Positions 1-64,000 of a DNA stretch of 64,000 bases are shown here, piece by piece. The stretch lies in NCBI GenBank assembly GCA_050952625.1, contig JBMNLH010000001.1, forward strand, positions 448,001 through 512,000. The letters are read 5' to 3'. The notes below the pieces were generated by a model. The model was not told the origin of the DNA, searched no databases, and saw nothing but the letters and a program-made list of their open reading frames with translations. The position numbers were made by a program, and so were the translations under genes. Each line of letters starts with the position of its first letter. Position 1 is the first letter of the stretch. Origin of the DNA: Bacillota bacterium. Its GTDB lineage: Bacteria; Bacillota; Ch66; Ch109.

Positions 1-765
1 ATGCCAAAAGTATTAATTATGCCTTGTCTGGATATTAAAGAAGGCCGAGTAGTTAAAGGGGTTCGTTTTATTGATCTGATTGATGCTGGCGATCCGGTAG
101 AGTGTGCTTCAGTGTACTGTCAACATGGAGCTGATGAACTGGCTTTTTTAGATATAACCGCGACTATCGAAAAGAGAAAAACAACCCTGAACGTAGTTGA
201 GCAGGTCGCCAAGGTGACCAGAGTCCCGTTTACGGTGGGTGGCGGAATTGGCTCGGTATCTGATGCAGAGGCAGTTTTAGCGGCTGGGGCGGATCGCGTC
301 TCAATTAGTAGTGCTGCTTTTAGGAAGCCGGCCTTGATTGAGGAGGCAGCTAAGCTTTTTGGCAGCCAGCGGGTGGTAGCAGCGATAGATGTTGACCGCA
401 ACCAAACTTTGCCGTCCGGCTATGAAGTATATATTGATGGCGGTAATACCGCGACCGGGAAAGACGCGATTGAATGGGCGCGGGAGGTGGAGGACCGGGG
501 AGCCGGGTATATCCTGCCAACAAGCAAGACCCGTGACGGTGCAAAAAATGGCTATGATATACCTTTAATTCAAGGACTTAAAGCCACGGTTAAGGTTCCG
601 GTCATTGCTTCCGGTGGGGCTGGCAAAATGGAGCACTTCCTGGAGGCAGCTCGGGATGGACGGGCGGATATTCTTTTAGCCGCCTCAGTTTTTCATTTCG
701 GGGAGATAAAGATAGGGGATTTGAAGCAGTATCTGGCTAGTAACGGAATTAATGTTAGTTTGTAA
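1..765 (+). CDS. hisF: Imidazole glycerol phosphate synthase cyclase subunit
   Basis: [44 protein letters not shown] and LAASVFHF motifs; 254 aa. Confidence 0.95.
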
Positions 766-802
766 TATAGCTAATGGTCCCGACGCTATCGGGAGGGATT
801 AA

Positions 803-1606
803 ATGGCCGAACGCATTTTAATCGTTGATGATGAGATTCTTTTACTAAAAAGCTTACAGCGAACCTTTGAACAGGAAGGTTTTACGGTCGAGGTCTCTCA
901 ATCCGGCGACCAAGCCCTGGCAAGGCTAAAAAGCCAGGGGTTTGACCTGATTATTCTGGATCTAATGCTGCCGGGGGTTGATGGGCTGACGGTTTGCCGA
1001 GAAGTACGTCAGCAATCCGACACGCCCATAATTATGCTGACCGCCAAAGGGGATGACGTGGATAAGATTATTGGCCTGGAACTGGGGGCAGATGATTATT
1101 TAGTCAAGCCTTTCAACACCCGGGAATTATTGGCGCGCGCTCGAGCTGTGTTAAGAAGAACCGGCCGCCGCAGCCAAATAAACTCATTGTCTGACAGCTT
1201 GGTGAACCATGATCTCGACAGCAACCAGACGAGCAACGAGCATAAGGAACAGACTCCAGTTGGCGTTCGGACTAAACAACGGCTAACCAACGAACTACTA
1301 ATCAGAGATTGTGGACGACTGGTCATTGATTTGGCCCGGCGTCAGGTATTTTTTGAGGGTCGGGAGTGTGAAACGCTAACCAGTAAAGAGTTTGACTTGT
1401 TCGTCTTTCTGGCGGCTAATCCAGGCCGGGTCTATACCCGAGAACAGCTCCTGGATCAAGTATGGGGTTACGAGTATATTGGTGAACATCGCACAGTTGA
1501 CGTACACATTCGCCGGTTACGGGATAAGGTTGAGCCTGAATCCGGCAAACCCTACTATATCCGAACCAGGTGGGGAGTTGGTTATTACTTTGGGGTGGAA
1601 GATTAA
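803..1606 (+). CDS. OmpR/PhoB-family response regulator (with an unusually long interdomain linker)
   Basis: REC motifs ILIVDD, LDLMLPG, IIMLTAK, GADDYLVKPF; C-terminal winged helix RTVDVHIRRLR...RWGVGY. Confidence 0.95.
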   Translation: MAERILIVDDEILLLKSLQRTFEQEGFTVEVSQSGDQALARLKSQGFDLIILDLMLPGVDGLTVCREVRQQSDTPIIMLTAKGDDVDKIIGLELGADDYLVKPFNTRELLARARAVLRRTGRRSQINSLSDSLVNHDLDSNQTSNEHKEQTPVGVRTKQRLTNELLIRDCGRLVIDLARRQVFFEGRECETLTSKEFDLFVFLAANPGRVYTREQLLDQVWGYEYIGEHRTVDVHIRRLRDKVEPESGKPYYIRTRWGVGYYFGVED

Positions 1607-1638
1607 GCAAACTATGATTAGAGTTGGGTGGGAAATAA

Positions 1639-3051
1639 GTGCGATTAAGGCTGGGCTGGAAATTAGGGCTGACCTATATTCTGGTTGTCGTTATCGCTAT
1701 GTTAGCCTTTGGTTATCTTATTTTGCAGTATTTTGAACAGTCCTTTGTCCAGGAACGGAAAAATGCTCTTTATAGCCATGCTAATATTATTGCTAATCAA
1801 GCAGTTCCTTTGGTTCGCGAGGGTGAAGAGGGGCAACTGGCCTTTTTGGTCCGAGACTATGCTGGACGAATTGGTCATCGTTTAATACTACTTAACGCCG
1901 AAGGGAGAACAGTAGCTGATTCTGCCGGGGAGATGGATGGGGAACTGACTTCAATTTTCGAGGTTCGTCAGGCTTTGGCGGGAAAAAGCAGTGCCTCGGT
2001 CTACCACCTTACAGATTTTGGTCAGGTGCTGTACTTGACCGTACCGATAACTACAGGAAAGAACATTAGCGGGGTAGTCTTTCTGGCGGCTGATGTTAAC
2101 GATATCTTTGCCCAGTTAGGAATGATCAGATTACGCTTGATCTGGATAGGTTTAATCAGTAGTGGCCTAACCTTACTGGTCAGTTTGCTGTTGGCCCGGA
2201 TTGTGACCGTTCCGGTTGAAAGGCTGAGTACCGGGGTACAGAGAATGGCTGCCGGGGAATACGGATATCGGATCGAGGTAAAAGGTAATGATGAACTAAG
2301 TGAACTTGGCCAAGCGTTTAATGAAATGAGCCAGAAGATAAAAGAGGAAGACGAGGTCCGTAAGCAATTTATCGCCAACGCCTCGCATGAATTGCGTTCA
2401 CCCTTGGCCTCGCTGCGGGCTTCCTTGGAGTCATTTATTATTCAACGACCTGGGACCATGGAGGAATTATTCAGCCTCCTGCCTGAGCTTAACCAGGAAT
2501 TGAAAAGGCTAAGCGAGTTAGTAGACGATCTGCTCCTCCTGAGTAAGATTAAGAGCAATCGAGGAAGCCTGCAATTAGAAAACATCTCGGTAAGAGAAAT
2601 TCTAGAGGAGGTTCGAAAAAAGGTTCAGCCATTGGCGCAGAAAAGGAAGGTTGATTTGGTGATCGAAGGGCCAGGCGGGCTTTACTGGTTCTTGGATGGA
2701 GAAAAGGTTTACCGAGTGGTGTATAACCTAGCGGATAATGCAGTCAAATACTCACCCCCTCTGACTACTGTGATTATCCGATATTATCCTAAAGAGGACC
2801 ATCTAGTTCTAGAGGTAATTGATCAGGGCCAAGGTATTCCCCCTGAGGAGCGTACAAAGGTGTTTGAACGCTTCTATCGGCTTGGCCGAGCCCGGGATCG
2901 GAAGACCGGGGGAACTGGTTTAGGCTTGGCGATAGTCAAGGAAATTGTCGATTTACATGGGGGGCAAGTTGCTGTTAAAGAGAATTCTGACCGAGGCACT
3001 TGTTTATCGGTAGTATTCCCGTCGAATGATACAGAAGACCACTATATTTAA
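1639..3051 (+). CDS. HAMP-domain sensor histidine kinase
   Basis: Two TM segments, HAMP, H-box ASHELRSPL, N-box NLADNAVKY, G boxes DQGQGI and GGTGLGLAI. Confidence 0.95.
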   Translation: MRLRLGWKLGLTYILVVVIAMLAFGYLILQYFEQSFVQERKNALYSHANIIANQAVPLVREGEEGQLAFLVRDYAGRIGHRLILLNAEGRTVADSAGEMDGELTSIFEVRQALAGKSSASVYHLTDFGQVLYLTVPITTGKNISGVVFLAADVNDIFAQLGMIRLRLIWIGLISSGLTLLVSLLLARIVTVPVERLSTGVQRMAAGEYGYRIEVKGNDELSELGQAFNEMSQKIKEEDEVRKQFIANASHELRSPLASLRASLESFIIQRPGTMEELFSLLPELNQELKRLSELVDDLLLLSKIKSNRGSLQLENISVREILEEVRKKVQPLAQKRKVDLVIEGPGGLYWFLDGEKVYRVVYNLADNAVKYSPPLTTVIIRYYPKEDHLVLEVIDQGQGIPPEERTKVFERFYRLGRARDRKTGGTGLGLAIVKEIVDLHGGQVAVKENSDRGTCLSVVFPSNDTEDHYI

Positions 3052-3100
3052 TAATTTAGTAATAATTCGTCATCCCTTTGTAATAATCTGATTTTATAAT
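3049..3100 (+). promoter_or_regulatory. Candidate OmpR-type direct-repeat operator plus -10 box upstream of the GerMN lipoprotein gene
   Basis: TAATAAT at 3049, 3060 and 3081 (about 11-bp periodicity), then TATAAT at 3095-3100. Confidence 0.4.
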
Positions 3101-3145
3101 GTAATCGAGTACAATTAAATAAGCAACACTATCAAAACGAGGAGG

Positions 3146-3817
3146 TTGATGAAAATGAAACCTGGTCCGGTAAAACAATTTGGCCTCAGGCGGGTATTGA
3201 AAAGTGTTTTATTCCTAGGGGTAATCCTGATGCTGGTATTAGCGGCCGGTTGTTCTGGTGATCCTTCTGCCCAGGATAAACAAACTGGGAATATGCAGGG
3301 CGGGGCTGCAGACCCGGTAACCGCGGTTGATCCAAAACCGAACAGTGAAGAAGTTACTCTAAATCTTTATTTTGCGGATGATCAGGCCATGAACCTGGTT
3401 TTAGAACAGAGAACTGTGCCTAGTGAAGGCAAGTCCCTTGGGGTATTGATGATTGAGGAATTAATTAAGGGCCCTCAAAAAGCTGGTCTACACCCAACTA
3501 TTCCGTCGGAGGCAAAACTTCTTTCGCTCGAATTGGCCGATGGCGTTGCTTACGTCAATTTTTCTAAGGAAATGCAGACGAAACACTGGGGCGGCTCGAC
3601 CGGAGAATTGATTACGGTTTATTCAATCGTTTACACCTTGGCTGAGTTACCAGAAGTCGACCGCGTTCAATTTCTAATTGAAGGAAAGAAACAGGAGGCA
3701 ATCTGGGGTCATCTTGATACCATGGAGCCGGTTGATTCTAAAGAGACCGGTCACGGCCTGGGGTTGATCAAAAACCCGCCTCCAGAAGATTTACCGAGCC
3801 AGGAAAAAGCCCAATAG
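3146..3817 (+). CDS. GerMN-domain lipoprotein
   Basis: Lipobox LAAGC; LYFAD, EELIKGP, AYVNFS, SIVYTL...VQFLIEG are typical of GerMN; RBS GAGGAGG. Confidence 0.88.
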   Translation: MMKMKPGPVKQFGLRRVLKSVLFLGVILMLVLAAGCSGDPSAQDKQTGNMQGGAADPVTAVDPKPNSEEVTLNLYFADDQAMNLVLEQRTVPSEGKSLGVLMIEELIKGPQKAGLHPTIPSEAKLLSLELADGVAYVNFSKEMQTKHWGGSTGELITVYSIVYTLAELPEVDRVQFLIEGKKQEAIWGHLDTMEPVDSKETGHGLGLIKNPPPEDLPSQEKAQ

Positions 3818-3855
3818 CGTGATTTATGTATGAGAAAAACACGGAGAACCCGGTT

Positions 3856-4170
3856 TTAATCCGGGTTCTCAATGTTTGTTTGCTGAATGGTAATCTGCAG
3901 GGTATTTAACTGAGGCCGGGAAAAGTTTATAGCTTGCACTTCCGCAAAGGAAAGGGTAGTTACTCTCGCCGGGTTATCCTCAGCCCAATAGAATTCAAGG
4001 ACCAAATTTTCAGGATTCTCTATTATTTCGACATAGTTGGCAGCGCAATCGACCGTTCCGCGCTCGAATATAATCTTAATGTGATAATCTTCTTTCAGAT
4101 TGATCGAATAGATCGGGTTAATTCGGACTAATTCTATTCCTTCATCAGCCGTAATAGTAGTGGCTGTCAT
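3856..4170 (-). CDS. Hypothetical protein
   Basis: ORF with GGGGAG RBS before ATG at 4170; no recognised motif. Confidence 0.6.
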   Translation of the reverse strand: MTATTITADEGIELVRINPIYSINLKEDYHIKIIFERGTVDCAANYVEIIENPENLVLEFYWAEDNPARVTTLSFAEVQAINFSRPQLNTLQITIQQTNIENPD

Positions 4171-4398
4171 GAACAACTCCCCCAATCAACAAGTTAATTT
4201 CAGTCTAGAATATTCTTGAGGAAGTATTAAGTTGAAGGAAATCGCTAGAAACTAAGATAATTAAATACTTTTGGGGTTTTCGATTAAATTCTCATTGTTT
4301 ATAGTAATCGTTGTTCGGTTGTTTTGCCCAATAGGTAGCTTCAAATGGATATTATATTTTTGGGTTTATCTAATTAATCGGTATATTTCTTTAAAGCG

Positions 4399-4635
4399 TT
4401 AATAGTTTTTAATTCTTTTCACTTCTTTAGCCCAGGAAATACGATGGCAGGCCGGACACCGTAAGAGTTTCATATTGGGCGGTCTTTTTGGGCTTATTCG
4501 ATTGGTTAACCAGGATATCTCAAAAATAGTGTTACAATGATCACATTTCCAATCATAAGTCCATTTATTGTGGTTAAACAACAGATATAAACCGGCTAAT
4601 AATAGGATTAATAAAAACCAGTGCATAGTGTGCAA
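4399..4635 (-). CDS. Small membrane-anchored zinc-ribbon protein
   Basis: N-terminal hydrophobic helix, CDHC and CPAC pairs, GAGGAGG RBS. Confidence 0.7.
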   Translation of the reverse strand: MHTMHWFLLILLLAGLYLLFNHNKWTYDWKCDHCNTIFEISWLTNRISPKRPPNMKLLRCPACHRISWAKEVKRIKNY

Positions 4636-4801
4636 TACCTCCTCTATTCAGTATAGCATATTGCCAATAACTGAAGGTAATTTAAAAATTGAATTCACTA
4701 TACAATTTGTTTACAATAATAATTTCGGAATATATAATGACTTATTAGAGGAATGAAAAATATACTGATCACAGCAAACTGAGTAGGAGAGCAAGACGGA
4801 A

Positions 4802-5722
4802 ATGAAAATCTATCGAAGTATTCTTGAGATTGTCGGCAACACGCCAATAGTATCTCTTAATAAGGTGACGAATGGCTGTTCAGCAGATATTTACGCGAAA
4901 TTGGAAATGTTTAATCCGAGCGGGAGTGCTAAAGCCCGAGCTGCTCTAGGCATGATCGAAGATGCCGAACAAAAAGGGATTATTCGACCGGGAGAGACAA
5001 CCATTATTGAACCAACCAGCGGCAATCAGGGGATTGGCCTGGCCATGGTCGGAGCAGTCAAAGGCTATCGGGTTATTGTCGTCATGCCAGATACCATGAG
5101 CAAGGAACGTCAGGATTTGGTTAAGGCTTATGGGGCTGAGGTTGTATTGAGCAAAGGGGAAGAAGATATCCAGGGAGCAGTTAACTTAGCGAATGAGCTA
5201 CTACGGCAATATGCTAATTCCTGGATGCCTAATCAGTTTGGCAATCCAGCCAACCCTGATTTTCATGCTCAAACCACGGCCCAAGAGATTTTGGGGCAAA
5301 TGGATGAAGTCGATGCTTATATCGCCGGGGTTGGCACTGGCGGGACCTTAACCGGGGTAGCCCGGGTGCTAAAGAAGAAATTCCCGGCAATTCAGGTCTT
5401 TGCTGTAGAACCCAAACAATCAGCCGTCATTTCCGGCAATCCCCCGGGGAGTCACCGAATTCAGGGAATCGGCGATGGGTTCATTCCCGAAAACCTGGAC
5501 ATGAGTGTGGTCGATGGCGCGCTCGCTGTTGACGAGAATGAAGCGATTGACATGACCCGCCGGCTAGCGATGGAGGAAGGCATATTAGCCGGGATTTCCA
5601 GCGGGGCTGCAGTAGTGGCTGCGATAAAGGTCGGCCAGATACTAGGCCAAGGAAAAAAGGTTCTGACTTTACTGCCGGATACCGGGGAAAGGTATTTGAG
5701 TACCCGAATCTTCGAGCGATAG
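4802..5722 (+). CDS. cysK: Cysteine synthase A
   Basis: GNTP, KLEMFNPSGSAKAR (PLP Lys), EPTSGNQG, GVGTGGT, IQGIG, PDTGERYLST. Confidence 0.93.
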   Translation: MKIYRSILEIVGNTPIVSLNKVTNGCSADIYAKLEMFNPSGSAKARAALGMIEDAEQKGIIRPGETTIIEPTSGNQGIGLAMVGAVKGYRVIVVMPDTMSKERQDLVKAYGAEVVLSKGEEDIQGAVNLANELLRQYANSWMPNQFGNPANPDFHAQTTAQEILGQMDEVDAYIAGVGTGGTLTGVARVLKKKFPAIQVFAVEPKQSAVISGNPPGSHRIQGIGDGFIPENLDMSVVDGALAVDENEAIDMTRRLAMEEGILAGISSGAAVVAAIKVGQILGQGKKVLTLLPDTGERYLSTRIFER

Positions 5723-5741
5723 TGATTTGACTGATTTTTAT

Positions 5742-5853
5742 CCGAGTCTAAAAAAACCCGACTGCTATGAGCGGGGGTACCTTGTTCAAACTTCAGGTGG
5801 AGGAAAAGTCTCCACCTGAAGCCCCGATGTTCAGCAAAGCTGGACGAGTTCAC
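5742..5853 (+). mobile_element. Non-autonomous IS200/IS605-like palindromic element, copy 1
   Basis: Similar to 7465-7647(-) and 20951-21061(+); internal hairpins CTTCAGGTGGAG..CTCCACCTGAAG and GTTCAGCAAAGCTGGAC; ends in TTCAC; preceded by TTTAT. Confidence 0.7.
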
Positions 5854-5857
5854 TAGT

Positions 5858-5974
5858 TTAGCAACTAAACCGTCGGCAGAAGCAGCACTGAATTACCAAT
5901 AAAATGGCGATACAAAAAGCCAGATTATTGAAACAACCTCCGCCGAAGAATCCGCCGCCTTGAATATCTGTCAC
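5858..5974 (-). CDS. 38-aa Gly/Cys-rich hydrophobic small protein (sporulation-type small membrane peptide-like); not in the ORF track
   Basis: AGGAGGG RBS, GTG start; MTDIQGGGFFGGGCFNNLAFCIAILLVIQCCFCRRFSC*. Confidence 0.65.
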   Translation of the reverse strand: MTDIQGGGFFGGGCFNNLAFCIAILLVIQCCFCRRFSC

Positions 5975-6208
5975 TTAACATCCCTCCTGTTTTTCTTGGT
6001 AGCTGTTTTTTTAATATATAGTATTGAGGCACTAGCTAAAGTGTGAAGATTTCTATTATTAATTTTTAAAAAGTGAATAATGGATAACATGAAGTTTATT
6101 ATCCCTATACCTATTATTTTCATTTTTACTAGCTGGTTAAATTAGGGGCTTCCTATGATCACCCCGGATTGAGTACAATAAAGATGATGGATTGGGTCGA
6201 GGAGGACG

Positions 6209-6895
6209 ATGGATCAATTGAGTAGGACTCTAGTTGTCGGCGACATTCATGGCTGTTATACTCTCTTGGTTAAAGCTCTCAAACAAGCAAATTACCAACC
6301 AGGTTTGGACCGTCTGATCTTCCTGGGTGACTACATTGATCGGGGATATGAGTCGGCGAAGGTGGTGAAGCTGGTCAAAGAATTGGTGACTGAGGGTGCG
6401 ATTGCCCTGATGGGCAACCACGAGCAGATGCTGTTAGATACTATTAGAAATTGGGAAGAAAAGAGAGATTACTGGTTTTTGAACGGGGGAAAGCAGACCC
6501 TCCTGAGTTATGGTGTGGAATTATCAAAAGTAAGAGAAGAGGAGGCGGTTAAGCAGGCGGTTCCCCGCGAACACCTTGATTTTTTCCAATCACTTCCCTT
6601 GTATTTAGAAGACGATGAATATATTTATTGTCATGCTGGAATCAGACCCGGGGTACCGCTGGAAAAGCAAACCAGGGATGACCTGCTGTGGATTCGGGAG
6701 AGCTTTTTAACTTCGCCCTATCAGGGCAAGACTATTATCTTCGGGCACACGCCAACTATGTTGATTGATGGGCACGGGATAGCTGAGGTTTACCGACGCG
6801 AGAATAAGATCGGTATTGATACCGGGGCTTATTTTTCAGGAATGCTTACGGTATTGCAACTGTCTTCAAATACATACCACAGAAAGAGCGCCTAG
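6209..6895 (+). CDS. Calcineurin-like metallophosphoesterase (Ser/Thr protein phosphatase family)
   Basis: GDIHG, GDYIDRG, GNHE, HAG, FGHTP, IDTG motifs. Confidence 0.92.
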   Translation: MDQLSRTLVVGDIHGCYTLLVKALKQANYQPGLDRLIFLGDYIDRGYESAKVVKLVKELVTEGAIALMGNHEQMLLDTIRNWEEKRDYWFLNGGKQTLLSYGVELSKVREEEAVKQAVPREHLDFFQSLPLYLEDDEYIYCHAGIRPGVPLEKQTRDDLLWIRESFLTSPYQGKTIIFGHTPTMLIDGHGIAEVYRRENKIGIDTGAYFSGMLTVLQLSSNTYHRKSA

Positions 6896-6986
6896 TCACA
6901 TTTGTCATTGCCGTTTTGGAAGACAATGCTTATTCCTGCCGTCCCACTGAACTGGATTGTTGTGGATCGGAAAGGGGGCAAATCAA

Positions 6987-7424
6987 ATGATTTGGCGCGA
7001 TACTTTTTTTACCTTTGTTGACCTTAATCAGAATCAGCCCACATCAGTTAGTGAATTTAATCGGATTGTGACTTCTAAGCGAAATCGGGTGTTGGCCGCA
7101 GTAAAAGTCGAATATCAGGAGGAGAATGAAACTTATCTAACTTATTGTCTGATCCTGAAACCTTTATTTGAGTCCCTCAATTTTAACGGAACGACTAATG
7201 CGGTTGTTTATTATATTGGAGCCAAAGGCGCGGAGACATCGAGTTTCAACGAGCAAATCATGAAAATTATCACCCAAACCCAGGTCAAACTGGTCGAGGC
7301 TTTACCTGATCCTCCCCGCACCTCGCGCGAAAAACTGCTAACACCCTGGGTGGGGACGCTCAACAAAAATCAGTGGCACCAATTCTTAGAGAGAAAAATT
7401 AAGGAATTGAGAGAACAACTGTAA
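6987..7424 (+). CDS. Hypothetical protein
   Basis: ORF with AAAGGGGG RBS before ATG at 6987. Confidence 0.65.
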   Translation: MIWRDTFFTFVDLNQNQPTSVSEFNRIVTSKRNRVLAAVKVEYQEENETYLTYCLILKPLFESLNFNGTTNAVVYYIGAKGAETSSFNEQIMKIITQTQVKLVEALPDPPRTSREKLLTPWVGTLNKNQWHQFLERKIKELREQL

Positions 7425-7464
7425 CAGCCACGGGGACGGTTCTTGTGGCCGGTTTAACTCTAAA

Positions 7465-7647
7465 GTGAACTCGTTCAGCTTCGCTGAACATCGAGGCTTC
7501 CAGATGGTAACTCTACTCCACCTGAAGTTTAATTAAAGAAAACTTGGCTTACGCCAAGCCTTTGGCGCAGGCGGAAGCTCTAGTTGCACATACTTATAAT
7601 TAGATTATGCAAGGTAACCCCCACTTATAGAAGTGGGGGTCTTTTAA
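7465..7647 (-). mobile_element. Non-autonomous IS200/IS605-like palindromic element, copy 2 (longer form)
   Basis: Reverse complement carries the CCCCCACTTCTATAAGTGGGGG hairpin, an extra ~75-bp internal segment with its own hairpin, GTTCAGCGAAGCTGAAC and a TTCAC end. Confidence 0.7.
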
Positions 7648-7954
7648 TGACCACGGGGACTTGGTTTTGGCAAGTAACCAGGGGCGGTTAACCCGAGAAT
7701 AAGACATCAACTTCGGCTGCCTTCTGAGCAGAGCGAAAAGCCCATCTTCAGGTTGACTAATGTCGATGAAACTACCTTTGGTTCAGCAAAAAACCAGAGA
7801 TTCTTGTCCTTCAGGCTGATTAATGTCGACGTAACTATAGCAGTTGAACAATGAAAAATGTTAACAACTCCGGGATAGGTCGTGAAAAGAATACAAAAAC
7901 TAAACCTTGGAATTCTAAGAACAGTGACACCTTGTCAAAGGAGGTTTGAAGTAA

Positions 7955-10186
7955 ATGCGGCATACGGTCAGGATTCATTATGATAATAAGAAGGAATTTG
8001 TCGAGCCGTTAATGTGGGTCTGGGTGAGCGATGGAGCCACTTTGGAAAGGGAGATTACCCCTTCGGGCCAGGATGATTTTGGGGTCTACTATGATCTGAA
8101 CTATAATCGGAGCAGTTTTCATTTTCGTTTTAAGGATGGTCAGGGAGTGGGAGCGATTTGGGAAGATGAATCCCTGAATCGTTACTACAGCCAACATCTG
8201 GGCCCAGAAATCTGGTCCATGGCGGACCGGCACAATCTTTATCCAGTCCGGCCAGCTGAACCAGTGGGTAATGTCCGAGCCTATTATGATGAAATCAAAC
8301 ACCTGATTCTCAAGGATAATTTTTATTTTCCTCAAACAGACGTCAGCGGTCTCGGTATTCCCTCCATGCTGGGAGCAAATCTGTTAGCCGACGGCTCAAT
8401 TCTGTTTGGGTTTTTTCATCCTCGGGCGGCCCGGGTCTATTTGACCGGAACGTTTAATGATTTTCAGTGCCCCGGCCACTCGAACCCTGAGCCCGATAAA
8501 TTTATTGAAATGAAGTTGTACCGGGGCTTTTACTACCAGCCGAACATCTGGCTAGCCCGCATTGTTCCGCCTGAGCCAGGGACCCGGATTGAGTATAAGT
8601 TTTATGTGCAAGGGGGGTTAGGGGGAGGAGTCACGGAGAAGTATGTGACCGACCCTTATACCCGGGTGTTCAGCGATGACTTCCTGCACCGTAACTCGGT
8701 TGTGGTCGATCCAACACGTTTTTCCTGGACTGATTCGAAGTGGCAAACGCCCCCGGTTCAGGACCTGATTCTTTATGAACTTAACATCTATGGCTTTACC
8801 GATAATGACCCGGACATCCCAGATGAACATCAGGGTACTTTTAAGGGAGTCACTCATCGCATTCGCCACGGTTATTTTAATGACTTAGGCGTAACCGTGA
8901 TCGCCTTGATGCCCACTGCCGAGGTCCCCCAAAAAAGGGGCCTAGGCTATGAACCTTGTACTTTTATGGCCGTAGAAAAGGATTTCGGCACCCCGGATGA
9001 TTTTCGGGAAATGGTCAATGAGGCCCATAACCATGGCCTGGCGGTCATTATTGATCAGGTTTTTAATCACACCTCCAATGACTTTAACCCACTGTGGGAC
9101 CTGATTGATGACCAGTCAGGCGAGGGTGGTTTTTATTTTGCCGGAAAAACCATGTGGGGCAATAAGGTAGCCACCGGTAAGGACGAGGTTGACAATATGC
9201 TGGTTGATTCCTGCAAATTGTTTATTAAGGAATACCATATTGATGGATTCCGCTTTGATGCCACGCATAGTTTCTTTCTCAATCATAAGCTGCTGCACCG
9301 GGTGGCGCATGAAATTAAGGATACCGGTTTTAAACCGGATGCGATCCTGATTGCCGAGAATCTGCCGAATGAACCGGATCTTAACTTAGAGGGCTATAAC
9401 GGATATGCTCAATGGTCAAATATCTTCCATGATAAGATCAAGGCCCTGTTACGGGAGGGACGTTTTGAAGGAGCCGATAACTCACCCGCCAATTTAGGAA
9501 CAGCTTTTTATTTCGGCAAAGACAGTTTTGCGGCCCATACCAATAATGTCATTAATTACTGCGAAAGCCATGATGAAAACAGTGTCCAATTTGAAGTAGC
9601 CACCGGCGGGCCGCATCTGCAAGATCAACAAATAAAAAACCGCAAGGCTAGATTAGGCATGCTTTCAACGGTCGTCGCCCTGGGTCAGCCGATGATTTAT
9701 ATGGGGCAAGAATACGGCGTGGAACGGGAACGCAATCGAATCGATGTGGATTGGCTTAAACATGATGAAACCAGCCAGTTTTACCAATGGACCAAGGGAT
9801 TATTTCATCTGCGCCGGCGTTATCCGGGATTAAAACTAAACGGTTATAACCCGGCAGACGAGGGTTTGTTCACCTGGGTCATCGGGCCGTGGCTGGGAGA
9901 TAACCGGGGTGGGGGCCACCGGGTGATCGGCTGGCGAACCCATGATCAGGGAGATCCCTGGGAGAGGATTCTGGTCCTGCTAAACTTCGAGGGTAAAGAT
10001 ATGACGGTCGATCTGGACCTTAACCCCGGCCGCTGGATTAAGCTAGCGGATATTGAGCAGGTAAACGACATTCCACCAATCGGCAGCAAAGGGCTGAATG
10101 ACTGGGACAACCTGAATACAGACGGACAATTCCAAAACTTTGTTCTGCCGCCTTATAGTGGATTTATTTACAAATACGAACCCTAA
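7955..10186 (+). CDS. GH13 alpha-amylase family protein with CBM48-like domain (branching enzyme/pullulanase-like)
   Basis: DPY, LILYELNI, DQVFNH, DGFRFDATH (nucleophile), LIAENLP, YCESHDE. Confidence 0.88.
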   Translation: MRHTVRIHYDNKKEFVEPLMWVWVSDGATLEREITPSGQDDFGVYYDLNYNRSSFHFRFKDGQGVGAIWEDESLNRYYSQHLGPEIWSMADRHNLYPVRPAEPVGNVRAYYDEIKHLILKDNFYFPQTDVSGLGIPSMLGANLLADGSILFGFFHPRAARVYLTGTFNDFQCPGHSNPEPDKFIEMKLYRGFYYQPNIWLARIVPPEPGTRIEYKFYVQGGLGGGVTEKYVTDPYTRVFSDDFLHRNSVVVDPTRFSWTDSKWQTPPVQDLILYELNIYGFTDNDPDIPDEHQGTFKGVTHRIRHGYFNDLGVTVIALMPTAEVPQKRGLGYEPCTFMAVEKDFGTPDDFREMVNEAHNHGLAVIIDQVFNHTSNDFNPLWDLIDDQSGEGGFYFAGKTMWGNKVATGKDEVDNMLVDSCKLFIKEYHIDGFRFDATHSFFLNHKLLHRVAHEIKDTGFKPDAILIAENLPNEPDLNLEGYNGYAQWSNIFHDKIKALLREGRFEGADNSPANLGTAFYFGKDSFAAHTNNVINYCESHDENSVQFEVATGGPHLQDQQIKNRKARLGMLSTVVALGQPMIYMGQEYGVERERNRIDVDWLKHDETSQFYQWTKGLFHLRRRYPGLKLNGYNPADEGLFTWVIGPWLGDNRGGGHRVIGWRTHDQGDPWERILVLLNFEGKDMTVDLDLNPGRWIKLADIEQVNDIPPIGSKGLNDWDNLNTDGQFQNFVLPPYSGFIYKYEP

Positions 10187-10290
10187 ATCTGGTCAGCCTG
10201 TTTTCAGTTTAGCCGCATACCGTTAAGCAATCCTAGGAGAAAATGAAAATACGACTGAGTAAACCACCAACGTCGTTGAGGAGGAGTCTT

Positions 10291-12246
10291 ATGAAGGACG
10301 TTTATGTAGTTTTAGCGTTTCACGCTCATGAAATGATCTGGGATCTGCCGGAGATCCTAACGTCTTACCTGGATGATGGCAACCCGATGAAGGAGACCGT
10401 CTTCGAAGAAAACTATCTGAAAAAACGGCATGAGGAAGGACGAGATATTTATTCTTTGTGCAGTGAATTTGGCGATCGGCTGGATGCCCCCCTGTGTGTC
10501 GAGTATACCAATGAACTGTTATTTCAAATCAAAGACGTTATGCCGAGTACCTTTGAGAAAATGAAAAAAGATTACCAACGCGGCCGGCTGTACCCCTTGT
10601 ACGGTCATGCGCACCATACCCATATTGCTTTACTAAACGCAGAGGAAATGACTCAGGAGGTGGTCTGGAATAAAGAGTACCTCCACAATGTGATGGGTGT
10701 GCCATATCCAAAATACCCGGGGCTTTTTCCGACCGAGGACTCTCTTGATTACCAGAAATTAGCCGGGATTAGCGAGTCAAATATTAGTTATGTTATTTTT
10801 CCTCACCTGCGGCCAGGGAAAGTGCCTTATACGGTTGAGGGAGAAGGGGACATAACCTACAAACCTTTTTTGATTCAGACGGACAAGCAGAATCTATTGG
10901 CCTTTCCCCGCAATTTTCCTATTTCCCAGGAAATATGGTGCCCAATTACTAAAATGAAGCGGGATGAAGTTAAATTTCAAGGGTATATGCTCGGGACCTA
11001 CCCGGTGTTTTACAACGAGTATCTAAATCAGGAAAAAGAAGGGTTTCCCATTTCTTTAGAAGAGGGAGTAGAAATCTACAAAAAAGTCTTACAGACAGAA
11101 CTGGAGAAGGCCCCGGATAAAGCGGTGTTGGTGTATGTCCAGGACCTGGAGTTGATGGATTTTGGCGATATTGCTTTGGAAATAATGGAGAAGGCCTGGC
11201 AGGATATTATTCACCAGGAAGCAAAAAATATTAAGATTCATTTTATCACGCCTGATCAGTATATTGACGAGGTTCTGGGCAAACAAAATATCCGCCACCT
11301 GCCCCGGGTAAAATTTGAGCAGGTTTGCTGGGCCCCAGAAATCAGGCTTATCCTGCGGACTGATGGGCACTATCCGCCCATCGGGGTTACCGGCGTAGGC
11401 CGGTATGATCTGGAAAAAACCGGCGTCTATCACAAACCCCTTATTTTTTGGGAAAACGGAAAATACTTTTGTCGAATTTTTGAGACCTTGATGGCCAACT
11501 TAAATATCACCATACAGGTCCCAATTGGGGCCGAGCAATTGGATACACTCCAGTATCATTTAGATAAATTAGATTTACGGGCCCAAGCAGTAATGTATTT
11601 GCGGCTGATAAAAAGGGCCTGTAATTGGGGCTGGCGACCTACTGAAGGGAGACAGAAACGGCCCTGCCTAAAAGGTTTTCTTTTAGGCCAGGTTCTGCTT
11701 CGCTTGTTGACCGAGTCATCACCTGAATTGATTCTAAACCGGGAGATGAAGGAAATTGATCCACGAAATCTGGTGGGGATCATTGAGGTGCTGCGGGCTT
11801 TTATTGATAATCGGGTGAAGTACCTGAAGTATGGCCTGACCAAGCTGACCCAGGAAAAACCTGGTGTTGATTTAACCGAGGCTTACGCTGAGTTTCCTTT
11901 AGTCGAGGTCTGGAAGAAAAAAGCGGTGGATAGCGTTCGGCAGATGTACCGTGTCTCGATTAGTGATTTAGAGCCAGTGGAAAAAACGCGGGAGATAATC
12001 AGAGGGATGCAGGATTACTGTCAGGCCTTGTTCATCGCCACCGAGCATATTCAACGGTGCTGGGCTAAAGCCGAACATATGGAGTTCTTAGTGGAAAAAA
12101 TGTATGAGTATCTTTATGACCTGTACCCCCCAATGTTCCCGGCGATGGTTACGCAAATTGATGCCATGAGTCAGGAGGAGGTTCAGCAATACTTTGCCCG
12201 ATTAGAACAGGAGGATCAACAGCCAAATGTACTGGCGGCAAAATAA
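10291..12246 (+). CDS. GH57-family glycoside hydrolase
   Basis: N-terminal AFHAHE..DLP, HAHH, FPTE (nucleophile region), QDLE (acid/base region); RBS GAGGAGGAG before ATG 10291. Confidence 0.72.
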   Translation: MKDVYVVLAFHAHEMIWDLPEILTSYLDDGNPMKETVFEENYLKKRHEEGRDIYSLCSEFGDRLDAPLCVEYTNELLFQIKDVMPSTFEKMKKDYQRGRLYPLYGHAHHTHIALLNAEEMTQEVVWNKEYLHNVMGVPYPKYPGLFPTEDSLDYQKLAGISESNISYVIFPHLRPGKVPYTVEGEGDITYKPFLIQTDKQNLLAFPRNFPISQEIWCPITKMKRDEVKFQGYMLGTYPVFYNEYLNQEKEGFPISLEEGVEIYKKVLQTELEKAPDKAVLVYVQDLELMDFGDIALEIMEKAWQDIIHQEAKNIKIHFITPDQYIDEVLGKQNIRHLPRVKFEQVCWAPEIRLILRTDGHYPPIGVTGVGRYDLEKTGVYHKPLIFWENGKYFCRIFETLMANLNITIQVPIGAEQLDTLQYHLDKLDLRAQAVMYLRLIKRACNWGWRPTEGRQKRPCLKGFLLGQVLLRLLTESSPELILNREMKEIDPRNLVGIIEVLRAFIDNRVKYLKYGLTKLTQEKPGVDLTEAYAEFPLVEVWKKKAVDSVRQMYRVSISDLEPVEKTREIIRGMQDYCQALFIATEHIQRCWAKAEHMEFLVEKMYEYLYDLYPPMFPAMVTQIDAMSQEEVQQYFARLEQEDQQPNVLAAK

Positions 12247-12280
12247 GGATACTCTTACCCTCGCCGCCAGTGTTCCTTGA

Positions 12281-12447
12281 TGAGGCTGATCGTCAAGTGC
12301 TGGCCGGTGCTAACGATAACACTGAAGAGATCAGGCAGGCTTTACTCGAAGCTGATCGTCAAGTGCTGGCCGGTGTTAACGATAACACTGAAGAGATCGG
12401 GCAGGCTTTACTCGAAGCTGATCGTCAAGCATTAACCGGTGTTAACC
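12281..12447. repeat. 66-bp tandem repeat, about 2.5 copies, in frame within ORF 12270-12497
   Basis: GCTGATCGTCAAG recurs at 12285, 12351 and 12417. Confidence 0.9.
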
Positions 12448-12471
12448 GCAAGGTAGGTAGGCTATCGCCCT

Positions 12472-14268
12472 TTAGCCCCTTGGACTTTCTAAGATAATAA
12501 GGTTGCCCGGGGTCAAGATTTGGCTTTCGCCTTCGACGCTCCCGCCGTAGATAGGCCACTCGGAGTTTAAGAGATGGGCTCCCGGATAGGGTAAAGGCCG
12601 GTTTTCTTGACCCAGGTTAAATAAGGCGATTAATTCTCGGTTCTCGCGCCACCGTCTTACCGTAATGAGCCGCAGTTCTTCTTGAACCTGGACCTCCAGG
12701 TTGAATTTATCCAGGACCCTTAGGACCGGATGAGTCCGGCGAAGAGCGAGCAGGTCGCGGTAAAAAGCAAACATAAACTTGTTTTGATCATCCCACTCGG
12801 TGCGGGGCGTTAGCTTGGAACGGTAAAAAGTGGCAGGATCCTGAGGGTTGGGTGCTTTTCCCCAGCTAAAACGTTGGAATTCTTTCTGACGTCCCTTGAC
12901 CACCGCGTCCTTTAGGTCCGGATCAGTAAAGTCAGTAAAAAACTGAAAAGGATTTTTTTCTGCATACTCTTCACCCATAAAAATCAGCGGCAGATAAGGA
13001 GAAATCAGGACCAAGCCAGCAGCAGCTTTCAGATAAGGAAATTCAACCAGTTGGGAGAGCCGCTCCCCTTGAGCTCGGTTGCCAACCTGATCATGGTTTT
13101 GAGTGGCAACGACAAACTGTTTGCCCGGGTTAGCCGAAGCATCACTGCCCCGATTTTTCTTCAGAAACCGGGAGTATTCGCCAGTATATAGGTAGTTCTT
13201 AAATACCTTCTCAAAGTCCTTGATTCGGCCATAATCCAAATAATAACCGTCTAATTCCCCGGTTAAAACGGTGTGGATACAGTGATGAAAATCATCCATC
13301 CATTGGGCATCTATCCCGTAGCCACCCTGATCAATGGGGTTAATCAGTTTAACATTATTTTCGTCGGTTTCGGCAATTACAACCAAGCGGCGGCCTTGTT
13401 GGGCGGCCAGTTTTTTCACGGTTTGACTAATCTCTTGCAGGATATGGAGTTCACTGTCGTCCAGGATAGCGTGAACTGCATCCAAGCGAAGTCCGTCAAA
13501 GTGATAGTTTTCAATCCAGTGGGTAACATTGTCCAATACCATTTGACGCGTAAACTCGCAAAATGCGTCATCGTAGTTTACCGCGGCTCCCCACGGCGTC
13601 TCGTGCTTATAGGTGAAGTAAGGACCAAACTCCGGCAGGTAGTTTCCTTCCGGTCCCAGGTGGTTATAAACGACATCCAGCAGGACCGCGAGCCCTTTTT
13701 GGTGACACTGGTCAATCAGATACTTAAGGTCGTCCGGGGTACCATAGTTGTGATTAACGCTGAACAAAAAAACTCCATCATAGCCCCAATTCCACCGGCC
13801 TGGGGTCTGAGCCAGGGGCATGAGTTCCAGGGTATTTACTCCGAGTTCGAGTAAATAATCCAACTTCGCGGCAGCTGCCCGAAAGGTGCCCTCTGCGGTA
13901 AAAGTCCCCACGTGCAATTCATAGATCACCATTTCTTCAAGGTCTCGTCCCGGCCAGCTCTGGTCGTGCCAGGTATATGTCTGATGGTTCACGACTTGGG
14001 AGAATTCATGCACGCCAAAAGGCTGAAAGTGGCTGTAAGGATCCGGGAAATTTTTATCATTAGCCAGCCTAAATTTATAGAGCAGGTCCAGACCTAAGCC
14101 AGTCACCGTAGCGGTATAAACGTGGGGTCGTTCCTCGGTCATGGGGAATAGTTCTACCCGATCTTTTGACTGCACTACCAGGCTAATTTCGGGTTTATCA
14201 AACGCAAAGACGCGAAAGGAAACCTCTGCATTTTGGGGATCTTTAATCCAGGCACCCATTGGCTTCAT
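12472..14268 (-). CDS. treZ: Malto-oligosyltrehalose trehalohydrolase
   Basis: IYELHVGTFT, WNWGYDGV, DVVYNHLGPEGNY, DGLRLDAVHAI, QNHDQVGNR, FMGEEY. Confidence 0.93.
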   Translation of the reverse strand: MKPMGAWIKDPQNAEVSFRVFAFDKPEISLVVQSKDRVELFPMTEERPHVYTATVTGLGLDLLYKFRLANDKNFPDPYSHFQPFGVHEFSQVVNHQTYTWHDQSWPGRDLEEMVIYELHVGTFTAEGTFRAAAAKLDYLLELGVNTLELMPLAQTPGRWNWGYDGVFLFSVNHNYGTPDDLKYLIDQCHQKGLAVLLDVVYNHLGPEGNYLPEFGPYFTYKHETPWGAAVNYDDAFCEFTRQMVLDNVTHWIENYHFDGLRLDAVHAILDDSELHILQEISQTVKKLAAQQGRRLVVIAETDENNVKLINPIDQGGYGIDAQWMDDFHHCIHTVLTGELDGYYLDYGRIKDFEKVFKNYLYTGEYSRFLKKNRGSDASANPGKQFVVATQNHDQVGNRAQGERLSQLVEFPYLKAAAGLVLISPYLPLIFMGEEYAEKNPFQFFTDFTDPDLKDAVVKGRQKEFQRFSWGKAPNPQDPATFYRSKLTPRTEWDDQNKFMFAFYRDLLALRRTHPVLRVLDKFNLEVQVQEELRLITVRRWRENRELIALFNLGQENRPLPYPGAHLLNSEWPIYGGSVEGESQILTPGNLIILESPRG

Positions 14269-14548
14269 GTTTAATCGCCTCACTTAGTCGTTGAATTGAA
14301 TAGTCCGTTTTATTTCATGGATGTAATAGCTTAAGGACCCACATACAGCTAAGCAGCACTATCATCGAATGTATAATCCATGATTCGTAGTGTTTCAATG
14401 AGGTCAGCGATCGGCGATTTACCTATATTATTCTGTTTTCTTCTCAGTCTAGCCTGCTGACCGAGTTAAACACTAGCGTGACTACTAAAGCATAATATAA
14501 CCAGAGAATTAGGAAACTATATAAACTAATACCGAGAGGGGGCCCCTT

Positions 14549-15790
14549 ATGCAACTGGTTTCAGTCAACCGCAAAATTTACCAGGATTATCTAGAGTTCT
14601 TAGACCGCGATATTCAAAATGAACTTGATTTATTAGTGGGTGCACTAAAAGATAAACGGATCGCTATGGTAAACGCCACTTCGTTCGGAGGCGGGGTGGC
14701 CGAGATTCTACATTCAATGGTTCCTTTGATGCGGGATATGGGACTAGCGATTGATTGGTGGACGCTTCAGGCAGCAGACGAGTTTTATTATGTAACCAAA
14801 ACTTTTCATAACCGACTCCAGGGGCAGGAAGGGAGTATTACTGAAAGGGAAAAGGCGGTTTACCTCAAGTACTGTCAGCTCAACGCTGAGTTTATGCGCG
14901 ATTGGGAGTACGACTTTATTGTGATGCACGATCCCCAGACTGCCGGTCTGATATCCTTTCGGGAGCCAAGGGGCCGTGAAAGATGGATCTGGCGGTGTCA
15001 TATCGATACCTCGAGTCCAAACCAGGAATACTGGGATTTTATTTATCAATTTATTAGTCAATATCATGCAGCAATTTTTACGATTGAGGATTTTGTCAAC
15101 GAAAGAGTCGACATTAAAAATATAACCTTTATCACTCCTTCCATTGATCCAATCAGCTCCAAAAATATACCGCTAGACAAAGATGAGGCTAAGCGTATTA
15201 TTGTCCAGTTCGGGATTGACCCTCATCGACCATTAATCACTCAGGTCTCTCGTTTCGACCCTTGGAAGGATCCTTTGGGCGTTATCGATGCCTACCGCAT
15301 TGTCAAAAAGGAATTTCCCAGCGTACAGCTAGCCTTAGTCGGTTCTATGGCGACCGATGACCCGGAGGGGTGGGATTACCTTTATCGAACAATTCGACGA
15401 GCCGGGGAGGATTATGATATCATTATTGTCACCAACTTTAATGGGGTTTCCAATCGAGAAGTCAACGCCTTTCAGACCGCTTCAGATATCGTTCTTCAGA
15501 AATCATTAAGAGAAGGTTTCGGGTTGACTGTTTCCGAAGGACTGTGGAAGGGATCCCCGGTAATCGGCGGTAATGTAGGAGGTATAAGGCTGCAAATTGA
15601 GGATGGAGTGACTGGCTACCTAGTTAATACTGTGGAAGAATGTGCCGAAAAGGTTTTAACCCTTTTGCGCAATCCGCTCCTAGCGGATAGCATGGCCCAA
15701 GCCGGCAGAGAGCATGTCCGCCGGGAATTCTTGATTACCACCAATATTTTGCGTTATTTTAGACTGTTTCATAGTCTGGCCAATAATTAA
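14549..15790 (+). CDS. treT: Trehalose glycosyl-transferring synthase (GT4, TreT-like)
   Basis: VNATSFGGGVAEIL, HDPQ, WRCHIDTS, QVSRFDPWKDPLG, QKSLREGFGLTVSEGLWK. Confidence 0.85.
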   Translation: MQLVSVNRKIYQDYLEFLDRDIQNELDLLVGALKDKRIAMVNATSFGGGVAEILHSMVPLMRDMGLAIDWWTLQAADEFYYVTKTFHNRLQGQEGSITEREKAVYLKYCQLNAEFMRDWEYDFIVMHDPQTAGLISFREPRGRERWIWRCHIDTSSPNQEYWDFIYQFISQYHAAIFTIEDFVNERVDIKNITFITPSIDPISSKNIPLDKDEAKRIIVQFGIDPHRPLITQVSRFDPWKDPLGVIDAYRIVKKEFPSVQLALVGSMATDDPEGWDYLYRTIRRAGEDYDIIIVTNFNGVSNREVNAFQTASDIVLQKSLREGFGLTVSEGLWKGSPVIGGNVGGIRLQIEDGVTGYLVNTVEECAEKVLTLLRNPLLADSMAQAGREHVRREFLITTNILRYFRLFHSLANN

Positions 15791-15802
15791 AGCAGGTATA
15801 GA

Positions 15803-15834
15803 AAAGGCCTAAACCAAATTATGGTTCAGGCCTT
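15803..15834. terminator. Probable bidirectional intrinsic terminator
   Basis: AAAGGCCTAAACCA...TGGTTCAGGCCTTT inverted repeat between convergent genes. Confidence 0.65.
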
Positions 15835-15859
15835 TGACTAAATCAAAAGACATCATAAA

Positions 15860-16159
15860 TCAATCCCACCAGCTATACTTGTTTTTAGGTTTTGGCGGTT
15901 TCTTATGAGTTAGGCGCCAACCAATGCCTAAAATGATTGCTAATAAGAGTAAACCACCTAGGGTGGGGACCAGGTATTGCCGATTCCACAACTCTTGTTC
16001 TTGCATGGCCTTCGCATATGCCTGGACCAGCTCCCAGGTCTGATTGCCTATAACCACTACCGAACTGCTATCGGCTAAACTTACTGGGGATTGGGTTAAT
16101 AAGATCAGACAGACCAGAGTTACTGTTATCCACCACTTTAGAGATGTGTAAATCTTCAC
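15860..16159 (-). CDS. Hypothetical membrane protein (signal peptide plus C-terminal TM anchor)
   Basis: RBS AGGGGG before GTG 16159; hydrophobic N- and C-terminal segments with a basic tail. Confidence 0.6.
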   Translation of the reverse strand: MKIYTSLKWWITVTLVCLILLTQSPVSLADSSSVVVIGNQTWELVQAYAKAMQEQELWNRQYLVPTLGGLLLLAIILGIGWRLTHKKPPKPKNKYSWWD

Positions 16160-16245
16160 ATGACCACCCCCTAAAATTATGCTATAACAGTAATTGTAAT
16201 TTTTCAAGGCTTTCGACATTACTATTCAAAAAGGGTTATTATTGT

Positions 16246-17745
16246 TTAGACCTCGTACTTGCTCCGCAACTGACTTTTCATTACTTTTCCCATCGTATTT
16301 CTAGGTAGGGCCTCGATTTCGTAAATACTTTTAGGTCGTTTATAGCCGGCTAGTTTGGCTTGGCACAAAGCAGTAAGTGCAGTCAGATCGATGGTTTGTC
16401 CGGGTTTAGGGACAACCACGGCAACCACCCGTTCTCCCAGGTCATCATCAGGAACACCAATGACTGCTGCTTCTAGGACCGCCGGGTTGGTTTCCAGCAG
16501 GGCTTCTATTTCTTTCGGATAAACATTCATCCCGCCGGAAATAATCAGATCCTTAGACCGTCCGACCAAAAATAAATACCCGTCACTGTCCTGATACCCT
16601 AAATCCCCGGTCTTAAACCATTCGTCAATAAATGATTCTGCTGTTTTGTCTGGCATTTGCCAGTATCCCTGGAAGACGTTTTTGCCTTTAACCAGGACCT
16701 CCCCAACTTCACCCGGATTAACGTCTTTCCCAGCCGGGTCCACAATCCGCATCGCTACTCCCGGCAGAGGTAGACCCACGCCACCCGGCTTGCGCTCGCC
16801 ATTCAATGGATTTGAGGTATTGATTCCAGTTTCGGACATCCCATAGCGTTCCAAAACCGCCTGGCCGAAGATTTGTTGAAAATGTTCAAAGGTGGCGGCA
16901 GAAAGGGGAGCGGAACCGGATATCCACAGACGCATGGAACTGAGATTATATTCTTTTGGATTAGGTATTTGCAGAAGTCGGTGATACATCGTGGGAACGC
17001 CCATGAAAACAGTACAGTGGTACTTATCGATGGCCGCTAGGGTGGTCACTGGGTCAAATTTAGTATGGATTATCATCTCCATCCCGGCGTTTAACGCACC
17101 GTGAAAGGCAAATATCAGACCGTGGACGTGGAAAATCGGCAAAACGTGGAGCAAGACATCTTGATCCGAGTGGCCCCAGATATCATGGAGGGTGCTGATG
17201 GTAGCCAGCAGATTGGCCTGACTTAACATTGCCCCTTTGGAGCGGCCGGTGGTTCCGGAGGTGTAGATGATGAGTGCCGTGTCGTTAGACTGGGCTGGGC
17301 AAGCAGTTCGGTCTGGTTGGGCGGTGAGCAAAGAATCGAAGGACACTGGTCCAGTGTTGGAGTCAGTAATGACCACATGTTTAAGTTCGGGAAACTCAGG
17401 TGATTCCGGCAGGGCAAAATCAGCGTGGCTGGCTTCGGTGACAAATACCTTGGCCCGGGAGTCAGCCAGAAAATAGGCGATTTCTTCCCGGGTATAGGCT
17501 GGGTTAAGGGGGATAGTAATACTTCCTAATTGCAGGTTCGCCAGATGGGCATATAAAAACTCCAAACACTTGGGCAACTGAATGGCGACCCGGTCGCCTG
17601 GCTGAACCCCCAGGTCGTGTAGGCCCTGGCGCACCCGAGCCGCTGAATCCCATAGTTGGCCGTAGGTAATAACTTGGTCATCGAATAGCAGTCGCTTATC
17701 CGGGTATTTTTCAATGTTGAGCTTAATTTGGTTGGCCAGGTTCAT
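16246..17745 (-). CDS. AMP-binding acyl-CoA synthetase (malonyl-CoA synthetase MatB-like)
   Basis: YTSGTTGRSKG, LPIFHVHGL, ERYGMSET, WFKTGDLG, GRSKDLIISGG, LPRNTMGK. Confidence 0.9.
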   Translation of the reverse strand: MNLANQIKLNIEKYPDKRLLFDDQVITYGQLWDSAARVRQGLHDLGVQPGDRVAIQLPKCLEFLYAHLANLQLGSITIPLNPAYTREEIAYFLADSRAKVFVTEASHADFALPESPEFPELKHVVITDSNTGPVSFDSLLTAQPDRTACPAQSNDTALIIYTSGTTGRSKGAMLSQANLLATISTLHDIWGHSDQDVLLHVLPIFHVHGLIFAFHGALNAGMEMIIHTKFDPVTTLAAIDKYHCTVFMGVPTMYHRLLQIPNPKEYNLSSMRLWISGSAPLSAATFEHFQQIFGQAVLERYGMSETGINTSNPLNGERKPGGVGLPLPGVAMRIVDPAGKDVNPGEVGEVLVKGKNVFQGYWQMPDKTAESFIDEWFKTGDLGYQDSDGYLFLVGRSKDLIISGGMNVYPKEIEALLETNPAVLEAAVIGVPDDDLGERVVAVVVPKPGQTIDLTALTALCQAKLAGYKRPKSIYEIEALPRNTMGKVMKSQLRSKYEV

Positions 17746-17894
17746 TGTAATAATCCCTCCCGTGTTTTCTTTATCCTTCAGTTTACTACTCTTGAATTAG
17801 GGATGGAATACTCTGTCTGAGGATTAATCATTAATGCCAAATTTACCATAATAACATATAGCATAAAATGTAAAATGGACCAGTATTCAAGGTA

Positions 17895-17972
17895 GTTAGT
17901 AAGAAAATAACACGTTTCTCGTAGTTTGTGTTATTTTCATCCGTGGTTGTGCCCTGCGGGCATGGGCTGTTT
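17895..17972 (+). repeat. ~80-bp double-hairpin repeat, copy 1
   Basis: GTTAG-AAAATAACAC..GTGTTATTTT-GTGGTTGTGCCCTGCGGGCATGGGC; also at 21283(-) and 21860(+). Confidence 0.8.
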
Positions 17973-18016
17973 ATATGGAAAAAAGGTCAAGGTAATACTT
18001 GGTTAGACGGTCAAGG

Positions 18017-19399
18017 TCAGAGTAAACCGTACCGCTTCATCTTACGCCAGAGCGTACTTTTATCTATCCCCAAGGCCTGCGCGGTCTTGCCTCGGTGTCC
18101 TTGAAACTGTTCGAGAGTTCGGCTGATCAAGGCAATTTCGCTTTCCTGCCGGGTTTGGTTAATGATCGGCTGGTTTGGGCTAGTTTGAGCTTGGTTATTT
18201 TGATAATCGAAGATATCTGAGGAATTGCCTTGAACCACTTCTTTCGGTAAATGCTCCAATTCAATTTGATTTCCCCGGCACAAGATAAAGGCGTGTTCTA
18301 AAAGGTTTTCTAATTCCCGGATGTTGCCCGGGAACGAATAGCTTAGCAAAAACTGCAGAACCTCACCAGAAACCTGACTGATTCGTTTATCTTTCTTTAA
18401 ATTAAGCTTACGGAGGAAGTGTTCAACCAGAAGCGGGATATCCTCCCGACGTTCGTTTAAAGAGGGTAACTTAATCTTTAGGATATTTAAACGGTAGTAA
18501 AGATCTTGCCGAAATGTTTTTTGTTGCACCATTTCCAGCAAGTTTCGGTTGGTAGCCGCAATGATCCTGACATCGGTTTTCACCGGAGTAGTTGCTCCAA
18601 GTGGTACATACTCTCTTTCCTGAAGAACCCGAAGCAGTTTCACCTGAAAAGCTGGCGAAAGTTCTCCGACTTCATCTAGAAAGATTGTTCCCTTTTCCGC
18701 CTGAGCAAACCGACCCGGTTTATCTTTTTTGGCATCGGTAAAAGCTCCCCGGACATAACCGAAAAGTTCGGATTCCAGCAGGGTGTCTGGCAGGGCCCCG
18801 CAGTTAACCGCGATAAAGGGTTTATCATGGCGAGGGCTTAAATTATGGATGGCTTTGGTCATAAGTTCCTTCCCGGAACCGCTTGGTCCTTCAATTAAAA
18901 CAGTCGCATCACTATCGGCTACATCTGGGAGAATGGAGAAGATTTCTTGCATCGTGTGGTTCTTGCTGATAATGTCTTGGAAGCTGTACTGTCCAGAAAG
19001 TTCTTTGCGCAATTCTTCCAGAGCCGAAAGGTCGCGAAATGTCTCTACCCCGCCGATAAGACGGCCTGTTTGATCAGTTAGGATCGCAGTGCTGATACTG
19101 ATGGGTATTTGATCACCCTTGTGGTTAAGGACATTGATATGCAGATCGATAATTTCCTGACCTGAATTAATTGTATGTTTAAGAGCACAATTGCCTTGGC
19201 AGATATTAGCGTGAAAAACATCGTAGCACTTCTGACCGATCGCCTGCTCACGGGATATGCCGATAATTTTCTCAGCCGCTCGGTTAAATGATTTAATAAT
19301 GAAGTTTCGGTCAACAGTAAAGATTCCATCAGCAACACTATCTAAAATTGTCCGAACATGCAGATTATCCTGAAAGTCGTGACTGATATCGTGACCCAT
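18017..19399 (-). CDS. PAS-domain sigma54-dependent transcriptional activator (OrpR-like)
   Basis: PAS with C-x8-C-x3-C (CYDVFHANICQGNC), Walker A GPSGSGKE, ESELFG, GAFTDA, FLDEVGE, PGNIRELEN, Fis-type HTH. Confidence 0.92.
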   Translation of the reverse strand: MGHDISHDFQDNLHVRTILDSVADGIFTVDRNFIIKSFNRAAEKIIGISREQAIGQKCYDVFHANICQGNCALKHTINSGQEIIDLHINVLNHKGDQIPISISTAILTDQTGRLIGGVETFRDLSALEELRKELSGQYSFQDIISKNHTMQEIFSILPDVADSDATVLIEGPSGSGKELMTKAIHNLSPRHDKPFIAVNCGALPDTLLESELFGYVRGAFTDAKKDKPGRFAQAEKGTIFLDEVGELSPAFQVKLLRVLQEREYVPLGATTPVKTDVRIIAATNRNLLEMVQQKTFRQDLYYRLNILKIKLPSLNERREDIPLLVEHFLRKLNLKKDKRISQVSGEVLQFLLSYSFPGNIRELENLLEHAFILCRGNQIELEHLPKEVVQGNSSDIFDYQNNQAQTSPNQPIINQTRQESEIALISRTLEQFQGHRGKTAQALGIDKSTLWRKMKRYGLL

Positions 19400-19446
19400 A
19401 AAAATACCCTCCCGCAAATAATGCAACTATATTATTGCATCAATCA

Positions 19447-19460
19447 TTGCAACAATGCAA
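19447..19460. promoter_or_regulatory. TTGCA-N4-TGCAA palindrome, candidate operator/enhancer of the sigma54 activator
   Basis: TTGCAACAATGCAA just upstream of the activator gene; same pattern at 22847-22860. Confidence 0.5.
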
Positions 19461-19483
19461 GAGGGTGAGGCTTTTAAATTTAC

Positions 19484-20374
19484 TTAATCAATAGACATTC
19501 TAAGACCGGTCGGGCAGGGAAAGCAGCGGTCAGGGAATTCGGTTTGTAAAGCGAACGCGCCCATTGCTCCGGTACAGTGTCCCAGGCCAATTCTTTGAAC
19601 TGAATATTCCCTCAAAGTCTGGATCGTCTGTTTCACTAGTTTGGCGGAGGCCCCATTTAGGTGCATCCCGCCAATAACCATGTAAATGCTGGTTTGACCA
19701 GTCAAGGCTTTAACTCGATCAAAGGTAGCCTTCAGGCCAGAATGACAGCAGCCCAGGATGACAATTAAACCCTTTCGACTCTCCAGAATTAAAGCCTGGT
19801 CGTCTTTAATAAGGTCTGGGCGGGTTCCCGCACGGTCCTCAAAGAAGTGCTTTACCGTTAGGTCCGGTTGGCTTTTTGGTATTTCACCAGTGTTTAGACA
19901 CCCTGGAAAGAGAATGACAGAATCATGGGATAGATTAAATCGTTTGGAGTTTAATAATGCAGCGGGAACCCCAATCTCCCGCGCTTCGCCGCCCATAGGC
20001 GGCAAATAAAACCGGCACTTAAAAATATCAGGGTGAGCGTACACCTGGGCCTTAGAGTTTAACTGGAGGATATCAGCCAGGCCTCCAGTATGATCATAAT
20101 GACCATGACTGATGACGATTTTATCTACTGCGCTCAAATCAAGACCCAGGGGTTTAGCGTTGGCTAAAAGTAGGGAGCTTTGACCGGTGTCAAAGAGGAT
20201 CCGGCCCTTATTGCTCTCAATGAGGACTGACCACCCGTGTTCAGCCTTTAAACCAGGAAGCTGGACCGTATTTTCCACGAGAATACTAATGCAGATAGTT
20301 GAATTACTAGGAGAAGACAAAGTTTTAACCTCCATCTTTGGCATTTTTACCAGGTTTTTATTATTGTTCTTCAT
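19484..20374 (-). CDS. MBL-fold metallo-hydrolase
   Basis: AEHGWS, LFDTG, SHGHYDHTGG, GCCHSG, GGMHL, GHCTG; true start may lie further downstream. Confidence 0.9.
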   Translation of the reverse strand: MKNNNKNLVKMPKMEVKTLSSPSNSTICISILVENTVQLPGLKAEHGWSVLIESNKGRILFDTGQSSLLLANAKPLGLDLSAVDKIVISHGHYDHTGGLADILQLNSKAQVYAHPDIFKCRFYLPPMGGEAREIGVPAALLNSKRFNLSHDSVILFPGCLNTGEIPKSQPDLTVKHFFEDRAGTRPDLIKDDQALILESRKGLIVILGCCHSGLKATFDRVKALTGQTSIYMVIGGMHLNGASAKLVKQTIQTLREYSVQRIGLGHCTGAMGAFALQTEFPDRCFPCPTGLRMSID

Positions 20375-20918
20375 CTATTAGCTCAAATTCCCAGGCGCAC
20401 CAGATTCCGGGCGGAGTCTCGTCAGGTGGACAGCAGAGACAAGTCGTCTTGAATCGGCTATCTATCGTAGAGGCAAACGAAGAGTATTCGCAGTATCCGG
20501 GTGATTTGCAGGGATGGGGAGGCAAACCAGCTCTTCGCCGTCCTTCTTGTTGCCGACATTCATTCATTTGAAAGACTACTTTGTTTTCGGCAATCTGAAA
20601 AACTTTTTGTTTATTCACACTGGCGTAGGGACGAAATCTAAAAGCCTGGATTAGGGCTGGAATCCCCCCGTTTTCTGGGAGAGACAGCCTTTTTTTGATT
20701 CGGTTGGCTTCGATTACCGGATAACGACACCAGACTTCTTCGTCCATTTGCATGGCTGCTTCAAGACCATAGGCTCTTTCAACCGCCTGAAACCAGAGTC
20801 CATCAATCGCGGCCCAGTTCTTAGCAATATCGGTAATGTAATCAAGGAGCTCTTCCCTCGTAAGATCAGTAATTTCTTTAATCTGAGGATTTTTTAGCAC
20901 AATAACGTTCTTGTTCAA
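20361..20918 (-). CDS. DUF6125-like Cys-containing protein
   Basis: NWAAIDGLWFQAVE, ECRQQ..R, HPCK, CLCCPPD..WCAWEF pattern; AAGGAG RBS, TTG start. Confidence 0.75.
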   Translation of the reverse strand: MNKNVIVLKNPQIKEITDLTREELLDYITDIAKNWAAIDGLWFQAVERAYGLEAAMQMDEEVWCRYPVIEANRIKKRLSLPENGGIPALIQAFRFRPYASVNKQKVFQIAENKVVFQMNECRQQEGRRRAGLPPHPCKSPGYCEYSSFASTIDSRFKTTCLCCPPDETPPGIWCAWEFELIDEEQ

Positions 20919-20950
20919 AAAGCATGCTCCTTTCTTTTATAAGCTTTTAT

Positions 20951-21061
20951 CTGAATCAAAAGACTCCCACTTCTATAAGTGGGGGTTACCTTGTTGAGGT
21001 TCCAGATTGAATAAAGCCTCCATCTGAAGCCTTGATGTTCAGCGAAGCTGAACCAATTCAC
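20951..21061 (+). mobile_element. Non-autonomous IS200/IS605-like palindromic element, copy 3
   Basis: Preceded by TTTAT; CTCCCACTTCTATAAGTGGGGG hairpin; GTTCAGCGAAGCTGAAC hairpin; ends TTCAC. Confidence 0.7.
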
Positions 21062-21138
21062 TGAGATATCTTTTGAAAGAAAGTCTCTTCCAAAGTCCCT
21101 TATATAAGGTCTTTCACTTAAGGTCTTTATTGAATTGT

Positions 21139-21155
21139 TGCAAAATTTATGCCCA
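21139..21155 (-). promoter_or_regulatory. sigma54 -24/-12 promoter for the DUF6125-MBL genes
   Basis: Minus strand TGGGCATAAATTTTGCA = GG-N10-GC. Confidence 0.6.
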
Positions 21156-21282
21156 TAAACCACTCATGCCTTTTAGGCACAACTCTCCGCTCCGCCCAGA
21201 ATTATCATGCGTTAACCGCACCACGATAAACAAATAATGATTATATTCAGAGCAATGACAGTTGTTACGTTGTATTTTTCTG

Positions 21283-21362
21283 CTAACCGCCCATGCCCGC
21301 AGGGCACAACCACCAACGAAAATAACACAAACAACAATATGCGTGTTATTTACTTAACTAAC
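21283..21362 (-). repeat. ~80-bp double-hairpin repeat, copy 2 (inverted)
   Basis: Reverse-complement similarity to 17895-17972. Confidence 0.8.
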
Positions 21363-21381
21363 ACTGTCGCTATTGTCAAGT

Positions 21382-21397
21382 TGGCATGAATCCTGCA
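21382..21397 (+). promoter_or_regulatory. sigma54 -24/-12 promoter for the NifX-like/Mrp genes
   Basis: TGGCATGAATCCTGCA = GG-N10-GC. Confidence 0.7.
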
Positions 21398-21492
21398 ATA
21401 AAGATGATGAGTGGACTTATCATTTAACTTTTAAATCTATATGAGTGTAGTAAAAGGGAAGGCGAACAAACGATTAAAGATATCAATGCTGG

Positions 21493-21813
21493 GTGATACT
21501 TATGATAATTGGCATTGCCAAGCATCAGGAATTTATAGCCTCACGTTTTGATTGTGCCGAGGAATTCTTGATTATCGAGCTCCAGAATTCACAAATAACC
21601 AAACAGTTCATTCTGCAGTGTCTAGATAAAAACCTGCTGCGCAAGGCTCTTTTAATGTTTCAGTCATCAGTTAATATTATTATTTGTGGTAGTATTGACA
21701 GTTTTTCTTTAAGGCTTTTAGAGGATCATAAGATTACCGTTATTTCTGGGCAACATGGTCAACTACAAGATTTTTTGGACCGGTGGTTAAAGCAATTAGG
21801 GGGCGGGTCTTGA
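21493..21813 (+). CDS. NifB/NifX-family (FeMo-cofactor-binding-like) protein
   Basis: IASRFDCAEEFLI, VNIIICGSI, KITVISG pattern; about 105 aa. Confidence 0.75.
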   Translation: MILMIIGIAKHQEFIASRFDCAEEFLIIELQNSQITKQFILQCLDKNLLRKALLMFQSSVNIIICGSIDSFSLRLLEDHKITVISGQHGQLQDFLDRWLKQLGGGS

Positions 21814-21859
21814 AAAACATTGTTGGTTAAGCTAGAGTTTACCATAAAGTTAACTATTG

Positions 21860-21937
21860 GTTAGCAAGAAAATAACACTTTTATTTTCGTTTGTGTTATT
21901 ATCTTGGTGGTTGTGCCTTGCGAGCATAGGTGGTTAA
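21860..21937 (+). repeat. ~80-bp double-hairpin repeat, copy 3
   Basis: GTTAGCAAGAAAATAACAC..GTGTTATT..GGTGGTTGTGCCTTGCGAGCATAGG. Confidence 0.78.
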
Positions 21938-21977
21938 CTAGAATAATTGATGACAAAGATCAGGAGGGATTAACCCG

Positions 21978-22836
21978 GTGAACTGTAAGCCGAATGAATG
22001 CAACACTTGTCAATCTACGACTTGTGGAGAAAAGAAACCAAATGGCAATCAACAGCAGTCAGGGATTGAAAGACTCGCCACTCACCGAATGAATACGATT
22101 AATCATGTTTTGGCCGTAATGAGCGGTAAAGGAGGGGTTGGGAAATCTTCCGTCACCGCTTTGCTGGCTTCAGAATTGAGCCGCCACGGCTTTAAAGTAG
22201 GGATCCTGGATGCTGACGTGACTGGGGCCTAGTATCCCTAAGATGTTTGGGATAAAAGAAAGGCCGAAGGCAGATCGGAACGGCATATATCCTCCGGCTT
22301 CAAATAGTGGGATTAAGGTTATGTCAGTTAATCTTTTGCTGGAAAAAGAAGATGATCCAGTAATTTGGCGGGGTCCGGTCATTGCCGGGGCAGTACGCCA
22401 ATTCTGGTCCGAAGTAATTTGGGGAAAACTAGATTTTCTTCTGGTGGATTTGCCACCGGGGACCGGGGATAGTCCGCTTACCGTAATGCAATCTCTTCCG
22501 GTTAATGGTGTGGTAATCGTCTCCTCCCCCCAGGACTTGGCCCATATGGTAGTCCGAAAAGCAATCAAGATGGTTAAAAAGCTCGACATCCCGATTTTTG
22601 GCATTGTCGAAAACATGAGCTATTTGCAATGCCCTCATTGCCAAGAAGCAATAGAGATCTTTGGCTCTCGAACCGAGGCACAGGATAACCCGGAGATACC
22701 GATATTGGGCGAAGCACCGCTTGATCCAGCCCTTAGTCGAATGTGCGATGAAGGAGTCGTGGAGTTTTATACCAGTCAGTGGATTACCAAAATCGCCGAA
22801 GGGATACTAGCGAAAACGATAAAAGGGAAGAATTAA
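21978..22836 (+). CDS. Mrp/NBP35 Fe-S carrier ATPase, split by a +1 G at 22224-22227 (probable sequencing error)
   Basis: SGKGGVGKS; removing one G restores [14 protein letters not shown]; [21 protein letters not shown]. Confidence 0.88.
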
Positions 22837-22846
22837 CGCCATTAAG

Positions 22847-22884
22847 TTGCAGAGATGCAAGTAGTGCGATTGCAGCAATTGCAT
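22847..22884. promoter_or_regulatory. Candidate sigma54 enhancer (TTGCA-N4-TGCAA plus a second TTGCA-N5-TGCA)
   Basis: TTGCAGAGATGCAA...TTGCAGCAATTGCA about 175 bp upstream of the sigma54 promoter at 23034. Confidence 0.5.
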
Positions 22885-22944
22885 TGTTGAACATTTATAG
22901 GTTCTCGTTTAACCGACATTTAGTTTGTAAATAGTTTTGTATCG

Positions 22945-22972
22945 TGTCATTCTGAGCGAAGCGAAGAATTCT
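22945..22972. repeat. Single REP-like motif
   Basis: TGTCATTCTGAGCGAAGCGAAGAATTCT resembles a widespread extragenic palindrome; only one copy in the window. Confidence 0.45.
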
Positions 22973-23033
22973 TGGTTATATTCATTAAACAGATTTACAT
23001 TTACAAAAGGATTTTCGATACAGTAGCTAATTT

Positions 23034-23049
23034 TGGCGCGGTTTTTGCA
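23034..23049 (+). promoter_or_regulatory. Near-consensus sigma54 promoter
   Basis: TGGCGCGGTTTTTGCA. Confidence 0.75.
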
Positions 23050-23059
23050 TTTAAAATGA

Positions 23060-23342
23060 CGCATTGGATAAAAATCAATTTATTGTAAGATGCCTAAATG
23101 GTAGCCGGAAAGATCTGAATTGTTGCGAATCAGTTATTACGAGTCATTATTGAAAGAAAGTAAGCTTGCCCAATGATGTGTTTGGCGGCCACATCCTGGG
23201 AAGTTATATGGTTGACTGTAGGGTAAATTTCTAAAGGTGTACTGTTATCCTCCAAGCACTTGTGTAAGCCACCCCAGTATCTCTGGTAAAGGCAAAAACC
23301 TGACCAGGCAGAGTCCCCCAATAAGGGGGATTTTGCATTTTG
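23060..23342 (+). ncRNA. Candidate sigma54-dependent non-coding RNA
   Basis: Lies between the sigma54 promoter and terminator hairpin GCAGAGTCCCCC-AATAA-GGGGGATTTTGC; no credible plus-strand ORF; several internal hairpins. Confidence 0.35.
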
Positions 23343-23523
23343 TATGCATGCTGAAAAAAGGGTTTATAATGCTAAAAAACGCAGGAATTTTAGACTTTAC
23401 GTCGAATTAAAAACGTTAGTAAAGATACCAAACAAAGGAAAATAACAATAAGGTGGTGAGGTTAAAGTAAAAAATGTATAATGTATCTAGATTATTCCGA
23501 ATATTTAAAAAGCTGGGAGGATT

Positions 23524-24363
23524 GTGATGAAGAGAAATTGGGTTAATAAAGGCATTATCGTACTTATGGTTTTAACTATGCTCCTTTCCTTTACTGTTAC
23601 TGCCTATGCAGAGTATAAAGCAATGGATTTTCTCCTGGATTCACCAGCTGCCATAGTACCGTCGGACAACTCACCAACGATTTTTATTAATGGAGTTCAG
23701 TTAGTTTCTGACCAACCAGCTATAATTGAGAATGATCGAGCTCTTGTTCCTTTAAGAGCAATTTTTGAGGCTTTAGGTCAAGAGGTAGAGTGGGATCCAA
23801 ATGATCAGTCAATCACTTCCGGAGATATTTGGCTGCAAATCAATAACCCTCAGGCAATTGGGCCCAATAATACAATGATTACCCTGGATGTACCGGCGAA
23901 GATTATTAACGATCGGACCTATGTGCCGCTGCGTTTTATTGCTGAGAGTTTGAATAAAAGAGTCGAGTGGGATGGGGTTGCGTACCGGGCGGACATTCTT
24001 GACCAAGCTGACCTTCCCGAATATCAGGTTAATCCACCTGCCGATCCATTTGCTCCGTCCATGGATTTTGAATTAACCGAGGTTGACTACGCAGATGGCC
24101 AACTGATAGCAGCCTGTACCTTCACCAATACCGGGGATGTCTTTATTTCCACTGTTAAGCGAGTAGATGTGGCAGTATTCGCGGTATATGATGATGGAGA
24201 TTCGATAGAGGCCGCAAACACATATTTTACTGATCTTGTCGTAAACATTGGCCCGGGTGAATCCGTTGAGTATACCCTGGAGATTACCGATGTACCAGAG
24301 TATGATGATGCTACCAACTGGGGGCTTGAATTAAGCGGTTGGGAGTTAGAGTACGTTAGTTAG
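23524..24363 (+). CDS. Secreted protein with copper amine oxidase-like N-terminal (stalk) domain
   Basis: Signal peptide; two RALVPLRAIFEALG / RTYVPLRFIAESL..VEWD repeats; acidic Ig-like C-terminus. Confidence 0.85.
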   Translation: MMKRNWVNKGIIVLMVLTMLLSFTVTAYAEYKAMDFLLDSPAAIVPSDNSPTIFINGVQLVSDQPAIIENDRALVPLRAIFEALGQEVEWDPNDQSITSGDIWLQINNPQAIGPNNTMITLDVPAKIINDRTYVPLRFIAESLNKRVEWDGVAYRADILDQADLPEYQVNPPADPFAPSMDFELTEVDYADGQLIAACTFTNTGDVFISTVKRVDVAVFAVYDDGDSIEAANTYFTDLVVNIGPGESVEYTLEITDVPEYDDATNWGLELSGWELEYVS

Positions 24364-24417
24364 TCTTATGGGAAATAAATTGAAAATTGGAATGATAACG
24401 TAATAATTGGTAACATT

Positions 24418-24453
24418 AAATGAAGCCTCCGCCGTCAGTTGGAGGCTTCATTT
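24418..24453 (+). terminator. Intrinsic terminator
   Basis: AAATGAAGCCTCC..GGAGGCTTCATTT inverted repeat. Confidence 0.75.
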
Positions 24454-24511
24454 ATGGCTAGTTCCGATGGTGTCGCATTATCCTAAAACATCCAGCTGTT
24501 TGTTGCAGCTT

Positions 24512-24555
24512 TGAAACACAAATGAAACAGCTCTGAAATATGTTGTTATTATAAT
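24512..24555 (+). promoter_or_regulatory. Direct-repeat operator (TGAAAC, 11-bp period) plus -10 box
   Basis: TGAAAC 24512, TGAAAC 24523, TGAAAT 24534; TATAAT 24550. Confidence 0.5.
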
Positions 24556-24583
24556 GTATTTACAAGTGCTTTACTTTTGAAGG

Positions 24584-25585
24584 GTGTATAAGGTGCGAAA
24601 ACTTGTAAATACATTATTAATAGTCTGCATAGCTATTTTTGCAACCGTTTATGCAAGTGCCACGGAAATTTTAGATTTGAGTAGTATTTCTCACCTTTCT
24701 GGCATTTTAGAAATGGGTGATGAACAAATGAATATTGAAGAAAAAGCGACATCTGGTGACGCAGGTTCTAAAACGAGAGCAATAGAAGGACCCGACCAGT
24801 CGGTTAAGTCCTCGGTAACTGATCCGGAACAGACTGAGCCAGCCCAACAGACTATGCCTGAACTAGGCTTACCTGATTCTAATTCAAACCCAGATTCAAA
24901 CTTAAACCCGGACTCAAACCTAAACCTAAACTCAAACCCAAACCTAAACCCACCGGTTTCCGATCAACCGGCAGTAGGGTCGGAAAAACCGGCAAGCATT
25001 CAAAAGATTACAAAATATCTAGATCTACTAGTCCTAGTAAATAAAGCCAATATTTTGCCGGCAGATTTTGTTCCGCCCGATTTAGTTAAACCGGATATCC
25101 CTTTTTGTTTTCAAGAGGATTTACCCAAAAAGTATCTGCGTCGAGAAGCAGCCCAGGCTATCAGTCGACTGATTAGTCAGGCCCAAAGGGAAAATATTCA
25201 AATCTATGGTGCTTCTGCCTACCGCTCTTATCAAACCCAAAAAGATATTTTTACCCGTAAAGCGAGAGAGCTAGGTGAAAAAGAAGCCAACCGTTTGAGT
25301 GCCTATCCGGGACAAAGTGAGCACCAAACCGGGCTGGCGATTGATCTAACTAGTTCTCGCGTCGGCTTTAAATTAACCCAGGATTTCGGCTCTACCCCGG
25401 AAGGCAGATGGTTAAGCCAAAATGCCGCTTACTTCGGTTTTATTATCCGCTATCCGGCCGGCAAGGAACACATCACCGGCTATAGTTATGAACCATGGCA
25501 TTTACGATATGTAGGTGTGGAAGCTGCTCAAGTCATCGCTGATAAAAAAATAACCCTGGAGGAATACTTGAGAAACTATCGCTAG
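24584..25585 (+). CDS. M15-family D-Ala-D-Ala carboxypeptidase (VanY-like) with a low-complexity N/P/S/D linker
   Basis: LVNK, SAYRSY, SAYPGQSEHQTGLAID, YEPWHLRYVG. Confidence 0.92.
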   Translation: MYKVRKLVNTLLIVCIAIFATVYASATEILDLSSISHLSGILEMGDEQMNIEEKATSGDAGSKTRAIEGPDQSVKSSVTDPEQTEPAQQTMPELGLPDSNSNPDSNLNPDSNLNLNSNPNLNPPVSDQPAVGSEKPASIQKITKYLDLLVLVNKANILPADFVPPDLVKPDIPFCFQEDLPKKYLRREAAQAISRLISQAQRENIQIYGASAYRSYQTQKDIFTRKARELGEKEANRLSAYPGQSEHQTGLAIDLTSSRVGFKLTQDFGSTPEGRWLSQNAAYFGFIIRYPAGKEHITGYSYEPWHLRYVGVEAAQVIADKKITLEEYLRNYR

Positions 25586-25627
25586 TTGGAAAGGCTGCCG
25601 ATAGTTGCTACTTTCATTCAGAAGTCC

Positions 25628-25963
25628 TTACTCTTCACCGAATTGGTAACCAAAACCGTAGATTGTGAGGATATAGCGAGGCTGACGCGGGTCTTCCTCC
25701 ACTTTTTGCCGTAATCGAGTAATGTAAATATCTACGGCCCGACTATTGCCGGTGTAATTGTAACCCCAGGCCAGAACAATCAATTCTTCTCGGCTGAGTA
25801 CCTGGCCGGGATGGCGGGCAAGTGCTTCTAATAGCTGGTATTCCCTGGGGGTCAGGGAAATCGGCTCTTCTTTTTTATATACCTTTTTGTTCTTCGAATT
25901 GATGGTTAAATCCTGATATTTGATGATCTGGCTGATATTTGACGTAAAATCAAATTGACGCAA
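25628..25963 (-). CDS. Stand-alone OmpR-type winged-helix DNA-binding protein (no receiver domain)
   Basis: LTPREYQLL, GQVLSREEL, RAVDIYITRLRQK, ILTIYGFGY; GGGAG RBS, TTG start. Confidence 0.85.
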   Translation of the reverse strand: MRQFDFTSNISQIIKYQDLTINSKNKKVYKKEEPISLTPREYQLLEALARHPGQVLSREELIVLAWGYNYTGNSRAVDIYITRLRQKVEEDPRQPRYILTIYGFGYQFGEE

Positions 25964-26130
25964 AAGAAGTCACTCCCATATTAAGCTGCTACTTTAGTAT
26001 ATTAGTTTTCCCAAACGGGTTAAAAAATAGATGAAAACTCCTTTTCCGGACAGGCTTAATCAGAAGGCAATTAGAATAGTATAAAACAAATACTATGATA
26101 CAAATACGATCTGGGAAAGGGTGTTTAGGC

Positions 26131-26760
26131 GTGAGTAACTTTCCTGGTAAACCAGTACAGATTATGACTAAGAAGTTGGTCAATCCAAGAAAGAAAACAG
26201 AAATTTTCTACCCAACAATCACCAATCTGGCCGATCCGGCCGGGCAGCAGAGAATGAATAAGGCAATTATCAATAGCGTCTACAAACTCCTGACTGAGCA
26301 GCATTATTATGAGATAGAGAATTGGCATAATATTGACGGTTGGTTTGAACTGAAAACGAATCAGCGAGAGGTGTTGAGCCTAATCAATTACAACTATGCT
26401 TTCCCAGCCCAGTATGCCCATGGGTTAACTTTAGCCGCTTCCTTAACTTTTGATACACAAACCGGGCAAGATTACTCCTTGAGTCAACTATTTAAAGCGC
26501 AAAGTAATTATGTAGCCATCTTATCTGACTTGATTAAACGGCAAATAAGGCAAAGAGAGATCTCGTTAATTAATGAATTTATCGCGATTAAACCAGATCA
26601 GGATTACTATATTGCGGATAAGTGCCTAGTGGTGTATTTTCAAATTTATGAATACACTGCCTATGTTGAGGGATTCCAATTCTTTCCGATCTCAGTTTAT
26701 GAAATTGCCAGTATAATTGAAGAAGAGAGCCCGTTGGGCCGGATGATTCCAGATTATTAG
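26131..26760 (+). CDS. DUF3298/DUF4163-domain protein
   Basis: YP.I, VLSL, AHGLT, LTFD..TG..Y.L..LF, YFQIYE pattern. Confidence 0.75.
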   Translation: MSNFPGKPVQIMTKKLVNPRKKTEIFYPTITNLADPAGQQRMNKAIINSVYKLLTEQHYYEIENWHNIDGWFELKTNQREVLSLINYNYAFPAQYAHGLTLAASLTFDTQTGQDYSLSQLFKAQSNYVAILSDLIKRQIRQREISLINEFIAIKPDQDYYIADKCLVVYFQIYEYTAYVEGFQFFPISVYEIASIIEEESPLGRMIPDY

Positions 26761-26817
26761 GTTTCAGCCTAAGCCTGACTTAGAAGCTAAGCAACGCGGC
26801 GAGTTAGAAATTTAGGG

Positions 26818-27093
26818 TTGACAATGACCGTTAACTGTGGTTAAATTAATTCCAAACTAGATTGTATACATCTGTTCATTAAATCACTTTAAATCACTTT
26901 AGTAGAGAGTAGGCAGGTCAGAAAGGTTATGCAGGATATGTAGGATGGGAGTTTAGTCTAAGACAAATCAAAAGTAGGATGGTTAGGACGGTAGGAAATA
27001 AGGATGCCACATATTCCCTGGTTTTCCCTGTGCTTTTTTAAGAGGGGAACGGGAAATTTGGCGATTCTTAAAACTCCTAGGGGAGTTTTTTTT
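26818..27093 (+). promoter_or_regulatory. sigmaA promoter and long leader with a terminator upstream of the TRAP operon (candidate attenuator)
   Basis: TTGACA at 26818; TTGTATACAT box at 26862; AGGA/NAG-rich tract 26900-27006; terminator AAAACTCC-TAGG-GGAGTTTTTTTT at 27070-27093. Confidence 0.55.
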
Positions 27094-27136
27094 ATTGTCC
27101 TGATTAGCTGATACCACAGAATTAGGAGGGACAAAA

Positions 27137-28216
27137 ATGAGGGGTTTATTAGGTAAAAGGAAAAAAGTGAGCGGGTTAGGCAAGGCAGTTTTGGTTGTGG
27201 TTGCACTAACGATGTTAGGTGCCTTGGCCGGGTGCGGCGGATCAGCCGGGAATAACGAAGGGCAAGTGGTAGAGCTTAGACTGGCCCATTTCTTCCCCAG
27301 TACTCACCCGGCTGAAGAGGAGCTAATCAAACCCTGGGCAAAAGCGATTGAAGAAGCCACTAACGGCAAGGTACATATAACCAGTTACCCGGGCGAAACC
27401 TTGCTGCCAGCGAATGGGATCTATGACGGCGTAGTTAATGGCATTGCCGATATCGGTTTATCTTGTTTTTCGTACACTAGAGGCCAATTCCCCGTTTTAG
27501 AGGCTTTCGAGCTACCCGGAATCATCTATAAAAACTCAAAGGTGGCCAGTAAAGTCGCTTGGGAAGGCATCCAACAACTTAACCCCAAAGAGGTGCAGAA
27601 CACCAAGTTAATGATGGTCTTGACTACCGGTTCGGGTGACTTATTCACCAAATCACCAGTCCGCAACCTGAACGATTTGCGGGGCTTAGAAGTTAGAGCC
27701 ACTGGATTGAGCGCCAAAACGCTGCAGCAATTAGGGGCGACTCCGGTCGCGATGTCCCAGGCTGAGGCCTATGAAGCTTTATCCAAGGGTGTGGTTAACG
27801 GCAATCTTGGGCCGATCGAGATCTTACAGGGCTGGCGGCAGGCGGAAGTAACTAAGTTTATCACCAAAACCCCGTTCTTATATAACACTCTATTTTTTGT
27901 AACCATGAATCTAGATAAGTGGAATTCCCTGGACCCGGAAACACAGCGGGCCATCGAAACGGTTAATGCCAAGTTTTTTGAAGAGGTCGCAATTGGGTTG
28001 TGGGATAAACAAAACGAAGCAGCTTTAAAATGGGCGACTGAACAAAATGGAATGCAAGTTATCGATTTGACCCCGGCCGAGACCGAGCTTTGGATCAACC
28101 GCGTTAAACCAATCCAGGATGAATTCGTGAATAACCTGAACCAACAAGGATTGAACGGCCAGGAGGCCCTGGACACGGTAAAGCAGTTAGCGGACAAATA
28201 TAACCAGCTTTATTAG
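27137..28216 (+). CDS. TRAP transporter substrate-binding lipoprotein (DctP family)
   Basis: Lipobox LAGC; LRLAHF, VNGIADIG, DLRGLEVR, LGATPV, EAYEALSKGVV. Confidence 0.92.
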   Translation: MRGLLGKRKKVSGLGKAVLVVVALTMLGALAGCGGSAGNNEGQVVELRLAHFFPSTHPAEEELIKPWAKAIEEATNGKVHITSYPGETLLPANGIYDGVVNGIADIGLSCFSYTRGQFPVLEAFELPGIIYKNSKVASKVAWEGIQQLNPKEVQNTKLMMVLTTGSGDLFTKSPVRNLNDLRGLEVRATGLSAKTLQQLGATPVAMSQAEAYEALSKGVVNGNLGPIEILQGWRQAEVTKFITKTPFLYNTLFFVTMNLDKWNSLDPETQRAIETVNAKFFEEVAIGLWDKQNEAALKWATEQNGMQVIDLTPAETELWINRVKPIQDEFVNNLNQQGLNGQEALDTVKQLADKYNQLY

Positions 28217-28290
28217 CTCAATAAGACAAACAAGGTTAAAGCCAGTTATTTTGTTATCGCTAATTATGCGGAGAATGGGGAGGGTTAAGC

Positions 28291-28845
28291 ATGAAAAAAA
28301 TTATTCAAATGATAGCTGGGATAAGTCGTCAACTGGATATATTGGCCGGCATATGTCTGACGGGCGTAATGGTTTTGGTGGTTGCCAACATTTTGATGCG
28401 CTCACTTTTCAATCAGCCTATTTTAGGGACTTACGATGTGGTTGGTTTATTAACGGCCCTGGGGATTGGTTTCGCCCTGGCTAATTGTGCGATCTTAAAT
28501 GGTCACATTGCGGTGGATTTTGTCGTAGACCGTTTGCCGATTAAGCTCCAGGTACCGGTTGATATCTTGGTCGACCTAATCGGGTTCGGGTTTTGGGGTT
28601 TGGCGGCCTGGCATGTTGGGGCATATGCGAAGGTGCTGGCCACCAACGGGGTTGTCTCGGCCACGGCCCAAATCCCCCTGTATCCGATCGTTTACCTGAT
28701 TGCTTTCAGTCTAGCGGGGCTTTCCCTGGTTCTGCTGGCCAGGTTAATTAATTCACTGGCTAAGGCTGTTGCCGGGGTATCGATGGAAAAACTCGCTTGG
28801 TCAGTTGAATTATCAGATGACTCAGCAAGGAAGGCGGTCAGATGA
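28291..28845 (+). CDS. TRAP transporter small permease (DctQ family)
   Basis: Four TM segments, GHIAVD motif. Confidence 0.9.
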   Translation: MKKIIQMIAGISRQLDILAGICLTGVMVLVVANILMRSLFNQPILGTYDVVGLLTALGIGFALANCAILNGHIAVDFVVDRLPIKLQVPVDILVDLIGFGFWGLAAWHVGAYAKVLATNGVVSATAQIPLYPIVYLIAFSLAGLSLVLLARLINSLAKAVAGVSMEKLAWSVELSDDSARKAVR

Positions 28846-30146
28846 GTTCATTATTCATAGGGATTATTGGCTTGGCTGTCTTTTTCATCCTGATCATGCT
28901 GCGAATGCCGATTGCTTACGCTATGGCCTTGGTCGGTTTTGTCGGATTTAGCTTGCTGACTTCAATTTCAGTCGGTTTTAACATGGTGGCTAAGGAAATT
29001 TTCAACACTTTCTCTTCTTATTCGTTGAGTGTGATCGCGATGTTTGTTTGGATGGGATTTCTGGCCTATTACTCGGGAATTGGGGCTCGTCTCTTTAATT
29101 TGGCCTATAAATTGGTGGGTCATATTCCAGGCGGACTGGCTATCGCGACCCAGGCAGCCTGTGCTATCTTTGGGGCTGTTTGTGGCTCTAATACCGCTAC
29201 CGCCGCTACGATGGGGGCTGTTGCCCTGCCTGAGATGCAGAAATACAAATACGATACCTCTCTGGCCACCGCCAGTATTGCGGCCGGGGGAGTGTTAGGG
29301 GTTTTAATTCCGCCCAGCGTTATCTTTATCGTTTACGGTATGGCTACTGAGCAGTCAATTGGTAAACTGTTCATGGCCGGCATTATTCCTGGACTCTTAC
29401 TGATGGCTGCCTATATGCTAACCATCTATCTGCTTACCCGGCGCCGGCCGGAGTTGGGTCCTGCTGGGCCAAAATCTAGCTGGCGAGAACGATTGGCGGC
29501 CCTGAAGGGCGGGATATTAGAAGTATTGATTGTTTTTTGCCTATCAATTGGTGGTCTTTTCAAGGGCTGGTTTACGCCAACAGAAGCTGGCGCGGTCGGG
29601 GCAGCGGGCGTCTTGCTCGTCACTCTCTTAGGCAAACAACTTAACTGGGAAAAATTTAAGGGTTCGCTTTTTGATACTACCCGGACTACGGCAATGATCA
29701 TGTTAATCATTGCCGGGGCGATGATCTTTGGCCGTTTTATGGCGATCAGCCGACTACCCTTTGAACTGGCCTCTTGGACCGAGACCTTGACTTTACCGCC
29801 CTTCGCCATCATGGGCTTTATCTTGCTGATTTGTTTAGTCTTGGGCTGTTTCATTGACGTGTTAGCTCTGGTGCTATTAACGGTACCGATCTTCTACCCT
29901 ATCGTGGTTAGTAATCTCGGCTATGATCCGATCTGGTTTGGTGTCATTGTAACCCTGGTGGTTGGGATGGGGGTGATTACCCCTCCAGTGGGGATGAATG
30001 TCTATATAATTAAGGGAATAGCTCCAGATGTCCCCCTGGAAGTAATCTTTAAAGGCATTTGGCCGTTTTTAGTTGCCTTGATCGTGTGCGTGATTATCCT
30101 GATTATTTTTCCACAGCTTGCAACCTTTCTGCCCAATATTTTTTGA
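28842..30146 (+). CDS. TRAP transporter large permease (DctM family)
   Basis: GGLAIAT, LIPPS, FTPTEAG, YDPIWFG, ITPPVGMN. Confidence 0.93.
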   Translation: MSSLFIGIIGLAVFFILIMLRMPIAYAMALVGFVGFSLLTSISVGFNMVAKEIFNTFSSYSLSVIAMFVWMGFLAYYSGIGARLFNLAYKLVGHIPGGLAIATQAACAIFGAVCGSNTATAATMGAVALPEMQKYKYDTSLATASIAAGGVLGVLIPPSVIFIVYGMATEQSIGKLFMAGIIPGLLLMAAYMLTIYLLTRRRPELGPAGPKSSWRERLAALKGGILEVLIVFCLSIGGLFKGWFTPTEAGAVGAAGVLLVTLLGKQLNWEKFKGSLFDTTRTTAMIMLIIAGAMIFGRFMAISRLPFELASWTETLTLPPFAIMGFILLICLVLGCFIDVLALVLLTVPIFYPIVVSNLGYDPIWFGVIVTLVVGMGVITPPVGMNVYIIKGIAPDVPLEVIFKGIWPFLVALIVCVIILIIFPQLATFLPNIF

Positions 30147-30206
30147 ATATAAGCAATTAATGCTTGGGATGGTATTAAAGTTAGGGTCATTTCAAGTATG
30201 CTTTTA

Positions 30207-30240
30207 AAGCTGCCGGTTCGAGACCGGCAGCTTTATTTTT
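30207..30240 (+). terminator. Intrinsic terminator
   Basis: AAAGCTGCCGGT-TCGAG-ACCGGCAGCTTT followed by a T run. Confidence 0.85.
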
Positions 30241-30324
30241 AGGCTTGTCGGTTCTTAACGCACCAACGAAATGCCAATAGCATACCATATTATGTAGTAA
30301 TTTCCTGTACAAGGGGGCGCAGCG

Positions 30325-30513
30325 ATGGACCAAATCTTAACACAATTAGCGGTTCTTCATTCAGAAGTGAAGTGGTTAAAGGATCAGGAAGTAAGACTAT
30401 CAAACCGAATTGATGAAGTCAATAAAAAAGTAGACTGTTTGAAGACCTGGATAATGGGGGTGATGGCTGGAGTTATAATTTCAATCTTAACCCAAGTTAC
30501 AAATTTTCAATAA
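30325..30513 (+). CDS. Small coiled-coil/TM protein (XhlA-like)
   Basis: Coiled-coil N-terminus, then TWIMGVMAGVIISIL TM segment; AGGGGG RBS. Confidence 0.65.
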   Translation: MDQILTQLAVLHSEVKWLKDQEVRLSNRIDEVNKKVDCLKTWIMGVMAGVIISILTQVTNFQ

Positions 30514-30774
30514 TACTATCATTAATTAAAACTAAGACGTTATGCCCTTATTGGTGGTCTGGCAGATCTCCGAAGGGCATTTTTATTAAGATAAATTAAT
30601 ACTAAGTTTTTAGGTATGATTGAAAACAAAAAAGAGTATAGTATATTTTAAAAGATTACCTTTAAGATATTTAAGGTAAAATATTAAAAATATTAAAAAA
30701 CAATTTGAAAAAAGAAGGCCCCTGACGGGGCCTAGGTAAAACAACATGAACAAAGGCCTAGAAAACCTTCCGGG

Positions 30775-30999
30775 CTAAAATCGGGGAAAGCGTCTTCTTC
30801 GCCTGCGGAAGAACCGCCTTCTGAAAAAGAAGGGTGGGAAAAAGAAAATCGGTCTACCAAAAAAGGGTGGAAAGAAAAATGGGTTACCATCCGGATTACC
30901 ATTCGGATTTGAATCCGGATCTGAGTAATAGTCATCATCATAGTCATCATCATAGTCACACGGAGGGTATGTCGGATACATTCGATGACGTGGGCTCAT
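30775..30999 (-). CDS. Low-complexity Asp/Pro/Phe/Arg-rich small protein (spore-coat-like)
   Basis: GGGAGG RBS before ATG 30999; YDDD repeats, PFFFPPFF, poly-Arg tail; terminator at 30717-30733. Confidence 0.65.
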   Translation of the reverse strand: MSPRHRMYPTYPPCDYDDDYDDDYYSDPDSNPNGNPDGNPFFFPPFFGRPIFFFPPFFFRRRFFRRRRRRFPRF

Positions 31000-31203
31000 G
31001 GTAAAAACCTCCCTAATTAATTGATAATACATATTATGTACGTTAATTGGCATTGGTTCCACAATAAGGTAATAGGTTTGAGCTTTTTAAGAGAATTATT
31101 GTATGATTATATTGTTATCGATGCTTGTGCCCTGCAGGCATGAGCATTTACAATAAAGAGGGTAAAAAAGAAGAAGAATAAAAAATAAAGAAGGTTAAAA
31201 ACA

Positions 31204-31386
31204 ATGAATAAAAAAAATTACTATGCTGGCGTGGGAATTGCCATTGGGACAGCTGTGGCTGGTGCTATATTGATGCCTATCTATGTCCAAACCGGAAACG
31301 CTGTCTTTATCGCCTTTATCGGAGTCGGTACCATTGTGGGTTTGATAATCGGGTCCGGAATGGATAGGCAGAACAACGATAAATAA
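31204..31386 (+). CDS. Small Gly-zipper membrane protein
   Basis: Two hydrophobic helices with GxxxG repeats. Confidence 0.65.
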   Translation: MNKKNYYAGVGIAIGTAVAGAILMPIYVQTGNAVFIAFIGVGTIVGLIIGSGMDRQNNDK

Positions 31387-31424
31387 CGAATTGTCAAAAA
31401 CTCAGTTAGATTGAAGGTGCAAGC

Positions 31425-31826
31425 ATGAACTTACATAAACTTACAGTCAAAACCAGCCGGCGAACTGAAATGATCGACCTTACTTCCGAGATAGAGGCAG
31501 TTGTTGCCCAAAGCGGAGTAGAGGAGGGCCTTTGTTGTGTTTACGTACCTCACACGACTGCCGGTGTTACGATCAATGAAAACGCGGATCCTACAGTTTG
31601 CAGGGATATTGAAACAGTGCTAGAGACCCTTATACCTTGGAATGGTCCCTACACTCACTCCGAAGGCAATTCTGCAGCCCACCTCAAGTCTTCACTAATG
31701 GGCTGCTCTCAGACTTTGATTATCGAAAAGGGGCGATTAGCCTTGGGGACTTGGCAGGGAGTTTATCTGGCCGAGTTCGATGGTCCCCGGCAACGACAGG
31801 TCTGGGTAAAGATCTTAGAGGGCTAG
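31425..31826 (+). CDS. yjbQ: YjbQ/UPF0047-family protein
   Basis: PHTTAGVTINENADP, HSEGNSAAHLKS, LGTWQG.Y.AEFDGPR. Confidence 0.92.
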   Translation: MNLHKLTVKTSRRTEMIDLTSEIEAVVAQSGVEEGLCCVYVPHTTAGVTINENADPTVCRDIETVLETLIPWNGPYTHSEGNSAAHLKSSLMGCSQTLIIEKGRLALGTWQGVYLAEFDGPRQRQVWVKILEG

Positions 31827-31983
31827 CGGTTGTTCGCTGGTCATTCCCGGCTATGATGTGCCACAATAATATCCACACGGAAGACGGTGTCAGAATCAAT
31901 GATGGAGAAGAATAAGGTCTAACATACGCGGTACTCCACACCTCATCAAATGATTTCCGCCCCTTTCAGTCAAACAGTCAAGT

Positions 31984-32151
31984 TCACTTGAAAAATTTAC
32001 CTAACATTTTGCCAGTTGCCTTCCCTGCAGCTCGCCTGGCTATGCGTTTGCCAACTGTCCCCTTCTTGATCGCAGAAACGTCTCCCAGAAGCTTAGCAAG
32101 TCCATAGAGCACGCTTCTGGCCTGGGAGATAGAATCTTTTTTTCTAGCCAC
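31984..32151 (-). CDS. 55-aa basic small protein; not in the ORF track
   Basis: GAAAGG RBS, GTG start; MARKKDSISQARSVLYGLAKLLGDVSAIKKGTVGKRIARRAAGKATGKMLGKFFK*. Confidence 0.7.
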   Translation of the reverse strand: MARKKDSISQARSVLYGLAKLLGDVSAIKKGTVGKRIARRAAGKATGKMLGKFFK

Positions 32152-32240
32152 AATAACACGACCTTTCTAATTTTTTATTATTTCTTTTATTATCTAGCAA
32201 ATTTTAGAAGAAGTCTAGTAATAAACACAGGAGGTTAAAG

Positions 32241-32801
32241 TTGGATTGCATACTCACATATTCTAAAATTAGATTTTATCCTACAAAACCAGTGATAACC
32301 GATATTAATATAGCTGACATAGCTCATGCCTTGTCACTTATGACCAGAGCAAATGGCCACTTTGAACATTTTTACTCAGTTGCCCAGCATTCTATTAATT
32401 GCTACAAGGAAGTAAAAAGCCGTGGGTATTCTACAAGAGTTCAACTGGGTTGCCTTTTGCACGATGCAAGTGAAAGCTATATATCCGATATCACTAGACC
32501 GGTTAAAAAGTTTTTGCCAGAGTATTTTATTATTGAAGAAAGGTTACAAAAAACTATCTATCAAAGGTTTGGGATTGGCGATTTGTCTGATGAAGAGCGA
32601 AAACAGATAAATGAGATTGATGATGTATTGCTTTACTTTGAGTTTAAAGCACTAATGCTAGTCGAGATATGTGATATAGCCCCAAACAAAACAATGGAGC
32701 ATGATTTTTCTCAAAGGGATTTCAAAAGTATTGAACAAGAATTTATTAATATTTTTAATGAACTAATCGGTAATTCTGGTCAATTAAAAAGGGCGCGATA
32801 A
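32241..32801 (+). CDS. HD-domain phosphohydrolase (YfdR/5'-deoxynucleotidase-like)
   Basis: DIAHALS..RANGH..FYSVAQHS, LLHDASESY..DI.RP.K; AGGAGG RBS, TTG start. Confidence 0.88.
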   Translation: MDCILTYSKIRFYPTKPVITDINIADIAHALSLMTRANGHFEHFYSVAQHSINCYKEVKSRGYSTRVQLGCLLHDASESYISDITRPVKKFLPEYFIIEERLQKTIYQRFGIGDLSDEERKQINEIDDVLLYFEFKALMLVEICDIAPNKTMEHDFSQRDFKSIEQEFINIFNELIGNSGQLKRAR

Positions 32802-33092
32802 TAGAATACCCGGCAGTCTAATTACACGGAATTAAACGTCAATATATCTTAGGGGGTAATCTCTTAATCCCTTTTGTAAGATTTTGGGCGAGAGGAAGCC
32901 CTAAATCAGGCAAGAAATATGTCAACTCTTAAAGGAATTTACTGGACTATGTTGAATATAGTCAATTAGATATTAGTTGTTCAATGATGATCGTGTACCT
33001 TAATTGAAAAAAATGGTATTAAACAGAGCGCGTTTACGTTAATTAGCAAGGGATTTATTGATTTGTAGCTTTGGGCTGAGGAGCGTGAATTA

Positions 33093-34874
33093 ATGTTAAA
33101 GCTAAAAGTAGGGATAATTGGGGCCGGACAGGGGGGAACCGCCATCCTGGATGCCCTGTCCACTCAAGAAGAGGTAGAGGTAATCGGTATTTGCGATATC
33201 AATTCAGTTGCTCCCGGTTTAACCTTAGCTAAGAAATTAAAGGTACCTGTTTTAACTGATTATCGCGAACTCCTGCAACAGTCCAACCTGGACCTGGTCT
33301 TTGAGGTAACTGGGACTGAGACGGTCCGGGAAGCAGTGCATGCGGAATGCCCGGCTGGAGTTAATATAGTAGACGCTCAGGTTGCCAAACTCACCATGGA
33401 TTTAATTGAAGATCTTCTGGAAGCAAACCGGAGACTGAAAGAATTAGATCAGATGAAATCGGACTTTCTTTCGACAGTATCTCATGAATTAAGAACCCCT
33501 CTGACCTCAGTTCTTGGCTTTGCGAAAATTATCAAAAAGAGGTTTGATGAGGTTATCATTCCGCAAGTAAAAGTTGATAATAAAAAGATAGAAAGAGCAA
33601 TTCAGCAAATAAAAGACAACATTAGTATCATCGTTTCCGAAGGTGAGAGACTGACGGCGTTGATAAACGACGTCCTAGACATAGCCAAGATGGAGGCCGG
33701 AAAGATCGACTGGAAGATGGAACCAGTTTCAGTGGCGGATGTCCTGGAAACGGCAATACTAGCCACTACCTCCCTTTTTGAGCCTAAGGAGCTCATATTG
33801 ATCCGGGAGATTGAGGAGGATTTGCCGCCAATAAACGGGGATCGGGATAGGCTGATTCGAGTGGCCATTAATCTCATTTCAAACGCGATAAAATTTACTA
33901 GTACGGGCTCAGTAACCTGTAGAGCTAAACGCTTCGAAGATACCATAACCGTCAGTGTGATAGACACCGGTATTGGGATCGGCAAAGGAGATCTTACCAA
34001 TGTATTTGAGAAGTTCCGACAGGTGGGAGATACCCTTACGGATAAGCCTAAAGGGACCGGTCTTGGACTGGCGATATGCAGGCAGATAGTCGAATATCAC
34101 GGTGGTCAGATCTGGGTGGAAAGTGAACCCGGTAAAGGGAGCAACTTTTCTTTTACCCTGCCCATTGGCCAGGAAACCGGGAAAAAAGTACGGACATTTA
34201 ACGTAGATAACCTGGTCAAACATTTGCGGGATCATGTAACAACAGTAACCCCGGGCCTGGCGGAAGGCCAACGGAGCATCCTGGTCGTAGACGATGACAT
34301 TAATATAAGGGCACTGCTTCGGCAGGAGCTTGAAGCAGTAGGTTATCAAGTAAGAGAGGCCAAAGACGGGGTGGAGGCTATCGTTCAGGTCAAGAAAGAA
34401 AAGCCCGATCTGATCGTTCTGGATGTCATGATGCCTAAAATGAATGGATTTGATGTTGCCGCGGTTTTGAAAAATGACCCGGATACAGTGAATATACCAA
34501 TTGTCATCCTTTCCATTATTGAAGATCAGGGGAGAGGTTACCGGGTTGGCGTTGACCTGTACTTTACCAAGCCGATTAATACCGAAGAATTGCTCAAGGC
34601 GATTGGATTGCTAATATCTCAGGGTGGTTCGAAAAAAAAGGTGCTGGTGGTTGATGAAGATGAGTCCACGGTCAAGACCCTTTCGGAGGTGTTGGAGACC
34701 AAGGGGTATGTGGTGGTTGAGGCCTATAACGGCGAAGACTGTATCAAAAAGGCAGAATCCGAAAAACCAGATATGATCATTGCTAATACTTTGTTTACAG
34801 AACGGCATGATATCGTAACCACTCTGCGATTTGAGAAAGGGCTGGAAAATATACTTTTCTTTTTACTGAGTTAG
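33093..34874 (+). CDS. Hybrid histidine kinase: Rossmann-like N-terminal domain + HisKA/HATPase + REC + degenerate REC
   Basis: [11 protein letters not shown]-terminus; VSHELRTPL; [10 protein letters not shown]; GTGLGLAI; LDVMMP; the last REC reads PDMIIAN. Confidence 0.9.
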
Positions 34875-34953
34875 TAAATTTTCTACAATTAAGAAAGAAA
34901 GCGGTCGACGCGATAACCAGCGGAACGTTCTGAAGCAGAAAAAAGGATTAAAT

Positions 34954-36295
34954 ATGATTCGAATTAAATTGAAGCGCTTGCTCGCCAAAAAAGAGGTAGC
35001 ATCGATTATCCAAGATATTATTAATTTTTTAACGTTGCCTTTATTAGTGCAAGATTCAGAGGGCCAGGTACTTATAGGCGATACCAGCGAACAGCTTCCT
35101 TATCGGTACCCAGTAGATTATGAAGGAATGGTTATTGGCTGGGTAAGCGGGGAGCAAAAGGCTTCGGTCATTGCCGCCTTGCTTTCCTATCTAGCCCAGA
35201 TAGAATTTGAAAAGAAGACTCTAGGCCGGGAAACTTTGGAAAAATATAAAGAAATAACCCTGCTGTACAACATTACCGAAAAGTTATCCGCCAGCCTTGA
35301 TCCCAAAGAGGTTGCCCAGTTAGTCGTGGATGAGGCCCCAGAGGCTCATTAAGGCCGACAACCTGTCCGTGATGTTGAAAAATGAAGATACCGACATGTT
35401 TGAGGTGATCTTCGGATCAGGGAAAAAGTCTTGGCCCAAGAGGGGGTTTAAGGTGGGAGAGGGGATTGCAGGTAATGTAGTACTGACTGGAAAAGCGGAG
35501 ATCGTCAACCATGTTCAGGCTGATCCGAGATATGAAGATAGCGCCAACAAGATTAGTTCCTTGATGTGCGCTCCCCTAAAGATAAAAGATAAGGTTATTG
35601 GTGTTATTAACATCAGTAGCGAAGAACCGGTTCGTTATACTGCTGAAGAGCTAAAGATTTTAAGTGCTCTGGCTTTTCAAGCCGCTGCGGCTATTGAAAA
35701 TGCAAGACTATATGATCAATTAAAAGATACCTTTTTGAACACGGTTAATACCCTGGCAGAGACAATTGAAAAAAGAGATCCTTACACTGGGGGGCATACC
35801 CGAAGAGTAATGGATTATAGTGTAAGCATTGCTAAAACGTTAAAACTGTCCGATCGGCAAATTGAAAATATTAGATTAGCGGCAATCCTGCACGATATTG
35901 GAAAGATCGGGGTTAGAGACAGTATTTTGCTTAAGAATGAAAAACTGTCGACAGAAGAATCTAATACGATTAAAATGCATCCAATCTACGCCGAAGAAAT
36001 ACTGAGCCCAATTAAGAATTTAAAGGATATTATTCCCGGAATTAAATACCACCACGAGCGCTTCGATGGCCAGGGTTATCCTGAGAGGTTAAAAGGGGAT
36101 GAAATTGATATAATGGCCAGGATAATCGCAGTAGCGGATGCCTTTGATGCCATGACCTCGGATCGTCCTTATCGAAAAGGTTTGAGCACGGATGTAGCTA
36201 TGGAAGAACTGAAGAAGAATTTAGGCACCCAGTTTGATCCCGAGGTGGTAAGGGCGTTTATTAAGGTTTATGAGGCCAATAAACAGTCTAAATAG
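34954..36295 (+). CDS. GAF + HD-GYP phosphodiesterase, split by a +1 C at 35336-35339 (probable sequencing error)
   Basis: Removing one C gives ...DEAQRLIKAD...; GAF (LMCAPL, GVINI); RDPYTGGH, LHDIGKIG, HHERFDGQGYP. Confidence 0.88.
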
Positions 36296-36309
36296 GGGGT
36301 ATAATTCCA

Positions 36310-36687
36310 ATGCCTAAAATATTAATTGCCGATGATGAACCCTATATTCGAATTCTCTTAGAGCAGACTCTGGAGGAGCTAGAAGATGAGGGAGTAGAAT
36401 TAATCTTCGCGGATAATGGAGAGGATGCCCTAGCCTGTATTCAGGAGGACCGGCCGGAGCTGGTTTTTCTCGACGTAATGATGCCCAAGATGAATGGGTT
36501 TGAAGTGTGTAAAGCGGTTAAGAATGAGCCGGGAATGCAAGACGTTTATATTATTATGCTGACCGCGAAGGGGCAGGAATTCGATAAAAAGAGGGGTTTA
36601 GAAGTTAACGCAGATATTTATATGACCAAGCCGTTTAATCCAGATGAAGTAATTGAAAAGGCCCGAGATGTTATAGGCATCTACTAA
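36310..36687 (+). CDS. Single-domain response regulator
   Basis: ILIADD, FLDVMMP, IIMLTAK, YMTKPF. Confidence 0.92.
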   Translation: MPKILIADDEPYIRILLEQTLEELEDEGVELIFADNGEDALACIQEDRPELVFLDVMMPKMNGFEVCKAVKNEPGMQDVYIIMLTAKGQEFDKKRGLEVNADIYMTKPFNPDEVIEKARDVIGIY

Positions 36688-36721
36688 CTTAAATTTGGGC
36701 AAATGGGCGGCAAATAAGAAA

Positions 36722-36749
36722 AAGGGCGACATTTTCTTGTCGCCCTTTA
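36722..36749 (+). terminator. Intrinsic terminator-like hairpin
   Basis: AAGGGCGACA..TGTCGCCCTT. Confidence 0.65.
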
Positions 36750-36949
36750 AACATGGTCTTTATTAAAACATTTTGAAATACCAGCAAATCGTCTGCTTTA
36801 AATATTTTTAGCATCGAAGCTTGCTGGTTTTTTATTTCCCAAAATCCGTAGTCAGCCTTTTTCCCTTAATTCTGCATTTCAAATAAAGGATAAAAATAAT
36901 TTTAGCAGGAAAATTGTTGCATTCGGTCGAAATATATTTTTTTGTATAT

Positions 36950-38446
36950 AAGCCTTTTGCATATTCAAAAATCCTTGATTTTATTGGTTTTTTGGAAGGC
37001 AAAAAAAGGACTTCACCCCTGTTTTAGAGAAATTTCAAGTGACCAAACTAGAAATCCTAAAAGAGGTGAAGTCACTGGTATATTCTCCAACAAATGCTTT
37101 TTTCCTTCGAGGAGTTAATAGAAATGGAGTCAAAAGATAAACTACCGATATTTTTTGCCTCCCTTGATTTAGAACCTATTGTAATTAAATTGAGAAGTCA
37201 GATTCCCCAAGGGGCAATCGGTTATTCAAGAGAAGGAATCCTTCGGGCCATATTGGCCGCCCCCCTTGAAGGAATTGCCACATTTACTGGTTTGGTAAAC
37301 CGGCTTAAATCGGATATTCGGTTTCGTTATCAGTGTGGTCTTGGAATTGGTAAAGTTCCATCTATATCTACTTTTAGCCGGGTATTCAAAAAGATTGTAA
37401 AAGCTAATCTAGCAGAAGAACTATTCACCTCGCTGGTACAAGAATGTCTGCGACAAGGAGTTATTGATGGAAAGGTTATTGCCATTGACAGTACAGCTAT
37501 CGAAGCCTATGAAAAGAAACAACCGAGGAGCCGTAGCAAAGAAACTGGTAACGCTGACTGGGGTGTGAAAAAAGATTCCTTCAATAATAAAGTTACCTGG
37601 TTTGGCTACAAACTCCATATAGCTGTTGATGCCACTAGTGAGTTACCCTTAGCTTTTGAGGTAACACCAGCTAATATTAATGATGGAGATATTGGACCAG
37701 TATTGATCGAAAAAGTTACTTCAATCATGCCTCAGAGCCAGTGGCCTAAATATTATTCGATGGATTCTGGTTACGACCAACATAAAAACTACGAGGCAGC
37801 CCGAAAAGCTAGAGCTCAAGCGATTATTCCCTTAAACCCTCGGAATGAGAAGGAGCCACCGGCTGGTATGACGGCCAATGGGACTCCTGTTTGTTCGATG
37901 AATTACCCGATGGTTTATTGGGGAGCTGATAAAGAAATAATCAAATTTCGTTGTCCTCATGTCTTAGGGAAAGTGAATTGCCCCTTCGGTTCTGCCTGGT
38001 GTTCAGATTCCAACTACGGCATGGTCGAAAAGATAAATATAACTGATGATCTACGCAGATATTCGCTTCCCCATAGGGATACGCGAAAATGGAAAGAACT
38101 TTACAATCGGCGAACCGCAGTAGAAAGGGTAAACTCTCGTTTAAAAGACTACTTAACGGCTGATCAAATACATGTTTGTGGTATTCAAAAAGCCAAAACT
38201 TACATAACGCTAAATCTAATTATTCTGCTAGCCGGGGCTTTGGCTAGTAGGACGTCAACTCAAAGGGCTGCTTAACCTACTTGTTAGCAATAGGTAGACT
38301 AAAGGTTTAAAATTCTGTTTTTGTGCCCTGATGGAGTTTAAAATATCTGCTAAAAGATATTAACTATAAATCGTGGCGAAGAATGCCTTGATTACTTAGG
38401 ATTCTTTTATTTCTCTTGCTGAAAACTTTAATTTTGCAAAAGGCTC
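36950..38446 (+). mobile_element. IS1182/IS5-like insertion sequence with terminal inverted repeats and a 4-bp ATAT target duplication
   Basis: Left AGCCTTTTGCATATT vs right (rc) AGCCTTTTGCAAAATT; ATAT at 36946-36949 and 38447-38450. Confidence 0.85.
37094..38275 (+). CDS. DDE transposase (IS1182/IS5-like)
   Basis: PSISTFSR, IAIDST, FGYKLH, MDSGYD, YNRRTAVERVNSRLK. Confidence 0.9.
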   Translation: MLFSFEELIEMESKDKLPIFFASLDLEPIVIKLRSQIPQGAIGYSREGILRAILAAPLEGIATFTGLVNRLKSDIRFRYQCGLGIGKVPSISTFSRVFKKIVKANLAEELFTSLVQECLRQGVIDGKVIAIDSTAIEAYEKKQPRSRSKETGNADWGVKKDSFNNKVTWFGYKLHIAVDATSELPLAFEVTPANINDGDIGPVLIEKVTSIMPQSQWPKYYSMDSGYDQHKNYEAARKARAQAIIPLNPRNEKEPPAGMTANGTPVCSMNYPMVYWGADKEIIKFRCPHVLGKVNCPFGSAWCSDSNYGMVEKINITDDLRRYSLPHRDTRKWKELYNRRTAVERVNSRLKDYLTADQIHVCGIQKAKTYITLNLIILLAGALASRTSTQRAA

Positions 38447-38554
38447 ATATAATAGATTAAACATTTTACAACATAATGGATTGGGTTGAAATAACAAAAA
38501 GAGTTGATTTATTGCAATTTCATCCAGGTGCATAGCTATCAGGGGGTAGGAATA

Positions 38555-41500
38555 ATGGCCGAAATGATATGCGCAATTGAACAAATCAACAATCAGGGTG
38601 AAGAAGCGTTTTATCGTGCACTTGATGCTTATTTAGACAACACTCATGTCGTATATTGGAATCGTGAGATATATGGCCGCGAGTTTGATTTTTGTGTCCT
38701 CATTCTTGAAATTGGAATCGCAGTTATTGAAGTAAAAGGCTGGCAAGAAGACACTATTGTTGATGTTCCTCGCGGTGAATATGTAATCATCCGAACTGAA
38801 CAAGGGGAAGAATGTAGTAACCCTCGTATTCAAGCCCGTGCATATCGTTTTGCAGTGTTTAATCACATAAAAAATAAATTGGGGAAGCAGCCTGTGGTAT
38901 TTCACATGGTCTGCTATCCTTTTATATCTTTTGATTCTTACATAGACAAGCATCTTGACCTAATTAGTGAACCTCAGCTGACGTTCACAAAGGATGATTT
39001 AGCATCAAAAGATAATTTTTTAAACAAGCTGGATCAGGCTATTGCTTTTTTCCGCAACTGGGGTAGTCACGCATTTACCCCAATTTTAATGAATCAGGTC
39101 CGTTCTCTGTTTGAGCCAAATGTTTGTTTTGAAAAAGAAGTGGCTGATACCAAATCGATAAGCAAACCTAAGTGCCATCATTTAATCCCCTGCTACTCGA
39201 TTGTCTGCTATATTCCTGCTTCTGAGAATAGTTGGCAAACAATTATTGACGAGCTGGCTGAGGCATACAGTAGTGGATGTCGTATTTATTGCATGGTTGG
39301 AACTCAGGAAATGCTTAAATATACCGCAGAAAAAGTCACTAAGATCCTAAAAGATAAAGGTTTAAAAGTAAACCATAAAGGCGATTTAGAGCTTGGTGTT
39401 ATTAGCTTATTACCGGTTGACAGTTCACGTCTATCCATATTCAATTGGCAAACGGTGATCATAGATTCTGTTGCTACCTTAAAAGATATACCTCATTTCA
39501 AGGTTATAGACGGTGAGCTTGATGCCTTGCCAGAAGCTGAAGCATGGTTATTCAAGCTGGATGCCTGTGGAGCATTTAATTTTTCGCAATACCTAGTAGA
39601 ACATGCCAAGACACACAAAAATATTTTAGTGCGCGCCGGTGCTGGTACGGGCAAGACTTATGCCATGATATTGCGTGTTGCTTATTTGTGCTACGCAGAA
39701 GATATTTCCCCGGCCAATCTTGCGGATCGCATATTAATGATAACGTTTACTAATGATGCGGCCGATAATATGAAAAATCGCTTAAAAAGCTGTTTCCAGA
39801 ATTATTTTTTGCTTACCGGGCAAGTCGATTTTCTTGAGATGATCGCCCAAGTTGACTGTATGCAGATTAGTACTATTCACTCATACGCCCAATGTATCAT
39901 TAAAAAACTTGGAACAGCAGTTGGATATGGCCAGGATTTGAAAATAACCTCTGGTCTTTATAATCGAAGACTTTTATTGGAAGAAACTCTTGAGAATTAT
40001 GTTCGAGAACAAACCAGAATTAACCCGCAATTCCTTAACGGACTTGGATTGCCAGTCTACGAGCTTCGGGAGAAGTTGATGACTTTCATAGACCGCCTGG
40101 AGAATAAAAGCATTGATATATCCGAGGTTAAGCCGGAACAATTTGGTACTACTAAAAACAATCAACAACTACATCAGTTATTGATTGCCGTTTTAAGTCA
40201 AACGGAACGAGAATTTGACAAGCTATTACTTAAAGAAAACCGTATATACCTTGGCAGTATAATGTCTGTCTTAGCGCGTCTGGTTGCCAAATATCCAGAA
40301 AGGCTTCAAGAAGAATTGTCATTTGGCACTCGCTATATGTTTATAGATGAATTTCAAGATACGGATGACATACAAATTGCGGTTCTTAAAGAGATTTGTC
40401 GGCATGTAGGATACTTAATGTTCGTCGTTGGCGATATTAAACAATGCATCTACCGCTTCCGGGGAGCTGAAGAAAAAGCATTTGACCACCTAAAAATAGA
40501 TGAAGATCCTAATCTTTGGGAAGAGTTTTCTCTCTTTCAAGAATTACAGAACAGATAAAGATTTGCTTAAACGGTATCAAAATATCTTTTCTGTCTGGGG
40601 CAGACCTAAGAAAAATTTACTTACCTATGATCCTCAAGTTGACACATTAATTAGCGATTTGTCCTTTAATAATAATGCTCCGGCTGATTCATACTATCAT
40701 GTCATTTCTATTAGTGCAGAAAGTAATCGTTTACCGGAAAACCTTCAACGAAGTACGCCGTTATTCAGAGATGATTACGCGACTCCTCACCGATGGTCAG
40801 CATCTATCCAATGCGGAAAGAACGATCGCCATATTAGTGCGTGAAAATTGGCAAGTGAAAGAAATTGTAAAGCATGGTCGGAACGAAGGTTATCCCGCTA
40901 TTCAAACCAGTACCGGTGGTGATCTGTACCAGTCTGTACCGGCCATGGAGTTGTGTACCTTACTTGAGGCTTTACTATTTAACGATCCAGAGCAATTAAG
41001 TCATCTATTGGAATCCAATCTTTTTGGTATATTCCCAGACCGGCTTAAAATGTATGCATTAAAGCCAGCTTTTGCTCGGGGTGAAAAATCGCTGTCAACG
41101 TCAGGTTGAGTACCTAATTAGCCTCATTGATGATATGTTGAGCCAAACGGCTGAGCCCGGTGGTTATACTTGCTGGAAAAACGTTCTGGAAGCGTTACGC
41201 ATATCACCGGTGTTGCAAGTAATCCGTAGCCTATATAACCAACTTCGCCCATGGGTAAGGTTTGGTAAACAACAGGCATGGATGCGTTCATACTACCGAA
41301 TGAATGTGGATTTACTGTTTGAAAAGATCCTGCAAAACTATGGATTGAACAATCTTACCCTTCACCGTCTAGCTACTTTTATGCAGCTCAACATTACCTC
41401 TGGACGTTCCGAGGAATGTCGCTGGGGGGCCTAGTCAAGGGGACAGTGACATCAGGATCCTTTGTACAACTGTCCATAAATCCAAGGGACTGGAGTATGG

Positions 41501-41795
41501 CTATGTTATTCTGCCTTATACTTCGTTTGCCATAGACAACCTTAAGCATTCCGGGATGGATATTATGGTGGGGACTAATGGCACTATTGGTTACAGCTTC
41601 AGATATGCTGATAATCAGGTGCTGCGTAACAATTACTATAATTACGCTCAGGAAGTAGCTGAGCGATTGAACGAGGAAACACGGATCCTATATGTGGCCA
41701 TGACCAGAGCAATCCGGGCTTTTTCATGGATTAAGCTCCAAACAAGTCGTGCCACCTCATGGCAGAGCCTATTGGAGGGAGGTACAAACATATAA
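38555..41795 (+). CDS. NERD-nuclease/UvrD (SF1A) helicase fusion, about 1078 aa after correcting four +1 homopolymer insertions
   Basis: N-terminal REFDF..IEVKGW..NP..QAR.Y (NERD); AGAGTGKT, ITFTNDAA, STIHS, FIDEFQDTD, VGDIKQCIYRFRGA, KNYRT, AILVREN, TVHKSKGLEY, EETRILYVAMTRA; shifts near 40536, 40740, 41080 and 41427. Confidence 0.85.
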
Positions 41796-44636
41796 TGAGT
41801 TTTCAAATATATACCTATGGCGATCCCTATCGCCTTGATGAAACGAGCTTTTGGGATAATATCAAAGGTGCTCCTCATTTGTGTAGCTCTCAGGTTATGG
41901 CTAAAGCTTTTCGCAACCTATTTGACTTTGATTCTTTAGTTTGTCCCATTGATAATGTGCTACAAGTAGTCTATAGCGGCTGGTTTAACAATATTGAAAG
42001 GCGTATTGCGCAATACATTGCCATATCAAAACAGCTGGAAGCATGGCAGAAGCGAGATCCCAACAACCGTGATGAACTTTATGCTTCTTTGAAACATAAC
42101 CAAGGCTCTCTGCTGGATGCCCTTCGTTTGTTTGTAGAATTAGGAATAGAGGCAAAAAGCCTGCATCGTTCGCAAGCTAACCTTGAACAAAAGGTTTTTA
42201 TTGCCCTGCTTAATGAAATCAATAATCCAGCTAACCAATTACACGACTCATTTACTTTTAAAGATGGCTATTCCCTAGAGGAGCTTGTTGTCTTTTTTCA
42301 GGACGTAATTGCTTGTGAGATAAAACGTGAAGAAAATGAAGCTATCAAATCAGGCGACCCTCGTTATCGTCGTAGAGCAAGAATTAAAAAATTGCGTGCT
42401 ATTTTGGACAACTTTACTATCCACAATCTAAATCGGGTCGTGGTCCATGGCATTCATCAGTTTACCCCTTTGCAGCTGCGGTTTATCATGCTGCTGGACA
42501 AGCTGGGAGTAGAGGTTGCGTTCCTGTACAACTACCAATCGGAATTTAAAGAGATATATGCTACCTGGGAGCAGATATATCAACTCTTTGGTGTACCTAT
42601 TGAACGGGATACCCTGCTTGGGGCTTATAAAAGTAATACAAAAAGCTACAACCTTGCCAAAGCCTTCGGGCAGCTAATTGAACCAGCTACTCAGCATAAG
42701 GCCCAGGATAGATTAAGCTGGTATCAGGCCGGGCAACAGGTAGAAATGCTTTCTTTTGATAATATTACCGAATATGCCGGGTTTGTTTCTGTTTATTTTG
42801 AGAAGGCCTTGCAGCAAAATCATAACGACCCTAACTCGGCTATGTCTGAGAAAGTATATAGTGCGGGGCGTGAAGTGCATGACTTGCTTCGTCTTTATTA
42901 TCCGCAGCAATCCGGTGATCGCCACTTCCTTTGCTATCCGATAGGCCAATTCTTTAATGGGCTTTACCATATGTGGGACCCGCAAATTGGTCAGCTAAGA
43001 ATTGATTGGGGTTTTTTGAAGGAATGCTTTTCCGCCGGAATACTGCGCGTACCACATCCAGAAAAACTTAATTCTATCTTAGAGATTATCAGTCCCTACT
43101 TCGAGGACGTTAAAACATATGGTCAGCTGACTACTCGCTTAGCTGAATATAAAAAGCAATATAATGCTATTCAGACTATGCAAAATGAGCTTGGCCGACA
43201 ACTCCGCCGCATTGCTTTCTACCGTTCCAATATAATCAATATTGAAGATATTGAAAGCTTTGAAAGTGCTGTAAACCAGCTTAATTCTATTGCGGCTCAT
43301 CTGTTCGCGAGTGATGCCAACAACTACTTGTCATTTGCCCAACATTTTCAAAGGCTTGAGGAATTTATCCGAAACGAACTCTTTAATCTGGTTGAAGCTC
43401 AAGAAAAGGAACTTGTTGAAAGTCTGTTAGAACGGTTTGCCCAGATAGATTATAATACAACTCTGTCTGGTACCATGGAGGATTTAAGGAACGGAATTTA
43501 TTATTATTTGAAACAAAAGAATGCGGAATCCCCGGATTGGATAGTCCGTAATTTTGTTCAGATTGAAGGCGATATTCTCCGCAGTAGATTTCAAAAAGAT
43601 CACGCGCTGAAGAACGGTAAAGAACCTCCTACATACCATTTCGCCTGTTTATCTGACCGCATGATGAACAAAACTATGGATGACCTTCTACCCTGGCCTC
43701 TTTCTGATTACTTTATTCGCAAGGCCTATTCACCTATTGCCTTGATATTCCAGGTTTACTATACAGCATTAAGCGATTATGCCAAGTTTTTACGTTACGC
43801 TTTTTTCTATGGACTTTGCTACAACAATTGCCCGGTAAGGCTCAGTTATGTCGTGCATACGGAGGATAAGGAAGATCAGCCATATTTCTTATTGCGGATG
43901 CTCGGCATAAATATTAAATCGAGCAGTGAATTGGAAACCTTGGTTACTGCATTGCCCACCATTACTGCAGACCAGACTTGTACCACTTTTGTAGCAGGCC
44001 CAGTATGAAATGATGGACTTCTTCCTGTGCCCATATAAATACTACTTGGACATGGTGTGCCGAGGGGAAATTGTCATTGATAATGCTTTCCTCCTCAAAC
44101 GCTATTATTCAAATATGTTGGTTCATGCTGTTTGGAAGCAAATGGCCGGCAAACCGAGAATGAGCGACTCAATCACTACGGTTCGTAAATTACTGAAAAG
44201 TGCCCAAGAAACCTACCGACGGTATTTTCCGTTTTATCGTGACGCTAATGACCTATATGACATGATGCGGGTCGCGGAGAACTACATTGAGCATCATCTA
44301 TGGGAAGGTCGCCTGATGAAAAAATACGATGAAGCACACATGAATATTCGGTTCTTGTTTCAAAAAGCTCGCTTTGAATCCGAAGATTTAAACCCACATC
44401 CTTATGCGGCATTTGAGGCGAAAGCAAGGGTCAATGGCGGCAAAAAAATATATTCCCTCCATATGATTAATCCCTATGGTGAAAATAAACTACTTGAGGC
44501 AATGAAGGAATACATGAAGGTGAATATTGACAAATGCACTGTTGTAGGGGATTGGTGTAATAATTGTGCGCATCGGAAGATATGTCTTAAACCCTATCAG
44601 GTTGAACTTAATAATACTGCCATAGAGAGTGAGTGA
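41795..44636 (+). CDS. Large AddB/Cas4-like protein with a C-terminal four-Cys staple, about 946 aa after correcting a +1 C at 43999-44001
   Basis: TAATG overlap with the UvrD gene and GGAGGGAGG RBS; VVVHGIHQFTPLQ resembles the degenerate AddB helicase motif; FFLCPYKYY ... WCNNCAHRKIC. Confidence 0.6.
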
Positions 44637-47600
44637 CAATGAAACCTGGCATGTATGTTCGTATCCCCATTCGTACTGAAGAAGCGGATGAGCAATTTCC
44701 GCGTACCTTTGCCTTAGCGCAGATTAAAAGCATAGACCACCTAGCTCAAACGGCCAAGGTAGTCATTCATGACTTAAACTGTTGCAAGGACTATTATAGT
44801 GATGCCTTCCAAAGTGATGAGGTGGCTTTACGGGATCTGATAAGGTGTAAACCGCCCAAGGGCAGTATTGTTGCTACACCATCTGGCAAAGGTAGGGTAA
44901 TGTTCATTACCCGAAGAGAAGATAATCCATACAATATTTACCATATTAGCCTGGGTGACCGTGATGTCAGACCATTTGAGGAAAAAGATGTCAAGGCTGA
45001 TTTTACAGCCATTGATGTTGATCCTGCATATATGTTGATGCGTTATGAGTTTCAAAATCCAACCTGGTTCGCCTGTCGTAATGTTGTCAGCAGCATCATG
45101 CATGTTCTCAATAACGCTGTCTATGGTTTCAAGGTATTAGCCGGCTGTCGGGTTTTTCTCTTGCCCCATCAGGTAGTGACCATTGTCCGCTGTCTGGAAA
45201 ACGTTCCGGTTCGTTATATGCTCGCCGATGAAGTTGGGTTAGGCAAGACTATTGAGGCTTGCTCCATAATCAAAATTTTGCAAGAACGCAATCCGGCCTT
45301 GCGGGTACTTTACGTTTTACCCATGCCACTCATTGATCAATGGAAATTCGAGTTGATAAACAAATTTTCTATTCTAGCGGAAACAGTCGATGAAGCAGAT
45401 CTAACATCAAAGCACGTTATCATATCGACCCAACACTTATCCAGGTTGAACAGTCAAACCGTCATAGACATACTGAACTTTGATGTTATCGTCGTTGACG
45501 AAACGCATCAATTACTGAGCGACAATAAGGCATATAATAATATTTTCCAACTAACCAAAAAGACCGAGCATGTTCTGTTACTTAGTGCTACTCCAATACA
45601 AGACAGAAAAGAAGAATACCTGCGCCTTTTAAGACTGCTTGACCCGAAGAAGTATGGGAAGATGCCCCTTGAACGGTTTAATGAGCTTGTGGAAAAACAG
45701 CAAGATATTCAGCGTGAATTGTATTTACTATTGGGGGACATACAATCTTACGCCGACTACGCTGAATCAATCGTTGAGCAACTTATAGCGATCGCCGACA
45801 ATTTGCAGGATCCCCGTTTGAAATCCTTAATAGAATCTATTGATTTAAGTTCTGCGGACGCTGGTCAAGAAATAGCTTTTCAGGCAGCTGCCTATATTAG
45901 TGAGCATTATCGCCTGGAGCGGCAGGTCATCCGTAATCGCCGAGCCTTGCTAGAACAGCAAATGGCTAAACGTGAGCTGGTTGAGTGCCCTTACCAAATG
46001 GTCAGCCTAAACGAATTATATGGGGAGTTTGATGCTGTTAATAATCTAATCCAGTGGTTACAAGACACCAACAATAACACCGACCTTTTTGTGGATAATT
46101 TTACCTATCCATTATTAGCAGCTGCCTTTAGTTCTTCCTGGGCCTTGAAAGCACGGATTGATTCACTAATCTCTAAAGGCTATAAGATTCCGGTAGATGT
46201 TGGGGAAGCTGTTGAGCAATGGGTCCGCTCGGCCAATAGTGAAATAAAGCGGGTAGATGAATTGCTTGATGAAAATCCTGACCAAATTAAAGGCCGGCTG
46301 CTGCATTGCCTGGACTACTTAGAGCAAGAAACAGATCTTACTTCTTCCCGTCCTTATAAGGCACTTATTTTTACCAGTTACCCTGAAACGCTAGAACCTT
46401 TTCTTAAGATTGCCCGTCATAGGCTGGGCGAAAAAACATGTGTTGCTTTTTATTCTGGAATGACTCGAGATGAGTTACAAGAAAGCGTCGAAGCATTCCA
46501 AAGCGATCCGGATTGCCGTCTGCTCATTTGTGACGAACTAGGTGGTGAAGGACGCAACTTTCAAATAGCCGATGCAGTTGTCCATTTGGATACTCCCTGG
46601 ACCGCTAATATGCTTGAACAGCGGATTGGACGTTTAGACAGATTGGGCCGCGATGTTGCAAAGCCGGTTACATCTATTGTTTTTTATACTGAAGGTACAA
46701 TTGAGGAACAGCTCGTGTCCCTATGGAAGGATGGTATGGGAATATATACTCAATCATTGAGTGGCCTTGAAATTATTACCGGTGAAATCTCGAAGCGTAT
46801 TGTAAGTGCAATTAAAGAAGATGTCCGTGATGGTTTATCTCACGCCTTACCAGACATTCAGTCTGAAACAATGCGGATGCGTGAAGCGGTGGAAGAAGAA
46901 CAGTTTTATGATATGACCTCCATGCTATATCGTCCCCTGACTGTTGGAGTAGAACGCATGTTGTCCATGTATCAAGGTAAGGAAGATGAAATTTTCTATA
47001 AGGCCATGAATACTTGGTCATCACAAGCTGGACTTATTTCTAGTTCATACATTGACCGTAACGGAAAACCGGTAACGGAGTTTTCAGCCAGCAGATTCAG
47101 TCCAGCTTCATCAATGAACGCTTTTTTAGTGCCGCCTGATTGGAGTAAATATAAAAATCGTCAGGTATTTAGACAAAATAATAATAGAAGGGAACAAAGC
47201 ATTAAAGGTACTTTTAACCGTTCTTACGCGATTAATCGAGAAGATTTACATTTCTACGCTCCCGGCGATCCAGTCTTTGATAGTATTATTTCGAATGCCA
47301 TGACATGTTATCGGGGACGAGCTTGCGCGTTTGAAATTCAAAATGCGCGATTTGATTTTGATGGCTTGCTGTTTATTTGGAACGTGGAACCTAACATAAA
47401 ACCGATAATTGATAGAAATTATGACCCAATTGTGTTAGCTCAATTCAGGACGTTCTTACCAATGGAGCAGATTGTTACTCTTTACCCGGTTGATGATGAA
47501 TCTACAGTTGTATCCCCAGATGATATAGCAGAACTAATAGCTAAATTTCATATAATCAGAAATGCAAAACATCTGGGGCGACGCAGAAATTCAGCAAGGG

Positions 47601-47917
47601 GCGCAGCAAACATCCAAGAGTTCATGAGCAACTACCCTCGGACTACTTGGGTTCCATTGGTCAAAGAAGCCCGGCGTAAATGCTATCAAGAAGCCAGGCA
47701 AATCGTAACAGAGCTTTTGGATTACAAAACTGCTTTAGAAGAAGCCCGCCGGATTGTTAACGCATACCGTGCATCTAATCGGTACTTTGGCTATGATGTA
47801 CATCGAGATGAGGACATCGTCGCCATGTATCAAGCAGTACTAGATGCTTTAAAAAATTTTCAAGTTAATTTGGATGCAGCAGTATATATGAGGGTGCATA
47901 AAAATGAATGTCATTGA
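44633..47917 (+). CDS. dpdE: SNF2/RapA-like helicase, DpdE-like
   Basis: LPHQ, MLADEVGLGKT, VVDETH, LLSATP, GGEGRNFQ, EQRIGRLDR; 1094 aa; first of the E-F-G-H-I gene order. Confidence 0.75.
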   Translation: MTMKPGMYVRIPIRTEEADEQFPRTFALAQIKSIDHLAQTAKVVIHDLNCCKDYYSDAFQSDEVALRDLIRCKPPKGSIVATPSGKGRVMFITRREDNPYNIYHISLGDRDVRPFEEKDVKADFTAIDVDPAYMLMRYEFQNPTWFACRNVVSSIMHVLNNAVYGFKVLAGCRVFLLPHQVVTIVRCLENVPVRYMLADEVGLGKTIEACSIIKILQERNPALRVLYVLPMPLIDQWKFELINKFSILAETVDEADLTSKHVIISTQHLSRLNSQTVIDILNFDVIVVDETHQLLSDNKAYNNIFQLTKKTEHVLLLSATPIQDRKEEYLRLLRLLDPKKYGKMPLERFNELVEKQQDIQRELYLLLGDIQSYADYAESIVEQLIAIADNLQDPRLKSLIESIDLSSADAGQEIAFQAAAYISEHYRLERQVIRNRRALLEQQMAKRELVECPYQMVSLNELYGEFDAVNNLIQWLQDTNNNTDLFVDNFTYPLLAAAFSSSWALKARIDSLISKGYKIPVDVGEAVEQWVRSANSEIKRVDELLDENPDQIKGRLLHCLDYLEQETDLTSSRPYKALIFTSYPETLEPFLKIARHRLGEKTCVAFYSGMTRDELQESVEAFQSDPDCRLLICDELGGEGRNFQIADAVVHLDTPWTANMLEQRIGRLDRLGRDVAKPVTSIVFYTEGTIEEQLVSLWKDGMGIYTQSLSGLEIITGEISKRIVSAIKEDVRDGLSHALPDIQSETMRMREAVEEEQFYDMTSMLYRPLTVGVERMLSMYQGKEDEIFYKAMNTWSSQAGLISSSYIDRNGKPVTEFSASRFSPASSMNAFLVPPDWSKYKNRQVFRQNNNRREQSIKGTFNRSYAINREDLHFYAPGDPVFDSIISNAMTCYRGRACAFEIQNARFDFDGLLFIWNVEPNIKPIIDRNYDPIVLAQFRTFLPMEQIVTLYPVDDESTVVSPDDIAELIAKFHIIRNAKHLGRRRNSARGAANIQEFMSNYPRTTWVPLVKEARRKCYQEARQIVTELLDYKTALEEARRIVNAYRASNRYFGYDVHRDEDIVAMYQAVLDALKNFQVNLDAAVYMRVHKNECH

Positions 47918-50402
47918 ATATGTAGGACAAGCCTTAAGGGAACCTAACAGTTTAAACTCAAAAATTAAAGAACTAAAGGAATACGCACTGGCGGCCGAAC
48001 AACAAGATGATAGCTACACACTCCAAAAACTCCGCTGCAGCTCTCGTTTTTTGCTGCGCTATCATCAATATCATTCTCGGGAAATAGAACACAAGGATTT
48101 TTTAGCTGCTCTCCGTGATTTTGTGCTTTTCGTTGGGCGTATCTCTGCCCCCATCGACATTCGTACATTAGTATCATCACAAGGGGAGCCATTTGGCCTC
48201 TTTGTTGAAGGTCATGAATATATAAACGCCGATGTTAGTCGGCCTGGATGGTTTAGTGACGATACCTTTGTCAAGCAGGTATATGGGAAGCTTTCATTTG
48301 ATTTATTTAAGAAGAAGGCAGCTTGTGGGGATAAGCGATTATTTAAAGCGACCGGTTTTAAAAGCTACCGTTCATTCGAACAGAAGATTGCCGTGCAGAC
48401 AGCCTTAAAAATGCCAGATGGCCATACCTTAATGTTGTCCTTGCCTACCGGTGCAGGTAAAAGTTTAATAACTCAAATGCTCGCGGTATATAGCGCTGGA
48501 TTAACAGTTGTTGTTGTACCGACCATTGCTTTAGGTTTGGACCAATATAGAGCTGCCTATTCTGTCTTAAGAAATTCCTTACCTACCGAACAAATAGCTT
48601 GCTATTGCGGGGAAGTTGATGCACATGCGCGGCGTAAGATTTATCATGGTCTTGAAAGCGATTCATTAAAGTTACTTATCACCTCTCCCGAGGCTATTGT
48701 TAAGAACGAAAAGTTAAGAAGTGCTCTTTTATGCACGGCTGAAAGACATATGCTGGCCAACTTGGTTGTTGATGAAGCACACATTGTCCAAGATTGGGGG
48801 GCACTCTTTCGTCCGGACTTTCAGATGTTGTCAACAATTAGGCGAGAATTTTGTTCGCTGAGTCAAGGAAAACTGAAAACCGTTTTGCTTTCTGCGACCC
48901 TTACCGAAGATGCGGTGGCTAACTTGAAGACTTTGTTTTCCGATGATGAAAAATGGATAGAGTTGCGTTGTGATGCCTTAAGGACAGAACCTCGGTTTTC
49001 TATTGAGAAAGCTAATAATCAGCAAACGTTACAAAACAAGGTGTTGCGCTATTGTCACGTTTTGCCTAAACCAATGATCCTCTATGAAATCAAGCCGGAA
49101 AAAGCGGAGAAGTGGAAACAGATGCTAATAAACGAAGGATTTAAAAACGTTGTTACATTCACCGGCAATACGAGCGATAGTAAACGTACGGAAATTATAC
49201 AATCGTGGAATGAAGATAAGTTGGATATAGTGATTGCAACATCGGCCTTCGGAATGGGTGTTGATAAGCCTGATGTGCGGACAATTATGCATACCACCTT
49301 GCCTGAAAACATTAACCGTTTCTATCAGGAAGTTGGTCGTGGCGGACGCGATGGTCTACCTTCACTAAGTGTCTTATGTTATTGCCCGCATGATGATGTG
49401 AGTATACAACGTTATATTGCCAATTCTCGGGTTATGACAGTAGATAAAATGATTGATCGTTGGTTCTCAATGCTTAATCAAGATAATGTTGATCGGGATG
49501 CGGATACGGTTTTATTGGATACTTCTACGTCCCCGTCTAGTTTTACCGAATTGGAAAGAGAAAACAGCGGCAGTCAGAATATGCGTTGGAATATAAACCT
49601 GCTGTTATTTTTAATGCGCTATGACCTGTTATTGTTTAAAGAGATGGTCTATATCCCACAACAAAACTGTTACTTTATCCGAGTAACAATGAAGGATATT
49701 CAGCTCATGCAAGATGAGGCAAGATTGAAAGAAGCTTTGGAACCATTACGTGAACAAGAAGTTCAAAATGTAACCAACGGGTATGAAGCCATAAAAAAGA
49801 TGGCTGCAAAGGCAAGAGAAATGTGTTGGGCGAACCATTTTACCCAGCTGTTTCCAAATGCACCGCTGGCGTGTGGTGGTTGTCCTTCCCATAGTGACGC
49901 ATATTGTGGTGACAATGCTCTATCTCTTCACAACCGCGTGCCCTGGTATGCCCATTCGTCAATTAAGTCAGAGGCGTTACACAAATTGATGAATGGCCTG
50001 CGCAGTTTACTTGTCGTCCGGCAGGAAAACGAGCCGTGGTCAGCTTCAAAGGCATTGCAGTTAGGTGTCAAAGTCAATGAACTAGGAATAGATGTACTCG
50101 TTATGCCTGATACTGGCGAGGTTGATACTACTGCCTTTAAGGGTATCGTTCTTGATTTAAAAGAATTTGAATTATTGGTCAAACACCATCCTTCTATGCT
50201 TGCTAGCGGTATATTTTGTGCCTTTGACGACAACCACCGGGCTAACCAGGTCCAATATAAGTGGGCTAACGCTTTGGAGAAATACGGAATACCGGTGATC
50301 TATTACTGCCGGGAAAATATGGTAATTACCCAGGCCAACAGGCCGATTCGTCACCTGTTTAGCGGAAATACGGTATCAGTTACTGAAATCTGGGAGGTGT
50401 AA
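47904..50402 (+). CDS. dpdF: RecQ-like DEAH helicase, DpdF-like
   Basis: LPTGAGKS, VVDEAHIVQDWG..FRPDFQ, LLSATL, LRTEP, ATSAFGMGVDK, FYQEVGRGGRDG, CGGCPSH; 832 aa. Confidence 0.75.
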   Translation: MNVIEYVGQALREPNSLNSKIKELKEYALAAEQQDDSYTLQKLRCSSRFLLRYHQYHSREIEHKDFLAALRDFVLFVGRISAPIDIRTLVSSQGEPFGLFVEGHEYINADVSRPGWFSDDTFVKQVYGKLSFDLFKKKAACGDKRLFKATGFKSYRSFEQKIAVQTALKMPDGHTLMLSLPTGAGKSLITQMLAVYSAGLTVVVVPTIALGLDQYRAAYSVLRNSLPTEQIACYCGEVDAHARRKIYHGLESDSLKLLITSPEAIVKNEKLRSALLCTAERHMLANLVVDEAHIVQDWGALFRPDFQMLSTIRREFCSLSQGKLKTVLLSATLTEDAVANLKTLFSDDEKWIELRCDALRTEPRFSIEKANNQQTLQNKVLRYCHVLPKPMILYEIKPEKAEKWKQMLINEGFKNVVTFTGNTSDSKRTEIIQSWNEDKLDIVIATSAFGMGVDKPDVRTIMHTTLPENINRFYQEVGRGGRDGLPSLSVLCYCPHDDVSIQRYIANSRVMTVDKMIDRWFSMLNQDNVDRDADTVLLDTSTSPSSFTELERENSGSQNMRWNINLLLFLMRYDLLLFKEMVYIPQQNCYFIRVTMKDIQLMQDEARLKEALEPLREQEVQNVTNGYEAIKKMAAKAREMCWANHFTQLFPNAPLACGGCPSHSDAYCGDNALSLHNRVPWYAHSSIKSEALHKLMNGLRSLLVVRQENEPWSASKALQLGVKVNELGIDVLVMPDTGEVDTTAFKGIVLDLKEFELLVKHHPSMLASGIFCAFDDNHRANQVQYKWANALEKYGIPVIYYCRENMVITQANRPIRHLFSGNTVSVTEIWEV

Positions 50403-50403
50403 T

Positions 50404-51192
50404 ATGTTCAAGTCTGGTCAAGACACCATGCGTGAATTTCCTACTCCGGAGCGTGTCTTTGCCTTGTGCCGTTATTTAAAAGTTAAAAAAAATCCCATTA
50501 ATCGTGAAGATTTATATAAAGAATTATGTCTAAGTATGGTTTTTGGTGATGGAAGCAAAGACATTTTTGGTTATACCTTAGCTGTAGCGCAAGAGCTTGA
50601 ATTGATTGAAAATATAGAAGGCCAGTATTCGGTTACGAGTGCAGCTGAGGTGTTGGAGAAGGTCGATTCTTTTAGAAAATATGCTGCCAGGACAGCCCTT
50701 TCTCGCCCAGAGACGATATATTTCAGAACTACTTCTCTATATATTAAGTTAGCTGAAAGCGTTTTAAAATGTCCAAATTGGGGAGCAGTGGTGGCCTTGT
50801 TCAATAATAACGGAATGAACCTTAGCGATAATGATATTTATGGTTGGCGATTTTGGACATCCTTTTTTGGTATTGGTTATCTGCATCAACAAATGCTTAT
50901 TCCTAATTGCTATTTAAGATTCAAAGACGTATTAGACGAACAAGATAGTTTTAAGGTAGGCGAATCTATTCCTATAAACCGATTTATGTTATGGCTTGAA
51001 GACCAATGTCCTGAAATAAAAGAAAGCCGCGATGGTACCAGACTTGGTCTGGCAGTATCAAATGGTTTGCGTACCCTTAATGCGCAGCAGGTCATTGAAC
51101 TTATTTCTCAACCCGATGCTCTCAAATGGCAAATGTATGTCTTGGAATCAGAAACAATTAATGATTTATCCCATGTCCGGATCGCGGGGTGA
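50404..51192 (+). CDS. DpdG-like protein (probable winged-helix repeats)
   Basis: 262 aa, positioned between the DpdF-like and DpdH-like genes; LAVAQELELI, W.FW..FFG.G and S.GLR.L patterns. Confidence 0.5.
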   Translation: MFKSGQDTMREFPTPERVFALCRYLKVKKNPINREDLYKELCLSMVFGDGSKDIFGYTLAVAQELELIENIEGQYSVTSAAEVLEKVDSFRKYAARTALSRPETIYFRTTSLYIKLAESVLKCPNWGAVVALFNNNGMNLSDNDIYGWRFWTSFFGIGYLHQQMLIPNCYLRFKDVLDEQDSFKVGESIPINRFMLWLEDQCPEIKESRDGTRLGLAVSNGLRTLNAQQVIELISQPDALKWQMYVLESETINDLSHVRIAG

Positions 51193-51198
51193 TAATTA

Positions 51199-54100
51199 AT
51201 GATGAAATGGAATAATGTTCTAGACAGATTAAATGAGATTATCCAAGTTGATGTTATGGCTGACGAAGAATGGGACTTTATGGCCACACACATGCCCTTT
51301 AATCGGCTGGCCGTCCAATTCTCCGGGCTTACCAAGGCAACTGCGGATGAGATGAGCGAAGAAGAAATATACCAGCAACTGGTTTATAACCCCAACGATG
51401 AACACCGGATGATTATTGTCCGCGGCCCCAACGGGGCCGGTAAATCACACTTAATTCGTTGGATTCGTTCCCGGTTGAACAGCGATAAGCACAATGAAAC
51501 CATTAAAGCTGAAAAAATTGTATTTATAAGACGAATTGATAATACTTTGCGGGGTGCTATGCGGCAACTGATTGAGCAGGATGTCGTTAGCGATCCAGTC
51601 CAGAAAGAGCGCATGTTGACCTTTATTCAAAGTAGCGATGCTCAAAGTGAAGGGGAACTCAAGTCCTCTATTTACTTCCAATTTGTTACGAAAATTGAAA
51701 ATGAAGAAGAAGAAAGCAGTTATAAAGCTGCGGAACGAAAAAGGTTAGTTACCTTCTTGCTTGATGATACGATCAGAAACTATCTTATGCGTGAAGAAGG
51801 CCCCATTACCCGCTTTTATGAACTTATTGCCCGTCCCCATGGGAGTGCTCAAGGCATTGAGGCCACTTTTAAACCGGAAGATTTTACTTCCATGCGTTCT
51901 ATCATGGCGGATGTGCAGCGTAATGGTAATAATGAAACCAGACGTGTGTTTGCCGAAGTCAAGGAGTTAAAGGGTGCCGAAAAGCTATCTACTTATCTTA
52001 ACCGTTTTGCCCATGCCGTAATCCAAACCTGCGCTAATATTGCTCAGGGTGATGCAGAAGAAATGTTCCGACAATTAAGACTTGACCTCAAACGGGAAGG
52101 GAAAGCCCTTACCGTACTGATAGAGGATATGACAACTTTTACTGGCATAGATTCGGAATTGATAAAGATATTATCCGTCCAGCATGGCGGTGAGTATAAA
52201 GATTTATGCCGGGTTACTTCCGTCATCGGTATCACTGATGCTTATTACGAAGCCCACTTTATGGGAAATTTCCAAAATCGTGTTACTCATCAGATAAGTG
52301 TTGATAGCAACGCTTTTGGCAGTGAAGAAACATTAGCGCAGATGGCAGCCCGGTACATTAACGCTGCCTACATGACCCGACAGGAAGTTATTGACTGGTA
52401 CAAACAAGGGGCGGAAGCAGCACAGTTGCCTTATCGTACCTGGGAGCCGGACTTTGGTTGGGAAACGGTAGATGTGGCTGGTCAGGCATTTTCACTATTT
52501 CCATTTACTAAGAGAGCATTATCTGACCTATTTAGCCGGTTGCCCGAAAAGACCCCTCGCTTCTTTATCCGTGACATCATCCGTACGCAAATGAGTGCCT
52601 GGGTAGGTTTTCAACTTAAGCAGCGAGATTTCCCCAATATAGCAACAAGTGCTGTTGGGGAAAGACCCATCCAATTTGCAGAAATGCAGCACGCGGCTCG
52701 TTTTGATACGTTGCCTTTTTCCAACGAAGAAAAGGCTCGTTTAAGAGCATTGCTTTGTATTTGGGGCGATGGCCGGTTTCATGAAACTGGTGACGGTGAG
52801 AATAAAGTGATCGGTGGTTTACCGATTAAATATCTGCAACTTTTAGGATTTAATGAATTATCCGGTATCCGTTCAGAAGCAACAGCACAACCGATTATTC
52901 AAAACCCTATAAAGCCCGTGCCGAAAACTCCACCGGTTCCCGTTGAAGTATCAGGCCGAAACAAAAAGTATCAGAACGACCTGGATGATATTGAGAATTG
53001 GTATCAAAACAAGGCTGTTTTGTCTAATTCTGAAGATGCCCGTAGGCGTATTTATGAATTTATAATTGAAGCGATCAATTGGCAGATGGAAGGCGTTCCT
53101 GCCTACCTAGTTAATAACAGATTGAATACGCGAAGCATATATATTGAAGGTCAACGACAGCGTAGTCCAGACAGAGAGCAAGCCATGGTAGTTATAGACC
53201 GTAATAATGAAGCATACTGGCTATTGCTTGCCCTTACCCATTGGGGACATAACACCCGCAGTTGGGACTTTAAAGATTCTGCCTTTATGCAGTTCAAGCT
53301 TATTTCATGGCTCGAAAAACACAAGATGGAGATTATTACTCGAATCAAGGGTGAACCAGAGACACCACCCTCTTCTATTCTTCAATGGTCTATGGCCTTA
53401 GAGTATTTGCGGCTTGGAATGAGTGGCAGTCTATCATATACCGAAAATAGCGAAACCTTGATGAAAAAGTTGTTTGCTGGTTCTGTATCATTAGTTCATC
53501 CGCGTAGCGATGATAATGGGGCCTGGAATCGGCTGCTGAAAAATATTAATCAAAATTCTGAGGAGTTGAGTAAAAATAAAAAGCTCCTCGTGGCCTTACC
53601 GAATACTCACATGGGGAGTGTGGCGAGGCAAGGAGAGATCAAGAAACATCTCTATCATCGAGATGCAATTGATGATGCCTTCAATGTCCTGAAACAACTT
53701 GACTGGGATGCTACTTCTCTACTGCCCAATATAGATATTGATAAAGGAGAGTTGCATACCAATGCGGCTAAACTGTTACAATCTTTATTACCTGGCGTAA
53801 AAGAAGTGTTAATTGACGAAAAGCGTAAGGCTACAGAATTATTAGAGCAATTGAAGAATGAGCTTGGTGATGACCTTGGTCGAGATACTTGGATCAATGC
53901 GTCAAGGGATATAATAGCCTTCCTTACCTTATATAACACCAAGTATGGCGGTTCGTATCCAGGTCCTCTGCGCGAAAGAGCGGCCAAAATTGAAGAGAAT
54001 GCTACTCTGCTTGCCCGATTATGTAGAAGAGCAGCAGAGGTGGTAGGCGGCAATAAATTCTCTTTGGAGCTTGCCTTCTTCTCGACAGACCCCTGTCAAA

Positions 54101-54294
54101 CAATGAAAGATGCGCTAAACACCATCCGAGAAGTCGAAAAGCTAGCTAATGATGCTGCGGTCAAAGCTGAGAGTGATCTAGCTAAACTACGCCAGACAGC
54201 AGCCGTAGATAACACGAAATTTGATACTCTTAAAGACGGTTTGATAAGGCTCATTGAGCGTATGGGGCAGTTTGGAGGTGAGAATAATGCTTAA
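51199..54294 (+). CDS. dpdH: Large P-loop ATPase, DpdH-like
   Basis: Walker A GPNGAGKSHLIRW, Walker B LTVLIEDM, ARYINA, LFPFT, TPRFFIR; 1031 aa. Confidence 0.72.
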   Translation: MMKWNNVLDRLNEIIQVDVMADEEWDFMATHMPFNRLAVQFSGLTKATADEMSEEEIYQQLVYNPNDEHRMIIVRGPNGAGKSHLIRWIRSRLNSDKHNETIKAEKIVFIRRIDNTLRGAMRQLIEQDVVSDPVQKERMLTFIQSSDAQSEGELKSSIYFQFVTKIENEEEESSYKAAERKRLVTFLLDDTIRNYLMREEGPITRFYELIARPHGSAQGIEATFKPEDFTSMRSIMADVQRNGNNETRRVFAEVKELKGAEKLSTYLNRFAHAVIQTCANIAQGDAEEMFRQLRLDLKREGKALTVLIEDMTTFTGIDSELIKILSVQHGGEYKDLCRVTSVIGITDAYYEAHFMGNFQNRVTHQISVDSNAFGSEETLAQMAARYINAAYMTRQEVIDWYKQGAEAAQLPYRTWEPDFGWETVDVAGQAFSLFPFTKRALSDLFSRLPEKTPRFFIRDIIRTQMSAWVGFQLKQRDFPNIATSAVGERPIQFAEMQHAARFDTLPFSNEEKARLRALLCIWGDGRFHETGDGENKVIGGLPIKYLQLLGFNELSGIRSEATAQPIIQNPIKPVPKTPPVPVEVSGRNKKYQNDLDDIENWYQNKAVLSNSEDARRRIYEFIIEAINWQMEGVPAYLVNNRLNTRSIYIEGQRQRSPDREQAMVVIDRNNEAYWLLLALTHWGHNTRSWDFKDSAFMQFKLISWLEKHKMEIITRIKGEPETPPSSILQWSMALEYLRLGMSGSLSYTENSETLMKKLFAGSVSLVHPRSDDNGAWNRLLKNINQNSEELSKNKKLLVALPNTHMGSVARQGEIKKHLYHRDAIDDAFNVLKQLDWDATSLLPNIDIDKGELHTNAAKLLQSLLPGVKEVLIDEKRKATELLEQLKNELGDDLGRDTWINASRDIIAFLTLYNTKYGGSYPGPLRERAAKIEENATLLARLCRRAAEVVGGNKFSLELAFFSTDPCQTMKDALNTIREVEKLANDAAVKAESDLAKLRQTAAVDNTKFDTLKDGLIRLIERMGQFGGENNA

Positions 54295-54952
54295 GGATAT
54301 CCTGGAGAATGCGCAAACAAGACTGGAAACAACACATACTGCGCAGACCCGGGTAAGGGATAATGATCTTTTTGTTAAAAATCTGGATAAAGTGTTGGTC
54401 GCGGCCAACAGCCTGGAATTATACTTAAACACGGCTGCTGCCGCGGAAGCGAATCGGTTAATGAATGTTTCACTTGATGCCATTATCCGAAACGACATTA
54501 TAACTACACTGCAGATGGTGCTTTCCCAAATATATGAAGGTTACTTGGAAACAGCATCCGTTTCAAGTGTTAGCAAAAATGTCGCTAATTTCAAGAAACA
54601 CCTGGATTCGTTATGGGTAAGCTCTCAAAAAAGCGCAACAGAGCAGGTTGTATCGTTGCTTAAGACGTTTAAGCAATTTATGCCTAACGAATATGAGGCC
54701 AATAATATTATCAACAATTTAGAAAAAGCTTTAACTGGCCTTCCAGCTAGTGTTAATAATGTAAATGCTTTTTCGGCCAACCTTCAAAAGGCCCGTCAAA
54801 TGGTAGAACAAATTGGAGCTGATGAGGAAACTCAAGCTTTCATCCAGAAGGTACTTGATAAACAGGCTACGCTTGCTGATATAACACCTAACGTTTTGGC
54901 ATGGATTTACAAACATGATATTACTAGGAGATTAAAAATAAGCCTTGTTTGA
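54287..54952 (+). CDS. Helical DpdI-like protein
   Basis: GGAGGTG RBS, overlaps the end of the DpdH-like gene; 221 aa, predicted all-helical; C-terminal ATLADITP.VL.W. Confidence 0.5.
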   Translation: MLKDILENAQTRLETTHTAQTRVRDNDLFVKNLDKVLVAANSLELYLNTAAAAEANRLMNVSLDAIIRNDIITTLQMVLSQIYEGYLETASVSSVSKNVANFKKHLDSLWVSSQKSATEQVVSLLKTFKQFMPNEYEANNIINNLEKALTGLPASVNNVNAFSANLQKARQMVEQIGADEETQAFIQKVLDKQATLADITPNVLAWIYKHDITRRLKISLV

Positions 54953-55632
54953 TTTTTAGGGAAATTTTGGGTAGATCGATAAGTGTTAAGAAATCCATGG
55001 TATAGTAGAGGAGAATAAATTTCTAGGAGTAAAGAAAATCGTGTCAATTGGCAAAAATTCTAGGCACCTTGCCATACTCGAACTGGAAAATGGATCAAGA
55101 CAAAGAATTACATATAAATCCTTGCGTGAGTTTTGGGAATATGCCCGCTTTGAAGAGAAAGAGCCTTCCTGAACATAACGCCATTTATTCAAATATAAAG
55201 ATTATGGTATTGACCAAATGGCATGTGAAACTAACGCTGACGAAGAAATAGTTAATAGATGTGGCTTGCTAGGTCTGTTCCATTTCTGAAGGAAGAAATG
55301 TAATATACGCACATGATGCTTGTCATTATGCTGAAATTATTTTCGATGAAATAAGGCTTATACGAATGGGGAAAAGGGCGAGTATTGGTGAATCGCTTTT
55401 AGGTGACCCTGTGAGTCATGGGAGGGTCGCCACCAGAGAGCGAGTGGATTCCAACGGCCAAAATAAGCCTAAAACATAAAGATGCTTATTCAGGTTATCC
55501 TTGCCCATCCAATATATTCATAAATGATGATAATACCCATGCAACTGGTTTTGATCAAAGTGAAATCTAAGAAAAACCAAGAAACATGAGAAAACCTGAG
55601 AAAACCTTAGATTAAAGAGGGAGGGAATAAAG

Positions 55633-56274
55633 TTGAAAAAAAAAGAGACAAAAAATATTGCGGTAAAGTGTAATTGGAACGACGCTGGTTATAAATGGAT
55701 ATGTAGCGATGCTGCATATCGTTACAATATAAAAAACAAAAATAAGTGGTGCTCTAATGAATACTGTGGTTGTCGGGAATTTGTCGAATTTGATAAATTT
55801 GCTTTCCCATGTTTTGATAGTGTAATATTTCGTGATTATTGTGTGCGTATATCTGGTAGCCCTTGGAGAATAAAAAATACCGAGGAAGGTAAAATAGCGT
55901 TACTTACTACTAGAGACCCTGATTGTATAGAAGAGGATAGATTTATATTCGGCTTTTTATATATTGAAGATTTATATGAAACTGATGAAAATGGGTATCT
56001 ATGTACTGAGGTTTATGGTAATAAAAACAAATCGTTAAAAATTGATGATCACATTATGAGATATATGAAATTTTGGGACTATTACGAAAATGCTAATTCA
56101 TATAAAATGCATTGGGGCTCAGGTCTTTTCCGTTACGTAGAGAATGTAGCAATTTATAGATTTTTATGTGATTTAGAAGAGAATTATGAAAAATACGAAG
56201 GAGATAAAGCTGTTTTACCTATTATTAAAGAGCTTATTCAAGAATACAGGGGATATTATGTAGATGAATGTTGA
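55633..56274 (+). CDS. Cys-rich hypothetical protein
   Basis: GGAGGG RBS, TTG start; KCNWND..ICSD..WCS..CGC..FPC; LTTR.P..EEDRFIFG; FWDYY; WGSGLFRY. Confidence 0.7.
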   Translation: MKKKETKNIAVKCNWNDAGYKWICSDAAYRYNIKNKNKWCSNEYCGCREFVEFDKFAFPCFDSVIFRDYCVRISGSPWRIKNTEEGKIALLTTRDPDCIEEDRFIFGFLYIEDLYETDENGYLCTEVYGNKNKSLKIDDHIMRYMKFWDYYENANSYKMHWGSGLFRYVENVAIYRFLCDLEENYEKYEGDKAVLPIIKELIQEYRGYYVDEC

Positions 56275-56450
56275 TCGTTGATTTTACTTATTGGTGGGAA
56301 ATCAATAAAATGTTTAAATTGCTTTGCATTACCCTATCCTTCTGGCGAGTAAGAGCCATTAATAGTCTAACCAAAACTTAATCAGGAAAAACCATTTACA
56401 CTAAAGGATGCTCACACCCCCTATTTATTTCCCTTCTTTCATTCTGATTA

Positions 56451-57593
56451 TTAATTTGTAGTATTTTTAATATACTCCAAGAGCTTATTAAAATCTATAC
56501 TATGATTACTTGACCACGATAATCGCAGCGCACTATTTATAATCTCATCACTTAGCCCCATGGCAGTCAGGACATGGCTTGGCGTATAGCTGCCGGAATT
56601 ACATGCCGAGCCATTAGAAATAGCGTAATCATTTTTCAGAGCGGCGAATACACTTTCGGAGTCCACTCCGATGAAGCTGATATTGATAACATTAGGTAGG
56701 CAATAATTCTGATCACCATTTATAACGTAGTTTAAACCCTCAATAGCTTTGAAAAGTTTTTCTTTTACCTGCTGGCAATTTTTAAGCCATGAGGCATGTT
56801 CCTTTTCAGCCAGTTCCGCAGCATAGGCCAGGCCTGCAACAAGAGGTACTGGTGTAGTGCCGGGTCGGAATCCATATTCTTGCTTTCCTCCATAGAACAA
56901 TGGTTTTATGGGGGGTCTTTTATATTTTTTTCTTTTTAATACAAGCCCGCCAACGCCCTGGGGGCCTTTTATTTTATGACCGCTTAAGCTCAGCATATTA
57001 TACTTGGCTGTGCGCAGCTCATCATTAAGTTTTCCGAAAGATTGGGCTGCGTCAACATGAAACAGGACATCTTTTTTATCCAGCTCAAGGCCAATCTCTG
57101 AGATTGGCTGAATGATACCGGTTTCATTGTTAACGTGCATTACTGATACCAGCAAGGTATCCGGCCTCACTTTCGACAATACATCCTCAGCCTTTATGCG
57201 TCCAGAGGTATCGGGATAAACAATATCCAACTCAAATCCCTTGCTCACCAAATGGTGCATTGGTTCTAGCACAGCTTTATGTTCGATAGCGGTTGTTATT
57301 AGGTGTTTCTTGCCGGTTTCAAGGCCATAATCCATCAAACCAAGAATCGCCATGTTGTTGCTTTCCGTCGCCCCGCTGGTAAATATCACCTCGGACTTAT
57401 CGATGGCAAGTATATCACCCAAAGTCCTGCGCGCCCGTTCTACCACTTCCTTCGCTCTGGTCCCAAATAAATGAGTACGGCTATCTGCATTGCCATAAAT
57501 ATCGGTAAATATCCGGGTGACTTCTTCAAGTACCCGCGGGTCTATCGGGGCAGAAGCATTGTAATCAAGATAAATTGGCATAAGATCACTCAT
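56451..57593 (-). CDS. dndA: Cysteine desulfurase of the DNA phosphorothioation operon (DndA/IscS-like)
   Basis: YLDYNASAP, FTSGATESNN, EHKAV, HVDAAQ, SGHK, SNGSACNSG; translationally coupled to dndE. Confidence 0.9.
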   Translation of the reverse strand: MSDLMPIYLDYNASAPIDPRVLEEVTRIFTDIYGNADSRTHLFGTRAKEVVERARRTLGDILAIDKSEVIFTSGATESNNMAILGLMDYGLETGKKHLITTAIEHKAVLEPMHHLVSKGFELDIVYPDTSGRIKAEDVLSKVRPDTLLVSVMHVNNETGIIQPISEIGLELDKKDVLFHVDAAQSFGKLNDELRTAKYNMLSLSGHKIKGPQGVGGLVLKRKKYKRPPIKPLFYGGKQEYGFRPGTTPVPLVAGLAYAAELAEKEHASWLKNCQQVKEKLFKAIEGLNYVINGDQNYCLPNVINISFIGVDSESVFAALKNDYAISNGSACNSGSYTPSHVLTAMGLSDEIINSALRLSWSSNHSIDFNKLLEYIKNTTN

Positions 57594-57973
57594 TTCTTTG
57601 AAAGTACTAACTCCAGAAGTTCTTGGCTGTTTTTGGGGCCATTTTTCGATGCGAGATAATTAATCCCTCTATTTAGATGCTGCCTAAAATACCTAGCAAT
57701 TGTGGTCTGATCTGTGTCAAAACCATCTTCTTTACAGCGTTGTCTAACTATTGCCTCATATATTTCGTGGCATTCACCGCCGAATGTATGCCAGCTCATT
57801 TCAACATTACTGTCAGAGGGTATGTCGGGCCCAGTTGGTATTGTGGGATTCTCCAATGACAAACATAAAGCCCAACGGCAAAGCACATTCCATTGGGAAA
57901 TACCTGTTTTAGATTTAAGCCGGATAAGCTTTTCTTTCTCCTGTTGTGATAGTCTTATCTGCTTTAAGATCAT
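57590..57973 (-). CDS. dndE: DNA sulfur modification protein DndE
   Basis: IRLSQQEKEKLIRLK.KTGI.QWNVLCRWALCLSL, SNVEMSW.TFGG, FRQHLNRGI. Confidence 0.92.
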   Translation of the reverse strand: MILKQIRLSQQEKEKLIRLKSKTGISQWNVLCRWALCLSLENPTIPTGPDIPSDSNVEMSWHTFGGECHEIYEAIVRQRCKEDGFDTDQTTIARYFRQHLNRGINYLASKNGPKNSQELLELVLSKK

Positions 57974-59949
57974 TGAACTATCCCTCCAAAGTACCCGGTC
58001 CGAATAGATGTACATTGATTCTGTTCATTGTAGTCCAACAGGAATACCTTATTCAAATATGGTTCTATAAGCTCATAGTACTTTCCATTGATTTCTTCAT
58101 CGGTTGAAAGGACAATGACCTGTTTGCTAGCATAGGGGAAGTAATTTTTCAGGATATTGGTCCGGTGGTTTGAATCCAATCTGCCCAATGGTGTATCAAC
58201 AATAACCGGCATTTGGTATCCCGAGCAATTTGCCAAACCCCATAGGATTGATACCGCAAATATTTGCTTCTCACCAGCTGAAAGTTGATTTTTAAGTAAT
58301 TCACTGCCGAGGTAATCAATAAGCCTAATATCCAATGTTTCAGGATTAATCTCAATTTTTTGAATCAGGCTTTCTTTTTGGGCAATAAAGGTAAAGCAGT
58401 CAAATATCTGTTGTTCAAGTTGCTTAACCCGCCTCTGTTGCAGGCGTACTTTAAAGGCTTCCATGACCTCAATAGTCATGGAAGCATATTTAATCATGCG
58501 CATAGCTTCATCTTGGCCTTGCTCGTCAAGCTTAACCATCTTAAGGGCTGCCTTGCGCCGGCTTTCAAACATTTCTTGACGTTTTAATAGCGTCTGCTGC
58601 TTTTCTTCTTCAACATGAATTTGCGTCTCAAGTTGGATAATTCTTTGGGTCAATTGGCGCATTTTATCCCAAATGTCTTTGACATCAGTTGACTCAACAT
58701 CATAATTCAAATGTAATTCCAATTGTTGAATTTGATTATCCAGGTCTTTAATACTTACAATGAGCTTATGAACGTCTTCCAATTGTTTAGTCGCTTGGCC
58801 GATAATTGTAGAAAAGATGCTTTGCGCAACGGGGGCGAGTTCAGGTAATTCACCACCAGCATAACTATGCCGCAATTCGCTTTGTGCTCTGATTAAAAAG
58901 TCTAAGATCACTTTTTGTGCAGGCTGTTCAAGGGCTGATGCCGTCAGCAGCTCTTTAAGCCGTTCAATAATCGTGCTGGAGTACTTGGCAGACCGTAAAC
59001 GATCATCTTGTTGTACCTGATTGTAGGTGCGTTCAAGTAGAGGCTGACAAATCAATAATGGCGTCATAGCGCGATTTACCAACTCTTTGACCTCTTCCTT
59101 TTTGGTCAATAACAATTCATTGAGCCGATTCTTTTCTGCCTCAATTTTTTCACGCTTTAGGCGAAGATTACCGCCTTGGCTCCAAAAAATGTTTTCCAGA
59201 TCAGCATACTGTTTACGGGCCTGGCCAACTTCGCGATTTAAACGGCCGGTCAGAGCAACCGACTCCGCAATATCTTTTTCACATTGCTCAATCCCCTGTT
59301 GGGCTTCTATCATTTTTTGATAAGCCTCAGACTGTACCGAAGAATTATTGTTAATACTGACCCGTTTTATGAGCTTCTTCATGTCGTTAATCAACTGGTC
59401 TACTGTAGTTAGTCCCAGGAGTAATTTGATCGAGTCTTTAACACTTTCATAGCTGTTATCATCGGCAATTTGAGCTATCTTCTCGTTATCAAAGAAGAAA
59501 AAGCGGGAAATACTCAACGGCAGAATTTCCTCAACGTAGTAATCCCAGTTTTCCGAAAGGTATGGATCTTTTATGCCATTTTTATAGGCGGTAAAGTTAT
59601 CGGTTACAATGTTTTTCCTAATTGACCAATAACGTTGAATAGTAATCGTATCTTCACTGTTTTCGTCTTTTAACAGGGTTAATGTAATAGAGGTTTGTTG
59701 GTCATCTGCACTTTTATTCACATGATGTCTCAAATACTCAGAATAACTGATGCGTTCATCCTGTAAAAATCGCAATGCCCGGCGACCATATAAAACTAAA
59801 AAAACAGCCTCGAGCAGGGTAGTTTTGCCTCGGCCATTAAGGCCGCCTATTAATGTAATTGTCCGACTGCCCGTGCACCTTGGAAATTCAATTACATGAT
59901 AGCCTTTATATAAACCGTAGTTAAGCAATTCAATTTTTTTAAGCAACAT
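57970..59949 (-). CDS. dndD: DNA sulfur modification protein DndD (SMC-like ATPase)
   Basis: GGLNGRGKTT, FFFFDNEKI, long coiled coil, LSAGEKQI, VDTPLGRLDS.HR, LSTDEEI. Confidence 0.92.
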   Translation of the reverse strand: MLLKKIELLNYGLYKGYHVIEFPRCTGSRTITLIGGLNGRGKTTLLEAVFLVLYGRRALRFLQDERISYSEYLRHHVNKSADDQQTSITLTLLKDENSEDTITIQRYWSIRKNIVTDNFTAYKNGIKDPYLSENWDYYVEEILPLSISRFFFFDNEKIAQIADDNSYESVKDSIKLLLGLTTVDQLINDMKKLIKRVSINNNSSVQSEAYQKMIEAQQGIEQCEKDIAESVALTGRLNREVGQARKQYADLENIFWSQGGNLRLKREKIEAEKNRLNELLLTKKEEVKELVNRAMTPLLICQPLLERTYNQVQQDDRLRSAKYSSTIIERLKELLTASALEQPAQKVILDFLIRAQSELRHSYAGGELPELAPVAQSIFSTIIGQATKQLEDVHKLIVSIKDLDNQIQQLELHLNYDVESTDVKDIWDKMRQLTQRIIQLETQIHVEEEKQQTLLKRQEMFESRRKAALKMVKLDEQGQDEAMRMIKYASMTIEVMEAFKVRLQQRRVKQLEQQIFDCFTFIAQKESLIQKIEINPETLDIRLIDYLGSELLKNQLSAGEKQIFAVSILWGLANCSGYQMPVIVDTPLGRLDSNHRTNILKNYFPYASKQVIVLSTDEEINGKYYELIEPYLNKVFLLDYNEQNQCTSIRTGYFGGIVQ

Positions 59950-59954
59950 ACTGA

Positions 59955-61434
59955 TTACCCTCCGCTTTCATCAGTCGCAACACGTGAGGGTTCGTTAATC
60001 GGTTCTTGATACTTCTTGTAGAATACCAAAGCATCTTCTTCGTTTTTAAAGAAGGCACGTTTAATTGCCCCTTCCAAGCTTTTATTAATACCCCGACGAG
60101 TGGCCTGCATATCAAAACGTGATTCAATATCCAGTAAAGTGCTTTGCATTTCTAATAACAATTCTTCATCCGGATACAGTTCCCGGCATACTTCCGCTAA
60201 AATAGTCCATTCAGCCTGACCAAAATACTTATTGCCTGGCATGGCTGGGTCAATAAATTTTTCTCCGGTTACTTCCTGATAAATTCGCGGTAGTGTATCC
60301 TCAAACTCATGCTTTTCGTTAAGCCATATCTGGCGAATAGCCCGGAGCTCGTCCAATGTGATTAGCGGATGGGTTTCTACTTCTTTGGGGCCTTCATGCT
60401 TAATATATTGGTTAACTTCAAGTAACCGACGAAGCAAATACTCTCTTGTTTTCTTAGTATACGGGCCATGAACCAGCCTGCCGTTATGATACGTCAAACG
60501 GCCGTCCTTGCGGCGAAAATCGCGTCGCTGTCGATCTATTTCGTTGTTAGCAGCTATTTCGTTGCGAAAGTCTAGCAATGGCAACATCCAGGCTTTTTCT
60601 TCGTCGTTCTGCACCATTGCGGCCATAGATTTATCTTCGGCGACCAAAGTGCAGACCCAACAGCCGAATCGGCTATTCCCACAGCTTGGTGTATCTGTAT
60701 CTAGGACCAACGGACATTCACCATCGGCTGATGCACCGCGATACATTGCCAGTAATTCCTTGTTAGAATGTCCCCATGGATTAGGATGCTGCATCAAATA
60801 CTGCCATACATTATCGTTTGTCCATTCCTGGATGGGAGAAAAAACATAGGAATTGATCATCGAACCATTTGGACTAAGATGTTCCCGGACTCGACGACGC
60901 TCGTAGCTTTCCATTAACGCTTTACGGGCTGAACTTTCAGCTTTGCGCGTTCCCAACACCAAGATGACCTCGCCAGCAGCCGATATAATATTTTCTATGA
61001 AATTGTTGGCGGGATTTATTTTTAAGCGAGTAGTACACCAACGAAAACTATGACGCGGGTATGGGTAGCCTCGGCCTATTAAATTAACCCAATAGGTATC
61101 ATTGATTGCGGGGGTTAATCGATGAACTTGGATGGGCATTCCTTTTTCATTAGCTGCTGTACGTAGCCTTTTCAAGGATTGTTCAACCCACGCGGCAACT
61201 ACAGGTGACTCAACCAAAGTATCGGTACTGATAACATGAATAGGCTTATGGTTTCGTTGTTTTTCTGGCAACTGGGAAATGGCATTCCAGACAAGCTGTA
61301 ACGTTTGCCGTGGAATCTTTCCCCCCACTATAGCCACAAACCCATGGAATAGAGTCTTCCAGATATAATCGCTGGATGAGATCAGTGAGGTTGATGACAT
61401 CCTGTTTGGTTAGAATTTGCACTGTCATAGCCAT
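59955..61434 (-). CDS. dndC: DNA phosphorothioation sulfurtransferase DndC, split by a +1 A at 61304-61306 (probable sequencing error)
   Basis: PWVCGYSGGKDST; removing one base gives KDSTATLQLVW; DTLVESP, RWCT.RLKI.P, GTRKAES, ECP, SCGNSRFGCWVCT. Confidence 0.92.
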
Positions 61435-62468
61435 CACCGTCCTACCATGAGAGTTTCCTTTAAAACTTCGACTAGCGCATTTGTGCTGCTTCTGGTGCCG
61501 GAAATATGTCCTTCAACCACAACTTTACCAGCCCATTCAGGATTGTTTTTGCTCCAATTAACCTTCGTGAGCCGAGGCAGATGTTTCTCGAAACTATTAT
61601 ACTTCTTCAGCAATATATTTCCAACTCTGCCTAAGGCAATCAAGGCAATCGAATGAGCTGAAACAGATTCCTTGCGCAGTTCAGATGCTTTCTTTCCTTG
61701 TAAAATAACACTCTGCCAATCCGGCATATTATCAAATACACCGGACCAAAATCTATATGTTGTATCCTTTTGTTGCTCAATCGTCAAATCAGAAAGGTCA
61801 TTCAATAAAGCTTCTGTGCCATGGTAAATACCGCTAAGAGTAAAAAGAGCTTTGGAACGATTAGGAATAGTAGAGCGCTCCTTTTCAACCCAGCCATTAA
61901 ATACCCTAAGTGACTCTACCATTTCACAAATCATGGCAGAAAAATCGTTGCGACTATCGAATAATATGTTCAGTGACTTGGTGGGGCGTATGGCATAACG
62001 ATTAAGATCGGAGAAAATCTGCCGGGAACGGTTTAATCCCATGTCGCTGAAAAAGACAACCGAGATATCTTCATGTTTCAACAATGGGTTATGTTTGATG
62101 GCGGCTTCAATAGCTGCCTTTCTATGTTGTCCATCATTTATCAGGAAACGCGCAGACATCGGGATATTAATTATGCCTATTTTACACTCCTTATTCGTTG
62201 GCTCCATTGCCTCAAATTGTATTTCTCCATCAACAGATACAGTGAGAGCAGAAAAAACATAAGATTTTGGATTTTGTAAGATATAGTCTCTTATTTCAGG
62301 AATACGAGCTTTATTCAATATTCGTTGTGCCCGTACTTCGGGCGGCAATTCTTCTTCGTTGAACATAAATAACCGCGGTAAAGTAGATAAAGGCACCATG
62401 GAAATATAGTACTCCGTGCCTGCCTGAACTCCTTTTATTGCCGGAAATCGATATACCGCTACATTCAT
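61434..62468 (-). CDS. dndB: DNA sulfur modification protein DndB (DGQHR domain)
   Basis: FPAIKGVQ, RAQRILN..R, YVFSALT, INDGQHR, QIFSDLN; GAGGTG RBS before ATG 62468. Confidence 0.92.
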   Translation of the reverse strand: MNVAVYRFPAIKGVQAGTEYYISMVPLSTLPRLFMFNEEELPPEVRAQRILNKARIPEIRDYILQNPKSYVFSALTVSVDGEIQFEAMEPTNKECKIGIINIPMSARFLINDGQHRKAAIEAAIKHNPLLKHEDISVVFFSDMGLNRSRQIFSDLNRYAIRPTKSLNILFDSRNDFSAMICEMVESLRVFNGWVEKERSTIPNRSKALFTLSGIYHGTEALLNDLSDLTIEQQKDTTYRFWSGVFDNMPDWQSVILQGKKASELRKESVSAHSIALIALGRVGNILLKKYNSFEKHLPRLTKVNWSKNNPEWAGKVVVEGHISGTRSSTNALVEVLKETLMVGR

Positions 62469-62794
62469 AACCCTACACCTCGGTAAATATTTAAATGGAA
62501 GTCTATAAAAATAAATTGGAAGTCTGTTATCCAGATAATACATCCTTTAGTCGAATCTGGTCAAGGTCTAATGTGAAATATGTTAACGTAAAAATACTTA
62601 CTATGGCAGAGCCCTAAGGGTTAAAGTAGGTTATATCTTTATAATGATGAAACAAACTATTGGGAAACATCGACCAGCATCTATTGATAAGGACCACTAT
62701 GGGTAAAAGCATCAGTGGAGCTTTCAATGAAATATCAAATCGGGTTGGGTTATTAGGGTTTTTGAGAATAATAGGGATGTATAACGACAAGGTA

Positions 62795-62823
62795 TTGAGC
62801 AATTGGGAGAAATAGGCTAGAAT
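62795..62823 (+). promoter_or_regulatory. sigmaA promoter of the type I toxin mRNA
   Basis: TTGAGC-N17-TAGAAT. Confidence 0.6.
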
Positions 62824-62936
62824 TTGTCATAGTAAGGCATTTGCCTCCAGTCGACGGGTTCAATCGCAAAGCCCTCCTTCCACCAAGTTCTTGTGGGATG
62901 ATGCGGGTACCGGGTGAAGGAAGGAGGGCTGATGCC

Positions 62937-63041
62937 ATGGAGTTACATATCGGATGTTTTCATCTGGTAATCGCTCCAGCGGTGCTTACAGGGCTTTTTG
63001 TCCTGTGGTATCGGTGGCATTGCAACCGGAATAAGAAATAA
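62937..63041 (+). CDS. Type I toxin, Fst-family-like hydrophobic peptide (34 aa)
   Basis: MELHIGCFHLVIAPAVLTGLFVLWYRWHCNRNKK; RBS GGAAGGAGGGCT is complementary to upstream AGCCCTCCTTCC. Confidence 0.75.
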   Translation: MELHIGCFHLVIAPAVLTGLFVLWYRWHCNRNKK

Positions 63042-63139
63042 GCCAGGATCAAATCCTGGCTAAATTGAAACAAGTGATTTAATAAGAGCCCAATACACTG
63101 CATCTCCTACCGAGGGTAGCTTGTTCCAGCAAGCTATCC
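63041..63139 (-). ncRNA. Putative antisense antitoxin RNA of the type I TA locus
   Basis: Minus-strand promoter TTGACT-N17-TATAAT (63174-63146); internal hairpin GAGGGTAGCTTG..CAAGCTATCCTC; shared terminator AGCCAGGAT..ATCCTGGCT at 63041-63061. Confidence 0.65.
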
Positions 63140-63259
63140 TCTCTCATTATATAAGCAAATAATTGGGAAGTCAAACTACACTGATTAATTTATAGAAGAT
63201 TGAGCATAAGACTATCTAAATTGCCTCGGCATATATTATAGCCCATGTTCATCATGTAC

Positions 63260-64000
63260 CCTAAACCTTTTCGATTTAAGACAAAAGGAAATTATTTCCA
63301 TAAATTAGGCGTTTAGTGATATCGGTTTGAGATAGATTTCTTCCGGATTAAACCCGGCCCAACGGACCATATTTAAAGCTTGACGGTTAACATTATCCGG
63401 AAGATATCTCTGACCCTGAATACTCACTATCTGAATAGTACCCAATACTTCCAGGATAGTTTGCACGGAAGGTCTGTCGGTACTTTTGTTTCCCGGTAAT
63501 TTCACTGCTTCTCCTTGTTCCTTTAGGGCCTTGCGAACTCGGTACTCCAGGTAGGAAGCCAGCAGTAATACCAGGATAAACACATAACCTAGAGCATAGA
63601 TTCGCTTCGGGTTTTCCAAGTATACTGGGCCTAAATACACCCGGTTTTTGAGGAATCGAAACTTGGTTTCAATTGAGATCTGCCGTTTATACTCTAATAA
63701 AATCCATTGATCATCGTATTTTTGACGATCTTTCACATTGGCGATCAGCACGAAGGTAGATTCCATTTGGAGCAGGTGCTGGTAAACCTCTGGTTTTATA
63801 TCGCCAATACTGACTTCAGCGTGATATGTCGTGGTAATCGTCGGTTCTTCTCCATTGCGGGGTTTTCCTCGGTGACCGTAAGACTTTTTGACGCAGCTCT
63901 GAACCGTTCCTTGAACCTCAAAGCCTTTTTGCTGGCATTCTTGAAGGAAGACAGCCAAAGCAGCCTGGGCATCAGGTTCACAGGCGAAGGCCTTAATTTT
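63260..64000 (-). mobile_element. IS1634-like element (3' part; runs off the window)
   Basis: Transposase C-terminus (63305->64000): FACEPDAQ, GHRGKPR, FVLIAN, EYKRQ.SIETKFRFLK, VYLENPKRI.AL; the end coordinate is approximate. Confidence 0.85.

What the first reader, a model, noticed from the sequence alone, without database searches (positions are those of the whole stretch)
38555..62468. Candidate hybrid defence system: Dnd phosphorothioation operon paired with a DpdEFGHI-like effector operon instead of DndFGH
Seen: a complete dndB-C-D-E-desulfurase operon (minus) converges on a tightly coupled 7-gene plus-strand operon. Its last five genes match the size, motifs and order of DpdE (SNF2), DpdF (RecQ-like), DpdG, DpdH (P-loop ATPase) and DpdI. 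Established: DndABCDE normally pair with DndFGH (or PbeABCD in archaea), while DpdE-K normally accompany DpdABC, which install 7-deazaguanine. Here no dndFGH, pbe, dpdA (TGT-like), dpdC, dpdJ, dpdK, dpdD or preQ0 genes are present. Inference: the Dpd-type helicase/ATPase machinery has been coupled to sulfur-backbone marking as its self/non-self signal, making a modular restriction system that may be undescribed.
Basis: partly seen in the sequence, partly recalled or inferred. Interest (0 to 1): 0.9.

Follow-up and report, generated by a model that had tools for sequence, protein, structure and literature searches.

The report
Sulfur DNA-marking genes with Dpd-like restriction partner
A gene set that puts sulfur marks on DNA sits beside an unusual seven-gene helicase and nuclease set related to a different DNA-marking defence, the same pairing turns up in many other bacteria, and it may explain some sulfur-marking systems that seemed to have no restriction partner.

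Summary
On the minus strand, dndB-C-D-E-dndA (56451-62543) converges on a tight plus-strand operon (38555-54952). Its last five genes are diverged homologues of DpdE, F, G, H and I.

Two corrections:
- An AddA/RecB-like NERD-UvrD helicase-nuclease upstream belongs to the operon.
- Both look broken only because the window has five extra-letter sites. Contigs from four other studies lack those letters.

No DpdA, B, D, K or DndFGH, and no DpdJ over its cut-off, were found in the genome.

The pairing recurs:
- 19 of 34 DpdH-like clusters have dnd adjacent, in three different gene orders.
- 9 of 9 genomes with the full module carry DndC.
- In one order, 4 of 401 sampled genomes have the module and all 4 are among the 10 with DndC. 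Five other DndC genomes lack it.
- 0 of 44 genome loci found with the DpdF profile (L006-L049, mostly canonical Dpd) had DndC, D or E.

DpdH and DpdF trees put the AddAB-type module in one clade inside the Dpd radiation.

Best reading: a phosphorothioate-dependent restriction module that replaces DpdABC with Dnd and DpdJK with an AddAB-like pair. Function is inferred, not tested. I found no description of it in print.

The parts
37094..38275 (+). IS transposase (DDE_Tnp_1 + DUF772); left flank of the island
   Evidence: Pfam PF01609 9e-27, PF05598 1.7e-13
38555..41786 (+). AddA/RecB-like helicase-nuclease: N-terminal NERD PD-(D/E)xK domain plus UvrD-type SF1 helicase. Four frame changes in the window; intact (1077 aa) once the letters absent from public contigs are dropped.
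   Evidence: Pfam UvrD-helicase 6e-47, NERD 1e-8. Colinear with the 1078 aa L002 protein. Full-length L002 protein hits recB 1.9e-40 and addA 5.5e-34. Indels; 1077 aa ORF. NERD D..ExK invariant in 6 of 6 sequences.
41795..44636 (+). AddB-like subunit: SF1-helicase-like body without a Walker A match, plus a C-terminal domain with four invariant Cys. Split in the window at ~43999; 946 aa once corrected.
   Evidence: No Pfam, PADLOC or NCBIfam hit. 132 homologues of ~950 aa. AF2 model pLDDT 86. Foldseek top four hits are AddB chains, E ~1e-10. C750, C924, C927 and C933 invariant in 44 of 44. Cas4 C-terminus E 0.017. No conserved D..ExK.
44633..47917 (+). DpdE-like SNF2 helicase (GLGKT at 202, DETH at 289)
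   Evidence: PADLOC DpdE 7e-80; NF041062 384.7 bits, cut-off 500; Pfam SNF2-rel_dom, Helicase_C
47904..50402 (+). DpdF-like RecQ-type helicase
   Evidence: PADLOC DpdF 8e-130; NF041063 540.4 bits, cut-off 550. Walker A and DEAH invariant in A1. Tree.
50404..51192 (+). DpdG-like protein
   Evidence: NF041064 E 1.7e-5, 24.4 bits, cut-off 80. tblastn to the L006 DpdG 29% over 139 aa, E 3e-11. Conserved position between the F and H genes.
51199..54294 (+). DpdH-like P-loop ATPase
   Evidence: PADLOC DpdH 5e-38; NF041065 263.2 bits, cut-off 450. Walker A G76..K82 S83 invariant in A3. Tree.
54254..54952 (+). DpdI-like protein; likely start near 54287
   Evidence: hhalign A4 against canonical DpdI A5: probability 99.0%, E 2.5e-18, 217 columns. 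Same position after DpdH.
55633..56274 (+). Cys-rich 213 aa ORF between the two modules. Accessory; not seen in the other loci.
   Evidence: No library hit. Atlas holds the family; structural leads only (Nmad3, EVE, McrB N-terminus, TM ~0.5). No tblastn hit in other loci.
56451..57593 (-). DndA cysteine desulfurase
   Evidence: TIGR03235 456.8 bits, cut-off 480; PADLOC DndA 6e-122, SspA 5e-128
57590..58015 (-). DndE
   Evidence: TIGR03184 130.8 bits, cut-off 71.85
57970..59949 (-). DndD ABC/SMC-like ATPase
   Evidence: TIGR03185 460.7 bits, cut-off 245.85. The PADLOC PbeC hit is a cross-match of the same fold.
59955..61400 (-). DndC PAPS-reductase-like sulfurtransferase
   Evidence: TIGR03183 582.2 bits, cut-off 290.4
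61434..62543 (-). DndB (DGQHR / ParB-like regulator)
   Evidence: TIGR03233 404.5 bits, cut-off 328
63305..64000 (-). IS1634-family transposase fragment; right flank of the island
   Evidence: NF033559 3.7e-22, profile positions 344-480 of 483 only

Best explanation
This is a two-module, island-borne defence system.

Module M (dndB-C-D-E-A) writes phosphorothioate (PT) marks on the host's DNA.

Module R is a seven-gene operon:
- an AddA/RecB-like NERD-UvrD helicase-nuclease;
- an AddB-like partner with an Fe-S-type four-Cys domain;
- diverged DpdE (SNF2 translocase), DpdF (RecQ-like helicase), DpdG, DpdH (P-loop ATPase) and DpdI.

Proposed mechanism (inferred). The DpdE-I-like proteins scan DNA as an ATP-driven surveillance complex. 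On DNA that lacks the host's PT pattern, they load or release the AddAB-like motor. Its NERD PD-(D/E)xK domain then cuts the DNA. PT-marked host DNA is spared.

Compared with canonical Dpd, the 7-deazaguanine writer DpdABC has been exchanged for Dnd, and the DpdJ helicase with the DpdK PLD nuclease has been exchanged for the AddAB-like pair.

Shown here: the homologies, the AddB-like fold, the conserved NERD motif, the conserved linkage, the co-occurrence and the clade structure.

Inferred: PT dependence, complex formation, and which protein reads the mark.
For: 1. Homology of both modules.

2. The AddB-like fold and four invariant Cys. NERD D..ExK is invariant in 6 of 6 sequences.

3. Linkage:
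- 19 of 34 DpdH-like clusters (80% identity; the window and L002-L005 included) have dnd next to the module.
- Three gene orders occur: convergent downstream (the window, L003 and others); co-directional downstream with gaps of 35-170 bp (L004, L104, L167, L171, L173, L176, L177, L179, L180); co-directional upstream (G001, G004).
- The gap from DpdI-like to dnd is 35-440 bp in 25 of 29 loci.

4. Genome level:
- 9 of 9 genomes with the full module have DndC over its cut-off: G000-G004, G222, G255, G293, G638.
- 0 of 5 (G000-G004) have DpdA, and none has DpdJ over its cut-off.

5. Sample of 401 genomes of one order:
- The module is in 4 and DndC in 10, and all 4 are among the 10. My arithmetic gives a hypergeometric p of about 2e-7, or about 8e-6 without the seed genome.
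- 5 other DndC genomes lack DpdH-like. This is the asymmetry expected if R needs M but M does not need R.

6. Of the 44 genome loci found with the DpdF profile (L006-L049), 0 have DndC, D or E, and 34 have DpdJ.

7. DpdH and DpdF trees each recover the AddAB-type module as one clade, with support 100 and 99.

8. Genus and family relatives of the host lack both modules, and IS elements flank the island. The two modules therefore appear to have been acquired together.

9. dnd clusters of gut Clostridiales make PT, by LC-MS (passages read in bioRxiv 10.1101/2024.06.03.597175).
Against: - No functional test exists for any member.
- Five clusters, all in one sub-clade (L132, L138, L158, L165, L170), show no dnd in 7 kb or more downstream. 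They are followed by unrelated genes. Sequence upstream of their NERD-UvrD gene could not be seen.
- L181 is 94% identical to the dnd-linked L173 through the R module but continues into adhesin and ICE-like genes.
- In G255 and G638, DndC lies on another contig.
- No PT-reading domain was identified in any R protein.
- The AddB-like C-terminal domain lacks a conserved nuclease motif, so cutting rests on NERD alone.
- DpdE, F and H score below NCBIfam equivalog cut-offs.
- Both trees are FastTree only, and kin are not independent in the counts.
- Rakesh et al. (PMC10853773, sections 12 and 17 read) argue that even DndFGH works as a stand-alone system.
Confidence: 0.62

Rival explanations
1. The seven-gene module is a stand-alone anti-phage system that does not depend on any DNA mark. 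For example, it could sense DNA ends or replication intermediates through its AddAB-like pair. It would then merely travel with Dnd in defence islands, perhaps with additive benefit.
For: - Five clusters and L181 have no dnd downstream.
- NERD-UvrD plus AddB-like pairs exist alone, without DpdE-I or DndC, in G350 and G389.
- No PT reader was found.
- There is precedent: Rakesh et al. hold that DndFGH is a stand-alone system (PMC10853773, sections read).
Against: - 9 of 9 genomes with the full module carry DndC, against 10 of 401 in a background sample.
- Adjacency is kept through three different gene orders, with operon-like gaps.
- The canonical relatives of the same proteins are part of a mark-dependent system: dpdD-K give the restriction phenotype (abstract and passages of PMC10164549).
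Confidence: 0.22
2. In this particular genome the restriction side is dead. The NERD-UvrD gene and the AddB-like gene are true pseudogenes and only Dnd still works, as a 'solitary' modification system left after loss of R.
For: Five frame-breaking insertions lie within 3.5 kb of the window. An IS element sits directly upstream.
Against: - Contigs from four different studies, 99% or more alike, lack exactly these letters and give intact 1077 aa and 946 aa frames.
- Only one substitution accompanies the five insertions. That fits assembly error better than natural decay.
- All other genes of the operon are intact.
Confidence: 0.1
3. The module serves PT biology rather than defence. For example, it could process or repair breaks and stalled forks at PT sites, or help target Dnd.
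For: AddAB-type enzymes are repair machines. DpdF-like is RecQ-like.
Against: - Closest relatives of E-I are defence proteins in PADLOC: Dpd, DISARM DrmD, BREX BrxH.
- The island is mobile, IS-flanked and absent from genus and family kin.
- Neighbours in other loci are defence genes: HNH, GmrSD, Abi.
- Five DndC genomes do without the module.
Confidence: 0.05

Closest known systems
Dpd system (DpdA-K; 7-deazaguanine restriction-modification, Salmonella Montevideo type)
   Same: Homologues of DpdE, F, G, H and I in the same order and with the same overlapping gene junctions. The clade nests inside the Dpd radiation in the DpdF tree rooted on RecQ.
   Different: No DpdA, B, D or K, and no DpdJ over its cut-off, in the genome. 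The writer is Dnd. DpdJ/K are replaced by an AddAB-like pair placed upstream. E, F, G and H score below equivalog cut-offs.
DndABCDE-DndFGH phosphorothioate restriction-modification
   Same: The same PT-writing module. DndB, C, D and E are over curated cut-offs.
   Different: No DndF, G or H in the genome. The partner module shares no homologous protein with DndFGH.
AddAB / RecBCD / AdnAB helicase-nucleases
   Same: The ~946 aa protein folds like AddB (Foldseek E ~1e-10 over ~1000 columns) and keeps the C...CxxCx5C pattern. I recall that pattern as the AddB/Cas4 Fe-S motif; no call tested metal binding. Its partner hits RecB and AddA models.
   Different: The partner's nuclease is an N-terminal NERD domain, not a C-terminal RecB-type one. 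The AddB-like C-terminal domain has no conserved D..ExK. The pair is encoded in a defence operon, not as a housekeeping repair enzyme.
PbeABCD and the other nuclease partners of Dnd listed by Rakesh, Aravind and Krishnan 2024 (PMC10853773)
   Same: The idea that Dnd modules recruit alternative restriction partners. NERD nucleases were noted at Dnd cluster borders (section 17 read).
   Different: PbeA (HKD + SF2) is absent; there is only a 1e-9 cross-hit of the DpdF-like protein. That paper's main text has 0 occurrences of 'Dpd' or 'RecQ'. Its supplementary neighbourhood tables could not be seen.
BREX type 4 and SspABCD-SspE/FGH (other PT-based systems)
   Same: A PT writer coupled to a large ATPase/helicase-rich effector set.
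   Different: Different writer (SspBCD/BrxP) and different effectors (PglZ, BrxL, SspE). Only weak SspD/BrxP cross-hits of DndC were seen here.

Membership tests
Dnd phosphorothioation module (DndABCDE) | DndC PAPS-reductase-like sulfurtransferase, the DndD ATPase with DndE, DndB, and a cysteine desulfurase, in one cluster | tested here: met
   TIGR03183 582.2/290.4, TIGR03185 460.7/245.85, TIGR03184 130.8/71.85 and TIGR03233 404.5/328 all pass. TIGR03235 scores 456.8 against 480, just below, but is the best hit. The genes are contiguous at 56451-62543.
Dnd phosphorothioation module (DndABCDE) | PT present in the DNA | not testable with these tools
   Needs LC-MS or iodine cleavage.
Dnd R-M system with DndFGH | DndF, DndG and DndH present | tested here: not met
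   TIGR03238, TIGR03237 and TIGR03236 gave no match in G000. No control genome rang, so sensitivity was not checked.
Dpd system | DpdA (TGT-like transglycosylase) with DpdB and DpdC, which write 7-deazaguanine | tested here: not met
   NF041059 matched 0 of 5 genomes G000-G004. The model works: it scored 424 bits on the L014 DpdA. There is only one TGT, the housekeeping one. NF041060 DpdB gave no match. DpdC was not searched.
Dpd system | DpdE, F, G, H and I homologues in that order | tested here: met
   Homology and order are shown. All are below NCBIfam equivalog cut-offs, so this is a diverged sub-family.
Dpd system | DpdJ (YprA-type helicase) and DpdK (PLD nuclease); DpdD | tested here: not met
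   NF041067 gave nothing over its cut-off in G000-G004. NF041068 and NF041061 gave no match in G000.
AddAB-type helicase-nuclease | AddB fold with a four-Cys Fe-S staple around a RecB-type nuclease domain | tested here: inconclusive
   The fold and the four Cys are met. The catalytic D..ExK is not conserved. Metal binding cannot be tested here.
AddAB-type helicase-nuclease | AddA: UvrD-type motor with a C-terminal RecB nuclease; forms a heterodimer with AddB | tested here: inconclusive
   The UvrD motor is present and hits AddA/RecB models at 1e-34 to 1e-40, far below their cut-offs. The nuclease is an N-terminal NERD domain instead. Dimer formation was not tested; the pair exceeds the size limit of complex prediction.
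PbeABCD | PbeA (HKD nuclease + SF2 helicase), PbeB, and PbeC/D beside dnd | tested here: not met
   The PbeC models hit DndD itself, at scores like those of the DndD models. PbeA gets only a 1e-9 helicase cross-hit. There is no HKD domain.

The most novel reading that the evidence does not exclude
The DpdE-I chassis is a mark-agnostic surveillance engine that evolution has re-plugged. In one lineage it works with a base mark (7-deazaguanine, DpdABC) and a YprA/PLD effector. In this clade it works with a backbone mark (phosphorothioate, DndBCDEA) and an AddAB-like NERD nuclease. If so, this is an undescribed type of PT-dependent restriction system. It would account for part of the long-noted 'solitary' dndBCDE clusters (615 of 1349 in the survey quoted in PMC6435447). 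Self-recognition would then lie in a swappable adaptor, or in the writer itself, rather than in the helicases.
Probability: 0.55. Interest if true: 0.82.

Novelty: new variant of a known kind. Interest (0 to 1): 0.72.

Why it matters
Nearly half of surveyed dndBCDE clusters lack DndFGH (passage in PMC6435447). Whether they pair with other nucleases has been an open question. Here is a concrete, recurrent and testable partner. It was present in 4 of the 10 DndC-bearing genomes in a 401-genome sample of one order, and it is common in metagenome contigs, some of them titled human gut.

The locus also shows the restriction half of the Dpd system working, by inference, with a chemically unrelated mark and a different nuclease. 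That bears on how such multi-helicase systems tell self from non-self. The two sets of relatives form a natural comparison for finding the mark reader.

Tried and rejected
Checked and found negative or uninformative:
- DndFGH, DpdA/B/D/K anywhere in the genome, and DpdJ over its cut-off: not found.
- Pbe membership: rejected.
- I first scored L002/L102 and L005 as 'no dnd'. That was wrong: dnd lies upstream on the same contigs. The tally was revised from 17/6/11 to 19/5/10.
- I first read the NERD-UvrD and AddB-like genes as pseudogenes. One search shows the breaks are absent from other studies' contigs.
- An active nuclease in the AddB-like C-terminal domain: no conserved motif.
- Sequence search of PDB with the AddB-like profile: only a weak Cas4 C-terminus hit, E 0.017. 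The fold search was needed.
- The downstream neighbours of the no-dnd clusters are not alternative modification genes. They are LRR, TelA, rhomboid, GmrSD, HNH, Abi, a transposase, and in some loci an orphan DndB-family gene.
- Literature: eight searches found no paper that pairs Dnd with DpdE-I or with an AddAB-like module. PADLOC's catch-all class for mixed DNA-modification systems (recalled, not seen in any call) may flag such loci without describing them.

Not done or not possible:
- Complex prediction was not used. The AddA-like and AddB-like pair exceeds 1000 residues.
- A structure for the DpdH-like or DpdI-like protein was not attempted.
Supplementary Dataset S1 of PMC10853773 and the tables of the gut PT preprint may list these neighbourhoods.

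Full report
WHAT IS IN THE WINDOW

The plus strand carries a tightly packed operon, preceded by an IS transposase at 37094-38275.
- 38555-41786: a NERD + UvrD-type helicase gene (Pfam UvrD-helicase 6e-47, NERD 1e-8). In the window it is cut into five frames.
- 41795-44636: a gene the window shows as two ORFs (749/737 aa and 208 aa). These ORFs have no hit in PADLOC, Pfam or NCBIfam.
- 44633-47917: DpdE-like. PADLOC 7e-80; NF041062 384.7 bits against a cut-off of 500.
- 47904-50402: DpdF-like. PADLOC 8e-130; NF041063 540.4 against 550.
- 50404-51192: DpdG-like. NF041064 24.4 against 80; weak.
- 51199-54294: DpdH-like. PADLOC 5e-38; NF041065 263.2 against 450.
- 54254-54952: a 232 aa ORF with no library hit.

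On the minus strand, dndA, E, D, C and B occupy 56451-62543. DndB, C, D and E pass NCBIfam equivalog cut-offs and DndA is just under. A 213 aa Cys-rich ORF (55633-56274) lies between the modules. An IS1634 transposase fragment closes the island at 63305-64000.

THE 232 AA ORF IS DpdI

I took the ORFs that follow DpdH in 17 canonical loci (A5) and the ORFs in the same place in 9 loci of the window's type (A4). hhalign gives probability 99.0%, E 2.5e-18 over 217 columns.

THE TWO 'UNKNOWN' FIRST GENES ARE ONE AddB-LIKE PROTEIN

In L002-L005 the two ORFs are one gene of 886-969 aa. A database search found 132 homologues, nearly all ~950 aa and none with a Pfam domain. The exception is 14 of the 120 listed, which carry a PIN_4 fusion (~1400 aa).

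An AlphaFold2 model on 44 sequences has mean pLDDT 86.0 and pTM 0.71. Its four best Foldseek matches in the PDB are the AddB chains of AddAB (4cei_B 8.7e-11, 3u4q_B, 4cej_B, 3u44_B; ~1000 columns). UvrD/Rep/PcrA, AdnAB and RecB follow.

Four cysteines (C750, C924, C927, C933 in L002 numbering) are invariant in 44 of 44 sequences. The spacing C...CxxCx5C is what I recall for the AddB/Cas4 Fe-S cluster. A profile search of PDB sequences gave only a Cas4 C-terminus hit at E 0.017. No D..ExK motif is conserved in this domain, so it is probably not the cutting site.

THE UPSTREAM GENE IS THE AddA/RecB-LIKE PARTNER

The full-length L002 protein (1078 aa) hits recB (1.9e-40) and addA (5.5e-34), far below their cut-offs. 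Its N-terminal NERD domain keeps an invariant D..ExK in 6 of 6 sequences. This gene precedes the AddB-like gene in every locus that reaches that far.

THE FRAME BREAKS ARE NOT IN THE POPULATION

The stretch 40300-44200 is held by 20 runs of 16 studies. They are bioreactor, anaerobic digester and biogas metagenomes. Contigs from four studies were laid on it, most pieces 99% or more alike. They lack one letter at 40534, 40738, 41093 and 43999, and four letters at 41424. These are exactly the five frame changes found.

Reading the window without those letters gives ORFs of 1077 and 946 aa, matching L002. Only one substitution accompanies the five insertions. The breaks are therefore most likely assembly errors, or else lesions of one strain. 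The split in the AddB-like gene falls in the low-confidence linker 718-732 of the model.

ABSENCES

The genome (2.9 Mb, 9 contigs, 95.9% complete) has one TGT, the housekeeping one. It has no DpdA, DpdB, DpdD or DpdK, no DpdJ over its cut-off, and no DndF, G or H. The last three, and the DpdB and DpdD searches, lacked a positive control. DpdC and the preQ0 genes were not searched genome-wide.

RECURRENCE IN GENOMES

- Four loci (L002-L005) carry the AddB-like gene with DpdE-I-like genes.
- L003 and L004 have dnd right after DpdI-like, convergent in L003 and co-directional in L004.
- L002 and L005 have dnd upstream on the same contig, co-directional.
- All four genomes lack DpdA.
- Of L006-L049, 0 of 44 have DndC, D or E, 34 have DpdJ, 12 show DpdA by tblastn, and none has the AddB-like gene.

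RECURRENCE IN METAGENOMES

I clustered all DpdH-like proteins at 80% identity, with the window and L002-L005 included. That gave 34 clusters (revised):
- 19 have dnd adjacent.
- 5 have no dnd in 7 kb or more downstream. The upstream side was not visible because the flank ends inside NERD-UvrD.
- 10 are on contigs too short to tell.

The gap from DpdI-like to the first dnd gene is 35-440 bp in 25 of 29 loci, and 1.8-2.2 kb in the other 4.

The five no-dnd clusters form one sub-clade. They are followed by unrelated genes or other defence genes.

L181 is 94% identical to the dnd-linked L173 up to the end of DpdI-like. It then runs into an adhesin gene and ICE-like genes.

CO-OCCURRENCE

- In a 401-genome sample of the order of G002, the full AddB-like gene is in 4 genomes (G002, G222, G255, G293).
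- Two weaker hits, G350 and G389, have only the NERD-UvrD/AddB-like pair, without the DpdE-I set beside it (only a weak SNF2 match ~5 kb away in G389).
- DndC is in 10 of the same 401 genomes, including all 4.
- By my arithmetic the hypergeometric probability is about 2e-7, or about 8e-6 without the seed genome. Kin are not independent, so this overstates the case.
- Five other DndC genomes have no DpdH-like gene.
- In a 401-genome sample of the window's phylum, G638 has the gene and DndC, the latter on another contig. G531 has a 342 aa fragment and no DndC.
- Three genus or family relatives have neither.
- Overall, 9 of 9 genomes with the full module have DndC. In 7 of them it is on the same contig within about 6 kb.

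PHYLOGENY

- A FastTree of 59 DpdH proteins puts all AddAB-type rows in one clade (28 rows, support 100). L006 is its sister, and canonical DpdJ-linked rows lie outside.
- A DpdF tree rooted on RecQ gives the same picture (21 rows, support 99; L006 sister, support 95). The clade nests inside the Dpd radiation.
- Both are FastTree only. Long branches and compositional bias were flagged.

READING

- The conserved linkage through three gene orders, the one-sided dependence (module never seen without dnd in genomes; dnd seen without the module) and the joint absence from kin fit a restriction module that needs PT marking.
- The likely cutter is the NERD domain of the AddA-like motor. The DpdE-I-like proteins are the likely surveillance part, as dpdD-K are for Dpd (abstract and passages of PMC10164549).
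- Which protein senses PT is unknown.
- The main rival is a stand-alone system that merely travels with Dnd. The no-dnd sub-clade, L181 and the Rakesh et al. view of DndFGH support it.

LITERATURE

- The searches listed under Tried and rejected found no paper that joins Dnd to DpdE-I.
- PMC10853773 (sections 12 and 17 and passages read) reports that Dnd modules are often uncoupled from DndFGH and have other nucleases nearby, including NERD at cluster borders. Its text never mentions Dpd or RecQ.
- The GATOR-GC preprint required dpdAB, so it could not find this type.
- The gut PT preprint analysed dndC neighbourhoods. It has 0 occurrences of 'helicase', but it shows by LC-MS that dnd clusters of Clostridiales make PT.
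- PMC6435447 states that 615 of 1349 dndBCDE clusters are solitary and calls for a search for new partners.

VERDICT

It is a new variant of modification-dependent restriction and has not been tested at the bench.

Noticed in passing
window 40534, 40738, 41093, 41424-41427, 43999: The window has extra letters at five places compared with contigs of four other studies. All five fall in two adjacent genes, and only one substitution (41715 C>A) lies in the 3.9 kb. This looks like local assembly error.
   Followed up: yes
window 55633-56274 (+): A Cys-rich 213 aa ORF lies between the two modules. The Atlas holds the family (Bacillota and phages). Structural leads, at TM ~0.5 only, point to Nmad3, EVE, McrB N-terminal domains and N-termini of NucS_C or GIY-YIG fusions. 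It could be a reader of modified DNA. It is not present in the other loci.
   Followed up: partly
window 30158-30236 (+); 37094-38275 (+); 63305-64000 (-): A tRNA-Leu(CAA) lies 8 kb upstream. An IS transposase and an IS1634 fragment bracket the 25 kb island. Genus and family relatives lack both modules.
   Followed up: partly
L006 (Anaerolineales MAG), 4156-21896: A DpdE-F-G-H-I-J cluster whose genome has neither DpdA-type TGT (one housekeeping TGT only) nor DndC. A 593 aa protein of no known family lies divergently upstream. This locus is the sister of the Dnd-linked clade in both trees. Its modification partner is unknown.
   Followed up: partly
P0142-P0166 (14 of the 120 listed): Variants of the AddB-like protein of ~1400 aa carry a PIN_4 (PF13638) domain. 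That would be an added RNase-type effector.
   Followed up: no
L002 17014-18132; L102 13770-14888; L142 13773-14915 and 15107-16393: An HNH endonuclease gene (PF13395) follows DpdI-like in some loci. In L142 and its kin an orphan DndB-family gene (PF14072, 3e-39) and an SNF2 helicase gene follow, without dndCDE.
   Followed up: partly
L199-L201 (G389, G350): NERD-UvrD and AddB-like genes occur as a pair on their own, without the DpdE-I set beside them (only a weak SNF2 match ~5 kb away in G389) and without DndC in the genome. The pair may be a defence unit in its own right.
   Followed up: partly
L035 (Chromatiaceae MAG), ~18218: A locus with DpdA, E, F and H shows a NERD-UvrD-like match (38%) where DpdJ would be, and no DpdJ hit. 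It may be an intermediate between the two architectures.
   Followed up: no
L181 13937-18815: A 94%-identical copy of the R module abuts a TQ/SpaA adhesin gene and DUF961/DUF3796 genes. I recall the latter as typical of Tn916-like conjugative elements. The module may ride on an ICE here.
   Followed up: partly
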